A stretch of DNA of 64,000 nucleotides from Hyaloraphidium curvatum SAG 235-1 (GCA_025558095.1 JAIVFI010000004.1:682001-746000), one strand, 5' to 3'. Positions 1 to 64,000 are shown, counted from the stretch's first letter. Numbers and translations are program-made. Notes: generated by a model not told the origin, from the letters alone.

Positions 1-2548
1 GAAGTACGAGTTGACCTTGCGCAGAAGCTCTTCTTCCAGTTTGCTGCGCGGTGAGGGCGTTTCGGTGAGGGTGAGCACTAAGAGGGCGCTTGCAGATACG
101 TACCAGAACTGCTCCGCAATCTCAATGTCGCCGCCCTCGAGCCAGGGAGCCACCTGCTCCGTGAGAAACTCCCACTCGGTTTCAAGCATTTCGACCTCCT
201 TGAAAAAGACGATCTCGGCCGACGACTTCAACCTCCAGTTGAGCAGGCGGAAGTAGAACCTCAAGGAAGCGAGGAAGACAGAGTCGTACGTCGGCGACAA
301 GGAGTTCGTGATTGTCCACCCGTCCGCGGGGGTGTCCAGGTCCAGCGTTTCCTCCTTGATTCGAGCAGCCAGCCCCAGCGATATGCTCGAGTCCTCCACC
401 AGCTCCGCGATCGCGCCCAGCCCGCCCGCGCCCACGGGCTTGATCAGGTTCTCGGTGTACTCGAGCCTGAGCTTGAGGAACTCCTCCATCAGGTTGCTCG
501 GGAACTGCGCCAGCTGCCTCAGCTCCTCGATGTGGGTCGGCAACCTCATCCTCCGGAATGCGGCGGCGTTGGTGGTCATGGCGTGCTTGGTCCGCCTGAC
601 CATGCCCTTGAGCACCGACATGATGCGGCGCTCGAAGGTGCCCTTGACCCCGGACTCCTTGAGGATCCGCTCGATGAAGGAGCGGTCGGCGCCAACCATG
701 CTCAGGGTCTCGGAGCCCGTCCAGTTCTTGAGGATCTGCAGCTGCATCCGCAAGGAGCGCGTGATGGAAAGCCACGAGGACAGCGCGTCGAGGTTGTACT
801 GGAAGGAGAGGGAGGCGTAGATGGGGCGGTCCGTGGTGATGGCGCGGCGGGATTGGTACATGGACTCGACGATCTCGACCTTGTCGAGGATGGCCACGAC
901 TGGAACAACCCGATCAGGGCGATTCTCCGCCGGTCGAAAGCCCACCCACCCTGGTCGAAAGCCGACGGCGCGCCCTCGCCCTCCCTGACCTCGAACCGCA
1001 CCACCTCCTCCAGGATCTTGTCCACCTCGGCCTTGCGGAACTCGTCCACGAACCGCGTCTCGTCCTCGAGCCGCCTCCCCGAGACCGCGGCCTTGATGCC
1101 CATCCAGATCGCCAGCCTCTCTTCCGGGTCCCCGCGCTTGCGCGTCGAGTCCGTCGACCCGAGGCGCTGCTTTTCGGAGCGGATGACGTCCCCGTTGAGG
1201 ACCGAGGAGAGCATGGCCTGCCACTCGAGGCGTTCGCGGCGGCCCGGCGTCATCGGGTGGTTGGGGGCCGTGGGCGGAGCCGACGCCGACGGAGGGATGC
1301 CGGCGGCGGTCGGCTTGGAGGCCTTGAGAGCAGACGGAGGTTTGATGGGCGACGAAGGGGCAGCGGAAGCAGGTGGTTTGGCTTGCCCAGCGGCGCCGGC
1401 GGCGCTGGCTGGCGCAGGGCGCGAAGGCTGCGCCGCGGCGGGCGGTGGGGGCGCACCGTCGTCGGTCCGCGACAGGGGGGAACGCTTGTGGACCCCGTTT
1501 GTGCGGGAAGGATCCGCGGCCGCGGTGGCAGCCGGGGGACGGTCGGGCTTCGGGAGCTTTTCCGCGTGTCCGTTGGCAGTGTCTTCGGCGGCTGCTGGTT
1601 CCACCGATGGAGGAGCACTCCCAGAGGCAGGAGGAACGGGGGGTGCGGGCCGGGTGGCCTCGGTCGCGGGCACCGGCGGCGGTTGCCTGCCCACTGCCGG
1701 CTTGGAAGGAACCTCTTCCTCGCCGCTGGATTCCGACGACGAGGAACTGTCCCCAGACTTCTTGGAGAGCTTTTGCGAGAGGTAGTAGTTCTGCACGCCG
1801 ACGGAGGAGCTCGAGGAGGGAGACCGGCCCGTGGCGGTCGGCGAGTTGGACCTCCGCCGGCGGTGATGCGAGGCCACAGGCACGGGTGTCGCCCCACGCC
1901 TCGGTTCCGTTGCGGTGTTCCGCTGTCCGCCGGGGCCCACGTCCTCGTCGGGCCTCGAGACCTGGAACGAGTGGAACCGCCGCATGCCGGGGCGCACCGG
2001 GGCATCGCCGCGCAGGGCGGCGGCCGGCGAGGCGGGCAGGCCGGGCCGCGTGTGCGGCGCCAGCTCGAAGGGCCGCGTGGCCAGCAGCCTGCCGACGCGC
2101 ACCGACTCGAACACAAAGTCCGGGGAGACGAGCGGGATGCCCTTGTCGAGGGCGGTGCGGGCCTCTGCGGCGGCGGGGCCCTGCTCGAAGTCGCGCTGCA
2201 CGACGGCGCACATAATCTGCGGTTAGATTATTGGAGGGGTGCGAAGCAGGCGGGGGCGTCAGGCGTGTTCGCACGGCCGGAGGCGTCGCGCACCGTGCGG
2301 TCCTTGGGCAGCCCGAGCACGGCCTTGCCGCCGTGCGCGGCGATAGCGGCGCGCAGCTCGTCCAGCCGCCGCGCGTCGCCGCCGAGCAGCGCGAGCGAGC
2401 AGCCCGCGAACACGTCCTGCGCAGCGACGTCGAGCGTCACCGACGGGAAGCTCGACGGCGACGTGTTCGCGCGCGGCGGCGACGGCGGCGCCGCGCCATC
2501 GCCGTCGGCCGCGCCGCTGCCGAGCAGCGCGCCCAGCCGCGTGAGCAT
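1..2548 (-). CDS. SSK2: Ssk2/Wis4-type MAP kinase kinase kinase, N-terminal part with a BRCT-like domain; runs off the left edge, kinase domain not in window
   Basis: Ssk2-family motif RERLEWQAMLSSVLNGDVIRSEKQRL and downstream LQILKNWTGS/FIERILKE segments. Exon 1 (2548-2294, 85 codons) is joined in frame by intron 2293-2217 (GTGCGC...CTAACCGCAG); a second intron lies near 900-950. Confidence 0.8.
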
Positions 2549-2637
2549 CGCCGTGCCGGAGGGAGGTCACGCTGGCTGCGGCCGCGTCCTGATTCCCTGC
2601 CTCATCACCGCTCATCCCTCAACTGTATCCCCGCCCG

Positions 2638-3505
2638 ATGTTCTTAAGGTGGCGATTGCCTTCCGCTAAGGCTCCTCTCCGTAACCCGCCCTCCAGCAAG
2701 CTCACCGGCGGCGGCCGCAAGAAGCCGGCCGCGTCGCCGTCGGGCCCGCGCCCGCCGTACCTCGTGCCGCCGCACCCCACGATCGTCAGCGGCAGCGTGA
2801 AGCGGCTGGTCGAGCTGCCGGCCTACGTGGACTACAACGAATGGCTGGCGATCAACAGTGGGGGCCGCGACGCGTCGCCTGCCGGCTCGTCTCACACTGA
2901 CACTCGCGGCCCGCCGTGGACAGCATTCGACTTCTTCCAGTACGTCAACATGCTCTACGGGGTCATCTCCGAGTCGTGCACCACGTCGACGTGTCCGACC
3001 ATGTCGGGCCCGAGCGGGTGCGTGGCCTGCCCGCCGCCCACCCGGGATGCCCGCCCACAACGCGTCCCCGCAGCGCCGAATACCCCTGGATCGACAGCCA
3101 GCGCAAGATCCTCAAGGTCTCGGCGCCCCAGTACGTCGACTTTGCCACCACCCTGATCCAGTCGCAGCTCAACGACGAGTCGATATTCCCGACAAAGGCC
3201 GGTGGGCTCCGCCGTCGGCCTCTCACCTGCAGGCACTCCTAACTCGGGACGACGCAGGCCTCGACTTTCCAAAGGACTTTGTGCCCAACGTCGTCAAGCC
3301 CATATTCCGCCACCTCTTCCGCGTCCTCGCGCACCTGTACCACGCCCACTTCGAGGCCGTGGTCGCGTTGGGCTGCGAGGCCCACCTGAACACCCTCTTC
3401 GCGAACATATGGAGCTTCGGGACGACATTCGATCTCCTTGACAAGAAGGAGGCGTCGGTGCTGGCTGAGCTCGTCGAAGGCGACATGGCGGCCATCGTCA
3501 ACTGA
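2638..3505 (+). CDS. MOB2: MOB kinase activator (Mob2-like), multi-exon
   Basis: LVELPAYVDYNEWLAIN, CPTMSGP, VSAPQYVD, NDESIFPTK and IFRHLFRVLAHLYHAHF Mob1/phocein motifs across exons separated by GT-AG introns. Confidence 0.85.
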
Positions 3506-3660
3506 GGCAGGGGAGGGGATTGCGGCAGCTGCGGCGCGACGGAGACGCGTTCTACGGCCCATGGAGGCATTTACAGGGTATAGACTAATGTCGTCGGTGA
3601 TAATGTAAATCGGGCACGGTCGAGAGAGTGACCTGGCGGCTGCACCCTCCTTTTGGTGCG

Positions 3661-4084
3661 TCACGCGGCGAGGAGCGCCTGTGCCGCCTTGACCTCCTCG
3701 GATTCGACAAGCGACGGGTCCGATGCCTTGTAAGGATCGTCAGCATCGCTGTTTTCCGGGGGTGCACGGCGACCCACGAGGCTGCTGGCCAGGATCGTTC
3801 CGAGCTCCGCCTTTGCCACCTGCAGCCTCTTGTCCGTGTCCGGGATCATGACCTCGGTTTCCTCCAGCACCTCTTTCTGCGCCCGCCCATCACGCTCGGG
3901 AACGGGAGCCGGGGGACGTAGCAGCGCCCACCTGCTTGCGCACGTCGTGCTCGTCCCGGCCCTCGGCCTCCATGCCGGCGATGCGCGCCCGCTGCTGCTC
4001 GGCCTCCAAGCGGTACGCGTCCGCCTCTTTTGCGAGGCGCTTGACGACCCCATTTTGGATCCGGAGCTGCTTCGTGGCGGCCAT
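3661..4084 (-). CDS. TBCA: Tubulin-folding cofactor A (Rbl2/TBCA)
   Basis: KQLRIQNGVVKRLAKE...DEHDVRKQ|KEVLEETEVMIPD matches the TBCA pattern; at least one intron near 3877-3931. Confidence 0.9.
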
Positions 4085-4176
4085 TTCGAGTGGAGGTGGA
4101 GGAGGTGTGATGCCCCCGCGCCCCCGCGCATTCAAAGGCGGACATGAATTCAGGACACATCACGAATCGCACGGCT

Positions 4177-5412
4177 ATGGCGCCCAAACCCGCGCTGTTC
4201 GCCACCGCGGCGTGCGTGGCACTTGCCGTGCTCGCCCTGGCGTCGCCGAGGAGCGAGGCGCCGGCGGGGTCGGCCGAGCCCCGCGCGGTCGAGGTCGATA
4301 TGGCAAAGTGCCCGGCGTGCCCCGCCGCACCGCCGTGCCCCGCTCCTCAGGCGCCGCCACCGCTGCCGCCCGCGCCCTCTCAGCAGGCGGCGGGCGAATG
4401 CGCGCCGCACCCGGCGGTGCTCGCCGCCTTCCGCCGCGTGGACGACTGGAGCCGCGACGGCTCGGGCTGCCCGACGGACGCGCTGTGGGACGCGCTGGCT
4501 GCCGCGGGCCCGCCCCCGAAGGCGCTTGTCAACGTGGGCTGCAACAGGGGATACAATCTTGCGGGTTGGCTGGGCCGGTACGCCCCCGCGGCAGGGATCG
4601 TCGACGGTCGATCCTGGCTGCGGGCGCTGGAGGCCGTCAAGAACACATCCGGCCCCGTGCTAAAGGAGGGCCAATGCGGCGCATGCGGGAACTGCAGGGA
4701 AAAATACGGGGCCCGCGACCCAGCACCCGCCGAGCCGCCCCGGATCGCGTGCATGGACGCCGCCGTTGCCAACGTCGGCCTGGTCAACCGCATCCTCGCC
4801 CACCTCGGCCTCGCCGAGCCGCGACAGGGCGTGCCCCGGATCGACGTCTCGCTCCTGGCCTTTGCCGGCCCCGGTCCGGCGAACCGTACCCTCTACTTTC
4901 CCCGCGTGCCAGAGGGCGACCCGCGTGGCATACTCGGCGCCGATCCCGGCAACGACTCAGACCCCGTTCCCGTATCCACGGTCGACGAGTGGCACGCACG
5001 TGCCTCGGCAGCAGGGTTTCCAGGTGAGATAGACCTCCTGGAGGTGGATGCCGAGGGGCTGGACCCGGCCATCCTCCGCGGCGCCGCAGGCACGCTGTCC
5101 TCCGGGGCCGTACGGGCGGTGCTATTCGAGCACAACACGATGGGACAATGGACCAACGAGCCGCTCAAGCGGACGGTGGACTTGCTCGAGGGGACGGGGA
5201 TGGCATGCTACCTCCTCTCCAAAAGGAAGAGGGTCTGGAGAATCGGGGGTTGCGACTGGATCGAGGATCTGGGGAAAAAGCGCAAGTGGGCAAACGTCAT
5301 GTGCTTTAGGCGCGGGGATCCGTGGCACGAGATGGTCGAGGGGTGGAATGTGACGCCCGAGAAGGCAGAACACGTCGTCGGGAAGCAGACCAAGCAGGAA
5401 TCGGCCACTTAG
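4177..5412 (+). CDS. FkbM-family (Methyltransf_21-like) SAM methyltransferase with N-terminal signal/TM anchor, single exon
   Basis: Hydrophobic N-terminus and Pro-rich stem, motif I VNVGCNRGY, IDLLEVDAEGLDPAILRGA, VLFEH. Confidence 0.75.
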   Translation: MAPKPALFATAACVALAVLALASPRSEAPAGSAEPRAVEVDMAKCPACPAAPPCPAPQAPPPLPPAPSQQAAGECAPHPAVLAAFRRVDDWSRDGSGCPTDALWDALAAAGPPPKALVNVGCNRGYNLAGWLGRYAPAAGIVDGRSWLRALEAVKNTSGPVLKEGQCGACGNCREKYGARDPAPAEPPRIACMDAAVANVGLVNRILAHLGLAEPRQGVPRIDVSLLAFAGPGPANRTLYFPRVPEGDPRGILGADPGNDSDPVPVSTVDEWHARASAAGFPGEIDLLEVDAEGLDPAILRGAAGTLSSGAVRAVLFEHNTMGQWTNEPLKRTVDLLEGTGMACYLLSKRKRVWRIGGCDWIEDLGKKRKWANVMCFRRGDPWHEMVEGWNVTPEKAEHVVGKQTKQESAT

Positions 5413-5675
5413 GCCAGTAACGACGCTGATGGCAGCTCTTTGGGGCTCAAGGGGTTCAATTTCGGCCGGCTTTGTGCGAGAGGGAAGATCCAGGTTGGGC
5501 CGAAGTCGCCGACTTAGACAGCCGCGGGGTCAGGGTGTAGATCCGTCGCACAGTTAGAGGCTCTGACTGTGTTGCTGAAAAGATGGAATCACGGGCGGTT
5601 GGATGGATTGCCTGCCGGGAACGCCTCCGGTTGCGGCGATGACGACAAGGCAGCTCCCCCCAAAGCTCAAACGTA

Positions 5676-6273
5676 ATGTCGCGCTCACCCGCCCCGGAGG
5701 CCCAGTCCGAGACGGACCGTGAGCTCGCCGCCTTCTGGGCGCGCCACCTCGCCGCCGCCGCGTCTGCCCCACCCACTCGCCTCCCGCCGTCGCGCATCAA
5801 GCGCGTCATGCGGACCGACGATGACGTCCGCCCGCTCGCCATATCCTCTGAGGCGCCCGCGGTCCTCGCGCGCGCGGCGGAGGTGTTTGTCGAGGAGATG
5901 GCCCTGCGGTCGTGGCTGCACGCCAAGGCCATGAAGCGGGGGGTGGTGCTCAAGGAGGACGTGTCGGCGGGCGCGAGGCACGAGATGTTCGACTTTCTCA
6001 TCGATATCCGTGGGTTGCGCGTGGGTCTGCTGGTCCACAAGGGGTTTTGACGCGTCGGACGGGCAGTGCCGCGGGAGACGGACTTCCTCGCCAAGGTGGG
6101 CTCGCCTCCCCGTGTCGCTAGCATTCGGCACTCACCGAGAGGCACGTGTCCAGAACGAGGAGCCGCAGCCAGAAGCGCATGTGAGGGCGGCCGATTATTA
6201 TCAGCAGTATGCGCGCGAGAGGGCCATCGAGGCCGATGAGGCGGAGGCAGCAGCGGGCGGAAACGAAGGGTGA
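5676..6273 (+). CDS. Histone-fold protein, NF-YC/Hap5-like, multi-exon
   Basis: LPPSRIKRVMRTDDDV..ISSEAPAVLARAAEVFVEEM..RSW..FDFLIDI is the NF-YC histone-fold signature; introns near 6010-6066 and 6096-6141. Confidence 0.85.
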
Positions 6274-6736
6274 CCGCTCGCGGTCGTGACTCGATGACTT
6301 CATGCCTTCCGCGAGAGTGTCTCGTGGAGCGCAAAGATTGCTCTTTGCCGCTGGCAGCGCCGCCGACGCTCTGCGCATTGCACGGATCGGAATGCAGCAA
6401 CCTCCGCCCGGCCTGTCGCGGCACTGCCACGTGCCTTCGTGTCGACACTCATTTCGGTGCACACTCGCATATGGGCGCATCCTGCGTGAAGGAACCCGTT
6501 GGACGGCACCGGATGCAACACATTGCTGGCGATGTCATTATGGGAGAGACTGGACCCTTGGACATAAATGATGCGTGTGGACTTCTTTGCAGATTATCAT
6601 GGCAGTGACTTCTTGGCGGTGCTTCCTATTATTGGTGCTCCGCGGCAAAAGCTAGCAAGGGAGGCAGCGGCGGGGACGCGGATAGGACTTCCGCCGCGCA
6701 GTTAGAGTCAATGTCCGTTCGCGCACCAATGTAGAG

Positions 6737-9133
6737 TCACAGCGGTGCAGCTAAAGCTGCCCGCCAAAACCTATCCCGCATCAGCAGATGCGCGACAACC
6801 CCGCGCTCATCACCGAGCTTCAGGGGGTGCAGTCCGTCGTGCTTTGCTGGATTGTACAGCTCGAAATAGCGGGTGGCGTTGTTCCTGTAGTCCCGTTTGT
6901 ACGAGCTTGCCACTGAAACAGGAAGCCTGCGACTCTCAGGGACCGAGCAAAGTGCAGCTGTCGGCAGGGCAACTTCGAAGTGCAATCCCAGGCTCGCCGA
7001 CTTCTCCAGCGCATCCACAAAGGTCTTTACTAACGGCTTGCAGCTTTCCTGCAAGTTTAAGAACAGGAAGTCCCACGGAGCCCCGGCGTAGAGCATGGAG
7101 TTGCTCAGAAGAGTTTGGGTATCGCTGGTGTTGTTTGGACCTTTTGGTGAGGTTGAGCAAGCCGAACCTGGCCGAAAGAGATCCGGGACTTGTTGGACGT
7201 ACATGTGCGCGAGGTTCCTGTTCACTTCGGTCCACCACCAGAGACGCCTCATGCGCGGCGATCCAATCGGGGCCAGGGCCGAGAGGTTGAAGAAACTGTC
7301 GCAATGCCCGATGCAGTGCTGCTTCTCGTCAAGAGCTTTCAACAAACGTCCAAAGTCCAAGACCATATCATCATGCTGCCATAAGTAGTGTTTTGAAGAA
7401 GGGGAAAAGAAAGGGTGAGCCAGGTCGCTTGCCATGGTTACATGCGCGCGATCGCCCTGCCGTGCATGCGCAAAGCTGTGTGAGCACTCGATGTTTGCTG
7501 TCATGGCCCTGCAGGTTCGTGTCTGTCCAAATTCCCACTGCACGTGGTAAAAGACGTTGCCGCCGAATGCACTGGCGTATAGCGCGTTCCACGGTGCAAC
7601 CGCCTGCAGATGTCCGTGATTGATGTGGACACTGGCCGCAACATCCGGCATGAACGGCGCTGATTGGGGCGAAGCCACCCAGTCGGCGGGTCGGCAGATA
7701 TCGTCTGGTGGCACATAACCAACAGCGGAAAGCGCACGGATCCAAGACTGTACGCCTATCACGTCGCTCTTCTCGAGCACCTTGCGTTCGTAAAGCCGGA
7801 TGTAGATATCTTCAAGCATTTGGAGTGGGTTTCCAAACCCGTCGCCTCGCTTCAGCAAAGCAGCTTGCTCGTCCGACCATTCGCCCAGGTATTCAATCAG
7901 CCTCGCGCTCAAGTCGTAGAGATCCGATTCGGCCCGCATATCTCCCACAAAGTCGTGTGCGGTTCGATCGTGGCGGACCCACGGCTTTGCGAATCCAACG
8001 ACAAAGCCGCAGACATGGAAGATGGCCTGGGCAATGTACGAGCGCCAGATGTCAGAAACCCGACCGTGGACCGAGATGGGTAGGTAGAGGGCCCAGAAAG
8101 CGATCGAGGTGTGCAAAGTGGCTTGAGCGTTGTAGGGCGCGTAGAAGGGGCGGGAGACGTAGGCGACATTGATCGACGAGGCAAAGCTGGCTTTTGGCGA
8201 CGGCTGGGATAGTCGATACATTGCATCCACGTCAGGATCTCCATCGGCTGCAGATTGCACCACAGCGATGCGCTGCGCCGCCTGCGGGGACAATCTGACC
8301 AGCTCCGGCTCCATGTTGGCTCGACGGCTCGAGATGTGTTCAGGCGGAAAGCCACGAGGCCAAAGCCGACTCGATGGTCCCAGCACGGCATACGGGTTCA
8401 ATGACCGAGGCGCAGTCGAAGCCTTGGTTCCGTCGCGGACACGCAAACCAAACAGGCCGTCCAGGTTCGTATGGGGTACTCCCGGATGGGTTGCCTTGGC
8501 GTACGCCGCCCACAGGTCAGGCACCGTCAGAACGTTGTCGTCGTCAAAGTCCCAAATCAAGCAAGCCCCGAGCTCAATTGCCTTCAGGTACCCCAAGTTC
8601 TTCCTCGAAAAACTGTTGTAGGGCATCAGTGCCGCAAAATCCACGAATGCGCCCATCTTGCCCGGGTCGTCCTGGTCCTTGTCACTGTAGAACAGCACGC
8701 CCGCACCGCCGGAAACGTTGTACGAGGAGGGCCCTTTGCGATCGCCAATGACCACGAGAGAAGAGTTCGGAGCTGCCGCGACGAATGAACGAGCAGCCTC
8801 TGCCACGTCGAAGATGGTTGTCAACACTCCGAAGAGGGGTCTTTTAAAGCCGAGAGGCAGTCGGCACACGTCAGGTCTCGGACGCCCGCCTTCCGAAGAC
8901 GATGCCACGTCAAGAATTGGACGTGCGCCTTTCGAAGACGACGCCACTCGGTTGTCCTTGCCCCATGTCCTGCTTACGGCGCCCGCGAAAGAAACCCGGC
9001 GCGAAGCGCTCGTTCCCGAAAGCGCATCCGGCGGCGACATCCTCCCTTCCTTTCCAAAGGCATTGAAGAGCGCCGCAGCAGAAGCGAGGAGGAGCGCGAG
9101 TGTGAGTCCTAGAACCCCATATGAAGACTGCAT
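6737..9133 (-). CDS. STELLO-like (DUF288) Golgi glycosyltransferase, single exon
   Basis: N-terminal TM segment; VVIGDRKGP, PYNSFSRKNLGYL, IWDFDDDN, WPRGFP, DGDPDVDAMYRL, GRVSDIWRSY; C-terminal domain with QHDD, EVALPT and HPLK. Confidence 0.85.
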   Translation of the reverse strand: MQSSYGVLGLTLALLLASAAALFNAFGKEGRMSPPDALSGTSASRRVSFAGAVSRTWGKDNRVASSSKGARPILDVASSSEGGRPRPDVCRLPLGFKRPLFGVLTTIFDVAEAARSFVAAAPNSSLVVIGDRKGPSSYNVSGGAGVLFYSDKDQDDPGKMGAFVDFAALMPYNSFSRKNLGYLKAIELGACLIWDFDDDNVLTVPDLWAAYAKATHPGVPHTNLDGLFGLRVRDGTKASTAPRSLNPYAVLGPSSRLWPRGFPPEHISSRRANMEPELVRLSPQAAQRIAVVQSAADGDPDVDAMYRLSQPSPKASFASSINVAYVSRPFYAPYNAQATLHTSIAFWALYLPISVHGRVSDIWRSYIAQAIFHVCGFVVGFAKPWVRHDRTAHDFVGDMRAESDLYDLSARLIEYLGEWSDEQAALLKRGDGFGNPLQMLEDIYIRLYERKVLEKSDVIGVQSWIRALSAVGYVPPDDICRPADWVASPQSAPFMPDVAASVHINHGHLQAVAPWNALYASAFGGNVFYHVQWEFGQTRTCRAMTANIECSHSFAHARQGDRAHVTMASDLAHPFFSPSSKHYLWQHDDMVLDFGRLLKALDEKQHCIGHCDSFFNLSALAPIGSPRMRRLWWWTEVNRNLAHMYVQQVPDLFRPGSACSTSPKGPNNTSDTQTLLSNSMLYAGAPWDFLFLNLQESCKPLVKTFVDALEKSASLGLHFEVALPTAALCSVPESRRLPVSVASSYKRDYRNNATRYFELYNPAKHDGLHPLKLGDERGVVAHLLMRDRFWRAALAAPL

Positions 9134-9374
9134 CGATGTTCTCGGCGGCCCGAGAGTGCAGCCGGAACGTGAACAAGGCCACCACTCATTCGCGATCGCA
9201 AAGATGACAACGCGCCGAAACGGGGCGGCCCGGCCCGGGGCTACGATGTCGATGCTCGTGTTCCGCAGCAGAGGCGATGTCCCCTTCATCCTCAAATTAC
9301 ACCATAAGCACTTGCAGGGAGATAGAATGCATCACAACTGTGTCATCACAAGTTTACAGGGTATGAAAGAGGTA

Positions 9375-12300
9375 TTAACGCGCGGCTTCCATCAGCAGCT
9401 TCTCCGCCTGTGCTGCATGTTGCGTCACAATGCTCAACGCTCCCATCTCCTTCTTCTCCTGGATAGCCACCAGCGACTCCAATGCGCCTTTGACGAGCTG
9501 CTCTCTCCGTTCGTACTGGGCCTTGAGCCGGCGGTACTTGGCCCTCAGGTCGTTCAGCTGCATTCAAACGGTTAGGATTCCCTCAAGCGCGGCTCAGCAC
9601 CGAGCAGACCCACCTCGCCGTCCAATCTCCGCCACGTTTCTCGCTCGCTCTCGAGCTGCGCCCGCATCTCCGTCAGCTGCTCCTTGGCCTCCTGCAGCTG
9701 CCTGTTTGTCGCTTCCGACGCCTCAACAGTCGAAGACCGCAGCTTCGCCGACAGGAGCTGCTGCTCCCGCTCCAGCTCGTGCACGCGACGGGACAGACCC
9801 TCTGCCCTGTCCTCCAGGGCTTCGTTCTCGCGTTGCTGCGCCTTGGCGTTCTCAATCAGCTCGGACACGCGGGCCTTGGCCCCTTGGCGCTCCAGCCGTA
9901 GGCGCTCCTCCACGTCCTGGAGCTGCGCTTCGAGCTGGTTCGCACGGTCCTCGGAGTCCCGAAGCTGGTGCTTGAGCTGCCGCGCCTGAGCGTTCGTGTC
10001 CTGCAGACCGCCGAGGTTGCGTTCGGCTGCCTCCGCGCGAGCCTCGGCCGCCTTGACGCGCTGGTCCAGCATCCGAATCTGAGCCGAGCTCGAGCTGCGG
10101 GCGTTGAGAAGCGAGTCGATCTCGGACTGCAACGTCGCGAGCTGGTCCTTGAAGGATGCCATGTGCGACTGGCACTGCGATTGGCACAAATGCCTCGGGC
10201 GCCACGACGAGCCTACCTGCGTCCGTTCCAGGTCGAAGCTCGTCTGATTGTACAGGTCAGACAGCTGCTGCTGCTTTCCGTTGGCCCTGTGCGCCATGTT
10301 CTCGAGGTCGTCGATGTTTGTAAATTGCGACTGCAGGTTGGACTCGAGGTTCTGAATCTTTCGCCGGCAGGCTTGGACCGCATCCATCAACCCGCTTTGC
10401 ACAGAGCCGACCCAGTTCTCGAGATCGACGAGGCCCCCGATAATGTCGGGCTGACCGCCCTGGTCGAGGGCGTGTCCCGCACCCGTCATCTGCAAGATGT
10501 CGCCCAGACGGCGTTCCACCCTGTTCAGGAGGTCGTGCTGGCTATCGACCTGCGATTGGAGATCCTCGACCGTGGCGGACGTGCTCTTGCTGCGCTGCTT
10601 CTCGTTCTTGAGCTGCGATTCCAGATGACGGGAGGAATCCTGCCACGATCGAATGTCCTGCAGAGGACACGGCAAGTAAGAGGTAATTCCCAACGATGCC
10701 GGCAGTCAGACCGGACCTGCTTCTGGGTCTCGCACACTGTCCGCAGTTCCTCCACAGTCGAACTGAGCTCCGCAATGCGATCCGTCTGCTGGTTCAGCTC
10801 CCGAACGTTGGCGTCGTTGGCCGACCCGAGCGTCTCCAACCTGGCCTCGTAAGAGGCCAGAGTGGCCCGTAGCTCCTTGACGGTTGCGGTGGCGTGACCG
10901 AGCTCCGCAGCCAGGCGCTCGTTCTCCTTCGACACCGACGTGCTCTCGCGCGTATGCCGATGCGCAACGTCGTCGAGCTGCTGCTGAAGTCCATCGGCTT
11001 CGGCACGAAGTCGGACTATCTCCAGCCGCGACTGCTCGCGCTGCTCGCCCAGTGCCTCCAAGTCTTCCTGGTACTGCCGAATGCGAGAGTCGTGCTGCTG
11101 GCGCAGGTTCGCCAGCGAGGTCTGCAGCGCGCCGATCTCGTCCTGAAGCTGCTGGTTCTTCGATGCAAGGTGTTTTCGCTCGCGCTCGCCGGCGGTAAGC
11201 GTCTCCTGGTACTTGCGCTCGGATTCGTCCGAAAGCTGGTGGTTTTCGGCGAGCTCATGCTTGAGGTTTGCCGCGGCAGCATCGAGTTCGTCGATTTGGT
11301 CCTTGAGCGAGTTGTTCTCCTCCTCGAGGAGCCGGAGCTGATTGTCGGCTGCCGAGAGCTTCTGCCGGTAACCCTGGATTTCCTGTGAAGGAGTGGTCAA
11401 GCGCGGTCCAAAGAACGGTTGAAGAAAAACGCACCTCAAGCATCCGCTTCGCCTGGCTCGCGGCATCCGCATCGGACCTCATCATTGTGGCCTTCATCTC
11501 GCCGACCTGATTGATCAAACCCTGCAGGTCCTCCTGCATAGCGAGCTCTCTGGCATCCGATTGTGCAAGGACCTTTAGAAAAATCGTGAGGCGAGAAAGG
11601 CTCAAGGCGACAGCGAGCGCGCCTCACGCACCTCCTCGTACTTGCTCTTCCAGACGGCCTCCCTGTCTTCGACCTCCATCCGCCACAAGGAATCGTCCTT
11701 CTCGTACAGCATCCGCATCCGCCTGTTGACCGTCTTCTCCTCCTTGAGCTCCTTGGCGAACTTGAGGGCGACCCGCACGGCGCCGTAGAGCACATTCCGG
11801 AGGTCCAGCATGGTCTGCTGCTCCGGATCTGCGGCTGCGAAGGAAGAGCGCCGGGAATTGTACTCCTCGTCCGAGTCGAAGTCCGTTCCGAAGCGCTCCT
11901 GCAGGTCGTTGATCATGTTCTGAAGGCTGGCGACGTCCTGTTGCAATAGTACGAACTTGAGCCACGAGCACCGCCAACGATCAATGTGAGACCAACCCGC
12001 TCAAAGTGTTCGTCCGCGAACTTGTCCAGCTCCGCGGTATCCGCGGCATCCAAGTCCACGTCCCGCTGGCCCGGCGTCCGCGGCTTGTCTGACGGCGGCG
12101 TGCGAACCTCTGCCCTGTTCAACGGAGTCGTCGCTGCTTGCCGCGGCGGCGCCTCCTTGGCGCGCGCGAGTTGCTCCCGCAGGGAAGCAAGCAAAGACTC
12201 CTTGGCCCGCAACTCGGCCTCGAGCTCCCGCACGCGCTCGGAGGACCGCCGGACGGCCTCCTCGGTGGCGTCCAGGCGCTCCGAAACCTCAGAGCCGCGG

Positions 12301-14180
12301 GCTGCAGACGCCGCGGCAGCATCCAGCTCCCCTTGAGCCCTGTGGAGCTCGGCCTCCGAGTCCTCGGCAGCGGAGCGGAATTTCTCCACGTCGACACGCA
12401 TCCTCCCGACCTCCGACTCGGCCCTCTCCGCCGCCAAGCGCAAAGCGTTCGCCTCCTCCGCTGCTTCTTTCCTCGTTCTCTCCAGCTCCGCATTGAGCCT
12501 GGCAACCTCGGCCTCGAGCCTCGCCGCCGCCTCCCCATCCTTCATCTCCATCCCCGCCAGCTCGACAACCTGCCTCGTCAGCTCGTCCACCTGGCTTCTG
12601 AACGCCTGCAGCTCCCTCGCGTCGCGGTCTCCGTCGGCCTTGGCCTTGGCGAGCTCGGCGCGGGCCGCGGCGAGCTGCCCGTGGAGCCCGTCGGCCTCGC
12701 GGCGGAGCTGCTCCGAGCCGGCGCCGGCCTCGCGGGCGCGCGACTCGGCCTCCTCGACCTCGGCGACGAGAGATTGGATGCGGAACTCGTAGTGCGAGCG
12801 GAGGCGCTCCTTCTCGTCGCGGTACTGCGCGACGATGTCCTCCAGTTCTGCGAGCCGGGCTGCGGCGTCGGGGTCGGCGGGCGGGTGAGATTCCAGGTCC
12901 GCCATGCGCTGCAGTCAGGCCGTGCGCCGATCAGTGACGAGACCCGCAACCAATTTGCTGCGAGGCCCACGTCGCGCAGTTCCCTGACTTCCCGCTCCCT
13001 CTCGCCGATCTCCCGCAGCAGCCGCTCGCGCTCCCCGTCCATCTGTCCCGCCGAGTCCCTGAGTATTCTCAGCTCCTCCGTTGCCCTGCGGGCCGCAGCT
13101 TCGGCCTCCTCGACCCGGGAGAGAGCAGCACGGGCCGCGATCTGGGCGTCCTGCGCCGCGCGGTCGGCTTCGCGGGCCGCCCGCTCCGCGTCCTCGGCCC
13201 GTCTGGCCTCCTCGTCCGCCCGCCGGGCCTCTTCCTCGGCCCGGTTAGCTTCCTCCTCCGCCCTCCGTGCCTCGTCTTCAGCACGCGCTGCAGCGTCGTC
13301 CGCCCGGCGCGCCTCCTCGTCTGCCCTCCGCACTTCCTCCTCGACCCGCTGTACGGCCTCGTCGAGCGCCCTCTCGAGGTCCTCGACGGCACGCAACGCC
13401 AAGCCCTCCCTGTTCTCTGCCTCTTCCGCCCGCTCGGCGGCCCGCGAATAGCGTTCCATCTCGGCCCTCAGAGCGCGGGCCTCGGCCTCGGCCGTCTCCC
13501 GCTCGGCGCGGTCCGCATTGCGGGACGCCAGCGCGGCGTCCCTCGCGTCCTCCGCGTCGCGGACGGCGCGGTCGGCCCGGTCGAGGTCCGCGATCAGGGA
13601 GTCGCGGTCCAGGGTCAGCTGGTGGATGGTGGTCTTGTGCTCGGCATTCTGCGACGGAAATGCGCCCCGTCAGCCCCCAGCACGCAGAGCTGTGCAGCGT
13701 AGCGCACCTCCTTGATCGCCTCGTGCAGGGTTCCGGGGGAGTTGCGCTCGAGCTTCTCCTCGAGGTAGTAGATTTTGAGCTTCAGCGAGAAGTTCTCCTT
13801 CTTCAGGTCGTCAATGAGCTGCACAAGCGGCGTCAGATGGCTCTAGCAATGCACTGCAGAGTGCTGGTGGCCCCTGCCTTCTCGGTCTGCTTCAGGCCGA
13901 AGCCGGCCTGGGGTTGGGCCCCCTGCGCCGGCGACACCTGCGTCTCTGGGCGGCCCCTGCCTGCGTCCGCGGGGCCCAGCGACAGCCTGTGGCGCGGGCC
14001 GGAGGCGGCGGCGTGCGCGGCGGGCTGAGACGCGGCGGCCTTGCCGCGCGGCGTCGGGGAGCCCGTGGCGGACGCGGGCGCGGCGGTGCGCGGCGGCGCG
14101 GGCGTGAAGAACGCGTTGTCGCCGCCGTCGTCGCCGTCGTCCGACAGCAGGTCGACCGACACGTCGCCCGGGAACGCCAT
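9375..14180 (-). CDS. Long coiled-coil gamma-tubulin-complex receptor with centrosomin motif 1 (Mto1/ApsB/centrosomin-like), multi-exon; 3' end approximate
   Basis: CM1 motif LKQTEK|LIDDLKKENFSLKLKIYYLEEKL, followed by about 1300 aa of heptad-rich sequence in successive minus-strand exons. Confidence 0.75.
13170..13400 (-). repeat. Coding 21-bp (7-aa) imperfect tandem repeat EEEARRA/DEEARRA within the CM1 protein
   Basis: Translation ...VEEEVRRADEEARRADDAAARAEDEARRAEEEANRAEEEARRADEEARRAED... Confidence 0.7.
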
Positions 14181-15104
14181 GCCGGGCGAGCCGCGGAGAG
14201 TCGGGGATCCGGAGCAACGGTTCGGGCGTGGCCGCGGCGCACGCCGCGACAACACTAAGTCCACAAGCCCGCCCGGACACCTGCAGCGCTAGCAGATTCG
14301 GAATGAAATGGCAGTAGGAAGATACAGACAAGCTCTGCTACGGCGCATGTGCGTTTAGTCCCTGATCCCCAACGCCTTTTGGCGAGGTGTGGACACGCCG
14401 TCTCCTGCGGCCGCCAGAGCCATAAACAGAGTGCTGCAGCACTGTCCGACGCGGTCCGCTGTACTCTCATTACCGGCGGCTCCACGTACCTTTGCGTTTC
14501 GAGCGTCTGTCGTTACTCCCATTGGTGCGGACCCCTGAAAAAGGCCCATCCGCGCCGAGAGCGAACGTTCGCTGCCTTTCCGCCCGGGGCTCCGAACCTG
14601 TTCGGCCACATCCGGACCACGAAGCGAAGCATTCAATTGCTCCGGCCCATCCGAAAGCGGATCCAGGCAGCAAAGCATGGGGATTCCGGAGGCCCGAGAA
14701 CGCATTGGACGGGGTACCGCGCCAAAAGCAGGGCGGACCGGCGGCCGAACGATTCACTGGACCTGGCTGGAAGGAGGTTGCTGCTCTTGAGATGTGCTTT
14801 TGAAGCCGCAGGCCGTCGCGTCCGCGATGTGTCAATTCGCGCACTCTAGCCGGGCTTCCTTGGCCGGAGGAGCATTTTCGGCGGGACTGCGGGAGATCCA
14901 GCAGATTGAAAGCCGGGCAATGGGCAGTTTCAGAGACTAAGCACTTCTAAAAGTTGCTTTTTGTGGTTCAGAAAGATTGCCAGTCCATTTGCTGGCCACT
15001 TGGTGCGAGTGATCGCTGACGTGTGGGAGACATAACGACTCGACCATTTCCCGACGGGAGCTGGGCGATGTTCCGCCGCTCCGTGTTTGCCGCCGACTCG
15101 GACG

Positions 15105-18100
15105 ATGGAGAAGACTTGCCCGCCGGGAGCGCCGGTGCGGCGCGGCCGGCCGTGGTCGCGGGAAGGAAGCAGTGACGCCTCTCGGAACCGGGGCCGGCAA
15201 CGAGTGGTGGCCCCGGGCCCCGGCCGGAACCTTCCCCGCCGTGCATCGCAAAAGCGTTTTCGAAATCGATTCCGACGACGAGGATGACGAGCCCGTCCGA
15301 GGCCCGGCGGCCGCGCCCGCGGCGGTGGCCGGGGCCGTGGCGGGGCACTCGGGCGCCGGCAGGAGCCAGGGGTTCAAGCGGGCGCTCTCGATCAGATCCG
15401 ACGACGACGGCGGCGGGGGAAACGCGGCTTCCGGGGCGCCCCGAAGCGGCCGACTGCCACCAAGAAGCCTCTCCAGGTCGTCGACCTAACGCAATCCTCC
15501 GATGACGAGGACGACGACGTGCAAATCAAGGAGGAAAAGAAGGACATCAAGACCGAGGACGTCAAGGCGGATGCGGAAATGATCGGAAGCGGCGAGCTCT
15601 ACTCGCGGTACACGCCGTTCTCCACCGAGGGCGCCCCGCACCCGACCGGCCTCGTCGAATCGACGTCTCTTGCATCGGTATGCATCTTTCTGCGTCGATT
15701 GTGCTTCGCAAGCAGTCGCTAGACTCTGTTCACCGTCAGGTTTCCATCCCGGCCTCCGCGAAGGCGTTCAAGCTCTCGTTCGACGCCGGAAACAGCGGGC
15801 TTTCGAACGAGCAGATCGATGCCCTCAAGGCCATCGGGGCCCGCACGGAGCGCTTCCTGCCCGCCGGGAGCGGCTCGACCCGTACGCGAGCCGGGCTCCT
15901 GCTCGGGGATGGAACGGGAGTGGGCAAGGGACGGATCGCCGCGGGCTTCATCAAGGATCTGTGGATGCGGGGGATTCGGAGGTTCTTGTGGATCACAATC
16001 ATCAAGGCGCTGGTGGACGATGTGGAACGCGATCTCAAAGACGTCGGCGTGACTGATCTCCACGGCTTTGCGCTTTTGGAACTGGATGAGGTGAGATCTC
16101 GCAAGCTGGCACTTGCCCGTCAGTGACGCCTTGCGTGTTGCCGCCGCAGCTGAAGCCCAAAGATATCGTCGGGCCGCGTACGGAGGACGGGGCACTTTTC
16201 TCAACGTAAGTTCACGGTCGCCGAAGGAGAAGCGCGATTGAAGCTGATTTTCTGCATCGTCCAGATATGCCCTCCTGGTCCGCGACGACCGCTTCAAGCA
16301 AGTCAAGCGATACCTCACCACGGGCCCGAACGGCAAGGGGGCGATCATCTTCGACGAGTCCCATAGGCAAGGGCTGGACGCGGACGTCGTGGCCCGCTAA
16401 CTCACACGCCGGTCTGTCCCAGGGCCAAGAATGCTGAGAAGACTGCCACGGGGCGTGCCGTGATGCGACTGCAGGAGGAGCTGCCAGACGTTTATGTTCT
16501 CTACATGCTTGTGTCAGCAAGGAATTGCTTTGACCTTTGTGCTGACTATTGTCTGTTCCCAGGTCTGCAACGGCGGCGACGACCTTCCAGCAACTCGACT
16601 ACATGCCGCGTCTCGGCCTCTGGGGGCCCGGAACACCCTTCAGCACTTTCAAGGACCTGTCCGACACCCTCAAGAAATCCTCGGGGAGGGCGGCGCTCGA
16701 GAGCGTGGCCGTGGACTGCAAGGCAATGGGATCGTACTTGGCTCGTTCGCTCAACCAGGAGGGAAATGTGAGAAGTGATTTCCTTGGCTCTGATGGACGT
16801 TCCTGACTGTTATGGACAGACGTTCGAGATCAGGCCGGTCGAGCTGCAGGACACCTTCGTACAGACTTATGACAGGGTGATCGAGTTGGTGGTTGCTCTT
16901 TTCGGCATCACCAGGAGATGGGCCTCGATCTCGGAGTTCCTGGACGATCCTTTGAAGAAGCGAGCCGTGGGCATGCAGTTCTTTGCATTCGCCCTGCGTT
17001 TGTGTCGGTCTGTGGTGGTATCTGCCAAGATTCCCGAGCTCGTCAAGATCGTTGAGCAATCTGTGCAGAACGACAAGTCCGTCATCATCTACCTTGCTTC
17101 GTGGGTTGCCCTGCCACTGCATGGTGCGTCGTTCTGAAGCTGGGCCTTTAGAACTGGCGAAGCGCAGACGGACCGCAAGCTCCTCCACGGAGATCCCGAC
17201 GGCTTCGTCGAAAACGCCGACGACGAAGAAGAGCTGGACGACGGTGTCTCGGGTCTCGCATCGGCCCCTTTAGTAAGGCTACAAGCTACGTCGTGGAAGG
17301 ACCGTATTCATTTCCGCTTTTCAGGGAATGCTGAAGGACACGCTTTCGTGGCTCATGTGCCGCATCCTCAAGGCGCCCGAAGGAGATCCGCCAGAGGGCA
17401 AGCTGTGGCCGAAATGGGTCAAGCCGAGTCGCCTGCCCAACGTCGAGGATCTGGACGTGGATGACGGCGAGAAAATGCGAGTGGGTTTCGAACTCGACAG
17501 GATCATGGCCATGGCGCGGACAAGCGGGGTGAGCAACATGCGAACATCGGGTCCGCGAGCAAGTCGACTGACGACACGTCCTTGAGATTGACGCGATTGC
17601 GAACCCACTCGACAAGATCATTGAGGCCTTGGGAGGCACCTCGAAGGTCTGCGCAGCTCGTGCGCATCTCTTCACTGCTAAAGTGCATGTTCACCCTAGG
17701 TTGCGGAGTTGACAGCTCGCAAGCACCGACTTGTTCCGGATGGCCGAGGTCGCTACATTGCGGAACCGAAGCCTTCGAGCGATAAAGAGTTCCGCGCTTT
17801 TCGCAACGAAAGGAAGCTTGTCGTCATCGTCTCGGATGCCTTCTCGAGCGGCGTTTCTCTGCACGCGAGCCCGAAGTTTCGTAACAAGAGGAAGCGCGGT
17901 TCGTGCTCGTTCTGCAGCCGTTTGTGCTATATCACACTGCACAGTGAACGTTCCTTTGGAGCTGCCTTACTCGGGGGATCGGTTCTTCCAAGTCCTTGGT
18001 CGCGCAAGCCGCGCCGATCAGGTCCATCCGGTGGAGAACGTGTTGCTTTCGACGGTTCTTGCGGGCGAGAACCGGTTCTTCAACGCAGTCGCATCCAAAG

Positions 18101-19704
18101 CCACTTCGATGGGTGCTCTAACCAAAGTGAGTCCATGCTTTGTCACGCTTGCGCTTCGGTGGTGCGCTGATGCCCTTCAAATGCCAGGGAGATCGGCGGG
18201 CCTGCGACCAGACCGCTACTGTTCTAACGGCATACGACCAGGAATCTCCCGCTGGCCTGCAAGCGCTCTACCTCACGCTCGCCGTTGTGATGGAGAACCA
18301 GCTGAAAGACGAAGATTTCGAGTCCGTGCCGACGCGTATGTTTCCCCGCGGCATATGGAGACAGGCGGAGCTGGAGCTGGACGACGTCCCCGTGCCATCG
18401 TTCTGCGGCGATGTTCACCGGTTCCTCACGGATCTATTTGTTGGCCTGGACGCGAGCGGCTTCATCCCCGGTCTCCTGAGAAAGATACCGGAGTTTTCCG
18501 ACTACGAGGAACCTTTGGTCGATACGCTCCCAACTGGGAAGCTCAACCGCACGTACTGCAAGGTCTCGAAGCTGCAGAATCGCATTCTGCTTCTGCCTGT
18601 CAGACTTCAATCGCCTTGCTGTAAGCTGTTGTTGCATTGATGCCCAGTTTGTGGTCTAACTTGCTGACTCGCTCAAGGGGACCTCTTCCTTCTCGCGCTG
18701 GACAGGGTCACGGCGTTTATGGAGAGCCAAGGCGACGCTTTGCACGACCGTGAGATCAAGGACTTGGGCCTCGGCACGCAAAAGGTCGTGGTGGGAACGC
18801 CGACTGTGGTGATGTTCAACCGCGGGCTTGCAATGACCACGAAGGTTGCTGAGGTTTGTTCGGCCAACGTCAGCGTTCCTTCTGTCTTGCAGAGAAACTG
18901 AGTCACTCGCATTCCACACAGGTCACGGTGGATGAGGGTGTTCGATTTGCCGCGGCGCAGTCCCTTCTCTCCAAGCGATCGGGCGGCCTGTCCGGATTCT
19001 ATCTGAAGAAAGGCCAGCCGCACCTTCTTTTGGATTATCGCGGCGTCGGGGGCGCGATTCGGGACCTCAGTGCGGCTGAAGGTTGGATGGGCAACAAGTA
19101 CACTGACTATCAGGTTCGGGGTTACAAGGCGAGTTCCGCGTCAACCGGCGGTTTTCCTGTGTGTGGTCGCTCATCCTATTGCAGAAGGTGCAGACGATCG
19201 AGGCCAGTTTCAGGCAGGAATGGGATCGGAATGTCGAGCGGTACAAGAGCGATCGGACGAACACCCACGTGGTCGTCTACGGGCACCTGCTTGCCGTTTG
19301 GAAAAGCCTGCTCCACCTCGTTCTCAACGTTCGCAACGCCAACCGGTCTCAGGGCCGCAAGATCAAGACGATCAAGTGGGGCCTTCCATGCGATCCGCTC
19401 GCGCGATGCTAATTGTTCCTGCCATGAACCACGAACCAGAGCGAACGTGGTCCGCGTCCACGATACGAGCTCGGCAAGCGCTGAGGGGGCACCGCGCCGG
19501 TTCATCGGGGTGTCGGTGCCGCACAGGTCCAAGTCGACAGTGGTGAAGCACCTTCGAGAGGAGCTCAAGGTGCTGCAGGGCTCGATGCAGGTCTTTGACG
19601 TGACCGACGACGAGGGAGGAGACGATCTGATGGATGAAGATGAAGAGGGAGCTTACGGATTGGTGGAATTTGATGACGACCAGGACGACGGGGGAGAGTG
19701 GTAG
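15105..19704 (+). CDS. SBNO: Strawberry notch (SBNO)-family DExH-like NTPase, many introns; 5' structure uncertain
   Basis: HPTGLVESTSLASV, LSNEQ, GLLLGDGTGVGKGR (Walker A), IIFDESH|RAKN, NPLDKIIEALGG..VAELT.RK, SDAFSSGVSLHA, ELPYSGDRFFQVLGRASRADQV, MGALTKGDRRA. Confidence 0.88.
16367..16422 (+). other. Non-canonical GC-AG intron splitting the DESHRAKN motif of SBNO
   Basis: CAT AG|gcaagg...gctaac...tcccag|G GCC AAG AAT restores H-R-A-K-N; branch point GCTAAC at 16396-16401. Confidence 0.75.
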
Positions 19705-19757
19705 CTTTTTCAGTGGGAAGGAGTGCTTCGTAGCGTGAAATGGGATCTTGGAGCTCT

Positions 19758-19813
19758 TCGCGGACGCCTCGCGATGATCGGGCTGTCGCGGACGCCTCGC
19801 GATGATCGGGCTG
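19758..19813. repeat. Perfect 28-bp tandem duplication in the intergenic DNA
   Basis: tcgcggacgcctcgcgatgatcgggctg at 19758-19785 and again at 19786-19813. Confidence 0.9.
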
Positions 19814-19965
19814 GCGGCGGTTGGGGACCACAGCACCACCCCGAATCATTTCGCACCCGCTCGCGTCCCGTTCCTCAGATGCCTGCTTTGCTGCCGGCAT
19901 GTGGATTCTGAAGTCCTCTTGAGTTCCTGGGCCCGGGATCCGGCGCTCACGGAGCGGGGACCAGC

Positions 19966-22526
19966 ATGGGCGACCGGTGGCAGGAGCAACCCGACCCCCG
20001 CGTCGCGTACTACGGCCCGCCGGGGGACGACAGAGCGCGCGCCGCGAACCAAAATGTGCCGCCGCGGCAGTCGAAGGAGCACAAGGACGGGTCGGTCGCG
20101 ATGCAGCAGTACAGGAACCCGCAGGCGCCGCCCGCGAAGGGGCAAGCGCAGCGGGCGCCGCGGGACCTCGAGGCGCCTTCGGAGAGGGACAGAGATCGGC
20201 CGCGCAGGCCCAAGGACTCGGACTGCAGGGAAGGCGGACAGCGACCTCCCGACCGCGGTCAGCGCTACGACGGGCCGCGCGACGCGCCTCCCCGCGACGA
20301 CGCCCCGCGCGACGGTCCGAACCGCGACGACCGCCCGGTCAAGGCCACGCAGAAAATGACTCAGGCTCCTCCAGATGACGACGAGCTCGTCATCATCACG
20401 GAGATGGTCCCCAACAAGCGCAGAAAGACGGACGAATCGGCGGGAGGACGGCGCACCCTGCCCGGCGGCGACGTTGATCGGCCCCCGCGGCCGCACAGCA
20501 ATCCAACCGCCGGATTTATGCCGCGTGACATGCAAGAGGGCATGAAAGGTCGGCGCGACGACTCTTACGACGGTGCGAAGGGGCGACAGGGTTACCGGGA
20601 CCAGCGCCAGCGAGATCCTTCCCGGAGGATGGAGGATCCACGTGCGCAATCTGATGGACGGAGCGGAGAACAAGGACACGGAAGGCAGCGCGGGCCGGAT
20701 CCGGATCTGCCAGCCCCGAAGGGTTCCCCTTCGAGAGCCGTGCCCTCGTATGCGGGAGGGTTTGAGCGGGCAAGGAACTACGGTGACAATGCTTCACCCC
20801 CACGGGCGGGGCACGCAATGCCGCGCGGATCTCCAGCACGGGCGCCTGCCTCAAAGCCGGTGCAGCAGTCGCTCGCCCCAATCTTCCCTCCGAGCGCAGC
20901 GCAGCAAGCTCCCGCCAAGAACGTTTCCCCACCCATTCCAGAGCCCGCTGCCCCTGCAGCACCGTCAACGCTCGAGCATGTGGAGGAGCCTGCTGGAAAC
21001 CCCGCCCCCAAACAGCCGCGGAAGAAGCAGCTCGCTGAGGTACCCGTTGGACAGGAGTCCTTTGTGACGGCCAAGCAACAGCTGGTAGGCGCAGCTTTCC
21101 CCGTTACCATGCACTGTCTCCCACGTTTCTGCAGCTCAACGACAAGGGCAACATGCAGCGCAAGCTGAGCTACGAACCCCACCCCGACAACCCACCGGAG
21201 CCGCCTTCGGAACCTCCGCGCCAGCAGGGCCGCAAGTTCCGCCCCCCCTTGATGGACCAGGACGCTGGCGGAGGGCGTGCTCCGTCCAAACTGCCAAATC
21301 TCGTCGTGGCTGCGTCCAAGCATCAGCAGCCTGCCGCTCCAGTGGACGAGCGCCTTCGACATCTCGAACCGAGGATGATCGAAGCCATCGAAAGCGAGAT
21401 GGTCGGTCCCGGGGACAATACAATCACCTGGGACGACATTGCCGGGTATGTCGCGTTTGCTCGGGGCGGCACCGCCGTTCCTGCCTCACGATCGCTGTCG
21501 CAGCCTCGAGCACGCCAAACAATCCATCAACGAGGCGATCATCCTCCCGATGCTCCGGCCTGACATCTTCAACGGTCTGCGCGCGCCGCCCAAGGGTGTC
21601 CTCCTCTACGGACCCCCTGGCACCGGAAAGACGTTGCTGGCCAAGTGCATCGCACGCCAGTGCCGGACGTCTTTCTTCTCAATCTCGAGCTCCAGCCTGA
21701 CGAGCAAGTGGATCGGCGACGGCGAGAAGGTGAGATCGCCAGAGCTCTTGCTATTGCGGCCGCTGACCAGTGCACCAAGATGGTCAAGTGCCTCTTTGCC
21801 GTTGCTCGCGTCCGCCAGCCAGCTGTCATCTTCGTGGACGAGCTCGACTCGCTCTTGTCGTCCCGTACCGAGGGCGAAAACGACAGCGCGCGGAGGATGA
21901 AGACCGAGTTCCTGATCCAGTTCGATGGCTGCGCGACCTCGGAAAGCGACAGGGTGCTGGTGATCGGTGCGACCAACAGGCCCGGGGAGCTGGATGACGC
22001 TGCGAGGAGAAGGTTCAGAAAGAAGCTCTGTGAGCAAACCATGTCTTCGGAGGCAAGCTATCCTGCGGCTAACCGAGTCTTTGCGCCAAGACATCCCGCT
22101 ACCAAACAAGGAGGCGCGGAAGCGGCTGCTCAGTGAGCTCATCGCGAGTGCGCAGCTTTCAGAGCTAACATCCCGGCACAGAGAACTTGCTGCTCAAGGT
22201 GCCAAACAACCTCACGGAGCAGGAGATCGACACCGTCTGCGATCGCACGGAGGGCTACAGCGGCAGCGACCTAGACCAGACCGTCCGCGAAGGTAGCCCG
22301 TTCGCATGTGACTCCCAGTTCAATCGCTGACTATGCTGCAGCCGCCCTGGGACCCATCCGCAACATGGCATTCGAGGAGATCGAAAAGATGGCGGTGGAT
22401 CAGCTGCGGCCCGTGAGCATGGCGGACTTCGACGCCGCGCTGACCCAGATCAAGGCGAGCGTCAGCCCTAAGGACCTGGCGGGCTACGAGGAGTTTGAGA
22501 AGATGTTTGGGAGCAGCAGGTCCTAG
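19966..22526 (+). CDS. FIGNL1: Fidgetin-like AAA ATPase with a long disordered N-terminus, multi-exon
   Basis: [95 protein letters not shown], and FVTAKQQL. Confidence 0.88.
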
Positions 22527-22540
22527 ATTAGAGCTACACA

Positions 22541-25052
22541 TCAGCCATATGGATCAACACCGTTCTGCGGGTTGTCCACGCCGACCAGCGTGACGACCTC
22601 CTCCACCGAACGGGTGATCATGGTTTCCGGGTATTCGTATCTGAGGAACAGAGGGTCAGACCCAATTGATCGGCGCCGGCGAACGAGGGTACCAACTTGT
22701 TCTTCGGATCCCTCGCTGCGGCGTGCCATCGCCGATACGCTTCCACAAACATGTCCACCGCCCGCCGGCTGATTGTACGCGCGATCCGCGAGCTCGTCAT
22801 CTTCATCAAGGCGGGGGAGCCGTCGAAGCTCGCCGAGCAGAGGTAGGCATCCAACCGCGACATCGTGTCCGAGATGGTCTTGTGGTCCATGTTGGGGAGA
22901 AGGGCAAGGGGTATCTGTTAGGAGAAAGCGGTGAGGTTACAACCGCAATCGACGTTGCGGAATGCTCCGCCCACATTGGAGGTATTGGAGTCCATTGTTT
23001 GGATGATGCCGCCGAGGCCAGAGTGCACGAGCATGCTCCGATACTAAACAAACGTCAGTGTCGCAAAAGACCGCTTTGCGCGAAGCCTACCTCGTGCTGC
23101 ACAAGCTGATCTGCGTACTCCTCAATCTGCGATTCAATCCACTGAACCCTGCTCGAAGTAAAGGTATAGAGGACGAGGGCAGACTGCAGTACAGCACTAA
23201 GCGACGGTCTCGAAGGCCCCAAGCAGTACGCCGACTGACCTGAATGAAGTTCAAGCAGTTGATCATGAAGATCGCCTTCTCCAGCGGGGATATCTCGGCC
23301 GCGGCGAAGTTGCACAGCTGGACTATGGGATCCAGTGCCGCGCCGACGATGCGCGCGAAATCGGCCTCCCGCTCGTCGGCCGAGGTGAGAGAAGAGTCGT
23401 AAGAAGCCATGATCTCCTTCTGTTGACCACGAGCGGGCAGTTAGCAATGTGAACGGCCGAAACAGAATTAGCGAAACCCACGAATTGGTTCACGGCATCC
23501 TTGACGGGTGCTGGCGGCTGCAGGTCCCGTTCCGGCTTGGGCACAATGCGCAACATTTTGCTCGCCTGGATGTTGAGCACGTCAAAGAAGACACGGTTGC
23601 CCATATCCAAAAGGCTGCGGGAGTCGGATGAGCACGTGGATTACTAGTCGGATGAAGACGCCTCACTCAAGGAGGACAACGGTGAGCTGCGCCCGGGGCC
23701 CGAGGATCTTCCGGATCGTGACGCAGTAGAACTGGATCACGTTGGCGACCTTGTACGTCGTCGTGGCGTTGGGCTGCGAGCTGAGCACCTGCTCGACGCG
23801 GATCTTGAGTGGGCGGCATGTCCCTTCCAGATCCTTATCCAGCAGCTCCAGAATCGTCTCCTGGTCCAAACTTAGTCCGTCGAGCGGCGGGAACTCCTCC
23901 CCTCCCGCAAGGACCGGCGACGCGGGGCCGAGCTCCCTCGCGCTCCTCCCAACGTCGAAAATCTGCTCCAGCATCTCCCGCTCTCCAGCTGCAGCCTGGT
24001 GCAGCCACGCAAGCATGTCCCCGACGTATCGCACCGGATCGTGGGCGTGGAGTTCGATCGGCCGCGGCGTTCCGCCCGGCCCGCCCCGGGTGAGCGCGTC
24101 GATGAACTGCCGCACGATAGCGCTCCGTCGCACCGCCACGACGTCGTCCACCGCGGATCGGAAAAGGAGCGGGCGCTGCCTGAGGGCACGGAACGCCCGG
24201 CGCAGCGTCGGCGTCGCTTCCGCCGTGTCCCGGCCCAGCGTCCGGCACTCCGTCTGGGTCCACCGGTGCAGCTTCTCAAAGGCCTTCTCCTGGAAGCCCG
24301 ACATGAGGTCCATGATCTCCACGCCCGCGGTCTGGTGCTCGGTTGTGAGCAGGGCACGGCAATCCTCCCCGATGGAGTGGACGCGGTCCAGCGCGTCGAA
24401 GAACTCGGTGCTCATCCCATAGTCCTTCGCGGAGAACGAAAGCGGGCCCGTCAGAGTGGCAACTTCCGCGTCCGTGAGGGTAAAGCGCTCCAGGAAGCGC
24501 TCCGCGACCGCCTTCTTCATGTTGGCCCGAGTGCTACACACAAGGAACGGGCCATTCGCGACATGAACGATTCGGCAACGAAACAAACCCTACCTCTGGG
24601 TTTTGAGCGAGCTCGTCTGCTTTATGAGGTGGGACGTCCGCTTCGTCGCGTTCTCCAGCTTCCGGTCCATGTCGCCGCACAACGACGCCATGCCCTGTAG
24701 CTCCTGCTCAACAAGCACGAGTTTCTGTTGCCGGACGGCCGACCGCGTGAGATTGGCCGCGCGGACGCCGCGGAGGCCCCACCTGGTTCACGGCGTCCAA
24801 CGCGTCCAGGAACTTGCGCGAAATCGCCAGCTCGCGCTTCTCCACGTCCCCGCGCAGGTTGCGCCGCGCGGCGAGCGAGTTCTCCGCCGGAAAAACGTCC
24901 GCCAGCGCGTGCAATGCCGCCTGAGTGTCCGGTTCGTCCAGCTGCAGCGCGAGAACCTTGTCCATCTTGCGCTGCAGCGGATTCTGCGCTCCGGCACGCG
25001 CCGAAGAAAGCACCGGCGGGGCGGGATCGCCGAGCCCCACGACGTCCGCCAT
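22541..25052 (-). CDS. COG6: Conserved oligomeric Golgi complex subunit 6, multi-exon
   Basis: NSLAARRNLRGDVEKR, FIDALTRGGPGGTPRPIELHAHDPVRYVGDMLAWLHQ, FMINCL. Confidence 0.93.
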
Positions 25053-25219
25053 GGCTGCCTCCGGCCAAGATCAAGAGTTGTGACTTGGGGGATGTGGACA
25101 CGAGTCATCAATCTCGTCTCGTCCACGACCACTTGGAGTTTCAAGATTGCAACGGAATGGATTAGGTCTTTACATTACTCCTCGTGTCTAGTAGCTCTCT
25201 AGGGCATCTGGTATCGACC

Positions 25220-27087
25220 CTACCGCCTCCGCAAGACGTAGCGCGCCACCGCGCCCGCCAGCAGCACCCCCATCCCGACCTTGCCGACCCGCAGCAGCGC
25301 GTCCACCCGCGGGTCCCTCCTCCGCGCCGCCTCCCTCTTCACCATCGGCCGCGCCTCCAGCTCGCCGGCGATCAGGGGGAAGATCACCCTGGCCGCGGAG
25401 AAGAGCACAGCGGCGGAGCGGACGACGTTCCGGGGGAGGTCCACGAGCCGGCCCGAGGAGCAGATGTGGTACATGGCGTAGAAGGCGACGGCGAAGAAGT
25501 GGTAGAAGAGGGTGGCGGGGGAGGGGAGGATGCAGCCGAGGAGGGAGACGGGGTCGGTCACGGCCCGGCCGCCGAGTTCAAAGTAGGCGAAGCAGGCGTG
25601 CTGGAGGGCCGCCATGTTCTCGTCTGGAGCCATTCAGGGTCAGTGGGCCTGTTCTCCTTAGCAACGCGAGTCCCAACCCACCGCTGCCGGCCGAGAACAG
25701 GCGGTAAAGCGCCAGCGACAGGACGTTGACCACGCCCGCGAGGTTCTTTCGCTGCCAGTGCATCTGCGCGCACTTGTCCAGGACCAGCTTCGAATCGTTG
25801 AAATCCACCCCCTTGAGCAGGTCCGTGACCATGACCACGTCCGCCAGCCCCACTGTCATGCCGCCGCCCGTGAGCGGGTGCCGCATGTTGTTGGCGTCCC
25901 CCAGCAGGATCATCCCCGGGGTCGTGTTGGCCGTCGGGGGCAAATACTGGTTCGGCATGGACCGCAGCCGGTTGTCGCTCTCCACGGCGCGCAGGAACGA
26001 CGGCCGCACGCGCTCGGGGAGCTGCGGGGCGACCTTGTCCCTCATGTAGCGGGTGAGGTCGCCGTTGGCCGCCGAGGGGAGCTTGGCGCCGGGGACGTCG
26101 ACGAGGATGCGGGTTTCGGTGGAGGAGATCTGGTAGAGGAGGATGGGGGAGGGGTTGGCCAGGACGACGTGGCCGTAGCCGGGATGCGGGAGGTCGGCGT
26201 GGTCGAGAACCAGGCTGCCATGCGGATTGAGCAATGTCGGAAGGGGAACAGGCGAACGCGCTCACCCGACAAAGTGCCCGGGGACCTCGATGGTCCTGTC
26301 GACGTAGTCCTTCCGGAACTTGGAGAAGCAGCCGTCGGCGACAAAGGTCAGCGGAGCGCGGAACTGGATCACGCGGCCGTCAGTCCCGTCCGGGGCCCCA
26401 GCAAACCGAAAGAACCACCCACCGACTTGGTCTGGTCACCGTTGACGGTGCAAGTGACCCCGCACACGCGCTCGCCCTCGACAATGAGGCTGGACGCCAC
26501 GCCCTCGAACACGGTCACGCTGCGGAAAACGGATCGGTCGGCCCCCGGCACCCCCGGAACCCGCCGACGCCCCCCGCCCACTTTTTCTCCCCGAGCGCCG
26601 CCTCCCTGAGCCGCATGATGAACCTCCCGTGGTGGAACCCCACGCCCCTCACCGGGTCCGGCAGGTGGGGCACCGCGGGCCCGGCCTCCCCCGGCGGCGG
26701 GTAGTCCAGCACCACGTCCCTGCCGCCCAGGATCACGGCGTACCCGGAGCACGGCGCGGCGTCGATGCCGTCGAGGCACCGGCCGAGGCCGAGCGCGCGG
26801 AGGGCGGCCACGCCGCCGGGCTGCATGAGCTCGCCGACGATGCGGTCCGGCTCCCTCATGTCCCGTTCTGCCGTAGGGCGGGGTCGGCAACACACTCAGT
26901 GCCCATATAATGCGACTAGCCGTTAAGACCAACCGATGAGGAGCACCCGGCGGCCCTGCCGCGCCAGCGTCGCCGCGAGCGGGGCGCCGACGATGCCCGC
27001 GCCCACGACGATGCATTCGTACTGCGCCGCCGGGCCGGGGAACGCCTCGGGCAGCGGGGGCAGCGCTTCGTTGCCCGAGAACGGCAT
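25220..27087 (-). CDS. ERG1: Squalene epoxidase, multi-exon
   Basis: FAD motif IVVGAGIVG, EPDRIVGELMQPGG, FHHGRFI, PILLYQIS, LLGDANNMRHPLTGGGMTV, and C-terminal TM region. Confidence 0.95.
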
Positions 27088-27341
27088 CGCTGCAGATGCG
27101 ACGTATGGGCAGCGGACGTTGACGTTTCAAGGACGTCGTTCGATGCGGCTGGTTTGGGCTGAGCACGGCGCTTGCTCATCGATTGGACGATTGCATGGAG
27201 AGCGCGCCGGAAAGTCCGGAAAGAGAGAGCACAAGCATCGAGCAAGAAAGAAGCTAATCGAACGGCCTTCTGCTTCTCGCCCTGACGGCGACACGCCCTT
27301 GGCCCCAGGCACCACCGACGCCGGGCCCGCAACGCTCGCCC

Positions 27342-28477
27342 TCAATCGAGCAGCCGTTCCTGGGGTCACGATCAGCGACCCGCACCGGCCGGCCGCCTCC
27401 ATCGCCCGACAACCCACCTCGTACCTGACGCCCATCTTGTCCCTGTTGACCTCCAGCCCCTGCTTCGCCATCCTGTCCGCGATGATCCGCTCCTCGTACA
27501 CCCTCTTGAGCTCCTGCAGCTGCTCCCTGCTCATCTGCGCCTCGGGCACCGACGACTTTTGGTTCCGCCTGCGCGCCCTGAGCGCCTCCTCGTCCTCGAA
27601 CAGGTTGACCTCCCCCGGCGCCGACGCCCTCCCCCCCCACCCCGCGTCCTGCCCCAGGCCCGAGGCCTTCTCCCACCGCGCGAGGTCGTAGTACTTTTCG
27701 TGCGGCAGCGTGCACGTGTTGAAGTCCTCGGCGTACTCGGCAAAGTACTCGCGGAGCTCGCGGGGGGGGACGACGCCGGGGTCGATGCGCTTGATCTCCG
27801 TGAGCCAGGCGTGGAACTCGGCGTCCTTGGTGTACATGCTGGGCAGGGGGCGCGAGCGAGCGTCAGGATGGCATGGAGTGGCCGGCAGCACGAGGCACCG
27901 ACTCGGTGGAGCGGAGGATGCCGCGGGCGCCAAAGGGCAGCGGCCCGCCCCTGTCCTTCTTTTCCTTTTCCTTGCGCGCCTTCTTCTCCTCCTTGGCCTT
28001 GCGCTTGGCCTTCTTTTCCTTTTTCCGCCTCCGGCGCTCCTCCTTTTCCCGGTCTTTCGAGTCCCTCTTCTTGTCGCGGTCGTCCCTCTCCCGCCTGTGC
28101 CGGTCCTTCCGCCTGCGGTCCCCGCTCGACGAGCGCGAGCGCGAACCGGAGCCGCTCGAGTCCGAGGAGGACGAGCCCGTCGACGCGGATCGCGAGCGCG
28201 AGCGCCGCCTGTCGCGCTTCGGGGAGGCGGACCGGCTGCGCTCCCGCCGGCCCCTGTCCGCGTCCCTCCGCCCCTCGTCCCAGCCCCTGTCGTCCCTCTT
28301 CGAATGCTCCCGGCCCCAGTCGCGGTCCCTCTCGCCCCGATCCCTGCTGCGGTCGCGCGTGTCCGCGTGGCCCCTATCCGCGTCTCTGCGGTCGCCGGCC
28401 CGCCTGTCCGGACTGCGCTCCCGCGATCTCCGGCGGTCGCGGTGCGGCGATCTACTGCGAGATCTTGAACGCGGCAT
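27342..28477 (-). CDS. Conserved RS/RD/K-rich nuclear protein with an uncharacterised C-terminal domain (putative splicing-associated)
   Basis: RS-dipeptide N-terminus and K-rich stretch, then FGARGIL..|MYTKDAEFHAWL.E...EDFNTCTLPHEKYYD; final exon ERLLD* inferred. Confidence 0.65.
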
Positions 28478-28576
28478 TTCGCTTCCCGTGCTATATGAGT
28501 GCGGTCACCACGATATATACTGGCGGGGTGACGACGCGAGACGTCAACAACACTCCGTCGTTCCCCGAGACGCGCC

Positions 28577-29702
28577 ATGGCGTCCGCCCGCCGCGTGCTC
28601 CGCGTCCTCCGCGAGCCCGCGCCGCCCGCGCTCCCCGCGCTGCGGCCCGTCCGCACGGTGCGCCCGGCCGGCGCGCGCTGCCAGTCGGCCGCGCCGCCGC
28701 GGCCGCCCTCGACGGACGACACCTCGGCGCGCATCTTCAACCCGCGCTTCTCGCGCTCGTCGCACCCCGCCGGCTACGGCAGCGCCTCCCCCCGCGCCCG
28801 CGCACGCGACCCCTCGGGCGCACCGGGCCGCCCGGAGAACATCGCATACTTCACCGCGAACGCGCGCTACTACGACCTCGTGGTGGCGCTCAACGACGCC
28901 ATCAGGCGCAACGGCCTGGACTTCAAGGACAGGTTGCAGTACAGGGGCAAGCCCGTGCCGTCGTGGATGAGCAGGGAGGCCATGAGCGAGGTTCACGACA
29001 TGAACCTGGCCGATGGGCGGTACGAGGAGATCACCCACAAGCTGAGCATGCTCTACGTCATCCGGAGTGGGTCGCTGCCTGTGCAGTGTTGGACGTCGTC
29101 TCATTCCCCCCGTTTCCGCCGCCCCGCCGCCCCGCCGCCCCGCCGCGCCAGAGACGGACCCGGAGCTCGGCGACCTCTTCTTCGCGCCCTACGTCAAGCC
29201 CGGCACCGCCCTCGTCGACCGCATCGCCGAGCGGCGCGAACCCACCCTCGACGCCGACGGCTTCTCCCTCGCCCGCGGCTCGCGCAAGTCCGCCCGCGCC
29301 ACCGTGCGGATGATCCCCGGCGACGGCGTGGTGATGGTCAACGGCGTGCCCGCGGCGGACCACTTCGGCGAGTTCCTGTCGCATGCGGAGGAGGCGGTCG
29401 CGCCGTTGATCAGGACGGGGAGGGTGGGGAGGTACAATGCCTGGGCGACGGTGCGCGGCGGGGGGCTGTCGGGGCAGGCGCAGGCGATCAAGCTCGCGGT
29501 GGCACGCAACCTGGCCATCCACGAGCCGGCGCTCAAGCCGGTGCTCGCCGAAGGTGGGTTCCACAGCCTGCTTCCGTGCTTTGGTCGCGCTGACGGCCGA
29601 TCGCGCGCAGCGGGGATGCTGGTGGCCGACACGAGGCAGGTGGAGCGGAAAAAGACGGGGCAGCCGGGCGCGCGGAAGAAGTTCGCCTGGGTCAAGCGGT
29701 AG
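28577..29702 (+). CDS. MRPS9: Mitochondrial small ribosomal subunit protein uS9m
   Basis: Arg-rich presequence; GSRKSARA, VRGGGLSGQAQAIKLAVA, RQVERKKTGQPGARKKFAWVKR. Confidence 0.93.
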
Positions 29703-29809
29703 ATGTGCTCTGCGGGCCGGGGACGAACTACTGCCCTCGATCGTGTACCTGCGTCTGGTGATGATGACCGATTGCGGTGACGGGAGAAGTCGTCGCACTT
29801 TTCTCGGAC

Positions 29810-30817
29810 ATGGAGCTGGCCAGCATGGCGACCCGCCGCGGCCTGCTGCCGGTGCTGGCTGCCGTGCTCTGCCTCTGGTACCTTTTCGGCCGCCCGCCGG
29901 CCCGCGACGCCGGCTACCGCGCGGACCTGGGCGGCGACGCCGAGGTCGACTTTGCCCCGCCGGCGCCGCGCACGCTCTTCCGCCACGCCGCGCTCGCCGC
30001 GTCCCTCTTGAAGTCCGCCGGCGCCGACGGCCGCGTCGTCGTCACCCTCTCGACGTTCGGCGGCCGCGCGGAAAAGGTGCGCGGCGCCGTCGAGTCGCTC
30101 GCGCGGCAGACGCGCAGGCCGGACAGGATCTACGTGAACCTCGCGCGCTCCGTGCGCCGTCTCGCCTCATCGGGCGGCAGCTCCGACTCGGATGCCCTGC
30201 CAAAGGCGCTGGCCGACCTGGAGCGCGAGCTGGGGAAGGACTACCTGGTCGTGCTGCACCCGCCCGACTACGGCCCCTCCACGAAGCTGCTCCCGGCGCT
30301 GCTGGTCGAAACCAACCCGCGCACCGCCATCGTGGTCGCGGACGACGACGTGGTGTACCACCCCCGCACCGTCGAGACCCTCGTGGGCTCGCTGATGGAC
30401 TCGACGCGTTCCCCCGAGGGCGAGGAGTTTTCCCGGCGGGGGCACCCGGCGTGCTTCTGCTGCGAGGAACCGCAGTGGATCCGGTACGGCCTGTTCCCGT
30501 GGGTGCGCTCGCAGCGCTCCCCGGGGACGTGCAGGGGGTACCCGTGCGCCTACGCCGGCGAGGCCTTCCTGCGCTCGCACTTCCCCGATCTGGGGCTGTT
30601 CAACTACTCGGGCGCCCCCAAAGGGTGCCGCCTGCACGACGACGTGTGGATAGGGGGGTACCTCTACAGGAAGGGGATCGTGCCGAGGCTGGTGGACGCG
30701 GACTTTTCCAGCGTCGTGTCGCACAGGCCGTGGGACGAGCTGACGGTGCATTCGGTGCCCAATACGGAGCGGGAGTACAGGAACCCGTGCCTGGCGTACT
30801 TTGACTACTTCCGGTAG
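29810..30817 (+). CDS. GT-A-fold (GT2-like) glycosyltransferase with N-terminal TM anchor, single exon
   Basis: VVVTLST, SLARQTRRPDRIYVN, DYGPSTKLLPAL, IVVADDDVVYHP (DxD), HDDVWIGGYL. Confidence 0.75.
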   Translation: MELASMATRRGLLPVLAAVLCLWYLFGRPPARDAGYRADLGGDAEVDFAPPAPRTLFRHAALAASLLKSAGADGRVVVTLSTFGGRAEKVRGAVESLARQTRRPDRIYVNLARSVRRLASSGGSSDSDALPKALADLERELGKDYLVVLHPPDYGPSTKLLPALLVETNPRTAIVVADDDVVYHPRTVETLVGSLMDSTRSPEGEEFSRRGHPACFCCEEPQWIRYGLFPWVRSQRSPGTCRGYPCAYAGEAFLRSHFPDLGLFNYSGAPKGCRLHDDVWIGGYLYRKGIVPRLVDADFSSVVSHRPWDELTVHSVPNTEREYRNPCLAYFDYFR

Positions 30818-30876
30818 GCAAGGGCGTGGTGTAGCGGGTGCCGGGAATGCGGAGCGGAAGTGGCCCACACCCATCT

Positions 30877-31938
30877 CTAGTGTTCGATCTCGGTGTTCTT
30901 CACCGACGCCCAGAATTCGCCGTGGCTCCGGTCCATGCTGTACGGGGCCCACGAGCCCACGATCACCCTCAGCCCGCGGCACCGTTCCAGCGCTTCGCGC
31001 ACGCCGTCGTGGTCCTCGGCCGGCAGAGGCTTGTCCAGCACCAGCTTCAAAACCTTGAGCCCGGGGGGGAAACCCTGCACCAGCTCCGCCCCGCGGGGGT
31101 TGGCAAGCGACAGCTCCTCCAGTCCTGGCCTGCCGTACGCGGACTTCCACTTTGCCCGCAGCCGGACCCGCTTCGGATCGAACCCCGCCGCCGCGAACGT
31201 CTCGTCCAGCTTTTCCTCCCGCCCCTGCAGCCCGAACCGCGCGTGCGGCGCGCCCATCGCGAACTCGGCCAGCTTCCGCGCCGCGCGCGGGAACTTGCCC
31301 AGCCCGCCCACGAGCCCGTCCGCGGCCACCACCGACCACTCCCGCAGCGACGCACAGGCATCCACCATTGCCACCAGCGTCTCGTAGTGCGCCAGGGGCA
31401 CGCCGTCCACCTCCCCCGCCACGCGGAGGGTCTCCAGGCCGGGTGGAAGCGACCTCCCGGCAAACACGCCGCGGTCCAGCAGCTTCGGTGCTTCCGGGTA
31501 GGAGACCTCGACGTCCAGGTGCTTCAAAGTGGCCATGCGCTCGATGCGGTCCCATATCTCCGAGTGGCGCTCCGGGGAAACAAGCTCCGCGCGGAGCGAG
31601 ACGAGCCCGGGGCAGGCGGTGCTCGCCAGCACCGCCAGCTTCCCCGCTTTCCTCGCAGATACCTCGCCGGGACCCAGGCGGAGGTGCCGTACGAAGTCGG
31701 AGGGCCGGTTCCGCGACCGGAAGAAGGCGAGAAAGTGCGCGTGGGTCACGGGGCCGCGGCCGCGGGCATCCACCGAGCGCACGAGATGCGGCAGGCCGAG
31801 GGAGTGCAGGCGGCGGGAAGACAGCATCAAGTTGCGGAGGTGGCGCTTGCCCGAGGACAGGAGGAAGAGGGAGATGTGCACAAGGAGTTCGTCGGGGAGA
31901 TGGAGCAGGGAGTCCGTTGGCGGCGCGGGGACGTCCAT
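30877..31938 (-). CDS. F-box protein with a Leu-rich (RNI/LRR-like) C-terminus, single exon
   Basis: N-terminal LLHLPDELLVHISLFL...LRNLMLSSRRLHSLGLPHL F-box pattern; LxxLxL repeats downstream. Confidence 0.65.
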   Translation of the reverse strand: MDVPAPPTDSLLHLPDELLVHISLFLLSSGKRHLRNLMLSSRRLHSLGLPHLVRSVDARGRGPVTHAHFLAFFRSRNRPSDFVRHLRLGPGEVSARKAGKLAVLASTACPGLVSLRAELVSPERHSEIWDRIERMATLKHLDVEVSYPEAPKLLDRGVFAGRSLPPGLETLRVAGEVDGVPLAHYETLVAMVDACASLREWSVVAADGLVGGLGKFPRAARKLAEFAMGAPHARFGLQGREEKLDETFAAAGFDPKRVRLRAKWKSAYGRPGLEELSLANPRGAELVQGFPPGLKVLKLVLDKPLPAEDHDGVREALERCRGLRVIVGSWAPYSMDRSHGEFWASVKNTEIEH

Positions 31939-32107
31939 GGCGACCGATTTGCCGCGGAGGCGGAGCTTTCCAAAAGACAGGGAGGCCGTAGAGCAAGAGT
32001 ATCTGGCAAAACTGGCAGAGCCTGGGTGCACCAGGAAGAGATTCGGGGATGATCTCAAGCGGACCCGCGCGCGACGCATGGGGACCCAAGTCCCCTGCTC
32101 TTCGGAA

Positions 32108-33316
32108 ATGGCGGCGTCTCCTCGGCTCCTGGTGCTCGTGCCGTACATATTCACCGCGTTCGTCACGTGGCTCCTCACCCGCGCGCCGGCCCGCGGCCCC
32201 GATGCGGCCGTGGCGGACGCGGTCGAATGCCTCCGCGCCTTCGGCACCTACAAGGACGGCTGCTGGTGGCGCCTGCGCCGCGAGACCATGTTCGCGACGC
32301 TGGAGCACCTGGCCTCGCTGCCGCCCGACAAGCTGGACGAGTTTTCGTTCGCCAGCTCGGCCGGGATGGATCCCAACGGCCACTCGGGCTGGGCGTCCAT
32401 GGACCTGCTGGCGCCCACCTTCGAGTGCGACTGGTTCACGCTACGGAAGCTCGGCGGCAAGGGCGACGGTGCCAAATGGATGTGCGGCGGTCTGAAGCCG
32501 CTGATAAGGCAGGTCGAGAAGACCCGCCGCGAGGCCAGGGCCGCGCAGGGGCTGCCTGAGACCGGCAAGCCGGACTGCGTCGTGTATTCGCTGGGATCGC
32601 AGGGCAGATTCCAGTTCGAAGAGACCGTCAGAGGTGTGTGTTGACTTCAACTTGCCGAGAAGCTGACTGATCGTCACTGCACCTCTCATGCAACGTCGCC
32701 AGCCGAGGCGAGCAAGTCGTGCGAGATCCACACCTTCGATTGCACGGGCCAGTGGTCCAATCCGGCCTCCAATTTCCACCGGTGGTGCGTGGGCCCTCCG
32801 CCCGAGAAAGCCACGGATCCGGAGCGCCGCGCCCTGTTCATGAGCCTGAACCGGATCGCGGCGGAACTGAACCACACCCACATCACCCTCCTGAAGATGG
32901 ACGTCGAGGGCGCCGAGTACGCCGTCTTCGAGGACCTCCTGAGCCCCGAGAACTCGCACCTCCTCCCGATCGTCATCTGGGTCGAGCTGCACACGCACCA
33001 CCTGCGCCACCTGGACTCGCTGCTCCCGGCCGAGTACGCGGCCGAAAAGAACTGGGCGCGGCCGTTGCTCCGGCTCGCGAGGAAGCTCGACCGCTACGGG
33101 TATGCCCTGGCGGCCAAGGAGCGGAACGAGGGAGCGCCGTCGAGGAGCAGGTGCTGCTCCGAGTACGTGTTCATTCGGATCAAGGAGGTGCAGGGGCTGG
33201 ATCTGCGGACGCTGAGCGGGGGATTTGGGGAGCTGTGGAGATCCGCCAGCGGGGCGGACGGGCAGAACGATGACAGGTTCAAGCTCGGATACTCGGTGCG
33301 ATATCCGCCCGCATGA
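32108..33316 (+). CDS. Methyltransf_22 (METTL24-like) methyltransferase with TM anchor, one intron
   Basis: KLGGKGDGAKWMCG, CVVYSLGS...FE, CEIHTFDCT, ITLLKMDVEGAEY; intron about 32634-32702. Confidence 0.8.
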
Positions 33317-33435
33317 GCCTTCGTAACGGATGTGCGACAAAGTTGGGCAATTGATCACTGCAATGCAGTTTCTATTCGCGTGTTCCATCCATGTCCAGCT
33401 TGGCACTCCGTCCCACCGCATCGACGTCGAGGAAT

Positions 33436-35456
33436 CTACAAGCGATCGCTGAACAGCATTCCGCTACTGTCCACAACGTTGTTGATTTTCTCCAAAGCAT
33501 TGACGAAAGCAGCGGTTCTGTAATCGATCCCCTTGGCGAGTGCAGTCTCCCTCGTCGTTGCCGAAGCCTTTAGCATCGTGTCTTCAAGGCCCGAGTAAAC
33601 GAGGTCCTGCTCCTCGGCGCCGACGACGATGCCCTCCCGCTCGGAGGCGGAAAGACGGCGTCCGGCGACTTCCTCGACGAGCGCAACGAGCTTCGACTTG
33701 CCGGATTCGTCCCAGCGCTTGTTCATGCGGCCGAAACGGACCTGGGGAGAGACGATCAGCGGAGGCTACGAAGTCGGCAGACAGGGACGCACGTGCGAGA
33801 GCCCCTTCAACCACTCAAAGTAGCTGCACGTAACTCCGCCGGCGTTCAAAAAAAGGTCCGGGATGATGACGCGATTCGCTTGGTTGAGGTACTCGTCCGC
33901 AAAGGGGGTCAACGGTCCGTTGGCAGCTGTAAAGCGTCAGCGGGAGGCGTGGCTTCACACAACCATTTGGGCACACCTTCGCCGATGATCTTTGCCTTGA
34001 TCTTGTGAGCGTTCTTCTTGTTGACGACGCGCTCAAGCGCCGCGGGTATGAGGATATCGCATTCGAGCTCCAACACTTCCGACGGGTTTTCCGTGATGAC
34101 TTTCCCGCCAGGGAACCCCTTGAAGCTCTTGTTGGCCTCCTTGTACTTGCTCAGGGCCTCGATGTCCAGGCCCGCGTCGTTGGTGACGTAGCTGTCCCAC
34201 TCGCCGACCCCGATCACCTTCGCGCCGTGCGAATGGAAGAACTTGGCCGTCCACATGCCGACGTTTCCGAACCCTTGGATCACGACGCGCTTGCCTTCGA
34301 TGTCGGAAGAAAGCCCGGTCTTCTCCTGGACCTCCGGGAACTTGAGGAAGGCCCGGACGCCGAAAAACACCCCAAGTCCAGTCGCCTCATTGCGGCCTCT
34401 GACGCCGCCGATCAGAAGGGGCTTGCCCGTAACAACGGCGTAGCTGTTCACATCGGCAGGGAGCATCTGTCGGTAAGTGTCCAGTAGCCAGGCCATAGTC
34501 TGAGGCCCCGTGCCGGCATCCGGCGCCGGCACGTCGATTCCCGGTCCAATGAACGATTTCTGGATGAGCTCCATGCTGGAGTAACGAAGCCAGAAGTAGC
34601 CGCGGGAGAAACAAGAGAGGGAACGTCAGCTGGAGTCGTAAGTTCCGTTGCCGGTTGTTCATAACCCACGTGTACCGCCGCGTGATCCTCTCTAGTTCCT
34701 CAGCCGAGTACTTGCGAGGGTCGATTTTGACTTTTTTTGCGAGCAAGGTCCGCGTCCATGAGTAGCCGAAGGCGGGGTGACTGTGTGATCAATCCTACCT
34801 CCGCCCTTGGCGCCTCCGAACGGCACGTCCACAGTCGCACACTTGTACGACATGAGAGCGGCAAGCGCAGCCACTTCCTGGAGATCCACGGCCTCGGAGA
34901 ACCTGATACCGCCCTTGACGGGGGTGAAGTGGCGCGAATGGTGGACCCTGAGCAATCCAGGTTAGGAGGTGGAGACAATGGCAGAGACGACGAAACAAGC
35001 TTACCTGTGAGCCTCGATGATATCAACAGAGCCATCCTTGCGCTCCAAGCTGTTGATCGACCGGGTTTGAAGCGAGAAAGGGGCACAGCAATCAATTCAG
35101 TCCCCGGGGCAGGCAACCGGACAGCTCAGCCCACGGGAATGTCATCGACAGGCTGGCGTCGGCCGCTCTAATGTGGTTCAAGGTCGACGCGGCGACCGCG
35201 GCATGGGGAGCAGCCCTGTTTTGGAGTCCAGTGTCATGGGTTGGCCAGCAGAAGCGTCTGCGGGGCGGGTAGGGCACCTCTTCACGAAGATGTCCACGCT
35301 CTCGAGGAAATTGGGCTCCTCGTCAGCGGCGGCGGCCGAATACCGTCGCCGACTCGCGTTGGCCGGGGGAACTGCCGCCAGCAGGGCTGTAACACGCGTG
35401 GGAGCATTGCACGCGCGCAACAGGGTGCGGCTCCCCGAGATGCGTGCCGAGAGCAT
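33436..35456 (-). CDS. Mitochondrial glutamate dehydrogenase, GLUD1 (animal/ciliate)-type, multi-exon
   Basis: Presequence, [74 protein letters not shown]. Confidence 0.92.
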
Positions 35457-35771
35457 GGAGTCGGAAAGCCAAGCTTCCGGACAGCAGAATCAGGAGTTTT
35501 CAGACGCGGGGCAGGGGCCGCCGGCGCGTGGTAGGCTCGTCGGAGTTTCCGTGCTGGACCCTGGGTGATCGCGAGCGCCCTCACTCCAGAACACGCCCTG
35601 GTCAAAGCTTAGGAAACTGGACCCCAATCATCGATCAAGCAGTGACAAAGATCAAGTAGCTCGATTCTTAGCAACCGACAACCGATCAGGCAGATGGGAT
35701 GACGAAGTCAGCAGCATGGGTGAGGCAACAACCACACAGTCAGGCTCGCAAACTCTCTCGCTGGACGGAAG

Positions 35772-36199
35772 ATGTCAGCTTCGGAGCCTACTCCGCCCTC
35801 TGCATCCGCTCCAGACAACAATCCTGCACCCCCGGAACCTGCACGCGCGACCACCGTCCGCCTGCGCTGCAAGAAATGCCGGTTCGCGCCCCGCGTCCCC
35901 GCCCCGCCATGTCGCCGAACTCACCACCCCGCAGGGCACCGCTCGCGACCTTCCTCCCCCCGGACTCCCACCCCCAGACCCCCTCATGCACCGCGCACTT
36001 CCTCCCCGCCCCCCCGCCGTGGCTCGACGCGTCCGGCGACGCCGGCCGGCTGGACTGCCCGCGCTGCAGGGCGAAGCTGGGGAACTGGAGCTGGAGCGGG
36101 GACCGGTGCGGGTGCGGGGGGTGGGTGAGCCCGTGGTTCGGCGTCGGGAGGGGCAGGGTGGACGCCGAGGCCGGGGAGCAGGGCGGCGGGGGCGAATGA
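35772..36199 (+). CDS. Stand-alone YVH1/DUSP12-type zinc-binding domain protein, no phosphatase domain
   Basis: RCKKCR|..CTAHFL..PWL..GRLDCPRCRAKLGNWSWSGDRCGCGGWVSPWF..GRVD; intron about 35882-35934. Confidence 0.75.
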
Positions 36200-36477
36200 T
36201 TGGGAGGCCTCGTGGATGCGGCTTGCGAAAGGCTGCAGGGCAAGGCTGTTTACTGTGGATGGACGTGACCTGGGCCACGGATCGCTCTATATGGGAGGCT
36301 TTGACGGGAATCACTCAATGGCATGGAACCGTAAAGAACAAGGCATGGGTGGCTAATGTACACGTGCTCCGCGGTATCTTCGTCGCGAACTGTCCGGAAA
36401 TCGTCATAGGAAGCGTCCAAATGGTAGGGTAACCGCAAGATATCCCGGTATCGACGTCTGGGCCTGCGAGGCGGCGG

Positions 36478-37120
36478 CTACTTGGCCTTGGGGGCAAAGA
36501 ACTCGCTCAGCTTCCTCTGCTTGGGGTCCTGCTGCCCCTGCATCCCCTGCAGCTCCTGCTGCGACGCGCCGGCCCCGAAGGCGACGGTCGTGAACCCGGG
36601 CACGCTCTGCTCGCTCGCGATGGGGGCGCCGGAGAAGAAGACCGAGCCCGTGCGCGGGACCTCGGCGGTTTCGACCTCGGCGGGCTCGTCGACGTCCATT
36701 TCCTCGGGGTCGGGGCCGGAGAAGATCGTGCCGGTCTGCGGAGGGCGGGGTGTGAATCACGGTGCGGCGCGAGGTCAGTCCGGCAAGCACCTCGAGCTGG
36801 AAGACGGGATCGGGCTTGCCGCTGGCGTCCTTTTTGACCTGGTAGCCGCCCTGGACGGCTGGCGACCGGCGCGGGGAGACAGGACGCGGAGCGCGCGCGA
36901 GGTGCGAACGGGGAGCGGGCCGACAGACGGCGAGAAGCGCCGAGCCGGCCGGCGGCGAGCGCGGTGGCGCGCGAACAAAATGAAAAAGAACGGGCGACGA
37001 CGGGCGTCAGATGGTGCGGCGGCGCGGGAGGGCGCGATGGCCGGGGTGCCGCGGGCGACGCTGCGCACCTTTGCGGACGCGGAAGCCGAGGCCGCGGAGC
37101 TCGGAGGGCGCGACGCTCAT
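36478..37120 (-). CDS. Spd1/Dif1/Hug1-like (ribonucleotide reductase regulator) small disordered protein with a C-terminal PIP box; 3 exons, 125 aa
   Basis: Exons 37120-37069, 36858-36791 and 36735-36478 splice in frame to MSVAPSELRGLGFRVRKAVQGGYQ... (HUG motif GxRVRKxVxxGY) ending QRKLSEFFAPKAK. Confidence 0.65.
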
Positions 37121-37253
37121 CGTTGCGATGCGGCAGCGGGAGCGGTGGCGATGGCGGGCGAAGCGCGGGCCGAGAGTGGTGGAGGGAAAGGGGAGCTGGT
37201 TTTCGAGGACGCTGCTGGTGGCCGGAGCTGAACTCATCGTCGTCTTCGCAGCT

Positions 37254-38531
37254 TCATTTGGAGCGATCTACATCACGACCGTCCCAGAAAGCATTCGGCA
37301 CGGGCCGCAACCTCGGCGTTTTGCTGCCGAGAATCGCCAGCACCTGATCCATCGCGTCCCCGGGCCGCGGCGGCAGGTACCAAGTGAGGTTCCGCGAGAC
37401 CTCCGCGAGCCTGGCTTCCATGGCCATCGCCCGCCCCTCCGGTATCCCCCGCAGGATCCCCTTCAGCCGCCCCGGGACCAGCGCGTCCCTTTCGGGAATC
37501 CGCACCGAGATCTCGCGCCAGTCGATGGTCTGCCAAAAGGGCAGGACGTACCGGTCCGCGACGATCACGGGGATGCAGCCTGCGTTGACCAGGGTTCCCA
37601 TCCGCTCGGACCACACGTTGAAGCCCCGGATGAAGAGGCAGAACTTGGAATCCAGGAGCTCGCGTGCGTGGAAAGGGTTGGTGCGGCCGAAAAGGATGTC
37701 CCTGTCCCCCTTGAGCATGCCGTACAGGGCCTGGCGCACGCCGCCGCTGTGTATCGTGAGGTTCATGTCGATCGCCCCGCGGAAGACGGCCAGGTAGCGG
37801 CGGTCCCGCCAGGCCGCCCGCGTCCAGGTGCGGTTGCCCTTCTGCCGGAACTCGGTCGCGTTCCACGAGGGGGGCGTCACGCAGATGTCCCGCAGCGGGA
37901 GGAAGCTGGGCATGAAGCCCGGCGGCTCGCTGCCGCCGAACATGGGCAGCGACCCGTCGTCCCCCTGGTTGGCGACCAGCAGCACGTTGTGCCGGAAGGA
38001 CAGCGGCAGCACCGACGCCACCCTGTCCGAGCGCAACACGTGGTACCATGAATCGTGTGCCAGGGCGGTGAAGTGGTCCAGCCCCGCGGAGCGGTTGAAG
38101 TAGGGCCACTCCAGCACGATGCGGCCCACGACCCGCGCGAGGTGGTCCTCGGCGCGCTCCCAGCCCGGCTTGGACCCGTTCCCTTCGAACACGCGCGTGA
38201 CGGCGTGCGGGATGTAGAACCAGTCCGCCTCGCCGGGGTCCCGCGTGATCGCGGGCGAGCTCTCCAGGACGCGGAGGAAGAGCCGCTCGAAGTCGGGCCA
38301 TCGCGGGACCTCGTCCAGCCCGGACGTGAGATTCCCGCCGAGCTCGTAGATGAAAATGCGGGGGAGGCGGGGCGCCCGGTCCGGGTGGCACGGCGGCGGC
38401 GCCGCCAGGAGCGAGTCCGGCGAAGCGAAGAGGGCGACCGCCGACGCCCCCACGAGGACCAGCGCGCCAGCGGCGGCGGCGAGGCTCCAGCCGCGGAGAG
38501 ATATCCAGTCCGACCATCCTTCCGCCCACAT
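37254..38531 (-). CDS. Exostosin-family (GT47) glycosyltransferase, single exon
   Basis: TM anchor; RIFIYEL, RDPGEADWFYIP, WPYFNRSAGLDHF, SKFCLFIRG..WSER, GCIPVIVADRYVLPF. Confidence 0.9.
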   Translation of the reverse strand: MWAEGWSDWISLRGWSLAAAAGALVLVGASAVALFASPDSLLAAPPPCHPDRAPRLPRIFIYELGGNLTSGLDEVPRWPDFERLFLRVLESSPAITRDPGEADWFYIPHAVTRVFEGNGSKPGWERAEDHLARVVGRIVLEWPYFNRSAGLDHFTALAHDSWYHVLRSDRVASVLPLSFRHNVLLVANQGDDGSLPMFGGSEPPGFMPSFLPLRDICVTPPSWNATEFRQKGNRTWTRAAWRDRRYLAVFRGAIDMNLTIHSGGVRQALYGMLKGDRDILFGRTNPFHARELLDSKFCLFIRGFNVWSERMGTLVNAGCIPVIVADRYVLPFWQTIDWREISVRIPERDALVPGRLKGILRGIPEGRAMAMEARLAEVSRNLTWYLPPRPGDAMDQVLAILGSKTPRLRPVPNAFWDGRDVDRSK

Positions 38532-38915
38532 GCCGCGGAACGTAAGCTCGGGACCTGAATGTCGAGTTGGCTTCAGAGACCAAGTCACCAAGGGCGGTGT
38601 ATCCCACAGGGCGCAAAGCATCCGAGCACCTAGCAGCAAGATGGAGGAAGGCGATTCTTTCGTAAGATGGAGGAAAGCTCTTCTTTCTGTCAACGATCGG
38701 CGGGACAATAGAATTTCCAGCAGAGTGACTCCGAAGCCGGCATCGCACCACTGTTTCATTGATCAAGACCCATCAGCGAGTCAGGTTTCCGAGGGAACGC
38801 AACGAGTATACGATTGGGACGGGATGCCGTCAGCCACTGACTCGCCGCGAGGGGCGGCATGGGGCTGAGCTGCGGTCATCACCTCTCGCACCTTCATTTC
38901 ATTCCACAATCCACG

Positions 38916-40995
38916 ATGCCACCCATCGCAGGATCAATGAGGCAGCTTCTGCTGCTCATGGTAACGGCGGCCGTCCTGGCTGCGTTGGCGGCGGCGCCGG
39001 CGGCGGCGCGGGCGGCTGCCGAGGATGCCGCCGCGGGCGAAGGCGCCCTCGAGCGGCGCCAGGCGCCGACGTGCGTGCGCAACCTCGCCGTCGGCCGCAC
39101 GCTGTGCAACATCGTGCGCGCGGGCGCGGCCGGCGCCGCCGAGCTCGGGTCGCCCAACGGGCAGTTCGCGTTCGTGCTCGCCGACGGCAACCCGCGGTTG
39201 CTGCAGCGCGGCGTCGCCGCCGCCCGCTGGAACTCGAACGTCCGCATCGCGCGCCCGACCGGCTGCGCCGCCTTCACCACCGTCTTCCTGGCCGGCGGCG
39301 ACATCGCCCTGCGCTGCCGCGGGGTCACCTACGCAACGGTCGTCGTCAGCAACGCTGGCGCCAGGCCGTCCAGGGCAACGATCTCCAACACGGGCGTCGT
39401 CACCTTCTTCTCGTCGACGGGCCGCTTGCTGCTCACCATAAGGCCGGGTTCCGGCCCGGCGCCGGCGTCCGCCTTTTCCGTCCGCAGAGGTCGGTGCAAT
39501 TCACGGCCCGCGGGCCTCGCCAGCTAACGCGCAACACATCCCATGCAGCTGTTAAGACGACGACCAGGAGAATCGTCAGGACGACGTCCAAGGCAGTCGT
39601 TGCGACGACCAGGCGCGCGACATCGACCTGGACCGCAACGGCGACCCGCGCCGCACCGGCCACCGCGACCCCGCGGGACCCGCTGCTGCACCCGTTCGCG
39701 CACTACAGCATCTGGAACCTGCCTCTGGGCGACCAGGCGCAGATGGTCCCCCTGAACTACGTGCACATGACCTGGTCCGCCGACAACGAGCACCTGTTCC
39801 TCGATTCGACGGCGCCGATGACGCCCATCTGGTACAACAAGGACCAGTGGACGGGCGCAGACCGGTGCTCGATCGATGCCCGGCCGCAGATGATCGACCT
39901 GCCCGTGCACCGCGCCTTCGTCGGAAAGCCCGCGCGGCGGGACTACAGGCCCAACGCGAGCTCCGCCTTCATCATGGCCGACAACCTCACCATCGTCGAG
40001 ATGCAGCCCGTCACGCGGTGCGTCGACGGCGGGCCCATCACGAGCGACTACGTCCTGCCGGGGCGCGGGACCATCCTCGGCGGCGGCCGCAGCGGGTCGC
40101 ACGCCGGATCGGGCCTAAGCGCCCTGGGCGGCAGCCTGCGCACGCACGAGTTTACCAACGTGGGTCGGATGCGGATCGGTTCCGGTTGCGCTTGTTGACA
40201 CCTTCGAACCTGCAGACGACCTACCCCGACTACCCTCGGCACGCGCTCAAGACCTTCATCGACGGGACCGAGCTGTACTACCCGCGCCTCCGCTACCGCT
40301 TCCCCGCCACCACGGGCGACGTCGACGACCGCAAGGGCACCAACCCGCACCTCGCGCCCGGCTCCCTCATCGCCCTCCCCGCCTGGTTCGACATCGAGCG
40401 GCGCCTGAAATCGCCCACGGGCAAGATCCTCGCCAACACGCTGCGCTCCTTCGGCGCCTACGTGGACGACGACGCCGCGAGCGACACGTCGGGGTACAAC
40501 ATCGAGAGCTCGTGGGGCCTGCTCCCCGCCATGCCGGCGACGGGAACCGGCCGGGACTACAACGCGTACACGCCGAGGCAGGGCCACCGCGAGTTCCTGA
40601 ACCACTTCCTGGACTCGTTCAAGCTCTACTGGTTCTCGGACTTTACGATCAACCAGAACTGCACCATCTTCACCCGCCCCGTGCAGCAGCCCACGAGGGC
40701 GTGGTGCGAGGACCTGCTCGACATCACGCGCAACCTGCACGTCGTCGTAAACTGGGACGCCAAGGCCTACTGGGACCTCGTGACCGACCCGGCCAACTAC
40801 AACACGGTCGGCGTGGGCGGCGGCAAGCCGCTGAGCTTCTGGGCCGCGCCGCTGCCCGAGGACCCGCTGCTCAAGCCGTGCCTGGCCCGCGGGGAGACCA
40901 CGTGCCGTTCCCGGGGGCTGACGGTGGACGCGACCAAGGACAGCCCGTGGATGCTGTGCCTGTTCGAGACGCAGCTCAACTGCTACGTCGACTGA
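38916..40995 (+). CDS. Secreted modular protein: bulb-type-lectin-like N-domain, Thr/Arg-rich linker and a bacterial-like uncharacterised domain; 3 exons
   Basis: Signal peptide; LGSPNGQFAFVLADGNPRL..ARWNSN; TTRR linker; RDPLLHPFAHYSIWNLPLG, GSHAGSGLSALGGSLR, PRHALK, LRSFGAYVDDD. Confidence 0.6.
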
Positions 40996-41210
40996 GGCGT
41001 CGGCCGCGATGCGGTTACGAGAGTTGGCGACCAACACCTGGAGTATTGTCTATGCTTGCTTGCTGAATAGACAGCGAGCGCACGTGTCCCGCAGCTTGCA
41101 ATTTCGTCCGTCGCAGTGCGTTCTGCTGCGAACCCGTTGATTGCATGCGCCAGCGCTGTCGGCGACCACCGTCCCGTATCACTCGACACCAAACAACGCT
41201 GGCTCGGGAC

Positions 41211-42119
41211 ATGGCAGCGCCGACGCGGCTCCTCCTGACGCTCCTGGCGTTCGGAGGTGCCGTCTACTTCGTTTCCGGGCGGGGCCAGGCGCTGCCGCCG
41301 GCGCCGTCGGACCTACGGACCGGAACGTCCTTTGACCCCTTCGCCTTCGCCGCGGACCTGTACGCAAAGTACGGCGCCGAAATCACGGCCATGGTGCCCC
41401 GCATGGCCGCCTTCTGCAAGCGGCCCGGGGTCCAGTGCCTCTCCAACGATCTCGAGACGGAAATCGCGTACATGCGCGTGCGGCACTTCAAGCCCAAGAC
41501 GGTCTGGGAGGCCTCGCCGCGCTTCGGCTATTCCACCACGTGGCTGCTCGCCGCGCTGGCAAAGAACGCCGCCGAGGGCAGCCCGGGGCACCTGTGGTCC
41601 TTCGACATCGAGAACGTGTCCGTCCCGCACGTGGACAAGGAGCTTGCCCAGCGATGGACCTTTGTCAAGGGGACCTTCCAAAAGTCCCTGGAGCGATCGC
41701 AGGCGGAAAACTGGCCCCGGCCGGACCTCGTGCACCTGGACTCGCAGCACTCGTTCCAGATGGCGCACTTTTACATTGGCACGCTGTTTCCGTTCCTCCT
41801 CGCGTCGAAGAAACACGTCGCCATGTCGCTCCACGACGTCTACAACCCCATGTTCTGGACGGACTTCGAACCCAACCTCCGCGAGGAGAAGAAGCTGCCC
41901 AGTTGGATGGCGAACGAGGAAGGACAAATAGTCGTGGATTATTTGGCCTATCTTGACCCGCCGGAAAAGTGCAGGCTGTTTACCTTTGCGCAAGAGAGGC
42001 AGAAGGCGCGGCAGACGCGGCTGGTCGACGTGCGGAGGGAGAAGGTGGGAAAGGCGACGCCCTTCGGGGAGACCGGCGTCAACATCGAGTCAACCATTTT
42101 TTGGGAGTTCGGATGCTAG
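41211..42119 (+). CDS. Class I SAM methyltransferase (Methyltransf_24-like) with TM anchor, single exon
   Basis: EIAYMRVRHFKPKTVWEASPRFGYSTTWLL, LWSFDI, DLVHLDSQHS, LHDV. Confidence 0.75.
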   Translation: MAAPTRLLLTLLAFGGAVYFVSGRGQALPPAPSDLRTGTSFDPFAFAADLYAKYGAEITAMVPRMAAFCKRPGVQCLSNDLETEIAYMRVRHFKPKTVWEASPRFGYSTTWLLAALAKNAAEGSPGHLWSFDIENVSVPHVDKELAQRWTFVKGTFQKSLERSQAENWPRPDLVHLDSQHSFQMAHFYIGTLFPFLLASKKHVAMSLHDVYNPMFWTDFEPNLREEKKLPSWMANEEGQIVVDYLAYLDPPEKCRLFTFAQERQKARQTRLVDVRREKVGKATPFGETGVNIESTIFWEFGC

Positions 42120-42217
42120 AAGGAAGGAAGGCTGGCTGCTGCTAGCAGTGAAGGATGGCTAGCAGTGAAGTGTCGTATGATGTATTTGGGGCGCTGATGG
42201 ACCGTGCGCACAGCTGG

Positions 42218-43381
42218 TCAATCTACCTGATCATCACTGAGCTCTTCAAGCAGCTTCACCAGCGAGCTGCTCGAATCACCGGTACTGGTGGCTGGTTTCG
42301 AAACCGGAAGCTCTGTCAGCTCCGCAAGGTCTTTGCAGGGGACGCCGAACTGCTCGGCGCGTGCTCTGTCCAGGCTGCACATGCGCACCATGACGGGTAC
42401 GGCCTGCGGAAGCAGGGTTTCGTCGCCGACCATGATCTGCGGATCGTACATTTGGCTGCCCTTGTGCAGGCCAAGGCAAAGCTTGTCCCCGACCGCCTGC
42501 CTCCACGGCGGCGCGCGGCGCCCCGGCGTGTCCGTTTTTGCACGGCACTCTTCCACCGAACGCGTGACGTAGTGGTGAATTCGGAGCGGGGAATACTCCT
42601 TCCCGTAGGTTTTGATGTCCAGGGGGACCATCCTGCGTCCGCGCACGTCGACGACGGCGTCGGTGCCCTGCAGCATGTGCGCGCCAAAGTAGGTCACCCT
42701 CTCGGGCCGGAAGATCATCTTCCCGCCCGGCACGGTGCGCATGGCCGATTTGCGCTTGCGCTCCACGTAGTTGCACATGGTGAGCGGGCACGGAACCTCC
42801 TTCCCCCCGGCGCCCACGCGCCGCCACGTTTCCGGTTCTCTCGACGGGGCTCGCTCCCGGCCTCCGGTCCCAAAATGGTGGCGATGCACGTAGATCGCTT
42901 CGCAGCCGGTCTCTGCGCGCAGCCGGTCCGCGAAATCGGCGAGCGAATGGAGCCCCAGCCGCGCGTCGAGGAAGAAGAACTCGTCCGGGTCCGTGGCAAC
43001 GACCCATTCCGTCCGATTGCGCAGGGTGAGGCAGTGTTCAAACGCCCACTTCTGCGGCACGGTGACGTTGGGCACCGCGAAGACGGAGACCAGCCCGCGC
43101 GCGACGAGGGGCTGCAGGAGCTCGTGCGAGCCGTCGTCCGAGAAATGATCGTACAGGAAAAAGTGCTCCACGCCGAGCAACGTGTTGTGGGCGATCCATT
43201 CCAGCAGGGCGCGCTCCTCATTGCGGATGTGCGAGCACATCGCGAGCCTGAACGGGCGGTCTGCTGCCCTGGGCGCCGGAAGAGGAGAGGGCTCTCCTGG
43301 TAACTGCGGCGTCCACTTCCACTGCAAGAGAAAAAGCAACGCAAGTCCGAGCACCGGCAACGCAACGCGTGGAACCTTCAT
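42218..43381 (-). CDS. GT92/DUF23-like glycosyltransferase, single exon
   Basis: TM anchor; LAMCSHIRNEERALLEWIAHN..LGVEHFFLYDHFSDDG, WVVATDPDEF, LRIHHYVTRS. Confidence 0.85.
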   Translation of the reverse strand: MKVPRVALPVLGLALLFLLQWKWTPQLPGEPSPLPAPRAADRPFRLAMCSHIRNEERALLEWIAHNTLLGVEHFFLYDHFSDDGSHELLQPLVARGLVSVFAVPNVTVPQKWAFEHCLTLRNRTEWVVATDPDEFFFLDARLGLHSLADFADRLRAETGCEAIYVHRHHFGTGGRERAPSREPETWRRVGAGGKEVPCPLTMCNYVERKRKSAMRTVPGGKMIFRPERVTYFGAHMLQGTDAVVDVRGRRMVPLDIKTYGKEYSPLRIHHYVTRSVEECRAKTDTPGRRAPPWRQAVGDKLCLGLHKGSQMYDPQIMVGDETLLPQAVPVMVRMCSLDRARAEQFGVPCKDLAELTELPVSKPATSTGDSSSSLVKLLEELSDDQVD

Positions 43382-43548
43382 TGATTGTGGGACGGCGGAC
43401 CCCGGCCCGCCTGCAAGCGGTGGCGGCCGACCATCAGGTGGAAATTCCACCTTGATACGGTAGCAACGGAATATACCAAGCAATCATTTGAAGCGCAAGG
43501 TAATGCATTCTGATTGATGGTTCATTCCCAGCAAAATGATGGCCTCCT

Positions 43549-44442
43549 CTAGTTGCCGGTGCGCCTCGCTCGAAAGATAACCGCGCCGAGTCTTCCCCCA
43601 GATCCGCCCAGCTCCCCTTGCGGCTCTCCTCCGGTCCCGATCAGGAGGTCGTTGATCGCGCGCCTCTCGCCTATGCGGGTGATGTCATGCATGAACACGA
43701 TAATGTCACGGGGGTGGCCTCGACCAATGCACTCTTTCGCGTGGTGTGCCGTCCACGCCGCCAGCTCATGCCTCCCAAAGTGTTGAGGCATCGCCCCCGG
43801 GGGAGCATCCAGCAGGTGGACGTCGAAGCACCTCGACGTTATGCGCTTTGGCAGAGCAGCGGCCAGGTGCGCGTGGGTCGGCCTGGCGAGGAAGGTCTCA
43901 AGGTCCGCCACGGTGGACGAGTAGTTGGCAAAGTGGATCGCGTGGGGCATCAGGTGCGGCAGCGCCTCCGCGGTGCGCTTCATCCAGGCATCGTCGTGCT
44001 CGACGAGCACCAGCTCCGACCCCGGGGCCGCGCCGCACCACGCGCGGAACCAAATGTCCGAGTCTTTACCCAGGCCCCAGATAATCACGTTCGCGGGCTT
44101 CGGCTGCGCCACGACGGCGGCAATAGTGCCCGCGATCCACATGCGTTGCGGCGGGTCGAGAATCGCGTCCGCCCTCAGGAGGGTTTCGAGCCACGGAGCG
44201 CAGATGCCCGGCTTTTCGGCAGGCTGCGGCAAGATGGGGTACGTCTTGACGCGAGCCGGGGGGCCCGCCGCGCCCGCCGGCACGGGGTCGGGCTCGTTAT
44301 CGGCCGAAAGGCATGGCGTGAGTTCGTACCGCCGCGCCTCGAGCTCCCTCGGATCGGGCCGCGAGAGCTCGCGAGACACAAGAATGAGTAATAGGAGTGC
44401 CGCTAGAGCGCGTAGGCGGAACAGGTCCGCGGCGGTGCCCAT
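43549..44442 (-). CDS. DUF579 (GXM/IRX15/AGM-like) polysaccharide O-methyltransferase, single exon
   Basis: TM anchor; NVIIWGLGKDSDIW, LVEHDDAW, FDVHLLDAPPG....GR, VFMHDITR.GE reproduce the DUF579 motif order. Confidence 0.75.
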   Translation of the reverse strand: MGTAADLFRLRALAALLLLILVSRELSRPDPRELEARRYELTPCLSADNEPDPVPAGAAGPPARVKTYPILPQPAEKPGICAPWLETLLRADAILDPPQRMWIAGTIAAVVAQPKPANVIIWGLGKDSDIWFRAWCGAAPGSELVLVEHDDAWMKRTAEALPHLMPHAIHFANYSSTVADLETFLARPTHAHLAAALPKRITSRCFDVHLLDAPPGAMPQHFGRHELAAWTAHHAKECIGRGHPRDIIVFMHDITRIGERRAINDLLIGTGGEPQGELGGSGGRLGAVIFRARRTGN

Positions 44443-44503
44443 GACTGAGGAATTCAGAAGCTCGCAGTATACTTTTACGAACCGCCAACTGATCAACAAG
44501 CGC

Positions 44504-46267
44504 CTACTGCTGCAGCGGCTCGATGGTGTAGTTTCCGATTGCAATGATGGCATCATCCCAGAGCTGCATTGACTGCAACTGGGGATCAGAGCCAATCCCG
44601 GTAGCCGGCCGCGAACGAGCCCACCTTCTTGTAGAACTCTGCCTGAGCCGTTGCGTAGTCACCCAAGAACTCCTTGAAATCGGAGCCCTTCAGAGCCTGG
44701 AAAAAGTCGATCTCCTTGGCCACTTCGTCGCCAAAGGCCTGCGAGACTTCGTTGCTCTGCGCAACGGCCTCTTGGAGCTGGCGCCGCGGACGCGTCAGAA
44801 AGTCGCGTTGCCTTACCCACGCGACAGCAAATACCTCGATGATCTTCCGTTCCAGCTTTGCCAGGGTTTCCAGCCTCGCCCTCTCCGGGTCCACGCCCCG
44901 GATCTTCTCGTCGTACTGCCCCCGCACCCAACCCGTCAGCCCGCCCCCCCCTATCCGTCCCGGTATCGAGTACCTATCCCGGTCCGTCATGGTCCGCGTG
45001 AGGTACTCCTGCAAATCCTCGTAGTCCAGCTGCTTCTGGTCCCGCAGCTTAAGAACCTCCCGGACCGACCCGCAGTACGCGAGGTAGACATGGAGCCCAG
45101 TCACGTAGCCAATGTCCTCCTGCAGAGCGCGCTCCTTCAGCGCGGCCGCGCAGCCGCTGAGGGCCTTTCCGAAATCCGCCAGCGGGCCGGCAATCCCCGT
45201 CTCCATCCGGGACAGCTCGGCCACGCACATGCCGAGCTCGGCGAGGTCGCCCTGGAGCTCCCGCTCGCGCCCGACGAGCCGTGCATGGAGCTTCTCCACT
45301 GCAGAAAGATTCTCTTCGAGCTTGTCGAGAGATTCGCGGAAGGCGCCGAAGCGGGGATCGGGCTTCTTGAGCTTCGAGAAGGCGTTGAGGAGGGTATCGG
45401 AAAGGTTTTCAAAGACGGGGTTGGAAGCGAAGGACTTCCTGGCGCCCTCGGCGCGCTGTAACCAAGAGAATGTTGGAAGTCTGCTCAAGACAACGCAGTA
45501 GTTCACTCACGAGGTCGTTGGCCTCGAGAAAGAGCTTCAGCGCCTTCGACGTCTGCAGCGTCGGATGCCGCGCTACTCGCGTCATGTACGTCTGCAGCTG
45601 CGCAGTTCGCCGGGCAATAAATTCGGGCTCGAAGCGGGAACCTGTAATGTAGGACTCTGGCACGGCGAACACTGGGTCGTCAGGCGAACGACGGTTCCAG
45701 CATCGTTGGCACCCACCCATTCGCTGCTTGGCCGGCAGCGGCGGGACGATACAGGCCGGAAACTCCTCCTGCAGCTGCGTGTTGAGCCACACAAAATCCG
45801 TGAAGCGCCGCCGGACCGAGAACTCGGCGCGGTTGTAGTGGTCCAACAGCGTTGTCTGCCGACCCAGTTCACCGTGCGGGTTGATTCCGTGTCAGCAAAG
45901 ACGCGTTGGAAGCAAGTGCCGGACCGAATTCCACCTTGGTATCGACCCTGTACGTCGTGTACGCGTCGGTCCCCTCCCCATGCTTCTGCGCGTCGCCCAC
46001 GGTGATCTTGAGCGCGGAGCTGGCCGCCGGGGCCGGCCGCGCGGCCAGCGACAGCTGAGCGACGTCTGGGGCCGACGCCGAGTCCCGCCGCGAGCGCGAC
46101 GACGGCGTCATGACCGGGGCGGGCGGCGACAGCGGCGACTGTCGGGGCCGGGGTCAGATAGCCGGGGCGGGGTCCGGGCTCCGCAGACGCGCCTTGCCCT
46201 TGCCGCTATCGCCTGGCGGCAGATCGTTCAGCGGGTCCGTCGCCCACGACACTTCCCGGAAGTCCAT
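44504..46267 (-). CDS. SNX4: Sorting nexin 4 (Snx4/Atg24), PX-BAR, multi-exon
   Basis: PX domain VRRRFTDFVWL...FPACIVPPLP.K, RVARHPTL; BAR region LLNAFSKLKKPD, LKLRDQKQLDYEDLQEYL. Confidence 0.9.
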
Positions 46268-47251
46268 TTCTGGGGACGTTTGGGGTCAGCAACGGACGAG
46301 TCCCAACGGACGAAGCAACGCAAGTCCTACCCCCCCGCACGCCACTTGCAGCCAGATACTTGTCCCACGGATGAATCACTCCATCCATTCCATTTTAGAT
46401 ACAATCTTTTAATTGCTCTGAAACTCTCTGCCGAGGCACTTGATAAGCTGGCGACATTTCCATCGGACAAGAAGAACAAGAGTGGAGCGAACAAGAGTGG
46501 AGTACGTGGTGAGAGAGGATGCTAGATGACCTGATCTGCTTTACGCACTCCACATGGAAAGGGAGCGTGGGAATGTCAATGGGTCCTGGCCCCTGATCGC
46601 GGCCGCCGCCGCAGCGGGGGATCGGCGGCCGTGGCACCACCACCCTTCCGCCGGCCGACCCGTTATGCGCTCGCCATCCCGCCGCCGGCGCGAGCACGGT
46701 GCCTTGTCGGCCGCTGCCGCCCTCGCCTTCGCCCCTGCGGCGCTCGCGGCCCTGGCATGGCCCGCGGACGCCTTTGTCGAGGAGACGTGCTTCGCCCTGA
46801 ACAATGTCACGGCCCTGTATCAAACGAGCATCGACTTGAACTGCCTGGTCGATGCCCGGGACCCTGTCTGCACCGCCTCGAACCTCGCCGGTGGTTCGGG
46901 CACCTTCGGCGCGAGCAGCTGCCGCGGTTTCATCCACTTTGACGCAGTGTTCTTCACCGCTCAGGCTCTCGGCTATACGGCCGAGGCGGCATACTGGATA
47001 GCAGCCTCGTCGATGACAATTGACTTTGTGCAGTGGGTCCCCACGGAATCTTGCGGCGCTCCGCTGGCCGCCTCCTGGTTCCTTCCCCCCATGCGCGGCA
47101 TGCTTCGGACATCGACCATCACCGGAAGTCACATCCGCCACCTCGGCTTGCTCTATGGCGTCCGCCGCAAATCGGCCAACGGCCTCGTTCCTGCCGTCCG
47201 CGACTATGACTCCGAGGGGATGCTGGCCCAGGCACGGACGTGGGCTTTTGC

Positions 47252-47396
47252 GGACCTCCATGACCTCCTCGAGGTCACATGAGGCTACCTCGTGGGACCT
47301 CATTTTTCAATGTTGTTGTCCTCATATATTGAGGTCACCTCAAAATGACCTTGGTAACTGAGGTCACTTCGAGGTGACCTCAGCCACTCCTGCTAG
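47252..47396. repeat. Palindrome-rich element with repeated GAGGTCAC/GTGACCTC units and a terminal hairpin followed by CTAG
   Basis: gaggtcac at 47271, 47331 and 47360; hairpin tgaggtcac-ttcgag-gtgacctca at 47359-47382; CTAG at 47393-47396. Confidence 0.6.
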
Positions 47397-47670
47397 GGAG
47401 TGCCCAGAAGCTCAAGGACAATGACAGGCTGCACTTCTGGAGGATGTGTTACATGACCTTTGGTCACATTGCACCGTCGCTGATCCGGGTGGAGAAGCAC
47501 CGGAGGGACGTCCAGAAGGTGCTCTGCTCTACCCACGACCTGGAGGTGGAAACAGGCAGGCATCAAGGAGCAGCAGAGGATGTGCAAACATGACCCTGAG
47601 CACATTGGAGACGAACAACACTTTCTGTTCCACTGTTCAGCAACTCGGATACATCATCAAAGGCCCTATC
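47397..47670 (+). mobile_element. Degenerate 3' fragment of a non-LTR retrotransposon ORF2 (C-terminal zinc-knuckle region)
   Basis: Translates as ...KHRRDVQKVLCSTHDLEVETGRH, then after a frameshift QRMCKHDPEHIGDEQHFLFHC, matching the LINE pattern HxLxVExGR...RxCxxC...DExHFLxxC. Confidence 0.65.
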
Positions 47671-48649
47671 CCGATGCCGCCTGCAAACACAACGCTCGGC
47701 GAACAGATCATCAACTACGACTGCATCGGCGATCCGAGCTGCGCCGAGCCCACGCCGGCCTCGATGACCAACATCACGCGCGTTTCGCAGCTCGCCAGCT
47801 ACACGGCGTCGCTCCCTTACGCTCGGAACAACGTTACGGGGCAGCCGATCCCCGAAGCGTGGATGCGGATGGGGATCTACCTGCACCAGCTGGCGGATCG
47901 GGCAAGCCACTACTACTGCGCCGACCCGAGGGCGACGGCCATCTATAAGGCGTCTTCCAAAGTCTTCAGAGTGACCTGGTCGCCACGGGAGTGGTGGGTT
48001 GCCAGCCTTCGTGGGGATGAAGTCCGTTGTTGATGTCTGCTGCTTTTTGAAAAGCAACTTCGTGTTCCACGGGAATCAGCATGCTTGGTGCGTTAATTGT
48101 TGTTCTGTGGAGGGGAAGAGTCACACTTGATTGCTCCTACAGGGAGCAGATGCTTGAGCCCGGGATCCCGCCTCAATCCTACGCCATCATGCGGTCCTAC
48201 TATAAGGAGCTTGCAGCCTTCAAGGTGGGTCGCTGGCGTTTACGCGCTCCGATGTCGCTCATGCTTGTGACCAGGAACGATACCAGCGGAGTCAGCCGTC
48301 GTGGTTCAAGACCGACCACCAGCGCCTGACTGTGGACCAGCTCGTCGGCACGCCCCGGTCCAAGGGTGTGCTCACCGTTCTTGCGGAGATGAGGGACATC
48401 GTGGCGCGGATGGACCGGTTCATCTACGAGCTCAAGAGGTACGGATACGGCCAAGTGCCAGGACAAGAGCGGAGGTGCCCTGCATTGAGGAAGACGAGGT
48501 GGAGTGTGTGACGGGACGATGGACATGGAGCACGTGGCAGCGGATTAAGGGTTGAGTCGCGTGTATGTATGGTATCTGTATGCTTCCAGATTCGACTTCC
48601 AAGTCCAGGAAGCAGAAAGGGTAACAATGAGCTCCGCCGTATGATCGTC

Positions 48650-49036
48650 CTACGCGTCCAACGGGTCCAAATTCCAGCCCTCGGCCCGCTTGACGACCAC
48701 CTCCTTTCCGACATCCGCCAACAGAATCCCCTTGTCGCCGTAAACGTGCGGGAAGAGCGTCCCGGCTGCAGGTTCCCACCGAATCTCCCTCCCGGTGCCT
48801 TCCAGCGACCCAAGCAGCTTCCGGTACGGAATCTCCAGGATGATTGCCTCCTCCGCGTTGCCGAAAAAGCGCGACAGCGTCCCCGGCAGCTGTGATCGCA
48901 CCGAAAGGTGGACGAATCCGTCCTTCTCGTCCAGCGCGGTCAGGAAGTGCGGCTCGGGGGCCACGAGCAGGGCGCGTTCCGAATGCAGCAGAATCTTGTA
49001 GACATGTGACGGCGGCGGGACGGGCTCTGCGGCCAT
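48650..49036 (-). CDS. DUF952 family protein, single exon
   Basis: VYKIL, LDEKDGFVHLS..QL..T..RFF, RWE....LFPHVYG. Confidence 0.88.
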   Translation of the reverse strand: MAAEPVPPPSHVYKILLHSERALLVAPEPHFLTALDEKDGFVHLSVRSQLPGTLSRFFGNAEEAIILEIPYRKLLGSLEGTGREIRWEPAAGTLFPHVYGDKGILLADVGKEVVVKRAEGWNLDPLDA

Positions 49037-49189
49037 CTTGTTCTACTTCGCAGCGTGGGTCAGATGGGTCCGATCATGATCGGCCGCCCGTCGGGCCGCG
49101 ACTGCCTCCCACGCAACTCCCCCGAATCCGGATCAACCTTTTTCGCGACATCGCAGCGACTCTCTTCGCACCGTACAGGGGCCATCGCC

Positions 49190-50036
49190 ATGATCCGCGT
49201 CTATGATCATCCGTTGTCGCCGTACGCTCAAAAAGTCAAGATTGCGCTGCGGGAAAAGGGCCAGGAGTTCGAGGCCCCCCTGCCGAGCGGGATCGGCTCC
49301 GGCGGGGCCGGCGGCGAGTTCACCGAGGCCAACCCCCGGGCCGAAGTGCCGGCCCTAATCGACGGCGACGTCCGCGTCTTCGACTCCACCATCATCTGCG
49401 AGTACATCGAGGAAAAGTGGCCCACGCCGGCGCTCCTGCCCAAGGACCCCGCCGAGCGGGCGCGGGTGCGGATGCTGGAGGAGGTCGGCTCCAATCTCTC
49501 TGCCGGCGTTTTGGTACATGGCTAACTTGATGCGATAGGTGATGGACACCCACTTCGAGGCCCTGACCTGGAGCATCGGCGAGATACGGGTTTTCAAGCG
49601 CGCCACCGGCGAGCTGAAGGAGAAGATAGAAGCTGGGGTGGCCAGCAAACTGGCTGGCTTCTACTCGTGGCTCGAGCGCCAGCTGGGCGACCGGCACTGG
49701 TTCAACGGCGACGCCTTCGGCTGGGGCGATATGAGCGTCGTCCCTTTCGTGAATGGAGCGGTCGGCTCGGGCTTCGCCGTCCCGGCTGGCTCCAAGCTCG
49801 CCGACTGGCTGGCGCGGGCGAACGAAAGGCCCTCCGTGGCCGCCTGCGTGAAGGATATTGCCGACTGGGCAAAGGGCAGTTCAATTGTGGATGTGGCCGA
49901 TCTGGTGGAAAAAGGCCTCTTCAAGCGCGAGTACCGCGACCACCGGCTGGAGTGGATGATCAATTCCGGCGGCATCGAGGTGGTCCTGAAGGGCCTCGAA
50001 AAGAACAACATCCGCTTCGCACCTGATTTCAAATAG
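49190..50036 (+). CDS. Glutathione S-transferase, bacterial-like subtype, one intron (49484-49538)
   Basis: YDHPLSPYAQKVKIALREKG, NPRAEVPAL, FDSTIICEYIEEKWP, and C-terminal REYRDHRLEWM extension; exon 1 is 98 codons and splices in frame. Confidence 0.9.
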
Positions 50037-50243
50037 GAACTGGATATTCTTAACTGGACTCGGACGTTTGCGACCCGAGCTCCTTCCCTGGGAGTTTTGA
50101 ATCGGAGTTCTCATTTGGAGTTTGAGTGGAGTTGTGGAGTCGGAGTCGTACGAGTTCTTTACAATGTGATCGTGTTCATCCGTCTTCTCTGCGCATCGCG
50201 TCGACAAAGTCAGCTGAGTACCAGTAGAGAAGTCATTCAAGAG

Positions 50244-51170
50244 TTACAAGACTCTCCGCGGCGGGGGCAGGGCACTGTTGCCGGAATTCCAGCACCTCTC
50301 CCACGGCCGCCTGTCGTCCACCCCCATGCATGCCAGTTCCTCCTGCATCCTCTGCAGTCCCGCGGTCAGCCGCTCGTTAGCCAGGTTCCAGAGCGCCAGG
50401 TCCCCGTTGTACCACCACTGCACTGCCCCCGCAACCTCGGGCCGCACCGGCGCCGGCGCCCTCACGTGCTGCGGGGACCAGCTGCCGGGCGGCGGGAGCG
50501 GCCACCCAAAGGTGTAGAACAGTAGGCAGAGGGACTCGTCGAAGCGTTCGAGGACACCGATCCAGGCGGCCTTGCGGGCGTTTTCGAGGGCTTCTTTCAC
50601 GGCGCTTTCCGTAGGCGGCCTGTGCTCCAGTTCCAGGTATGCCGTGCCGTTGGCGGAGAGCACGAATGTCTGGTAGTCGCCAAGAACTTCGAGCAGCGCC
50701 GTCTGGTTCGACTGGTACCGCTCCTTGATGTGTTGCAACACGGCCGCGGAGAGCGCGCTGTCCAGCCACCGCGCGGGGTGCCTCACAAGGGCGATTGGGG
50801 CCACAGGAAACGGCAGTTCGTGCAGGAATGACCAGCCCACATGCGCAAACAGCACGCGCCAGGCGGGGTCCGGTACGGCGGGCCACCGCGCTTGCCGCGA
50901 GGCGTTGAAGAGGTCTGCGCGCGCCGAGCCGGGCACAATGTTTCCGGGCAGCGCGGCGGCAATTGCGTCGCTGAGCGTTGTGCCGCCGCTCTTCAGCGAG
51001 TGCATGAAGACGGCGACGGCTTCCGGCGGCGGGCGGGGCAGCGGCGGGGCTTCCGGAAAGCAAAACATGCCCTCCGGCCCCTTGCCCAGCAGCGCAATGG
51101 ACGACGAGGCCACCAGCGTGGCCAACAGTGCTAAGCGCGCGGCCGGCGCGCGGGGCCTCTCGCTCGCCAT
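50244..51170 (-). CDS. Membrane-anchored carbohydrate sulfotransferase (Sulfotransfer_2/Gal-3-O-ST-like), single exon
   Basis: 5'-PSB motif FMHSLKSGGTTL, 3'-PB motif LVRHP..WLDS, IGVLERFDESL.LL, DLALWNLA. Confidence 0.8.
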   Translation of the reverse strand: MASERPRAPAARLALLATLVASSSIALLGKGPEGMFCFPEAPPLPRPPPEAVAVFMHSLKSGGTTLSDAIAAALPGNIVPGSARADLFNASRQARWPAVPDPAWRVLFAHVGWSFLHELPFPVAPIALVRHPARWLDSALSAAVLQHIKERYQSNQTALLEVLGDYQTFVLSANGTAYLELEHRPPTESAVKEALENARKAAWIGVLERFDESLCLLFYTFGWPLPPPGSWSPQHVRAPAPVRPEVAGAVQWWYNGDLALWNLANERLTAGLQRMQEELACMGVDDRRPWERCWNSGNSALPPPRRVL

Positions 51171-51564
51171 GCCCTTGCTGAGGCAACTATCTGCTGTGTT
51201 TGGGCCCCGCTCCGCCTGCGTCCTCCTTCTCCAGGGACGGCGCGAGCACGAGCAGCACTGCGGCCTCGCTGCGGAAGCCTAAGCTCTTGCTGGAACTGAA
51301 GCACCAGCCGAGCCACAGGCGGAGCGCCGATAGCCCTAGTGGTAGGTTGTGCGAGGTGCTGTGGCAAGAGGGGCGGGCGGCATGGCTGGGGACAACAGCG
51401 CGCCCAATAACTGCTCCGCAGTTCCGCACCCTCCAAAGCCCGCTCCCCACTACGGCGATTCGAACCAATTTGAAATCAGCAATGGATACACTTTTATTAA
51501 AGTGAGCAGGGGCAAGCACGAGTTGGATCCGTGCATCAGTTGAGCGGTATCTCGTTTTCACATT

Positions 51565-51642
51565 CGGAACCCGTTACATTGGGCGGCTTTGGCCACACTA
51601 GCCGGCTCCTGCGGAACCGGTTACATTTGGCGGTTTCGGCCA
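51565..51642. repeat. 31-bp imperfect direct repeat straddling the stop codon of the FkbM-like gene
   Basis: 51565-51595 versus 51612-51642, four mismatches; both read WPKPPNVTGS on the minus strand. Confidence 0.85.
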
Positions 51643-52660
51643 AGGCTTTCCGTCGGTCCCGTACATCTCGTCGTCCAGAGAAGTGACGTTGAAAGCGCAC
51701 CCGTAGTGGGCCGGCGGATCCGCAAAGAGCGTCTGCGCAAACCTGAGAAACTCCGCGCCGACGTGCAGCTCTAAGTACAGGTAGTCGACGTGGCAGAAGA
51801 GGCCAAGGTATATCATGGGCTTGAACACGGAGAGGTCAGCTCCCTCTGTGGCGCTTGGTCAGCGAGCGCCCAAATCAACGGCCCTAATGGGACAGCCTAC
51901 CAATGTCCAGCTTCATCACCACGCTCGGGGGAACGCCCGTTCCCGAACGTGGAGGCGATATGATCCGGCCCACGACGTTGCTCCGGAACCAGGTCGGGAA
52001 GTCCATTGTCGCGACCTTCACCAGGGCCTCGCTCGACTCCATCTCCCGCGCGGTCCCGTTCGGGAAGTACTTGGCCACGGGCGGCTCGCCCAGCCGCGCG
52101 CCCCACTGCCTCCCCGGGCCCCCGCCCGCCGCGTCCCCAGGGTTCGTATAGAAATCGATGGAGTCCCCGTCGCGGTCAGTGACGGCGGCCTGGAAAACCT
52201 TGACGCGCCAGCCCATGGCGCGGTACGTTCGTTCCAGCGTCTCCAATCGCTCTTTGTGCACCGGATTGGGCTCGAATCCGAAGGCACAGACCTCGGAGCG
52301 ATCGCCGGGGAAGTACTGCCCGAAGACGGGGAGCACCGACGAGTTCGGGTACAGGTGGGGCTCGTACAGCTTCCGGATCTGCACGCCCAGATTGGTGCCG
52401 AGGTCCAGGTAGACGTGCCGGCACCCGTCGGCATCCTTGGGCGGCGGTGCCGCGGGCGGGGGCGCCGGCGGACTGCGCGGCGCCGCGGCGGGAGGAGCGC
52501 CCGCGTCGCGCACGGCGGCCCCGTCCAATCCACGGCTCGCCGAGTTCGCGGAGGAATAGTTCGAGACGGGCATGGAAGCCCAGAATCCAATCGTAAAGAC
52601 GAGGAGGACCGCCACGGGGAGCACGGAGAGCAACTGCGAATTCTGCGCCGACAGGGCCAT
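51598..52660 (-). CDS. FkbM-like SAM methyltransferase with TM anchor, one intron
   Basis: HVYLDLGTNLG, FGFEPNP, VVMKLDI|EGAD, LYLELH; intron about 51848-51900. Confidence 0.78.
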
Positions 52661-53529
52661 CTCCGCCGGCGCCGCGCGTCCGCGGTCGTGCCTCCACGCA
52701 GAATGCCGTCGCGCCGGACCGTCGATGGCCGGGCGGCGGCGCGGAGAAGACGCGTGGTTTTCGGTTTGGCGGGTGCGTCTTCGTTCGGCAACTGCCGAGC
52801 ACGATACTGCTATAGTACTGCGGTACTGCCTGACGAGCAAATGAGCACGGTACATGTCAGACCCAGTCCGACGCGGAAGCATGCTGTGAGCTTCCGGTTA
52901 GCGCATCAGATGCAGCTCCGAGCACGTCTTCGTGCGGATTGGCACGTTCAGGACTGGATCTGGAGACGCTCAAAGGCGGCTGTGGGAAGCTCTGGAGATC
53001 CACGGTCGAATCCGCGGCCGATGATGCCCCTTTCCGGATTGTCTATGTAATCGCCGCCATCCTGCCAATGCCAGCGAGAAGGCAATATGAAATGGCAGCG
53101 AGAAGGCAATGTAAAGTGTTCGCTGTAGATGCACGGCGCACGTCGTGCTTCGTACGACGGGATTGGCATGGGGTGTCCACCGCATCCTGCCCCTGCCCGA
53201 ATCACAATCGTGTCCATATGAACAATCTGGTCTTGACACACGCTCCGATGTCCTGTTCGTGATGAGATCAGGGGTTGTCAGCGACCGATCCAGCGTGCGC
53301 GGGTCCCGTGCGCCCATTCAGGGTCCTTGCCCCGCACCCTCTTCCAAACGGCCGCATTCCAGCGATTGCCGTTACCTGCTCGTTCTTGCGTCCTTGCAAG
53401 ACCGCAGCCCTTTGGCACCACGTGCCGGCATTGCTGTCGCGGACCCCTCTCGCCCCTCCACGCTTCGAGACACATCCGCAGCCTCCTGCCCCCCACGGCG
53501 TTTAGAGAGCCCGCGAAAGACGCGCCGCA

Positions 53530-55165
53530 ATGTCCTCAAACATCAAACCCGAGCAGTTGAAGGGGTTCGAGGGGAGCTTCGACAACCCCGGCCTCATGCT
53601 CCCGTGCAACTTCTCGATCCTGCCCAAGGACGACGCCGCGGTCCGCAAGGCCGCCGAGGCCGCCGTTAACGACTCGTGCCTCGTCAAGGTCGGCTCGCGC
53701 GTGGTCATCAACAACCCCTGCAACCTCCCGACCTGGCCGTGGCTTCCCGACGGGCACCTGACCGTGATGAGGTCCCCGGGAGACGCGGCGGACAAGTTCA
53801 TCATCTACTGGAGCGAGTGGTGAGCCCATTCCGCTTGCCAAAGGGGTTAAGGGCGCTGATTACGGGCTGCAGGGAGAACTACCGCACCGTCGGGGACCTG
53901 CCCTGGCCTGAAACGCACGCGGGGCCGAATCCCGGTGCCATCGTTTGGGGCGGGCGCAACGGGATCCTGGGGAGGCACGACAGGTTCGGCCGGCGGAAGC
54001 TGCCCACCGGATCGCGGCTAATTGCGGATTCCCCTTTCTCAGCGGCGGTGCTTGGCTCCAAGGCGTCGTGCGCCGGACGCCAGCCGACAGAAGATACCGC
54101 ACCTGGCGGCTCATTGGAACATACCACGCGGAGGACCGGTACACAATGGAGAAGGACGAGTGCTGGAAGAGCATCGGCGTCTGGTACGTCTTGAGGCCGT
54201 TCCGCCCGGGTTGCGCGCTCACTGCCGCAGCTACTCGATCGACGACGGCCTGCCCGCATCCTGGATTGAGGGCGGCGTCATCATCAGCGCAAACGAGGAG
54301 AAGGTTGTACTTTCGCGACGCGGTAATTTTGCCGGTCTGACGATTGCGCTGCAGCCCAAGGAGATGTGCTTTGGCGGCGTCGGCGACCACTGCTACGTGT
54401 GGGTGCCACGGCGAGCCAACCAGACTGGCCATCCGGCTCACGCTGCCCCTCGCCCAGTTACGACTGGATCAACAAGCGCCACGTGATCTTCTACACCGAC
54501 CACATGGGCATCCACATGGCCATCTCGTACGACATCCTCGCCCGCGCGGGATTCTGGCTCAAGTACCACAACGGCGGCTTCACCGAGTTCGGCATCCGGG
54601 GCAAGTCCACGCGGATCGAGGCGCTGGCCGGGCTGGACGACTGGAAGGGCATGGCGGCGGGATCCAACCCGAGCGTGATCTGGTGAGCCTGATCCTGTCC
54701 CGCAACTCCCGGAGCCTCGAGTGACCGTCGTCATGGGCGGACAGGTCCACCTTCCTCAACCGCTGGGTGATGGTCTGGGGCACCTGGCAGGGCCGCATCT
54801 GCCTCTCCACCGCCGGGCCGGACATGGTCAACTGGGAGAAGCCGCGCATCATCATCGACAGCCAGGAGGGGAACAAGGCTTGGTACCCCAACCTCATCGG
54901 CGCAGAGAACGGGAGCGAGTCCATCGGCGCCGAGTGCAGGCTCTACTACGCCGATTTCAGGAAGGACAACTCGCGGGCCTTCTGCTACGTGCCCATCACC
55001 GTGGGTCGACTTCCGGCCGCCCCGTCGAAGCGATGGCTGACATCCGCACAGTTCACCAAGTGCCCCAAGACCGATCCCAAGCTGACCCAGGCCCCCCTGT
55101 ACGGCGTCACCTCGGGCCTGGTGAACACCGCCTGGCCCCGCGACCAGCCCAAGCCCGCCGCTTGA
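53530..55165 (+). CDS. Uncharacterised Trp/Tyr/Gly-rich protein, possibly a glycoside-hydrolase-like beta-propeller, multi-exon
   Basis: Intron-bounded exons with YHAED, CWKSIG, GGVGDH, WLKYHNGGF, NPSVIW, WVMVWGTW, WYPNLIG and LYYADF beta-strand-like repeats; family not pinned down. Confidence 0.5.
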
Positions 55166-55354
55166 GCGGGAAGATCGGTATGGCCGCCTGCATAGATCGA
55201 ATGAATATTGCACATATCCTGCACCAAAAGGGCGAATAAAGCTCAATCTATTACGCGGAATGCGGATCCTTTTCGTGGAAGATTGCCGATTCAGATTCGG
55301 GCCCACTTGGGCAGCTAGGACGCGCTCGTGATTCCCTCGTCCCAGTGGAAAACA

Positions 55355-56734
55355 ATGAAGGACTATGCGGCGACGGTGCCGCGACATTGGATCCTGCGCG
55401 CGCTGCTCATTGCCGCAGCGGTGTCGGCGCTGCCGTACTACTGGTCGCTCCGCGGCCCCGGGCTGGGCCCCGGGACGGACGTCGGCGCGGCTCGCACGGC
55501 GCCGCCTGCGGCCGCGCCGTCCCAAACCCCGTGCGCGCCCTCCCCGGACGTGTGCCGCCCGTGGACCCGCCGCCCGGAGCTCCGCCCGTCCAACTCGAGC
55601 TGGCACCGCTGCCTGCACGCCCGCGGCGGCCCGGCAAAGACGCGCTGCTACTTCCGCAACGTGTGCGTCGGCACCGACGGCAGGCTGCTGTACTATACGG
55701 GGGGAAAGGAGATGCCGGAGTGGAACGACCCGCTGCTGTACCTGGTGAGCAGGGCCGAGGAGCCCTACTTCAACCGCACGCGGCTCAACGTGAGCGTGAT
55801 CAACGAGGCCCTGCCCGACGTGCCGTTTTTCCCGTCGGCGACGGTCTACTTCGAGTCCTTCCAGCCCGAGAACTTTGGCCACGCGCTGGACGACAACTTC
55901 TTCCCCGCGTGGCGGCTGCTGAGCATGTTCGGCATGGGCTGGGACCGCGACGTGCTGTACCTCGCCAAGGACTCGCGGCCGGACCTGTGCACCTCGCGGT
56001 TCGAGCTCAACAGGAGGCATTGCGAGCACCTGCAGGATTTCGCGCGGTTCTTCGGCGGGAGGCCGGCCTACGCGGTGCGGAACCCGCCCGCGGAGTGGAC
56101 CTCCGGGGGCGCGCCGGGAGGGGGGAAGCGGTTCTGCGCGCGGCACCTGGTCGCGGGGTTCTCGGGGTGGTCCATGAACCACGACGAGGACAGCCGGCAC
56201 GACCCGTTCGTGGACATGGTCATGTGCCGCGCGGGGGTCGACCCGCGGGGGCCGCTGCCGCGCGAGCACCGCGTGGCCTTCTTCAACAAGACCTCGCGCC
56301 GCGTGACGGTCAACACCGCGGAGCTCGCCGACGCGGTCCGCAGGACGTTCGGGGTGCCGGTGGACGTGCTGGACGTGGCCTCGATGGGCTTCGTCGAGCA
56401 GATCCGCGCCATGCAGAACTACACCCTCGCCATCGCGCCCACGGGGGGCATCGGCTTCTCGACCATGTTTTTGCCGTACGGCGCCTCGTCGCTGTACATC
56501 GGCAACCTCGAGATCTGGCTGTGGACGTCGCGGCTCCGCGCGCGGGACCACTTCTACCTCCCGCAGGACGAGGAGCTGCTTTACAACCGGACCGAGTACA
56601 CTGAGAAGGTGGCGCAGTACGGGGCGGATAACCCCAAGGCGAGGGGGGTCAGGCGCAACTGCGACAACAGGGTGGACGTGGGGAGGTTCCTGGGGGCCGT
56701 GCGGCAGGCGCTGGACGGGGTGGATTGGGGGTGA
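55355..56734 (+). CDS. GT61/DUF563-like glycosyltransferase, single exon
   Basis: TM anchor; CYFRNVC, NFGHALDD.FFP, RR.TVN..EL, MGFVEQIRAM....LAIAPTGG.GF..MFLP.GA. Confidence 0.75.
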   Translation: MKDYAATVPRHWILRALLIAAAVSALPYYWSLRGPGLGPGTDVGAARTAPPAAAPSQTPCAPSPDVCRPWTRRPELRPSNSSWHRCLHARGGPAKTRCYFRNVCVGTDGRLLYYTGGKEMPEWNDPLLYLVSRAEEPYFNRTRLNVSVINEALPDVPFFPSATVYFESFQPENFGHALDDNFFPAWRLLSMFGMGWDRDVLYLAKDSRPDLCTSRFELNRRHCEHLQDFARFFGGRPAYAVRNPPAEWTSGGAPGGGKRFCARHLVAGFSGWSMNHDEDSRHDPFVDMVMCRAGVDPRGPLPREHRVAFFNKTSRRVTVNTAELADAVRRTFGVPVDVLDVASMGFVEQIRAMQNYTLAIAPTGGIGFSTMFLPYGASSLYIGNLEIWLWTSRLRARDHFYLPQDEELLYNRTEYTEKVAQYGADNPKARGVRRNCDNRVDVGRFLGAVRQALDGVDWG

Positions 56735-56855
56735 GGGGCGTCCAGGGAAGAGCTGAGTTGAATGGAATCCTAGTCGTCCTCCTTATTTGTGCGGGGACCT
56801 TGCGTCCCACTGACAGTACGTAGGCCGCAAACAGTCGCCACGAACTACGGCGGCG

Positions 56856-57857
56856 ATGCACACGTCCAGTGCGGGCGCCGCGCTGCCCGGTGCCGCGCTG
56901 CTGGCGGCGCTGCTGCTCCTCTTTGCTTTCCTCGGCGGCGGATCCGGCGGCGGCGACCCCGGCGCGCCGCCGCCCGCGGTCCGCGCCGCGCGCATCGCGC
57001 CGCCGTCGTTCCCCGCCGCCGCGTGCGCCGCCGCCGCCTCCGCGCCCCTCCGCTTCCCGCGCGCACAGCGCCTCGCGTACGCCTCCAATTTCTCCTCCGT
57101 GAAGGGCTGGATGAACCCCGCCGTCGCGCACCTCGCCGCCGTGCTCTCCGACGCCCAGTCCCGCGCGGGGATCTGCGGCGCCGCGGGCGAGATCGGCGTG
57201 CACCACGGCAAGTTCTCCATTGCGCTCGCGCACGCCCTCCGAGCAGGGGAGCGGAGCGTGGCCGTGGACGTGTTCGAGAACCAGGAATTGAACGTGGACG
57301 GGTCGGGGAATGGGGACCGTGCGGTGTTCGAGGGCAACCTGAGGCGCTTCGGGGTCGAGCCGGGGGAGGACGTGCGGATGATCGCCGGGAGCAGCGACGA
57401 GGTGGTGCCCGCGCAGCTGGTGGAGGCGGCGGGGGGCAGCATGTTCCGGCTCTTCTCGGTGGACGGCGGACATACGGCGGAGCTCGCCGAGAATGATTTG
57501 CGGCTGGCGGCGGCGGTCTGCGTGGACGGGTGCGTCGTCTTCCTCGACGACTTTTTGGCCCCGGAGTGGCCCGGCGTCACCGAAGGCCTCGTCTCCTACC
57601 TCCGCACCGCCACCCCCTCCCTCGTCCCCTTCCTCGCCTACACCAACAAGCTCCTCCTCACCACCCCGTCGTTCCACGCGCGCTGGACCGACGCCGTGGC
57701 TTCGCACGCGCACTTTGGACCGCGGGCCAAGAAGAAGCCGCGGAGGGTCGCGCTGGGGGGGACGGCGTACCTGCTGGGGCCGCCGGGTTTCTACGAGGGG
57801 GAGGGGGGGGAGAAAGAGGCGTGGATCAAGTACGTGGAGGGGTCTGGGGGCGAATGA
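56856..57857 (+). CDS. Class I SAM methyltransferase (Methyltransf_24) with TM anchor, single exon
   Basis: VKGWM, GEIGVHHGK, AVDVFE, FRLFSVDGGHT, VFLDDF...WPGV. Confidence 0.85.
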   Translation: MHTSSAGAALPGAALLAALLLLFAFLGGGSGGGDPGAPPPAVRAARIAPPSFPAAACAAAASAPLRFPRAQRLAYASNFSSVKGWMNPAVAHLAAVLSDAQSRAGICGAAGEIGVHHGKFSIALAHALRAGERSVAVDVFENQELNVDGSGNGDRAVFEGNLRRFGVEPGEDVRMIAGSSDEVVPAQLVEAAGGSMFRLFSVDGGHTAELAENDLRLAAAVCVDGCVVFLDDFLAPEWPGVTEGLVSYLRTATPSLVPFLAYTNKLLLTTPSFHARWTDAVASHAHFGPRAKKKPRRVALGGTAYLLGPPGFYEGEGGEKEAWIKYVEGSGGE

Positions 57858-58292
57858 GTGCGCGCCCGCTCGCGGGCGGGGGCGGGTGGCTTGCGATCGG
57901 GTCTTCCGCCCGATGCGGCGGGACGGGCAATCGACCCGGCACATCGTCCGCGTCGTCGTGGGCCGTTGTCTTGCCAGGGGACGGGGCGGCGATGCAACTG
58001 GTCAGCGGACTTTGACGGTGCCAGCCCTCGTCCACCGCCAGCCGAGATCCGTCCCCCAGGATCCGATCCGCCGTCAACCGTTACCAATCCCTCCATTCAT
58101 CCAGCGAAAACCCCTGCGACTCGAGGTTTTGCCGGGTGATGATCCCCCGATTGTTTTCGGAAGGTTGTCTTTGCTGCGCCTCAAATCACTTGCAGCCAAA
58201 CGGCGGCGGCCAGGCGGCATCAGCAGGCCGCAGCACGGACCCTGGCCGGTCGCGGGAGGTTCCTGCGATCTCTTGTGGCGGGATCCGGCACG

Positions 58293-59975
58293 ATGAGGCG
58301 ACGGGCGTGCGGTGCCGGTGCAGCGCTGCCCGCGGCGTGGGCGTTCCTCTTTCTCCTTCTGGCGGGCTCCGTCCTCGCCGCCTCCGCGGCCGATGCCCCG
58401 GCCGCCCCCCGGGCCGGCGATGTATTCGACGACGCGGCGTTCGGCGAGTCGCAGCTGGCCGATCTCTTTGCCGCGCTGCCCGCGGCCGACGAACCGCCGC
58501 CGCTCCCGCCGCGCCGGCTCTTTTCCGCCGCCGACGCGCGGCTGCGGTTCCTCGGCCGCTGGGACTTTTCTGCCGGCGAGGCGCTGACCGGCTGGAGCCG
58601 CGGCCGCCTCAGGCTGCGCGTCGCGGGGACCGCCGCGGTGTCGCTGCACTGCCGCCTCTCGGCCTTCGATGCAAACGGCACGTGGACCGACAGGCCGCTG
58701 CTGGCCATGGTCCGCGCCGTGCCGCTGCGGCTGCCCGCCGCGTTCAACTCCTCGTGGGGCACGATCGCGCCCGCCTGCGCGCCCTCGCATTCGCAGCCGG
58801 GAGGCGCACCCGCCGCGCCGCTGGCGACCGGGCTGGACCCCCGCGCAGCGTACGACCTCGACGTCGTCTTCCTGTTCGCCGGCGAGGTCACGGTACCCGG
58901 CCAACGCCCCCTCGCCGTGGAAGCCGTGGGCCTGGACGCCTCCCTGCCCTCGGACCTCCTCGCCGTCCCCTGGCAGCCGGTGATCGAGTTCGTGGGGGAC
59001 AGCATCACCGCCGGCCTTTCGCTCGCCGCGGGCCCCGACGGCACCGTGCAGCTCGCCTCGTACGCCGACGAGGCCGCCCGCATCCTCGGCGCGCAGGCGG
59101 CGGTGGTCGCGCTGCCTGGCATCGGCCTGGTGGCGCGGCAGCCGCCCATGCGGGACGCCTACTTCCGCGGCGGCCTGGCGCCCGATTCGCCGCGCCACGA
59201 TTTCGCGGCGCAGGGGTACCGCCCCCGCGCCGTGGTGGTCAACCTGGGCGTGAACGACAGGTGGCAGGGCGTCGCCCCCGCCGAGTTTGCCGCGGCGTAC
59301 CGGACCTTGCTCTCCGAGATGATGCGCACGTACGGCCGCGACAACGGCACCACGTACGCGGTGCTGGTGCCCTTTGGCCGGTGGCACAACGACTCGCGGG
59401 AGGTGCTACCCGTGTACGACGCCGACGTCTGGCGCAACATCAGCGAGGGCTGGCCCCGCAGGCCGAAAGTGATTGCGCTCGACAGCGGGGGTTGGTTGAC
59501 GCCCTTCAATGCGCCGAGGCTGCTGGTCGACGGGGTGCATCCCAACCCGGACGGGCAGTTGGTGTTTGGCGCGAGGGTCGCGGGGGAGCTGAGGAGGCTG
59601 CTGGCGCTGGAGGACCGGGATCCGCCCCGTACGAGCACGCGCACGAGGAGTCGGACGAGGACGAGGACGGCGACCACCAGCACGACGCACAAGTTCACCA
59701 GCAGCACCACGCGCACGCAATCCACGTCGACCACGCGCACCGACAGGGCGAGGGCGTCGGGCAGGGGAAGCTCCTCGCGGACGTCGAAGCAGACCACCGG
59801 GCGCCGCGCGACGGTGACCACGAAACGGGGGTCGACGGGCCGCCGTCGCACCGGAAGGACATCGCGGGGCCGGGAGACGACCGCGCGGCGCAACTCGACG
59901 CGGGGACGCACGGCGCGCACGTTGCGCAGGGCGGGGAGCAGCTCCGCGAGGGCGCGGTCGACGAGCAGGCGTTGA
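58293..59975 (+). CDS. Secreted SGNH/GDSL hydrolase (CE2-like carbohydrate esterase) with a Thr/Arg/Ser-rich tail, single exon
   Basis: Block I EFVGDSITAG, block III VNLGVND, block V DGVHP; N-terminal RFLGRW beta-domain typical of CE2-like enzymes. Confidence 0.82.
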   Translation: MRRRACGAGAALPAAWAFLFLLLAGSVLAASAADAPAAPRAGDVFDDAAFGESQLADLFAALPAADEPPPLPPRRLFSAADARLRFLGRWDFSAGEALTGWSRGRLRLRVAGTAAVSLHCRLSAFDANGTWTDRPLLAMVRAVPLRLPAAFNSSWGTIAPACAPSHSQPGGAPAAPLATGLDPRAAYDLDVVFLFAGEVTVPGQRPLAVEAVGLDASLPSDLLAVPWQPVIEFVGDSITAGLSLAAGPDGTVQLASYADEAARILGAQAAVVALPGIGLVARQPPMRDAYFRGGLAPDSPRHDFAAQGYRPRAVVVNLGVNDRWQGVAPAEFAAAYRTLLSEMMRTYGRDNGTTYAVLVPFGRWHNDSREVLPVYDADVWRNISEGWPRRPKVIALDSGGWLTPFNAPRLLVDGVHPNPDGQLVFGARVAGELRRLLALEDRDPPRTSTRTRSRTRTRTATTSTTHKFTSSTTRTQSTSTTRTDRARASGRGSSSRTSKQTTGRRATVTTKRGSTGRRRTGRTSRGRETTARRNSTRGRTARTLRRAGSSSARARSTSRR

Positions 59976-60049
59976 GCCCCGCAAATGCCCCATTCAATAG
60001 ATGCGACCGCGACACGCCGCTCCTACCCCGGCTCCCCGCACCCGTCCCC

Positions 60050-61051
60050 CTACTCCGGATCCCCGCACCCTCCCCCCGCCACCAGCCCCAGCACCTCCCC
60101 CAGCAGCCTGCTCCCCTCCTTCGGGGTGGGATGCACTCTGTCCCTCAGCCCTGGCCTGCCCACGCGGAACACCCCCATCCCCAGCCCCGTCGCCCCCCTC
60201 GCCGCGCCGGCGTTGGCCCGCTCCACGAGCTCGTTGGTCCGCGGCCACCGCCACTTGAAGAGGGTCTCGTTGAGCCCGGTGTCGCCGACGGGGTTGGACG
60301 TCCGCCAGCCGGCCCACGCCAGCGGCCACCGGGCCTCTTCCGCCGCCTCCGCCGCCGCGCGCATCAGAGCGGTGGCGTTGCGCGCGTGCGCGGCCAGCCA
60401 TTCCCCGCGGCACGCGTCGCCCGCGGGCCCGTCCGAGTGCAGCAGCGCGTACGTGGCGGGGCGGCACTTCCACGCCTTGTAAAGGTCCCAGTAGAGCGCC
60501 TGCACGAGCAAGGCCGTCGGCGGGCGGGCCAGGACGGCGGGCAGCGCGCGGAAAAGCGGGACGAGGATGGCCCGCCACAGTTCGGCGGGGGAGGGGGGCT
60601 CCGGCGAGGAGGAACTGCCCAGCAGCGGGTTGGCCTCGCACAGGCTGGTCACGGCGGGGGAGGAGGCCAGCCGCAGGTGCACCAGCAGCACCGACACGTC
60701 CGCCGGGGCGTCGCGGCACAGGATAAAGTCGAACTCGGGCGCCAGCCCCGGCGCCAGCTCCCTTGCCACGGTCGAGTTTGCCAGCGTCCGCAGCGCGCCG
60801 CACTCTTCCTCGTCGGGGCGCGGGCCTTTGTTGCGCCAGCCGGGGGGCGCACACAGTTTGGCATTGCGCGCTTTGCAGCCGTCGGAGATGATGTAGCGGT
60901 CGACGCTATCGCCGAGCACGACGAGGCCGACGCCGCGGGGCGACCCGGTGCCCGACCCGCACAGCGCGAACGCCGCGGGGCGCAGCAGCAGGAACGCAGG
61001 GAGGAGCAGCAGCGCGCCCGCCGCCGCGAGGGCGCGCGGCATCCAGCTCAT
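60050..61051 (-). CDS. SGNH-fold PC-esterase/TBL-like polysaccharide O-acyl enzyme with TM anchor, single exon
   Basis: VVLGDSVDR near the N-terminus, WRTS, and C-terminal RDRVHP (GDS...DxxH). Confidence 0.62.
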   Translation of the reverse strand: MSWMPRALAAAGALLLLPAFLLLRPAAFALCGSGTGSPRGVGLVVLGDSVDRYIISDGCKARNAKLCAPPGWRNKGPRPDEEECGALRTLANSTVARELAPGLAPEFDFILCRDAPADVSVLLVHLRLASSPAVTSLCEANPLLGSSSSPEPPSPAELWRAILVPLFRALPAVLARPPTALLVQALYWDLYKAWKCRPATYALLHSDGPAGDACRGEWLAAHARNATALMRAAAEAAEEARWPLAWAGWRTSNPVGDTGLNETLFKWRWPRTNELVERANAGAARGATGLGMGVFRVGRPGLRDRVHPTPKEGSRLLGEVLGLVAGGGCGDPE

Positions 61052-61233
61052 CCGCCGCCGCCGGGAATAATGGGACCGCTGTCCCGCTCTTCGCGCTCCG
61101 ATCCAAAGTCCCGGCGGCGTCAAGCAGCAGCACCAGGAGAGCCAGCTGCCCGGCCCGTTCCGCACGCACGACACCATCGGGCAAGCTAGGAAACCGGCCT
61201 CCCCGCCTTCCGCCGCCCCCCGCCGTCGCCGCG

Positions 61234-61704
61234 ATGGACGCGCTCCTCGACCTCCGTGGGCTCCCTTCGCCCCCCCTGCGTTCGAGCTCGCCACCTCTAA
61301 CCGGTCGGTTGACAGTCCCCGAACCGCCCTACCAGCTCATCGCCGCCGTTGCCGGCGCCACCGCCGTGCTGGCCGGCACGATAGGCGAGCACCGCATGCG
61401 CCCGCAGCTCCTGACCGAGGGCGAGGAGGGCCTGAAGCGCATCAAGGACTGGGAAGTCGCGCGTCTGTACCACCTGGTGCACGCGGCGGCGCTCGCGGCG
61501 CTGGCTGCAAAGAGCAAATCCGGGGCCGGTGGGGAAAGGGCCACGGGGTGGCTGTGGGCGCTCGGGACGGCCGGGTTCGCGGGGAGCATCTACGCCATCG
61601 TGGCCAACAGGAAGCAGGCGTGGACCAAGGGCCCGGCGAAGTACGCCACCCCCCTGGGCGGGATCACGATGATGCTGGGCTGGGCTACGGTGGCGCTGTG
61701 GTGA
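61234..61704 (+). CDS. TMEM256/DUF423 small membrane protein
   Basis: GATAVLAGTIGEH, WEVARLYHLVHA, GTAGFAGSIY, ATPLGGITMMLGW. Confidence 0.85.
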   Translation: MDALLDLRGLPSPPLRSSSPPLTGRLTVPEPPYQLIAAVAGATAVLAGTIGEHRMRPQLLTEGEEGLKRIKDWEVARLYHLVHAAALAALAAKSKSGAGGERATGWLWALGTAGFAGSIYAIVANRKQAWTKGPAKYATPLGGITMMLGWATVALW

Positions 61705-61723
61705 TAATGCGGATGGTGTGCAT

Positions 61724-63064
61724 CTACACGCTAAAGTAGAACAGGGTAAAGACGAGGGCCGCGAGGACCGTGAACGTGAAGGTGACGGCGTCGGCGGCCG
61801 ACGAGGTGCTCGTCGTGGTGCCCGCGGGCGCTGCGACGGGGGCGGCAGGCGCCTGAGTCGGCGCCTGCACGGCCTGCGTCGTGGCGGCAGCCTTGGTGCT
61901 GGCCGAAACGGCGGGAACAGACGTGGCCGCCGCAGCGGCCGCGCTCGACGCCGCCTCGCAGCTCTGCACGCCGTACGGGCGGCCCGTGGTGGCGGCGAGC
62001 TCGTCCACGGGACCGCAGCGTAGGTCGTCCCCGATGTAGCACAGCGCCGCCGAGTTGTTGGTCCTGCGGGGCCGAAATGTTCGCGATCGGAAATGCAGAA
62101 GCCCTCGTGGGACTCACAAGGCGCAGTACTGGAGGGAGCGCGGGAAAGAGTCGCTGGAAATGACGCCGCCAAAGTTGTTGTTGACGAGCGAGCTGCGTTT
62201 CGTGCGTGAGCCACGGTCGGCGGCCGGTGGGCAACATTGATTCCTCACAGGGCATGCAGGTTGGCCGGCAGCACGGGGATCGACCCCGTGAAGAGGTTGT
62301 TGTTGATGTGCAGCGTCTCGAGGTTGTACAAGTCCGACAGATCCTTGATCTCGCCGTCCATGGAGGTGTCCTCGACAAAGAGGTACTTGAGGTTGACGTG
62401 GCGGTGCACCCAGGCCGGGAAGGGGCCGTTGACCGCCTGCGGGCGGGGCGCGCCGGCGGCACGGCGCCCGAAGATGCGGAGGTACTCGAGGGAAGGCAGG
62501 TACAGCCTGCGACGGAAACGATCAGCCCCGCGAGACGGACCGACATCATCCGACCCGCTCCCACCACTCGTAGTTGGCCAGCTGCCCCTCCCTGATCCCC
62601 CACGATATCCCCGTCACCCTCCCCTCCCCGTCGCAATCGATCCTGATCTCGGGGTGCAGCGCCATGTTCTCCACCGCCCTCGGGCTGTACCCGCAGCACG
62701 ACCCCGCCCTGCCGGGCTCCCAGTACTCCACCGCGCACGAGTGCCCGTCCGCGTCCTGCCGCCCGCCGGCCATGGCCAGCCGGTTGCGCCGGAACAGCGG
62801 GACGGCGCCGGCGGAGAGGTACCGCTCCACGAGGCCGCAGTCGCCCTCGGACCACGAGAAGGTGGCGTTGGCGAGGCACCCGTCGGGGTCGTAGGGTGTC
62901 AGCGAGTCAGGGGGGCCGGCCTGGCGGGGGGTGAGGGAGCGCCGGAAGAGCTCGACGTGCCGGCCCAGCTCCAGCGGCGGCGACGACATGGCCGCGGCGA
63001 GGACGGCGGCGGCGGCGACGGCGACGGCCGTGCGGAGCGGCCAGGAGGAGGTGCGGTCGGCCAT
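61724..63064 (-). CDS. Extracellular leucine-rich-repeat protein with Ser/Thr/Ala stalk and probable GPI or TM anchor, multi-exon
   Basis: Signal peptide; Cys cap IDCDGEGRVTGISW; LxxLxxLxLxxNxFxGxIP repeats (LYNLETLHINNNLFTGSIP); hydrophobic C-terminus. Confidence 0.72.
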
Positions 63065-63820
63065 ATCAGAGGGAGGTCGGGCGACCCGTGTTGGGGTCCG
63101 TTGTTTACTCGGCCGGTGGAGGGCGCGACCGCCGCTCTGCGGCGGGGCAAGCGCGGGGAACCGAGGGACCCTGCTCTCGGCAGAGCACGCGGAAGTTGTT
63201 CCCGCGCCCGGCGGGGCGGAATGGGTTCCGGCGTGGGATGGGGCAGCGCGAGATTCGGGGGCCCGGCGGATTTGGAGCCGCGCACGCCCCACGCCGGCCC
63301 AGAAGAAACATTGCGCACCAACACCGTCATTGAAGTAATGCTCGAATCGCAATGCAAAACAAGTATGCTTATTGTCTCCTGGCATAGAAGTTCAACCCCG
63401 ATCTTCCTCCGGAGTCGCACAGCTCCACCTTCGCCGCCGAGCACCTTGCGATCCCAAGACATGCATGGTGGCTCCGCTCCGTAGCCAAAAACCACCAGCT
63501 AGCCGCCCACAGTGTTATAGGGAGCTGGCGATGCATTTCTGCTGGAGCTCGAGTGGCTTGGCCACCGTCACGAGCGACCGGCCATCTTTGCTGGCCAGCC
63601 ATCAGCATGCTGAGCCCTACGAAGCGGCATACAAAACCACCCGAGCAAGCGTCCGGCCATCCTCCAAAGCGCAACCATGCTCCCCCTGTACTCGAAGAAC
63701 GAGAAACAGCCGGCTTACTCGGCCTTCGGCGTTGTTCCTGAAGCTCCGAGGCGGCCGGCTTGCGAACGGCAGCGCGAGCGCCTCGCAAACATCTGGGGCC
63801 TGCGGGGCATCCACGGGGCA

Positions 63821-64000
63821 ATGCTGGCGCTCTACGTGACCGCGACGCTGCTGGTTGTTGCATCCGGACTCGTGGTGCTCGCGTGGAGCGCATTCGTGTT
63901 TGCCGGCGGGGATGCAGCCCGGTCGCCGGCGGCCGCCTTCTCGTCCGCTCCGAAACTGTTGATCCCGCGGGACGGCACGACGACGCGGTTCCCCAATCCC
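63821..64000 (+). CDS. Start of a probable membrane-anchored protein, truncated by the window edge
   Basis: Open frame MLALYVTATLLVVASGLVVLAWSAFVFAGG... to the end of the window. Confidence 0.4.
   Translation, partial: MLALYVTATLLVVASGLVVLAWSAFVFAGGDAARSPAAAFSSAPKLLIPRDGTTTRFPNP

Follow-up and report, generated by a model that had tools for sequence, protein, structure and literature searches.

The window analyzed here, a 64,000-nucleotide stretch of contig 4 (C4; 682001 to 746000) in the 31.9-Mb assembly of Hyaloraphidium curvatum, contains about 38 to 40 genes, roughly 35% of which encode 14 listed glycan enzymes; the original prediction had counted about 14 among 38, over a third. It had also taken the genome for a fungal one, and since the window sits in H. 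curvatum, a chytrid (an aquatic fungus), the genome is truly fungal; an NCBI protein from this species showed 100% identity to the GT47 ORF of the window. As judged from gene content, these genes lie in an island that spans about 70 kb of the genome (C4:686-756 kb) and holds 15 to 19 unrelated enzyme genes, predicted to be membrane-anchored or secretory and representing at least 13 unrelated families. They comprise glycosyltransferases (GT75/STELLO-like, a chytrid GT-A family, GT47, GT92, GT61, GT62 Anp1, and possibly a GT14-like protein), seven to eight SAM methyltransferases (FkbM-like, Methyltransf_22, Methyltransf_24, DUF579, and Methyltransf_11/23), a sulfotransferase-like protein, and one or two SGNH enzymes; among the ORFs assigned in the island there was no transporter and no sugar-nucleotide gene. 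Housekeeping genes are interspersed throughout and account for about 60% of the island's genes, so the cluster is a loose one, within which two sub-runs are almost contiguous, from the GT47 to the GXM gene (37.2 to 44.5 kb) and from the sulfotransferase-like to the second SGNH gene (50.2 to 61.1 kb). Beyond the window end, the island extends for about another 10 kb, which includes Anp1/GT62, another methyltransferase, the GT14-like protein, and an inverted FkbM-like copy; the flanks beyond this extended island contained no glycan genes. To its left (1..4078) lie a MEKK4-like gene, Mob1, and a small gene, recognized by Pfam hits and by tblastx blocks collinear with a contig of a related organism, and the nonglycan coiled-coil genes at 9459..13839 (minus strand; Pfam coiled-coil hits) are locus residents common to the relatives according to the synteny blocks.

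Family calls were made by Pfam profile search of the window ORFs against curated cutoffs, and also by six-frame searches. Nine of the 14 listed genes scored above the Pfam cutoff, namely, STELLO (partially), GT47, GT92, GT61, DUF579/GXM, both Methyltransf_24 genes, Methyltransf_22/FkbM, and GDSL; of the other five, one was assigned to GT-A by predicted fold and four (the sulfotransferase, both FkbM-like genes, and the second SGNH) by motifs or subthreshold matches. The families proposed originally held, apart from the weak assignments of both FkbM-like genes and the second SGNH.

The STELLO-like/GT75-like glycosyltransferase (6740..9133, minus strand; 798 amino acids, anchored) is encoded by the sole copy of its gene in the genome. 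It matched PF03385 with 50 bits against a cutoff of 27.8, over profile positions 1 to 71 of 387 only (1 to 107 in the six-frame search), while residues 153 to 438 matched structures of GT75 NDP-pyranose mutases (7xpu; PMC9937993) with an E value of 1.5e-13, which points to a GT75-like catalytic domain; a D-rich, DxD-type motif is visible as well. The gene at 29810..30814 (plus strand) had been called GT2-like, and that it encodes a glycosyltransferase was borne out by fold, but a GT2 profile match was not obtained: neither the protein nor its close homologues matched any Pfam profile, including PF00535 (GT2), which is carried by one distant relative (E value of 1.7e-4). Its AlphaFold model (pLDDT 84) aligned in Foldseek with KfiA, SpsA, B3GNT2, and EXTL2 at a probability of 1.0, consistent with a predicted GT-A fold nucleotide-sugar glycosyltransferase with a conserved DxD motif. 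Homologues are present in five named chytrid genera, and the DDD and DD motifs do not vary among them, the DDD at residues 178 to 180 being invariant across 22 sequences; on this comparison, the gene is a member of an uncharacterized family that is found across chytrids and lacks a Pfam model.

The single-exon gene of the anchored, exostosin-type GT47 enzyme (37257..38531, minus strand) gave a profile match over most of the domain (PF03016; E value of 4e-35, 122 bits against a cutoff of 33.4, positions 6 to 285 of 293). Its hydrophobic segment follows a Met at ORF residue 78, and a type II topology is predicted from hydropathy alone; the NCBI protein model of this gene is incomplete and merged with the following one. 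The best named nonself match was a plant protein with 27% identity. The anchored GT92 enzyme (42221..43381, minus strand) scored 61.5 bits with PF01697 (cutoff, 23) and has a DxD-type motif in a D-x-D-E-F stretch. For the anchored GT61 enzyme (55355..56731, plus strand; PF04577, 33.9 bits against a cutoff of 27), the best matches among solved structures were animal POMGNT2 (E value of 3e-7) and EOGT (0.024). The gene for Anp1, the GT62 mannan-polymerase subunit, starts at 63614 on the plus strand and runs beyond the window end (63614..64000 within it); its continuation past the window (positions 1 to 999) matched PF03452 with an E value of 6e-47.

Among the methyltransferases, FkbM-like a (4177..5409, plus strand) has an N-terminal anchor and forms the left edge of the island, which is bracketed by this gene and its inverted, 87% identical copy at C4:754.3-755.6 kb. 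It reached 19.4 bits with PF05050 (cutoff, 22.7) and an E value of 1e-3 with TIGR01444; FkbM-like b (51597..52660, minus strand; anchored, with a 55-nt intron at 51846-51900) has FkbM-type motifs and a TIGR01444 E value of only 0.06. With 19.3 and 13.8 bits, respectively, both fell short of the TIGR01444 cutoff of 37.7, and we call them FkbM-like because their support consists of FkbM-type motifs only. The Methyltransf_22/FkbM gene (32399..33313, plus strand) has at least two exons; exon 2 matched PF05050 (30.5 bits) and PF13383 (27.2 bits), a six-frame search across the intron gave 57 bits, and motifs are present in exon 1. Methyltransf_24 a (41211..42116, plus strand) and b (56856..57854, plus strand; 125 bp after the GT61 gene), both anchored, scored 40.2 and 50.8 bits, respectively, with PF13578 (cutoff, 26.3) and showed no sequence similarity to each other; a relative of b with 37% identity is found in an alphaproteobacterial MAG. 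The anchored DUF579/GXM-type enzyme (43552..44442, minus strand; PF21729, 37.1 bits against a cutoff of 27.8) keeps 24 family-invariant residues (columns invariant across 16 homologues), including G-x-G-x-D and H-D..R..E. Its nearest named relatives include proteins from four chytrids, the amoeba Acrasis, and green algae, and in a tree that was itself unresolved, the H. curvatum clade stood apart from the green-algal rows.

The putative Golgi sulfotransferase (HS2ST/Sulfotransfer_2-like; 50247..51170, minus strand; anchored) carries the PAPS-binding-type motifs K-S-G-G-T-T and R-H-P..R..S, and all of its 10 best Atlas neighbors were Sulfotransfer_2 or Gal-3-O-sulfotransferase clusters (score, 0.95); there was no Pfam match even at an E value of 10 and no six-frame match to Sulfotransfer_2 (PF03567) in the window. 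The anchored SGNH/GDSL esterase or acyltransferase (58293..59972, plus strand), which has an extra N-terminal domain, matched PF13472 (GDSL_2) with 53.8 bits (cutoff, 32.9) and displays the GDS, G-x-N-D, and D-x-x-H blocks; its Arg/Ser/Thr-rich tail may be noncoding. A possible second SGNH/PC-esterase-like protein (60053..61051, minus strand; anchored) has GDS near its N terminus and D-R-V-H (D-x-x-H) near its C terminus, with weak Atlas hints of NXPE4_C and PC-Esterase (0.89 to 0.93), no HMM matches in Pfam or NCBIfam, and a single-sequence model too poor for use (pLDDT 38). An anchored Cys-rich protein with a hydrophobic N terminus (46665..47279, plus strand), without a match in Pfam or NCBIfam, is a possible further member of the island.

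Hydropathy placed a hydrophobic segment after the initial Met in 13 of the 14 listed genes. The original description had been of N-terminally anchored or secreted enzymes throughout; the exception is the Methyltransf_22 gene, for which neither the start codon nor an anchor was located. An all-against-all BLASTP of the window genes returned no paralogous pair, and sequence comparison indicates that the island genes are nonparalogous except for the two bracketing FkbM-like copies. The genes are monocistronic and mostly without introns, two of them carrying short, host-type (spliceosomal) introns. Third-position GC of the glycan genes (0.76 to 0.95) is like that of the neighboring housekeeping genes, and the codon use of the island genes is native. 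RNA contigs, which report the presence of transcript rather than its level, cover the three genes compared with them (those for GT61, the sulfotransferase-like protein, and FkbM-like b), and in one contig the 55-nt intron of FkbM-like b is spliced out. A shared promoter word upstream of 15 island genes was not found (best P of 8e-4 among about 3,000 words).

The exceptional density proposed for these genes was confirmed genome-wide: of 100 matches to the chosen families, a single 60-kb span contains 10, compared with 4 in the next densest spans, and 20,000 random placements reached a maximum of 6 per span (Poisson P of about 8e-15, a nominal value inflated by the choice of families after the window had been viewed). 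Given how large the excess is and that the whole genome was scanned, chance is unlikely despite this post hoc choice, and nonparalogous, pathway-type genes are linked here beyond chance. The same families are also dispersed elsewhere in the genome, with, e.g., 23 GT61 and 19 FkbM matches. Glycosyltransferase-methyltransferase pairs recur on contigs C2, C19, C21, and C1, suggesting functional coupling.

In a related organism, both flanks of the island have collinear counterparts in 44.7 kb of contig that carries the GT-A gene only, and the synteny of a second relative agrees; of the island genes, GT-A alone is shared with the relatives at this position. The three extra segments of H. curvatum relative to that locus hold essential genes too. 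Since the flanks are contiguous in the related organism with only the GT-A gene between them, the island is probably a lineage-specific assembly among the available relatives, by gain here or, as the comparison has no outgroup, by loss there. In its overrun of the window, its bracketing by inverted paralogues, and its absence from the relative's syntenic locus, the island goes beyond what had been noted originally.

The reading that we favor, and hold to be rather likely, is a clustered island of Golgi glycan enzymes serving a putative decorated cell-surface glycan in H. curvatum. The enzymes would act in the Golgi lumen, where they may build and heavily O-methylate side chains on such a glycan, perhaps a heteropolysaccharide of the wall or mucilage or else the outer glycoprotein chains on a mannan core, possibly also sulfated and O-acylated or de-acylated. 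That one pathway is shared by the island genes is plausible. The nucleotide sugars predicted for chytrids are UDP-Xyl, UDP-GlcA, UDP-GalA, UDP-Gal, GDP-Fuc, and UDP-Rha (PMC8092308). Rearrangements may have brought genes to a locus already holding one glycosyltransferase, and selection for co-inheritance or coregulation would then have kept them together.

Co-location could also have arisen without a common pathway, the genes serving several glycans (N-glycan outer chains, O-glycans, glycolipids, and wall matrix) after having been joined by one or a few large rearrangements and kept by linkage, with at most a shared chromatin context. The housekeeping genes mixed among the glycan genes, the essential genes in the three extra segments, the lack of a common promoter word, and the many dispersed family copies elsewhere would all fit this explanation. 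However, a rearrangement that carried genes at random would be expected to deliver about 1 such gene instead of 14 to 19, and neither the near contiguity of the two sub-runs nor the independent recurrence of glycosyltransferase-methyltransferase adjacency at other loci would be expected from it; we regard it as possible, if unlikely.

The locus had been described as plant- or alga-like, and its enzymes might be plant orthologues, inherited or transferred from a green alga, that make true plant-type polymers (glucuronoxylan, pectic galactan, or arabinogalactan). This is suggested by the Pfam names GT47, GT61, GT92, DUF579, and STELLO, by the plant match of GT47, and by the green-algal proteins among the DUF579 relatives, but identity to plant or algal proteins is only 24 to 31%, less than one-fifth of the STELLO profile is matched, and the best GT61 match is the animal POMGNT2. 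In the DUF579 tree the H. curvatum clade is separate from the algal rows, the family also occurs in other chytrids and an amoeba, and codon use and the short introns of two genes are those of the host, so that this reading appears very improbable. The description was overstated and in part an effect of Pfam naming; DUF579 and the GT-A family both occur in several chytrids, and a typical fungal gene, GT62 Anp1, is also part of the island. Among fungi, GT92 and GT14 have been reported as restricted to chytrids (PMC6572847), and GT47 has been reported in Mucoromycotina and Cryptococcus (PMC5872309). If the island were integrated DNA of a giant virus or a polysaccharide locus of bacterial origin, this would account for the absence of introns from most island genes, for Methyltransf_24 and FkbM, which are common in bacteria, and for the alphaproteobacterial relative of one Methyltransf_24 gene. 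Against such foreign DNA stand a third-position GC equal to that of host genes, eukaryotic type II anchors, spliceosomal introns in two genes, chytrid homologues of the DUF579 and GT-A genes, essential host genes interleaved with the glycan genes, and a search of viral contigs with two island genes that returned no relatives; there is very little chance that it is correct.

A bolder form of the Golgi-island reading, which we offer as doubtful, is that the locus would be a self-assembled eukaryotic glycan gene cluster, the largest yet in fungi, for a heavily O-methylated and sulfated surface heteroglycan, a kind of wall or mucilage polymer that would be without precedent among fungi. In this view, the inverted FkbM-like duplicates at the two ends would either be left over from the rearrangements by which the cluster formed or have helped to bring them about. 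To our knowledge, clusters of nonparalogous glycan-synthesis genes are rare in eukaryotes, chytrid wall chemistry is almost unstudied, and the enzymes of Golgi sugar O-methylation are poorly known in any eukaryote. The island provides a compact list of candidate genes for Golgi O-methylation of sugars, for possible fungal glycan sulfation, and for the chytrid GT-A family, and comparison with the relative's syntenic locus offers a natural case of cluster assembly by rearrangement. If confirmed, the product would add to the polymers now accepted for fungal walls and help explain the past placement of H. curvatum, which was long taken for a colorless alga.

Several known systems resemble the island in part. 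The Golgi machinery with which plants make xylan, pectin, and arabinogalactan includes GT47 IRX10/MUR3, GT61 XAT/XAX, GT92 GALS, DUF579 GXM/AGM, TBL acetyltransferases, and STELLO, and the island shares with it Pfam/CAZy families, a predicted type II topology, and the combination of chain building, O-methylation, and O-acyl handling. Plant genes, however, are dispersed, whereas those of the island are clustered, diverged to the low identity given above, and matched to STELLO in part; no TBL/PC-esterase HMM match was found for the island genes, and FkbM, Methyltransf_22, Methyltransf_24, and the HS2ST-like sulfotransferase are additions not used by plants for these polymers. Bacterial capsule and O-antigen loci likewise bring together unrelated glycosyltransferases, FkbM/Methyltransf_24-type methyltransferases, and acyl-modifying enzymes, but these loci are organized as operons that also encode flippases, polymerases, and sugar-nucleotide enzymes, in contrast to the monocistronic genes, eukaryotic signal anchors, and two intron-bearing genes of the island. 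In picoalgae of the Mamiellales (Ostreococcus and Micromonas), a small outlier chromosome rich in glycosyltransferases and methyltransferases is linked to virus resistance. Both are compartments rich in such surface-glycan genes with lineage-specific content; the algal one, however, takes up an entire chromosome of low GC that turns over fast, whereas that of H. curvatum is a 70-kb internal island of native GC in a 957-kb contig, without evidence of hypervariability or a link to parasites. The galactosaminogalactan (GAG) gene cluster of Aspergillus fumigatus consists of five contiguous, coregulated genes with a known product. Like this fungal exopolysaccharide cluster (PMC7229062), the island links nonparalogous fungal genes for making and modifying what would be an extracellular glycan, including an esterase or deacetylase; unlike it, the island has 15 to 19 enzyme genes, which are scattered among housekeeping genes across about 70 kb, and is dominated by predicted Golgi type II glycosyltransferases and methyltransferases.

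The window (64 kb, GC 65%) is gene-dense eukaryotic DNA on contig 4, positions 682,001-746,000, of a 31.9-Mb assembly of 55 contigs. Its assignment to a fungal-type genome was borne out by the GT47 open reading frame (ORF), which has a 100% identity match in NCBI to a protein from Hyaloraphidium curvatum, a planktonic, non-flagellate chytrid of the Monoblepharidomycetes formerly placed among the colourless green algae. This identity ruled out a picoalgal host carrying an outlier chromosome rich in glycan genes. Between 38 and 40 genes, approximately, were counted in the window, 14 of them glycan type, in agreement with the earlier figure of over a third. Our analyses show that these genes belong to an island that is real, expressed, and specific to the lineage and that encodes secretory-pathway glycan enzymes of many unrelated families; a literature search returned no publication on the wall or glycosyltransferases of H. 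curvatum.

Gene calling used stop-to-stop ORFs whose third-position GC was high, and these were scanned with Pfam; the exons of the Methyltransf_22 gene, FkbM-like gene b, and an eight-exon gene (53.0-55.2 kb) were searched one by one, unjoined. Nine of the 14 genes named in the original prediction scored above Pfam curated cut-offs and a tenth was supported by predicted fold, whereas four calls were below threshold or motif based. The nine comprise genes for GT47 (37257-38531, minus strand; 122 bits), GT92 (42221-43381, minus), DUF579/GXM (43552-44442, minus), GT61 (55355-56731, plus), two Methyltransf_24 proteins (a, 41211-42116, and b, 56856-57854, both plus), Methyltransf_22/FkbM (32399-33313, plus; start codon not located), GDSL_2 (58293-59972, plus; all three SGNH catalytic blocks visible), and STELLO (6740-9133, minus), which passed the cut-off yet matched only profile positions 1-71 of 387. 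In its catalytic portion the STELLO-like protein matched NDP-pyranose mutases of family GT75 with solved structures (E 1.5e-13; PMC9937993), and the GT61 protein matched animal POMGNT2 structures (E 3e-7). The uninterrupted GT47 ORF gives an anchored enzyme of 425 amino acids; the public NCBI model of this locus (473 amino acids; 36481-38531, minus) is without the N-terminal anchor and the initial part of the domain and is merged with a small downstream gene (36481-37225). A methionine directly precedes an N-terminal hydrophobic segment in 13 of the 14 genes, the exception being the Methyltransf_22 gene; such predicted N termini would be expected of type II Golgi enzymes or secreted proteins. 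Twelve of the 14 are single unbroken ORFs; the housekeeping neighbors COG6, squalene epoxidase, GDH, SBNO, and GST each have several short introns.

The fold-based call is the GT-A gene (29810-30814, plus; "GT2-like" in the original prediction), which has no Pfam match. Its family (homologues P0156-P0178) has members in five or more chytrid genera, and its DDD and DD motifs are invariant; an AlphaFold model (22 sequences, pLDDT 84) resembles GT-A transferases, including KfiA, SpsA, B3GNT2, and EXTL2. Conserved among chytrids and without a Pfam model, it may represent a glycosyltransferase family not yet described. The putative sulfotransferase gene (50247-51170, minus) has no HMM match and carries both PAPS-binding-type motifs, and the best Atlas neighbors of its product were all Sulfotransfer_2 or Gal-3-O-sulfotransferase clusters. 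The other calls are weak: FkbM-like gene a (4177-5409, plus) scored under the Pfam cut-off; FkbM-like gene b (51597-52660, minus) was called from motifs alone, its K-L-D-I/E-G-A motif being interrupted by a 55-nucleotide intron whose splicing was confirmed by RNA; and the second SGNH gene (60053-61051, minus) shows GDS and D-x-x-H motifs with weak Atlas hints, its single-sequence structure model being unusable. PDB sequence searches returned nothing for the GT-A, second SGNH, and sulfotransferase-like genes and two flank ORFs. Between GT47 and Methyltransf_24 a lies an ORF (39556-40992, plus) whose first 200 codons look noncoding (Arg/Asp rich) and whose last ~265 are protein-like, of no known family; it may be a further island gene with an upstream exon.

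The island overruns the right end of the window, where an Anp1/GT62 gene starts at 63614 and runs past the window end; downstream lie an anchored protein of no known family, a class I methyltransferase, a 943-amino-acid anchored protein with a weak GT14 "Branch" match, and a second copy of FkbM-like gene a (L001:8304-9553 in a flanking stretch, or contig 4 [C4]:754.3-755.6 kb, minus). The two copies (the first aligned at 4135-5381, plus) are inverted and 87% identical in protein and DNA over 1,250 bp, with similarity ending at the gene borders; they lie precisely at either end of the island, with ~68 kb between them. Outside them are ordinary genes, on the left a retroelement, a kinase, MCM, and succinyl-CoA ligase and on the right Tom20, PACRG, and an F-box protein; the island therefore spans approximately C4:686-756 kb and holds 15 to 19 glycan-type genes. 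The retroelement (RVT_1, E 9e-32; L004:3312-5528 = C4:665.3-667.5 kb), 15 kb left of the window, has inverted terminal repeats of ~700 bp that are 96% identical, and a 258-bp fragment inside the island (47401-47649) is 87% identical to part of these repeats. The PACRG (ParcG) gene (L002:4611-5483, minus = C4:760.6-761.5 kb) matched with an E value of 1.5e-41; PACRG is usually associated with axonemal microtubules, and to our knowledge H. curvatum has no flagellated stage.

The island is transcribed. A 2018 run from the same organism contained 91% of the sampled words from 37.2-44.7 kb and is RNA, because its contigs are spliced: the FkbM-like b intron (51846-51900) is removed as predicted. RNA contigs span the sulfotransferase-like gene, FkbM-like gene b, and GT61, showing presence and not expression level. 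The midisland gene at 53041-55200 (plus) has at least eight exons, its seven introns (47-62 nucleotides) being removed in RNA, and no Pfam match in the three exons searched; its RNA contig had a word depth of 322, the highest among contigs placed on the window.

Six-frame HMM searches of the entire assembly showed how unusual this density is. Matches numbered 10 for GT47, 12 for Methyltransf_24, 9 for GT92, 23 for GT61, 1 for STELLO, 2 for GXM, 19 for FkbM, 12 for GDSL_2, 10 for Methyltransf_22, 1 for Sulfotransfer_2 (outside the window), and 3 for the GT-A family. One 60-kb span in the window holds 10 of the 100 nonredundant matches, and the runners-up have 4 each; when positions were randomized 20,000 times, the fullest span usually held 3 and at most 6. 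For a given span the Poisson probability is ~8e-15, a figure inflated by choosing the families after viewing the window, and enrichment of this magnitude outlasts any reasonable correction for that choice. Tandem duplication as the source of the cluster was rejected, since all-against-all BLASTP found no related pair within the window; the two Methyltransf_24 genes are mutually unrelated in sequence.

Lineage specificity emerged from comparison with relatives. A 59-kb contig of SRR23967301 (Logan assembly, GC 55%) is collinear with the island flanks, its proteins being 72-91% identical: MCM, MEKK4-like, Mob1, and a small gene (the window up to 4078) are followed by coiled-coil genes (9459-13839) and the GT-A gene (30026-30817), which is directly adjoined by genes for a DNA methylase and a proteasome subunit; H. 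curvatum has the counterparts of these two at C4:759.5-762.4 kb. This collinearity implies three extra segments in H. curvatum, namely, 4078-9459 (FkbM-like gene a, an NF-YB-like gene, and the STELLO-like gene), 13839-30026 (housekeeping genes only), and 30817 to ~77,480 in window coordinates (all remaining glycan genes plus GDH, Vps5, GST, and Tom20). The other 14 glycan proteins had no match in 44.7 kb of the relative's contig. Because the extra segments carry essential genes, the difference reflects rearrangement rather than simple deletion. In a second relative, SRR26194948, the proteasome, coiled-coil, and GT-A genes lie together within 11 kb, and the DUF579 orthologue is in a different place among unrelated neighbors. 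Conservation of the cluster in other chytrids was rejected, the DUF579 neighborhoods of Fimicolochytrium, Powellomyces, and one relative being without glycan genes. On the simplest reading, the Hyaloraphidium lineage would have built up the island at a site where one glycosyltransferase gene was already present.

We consider it reasonably probable that the island enzymes cooperate on a decorated surface glycan, which they would build and heavily O-methylate in the Golgi and perhaps also sulfate and acylate; the GT62 gene hints at a mannan or glycoprotein outer chain as the scaffold. That all of them serve one common product is a more tentative proposal. The main rival, that the genes are co-located without a common pathway, seems to us rather unlikely. 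No significant word was found as a shared promoter element upstream of 15 island genes. Beyond the window, the same families also lie closer together than expected (16 neighboring pairs within 20 kb versus ~5), and glycosyltransferase-methyltransferase pairs recur on contigs C2, C19, C21, and C1: GT61, GT92, or GT-A is paired with FkbM, Methyltransf_22, or Methyltransf_24 at C2:486.7-488.0 kb, C2:619-629 kb, C21:438-442 kb, C19:59-67 kb, and C1:291-315 kb. These copies are only 28-36% identical to their island counterparts and thus are not recent duplicates of them.

Two further alternatives, a foreign origin of the island and the production of true plant-type polymers, are both unlikely. One Methyltransf_24 gene has an alphaproteobacterial relative (37% identity); third-position GC in the glycan genes (0.76-0.95; 0.66 in the STELLO-like gene) resembles that of housekeeping neighbors, viral contigs scanned for relatives of one Methyltransf_24 and one FkbM-like gene yielded none, and JGI metagenomes yielded no GT92 relatives. 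The original description of the toolkit as plant/alga-like says too much. With the DUF579 protein as query, full HMMER retrieved only 164 representatives at E <= 1e-3; the named proteins closest to it are a second copy in H. curvatum and those of the chytrids Fimicolochytrium, Phlyctochytrium, Rhizophlyctis, and Powellomyces, alongside the amoeba Acrasis, the green algae Scenedesmus, Micractinium, and Chara, and Chromera, and the branching of a tree of nearest relatives gave no resolution of origin. Among fungi, GT92 and GT14 are reported to be chytrid restricted (PMC6572847), GT47 is reported from Mucoromycotina and Cryptococcus (PMC5872309), and chytrids are predicted to produce nearly all common nucleotide sugars (PMC8092308). 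The island families are old eukaryotic Golgi families retained by zoosporic fungi and are not specifically those of plants.
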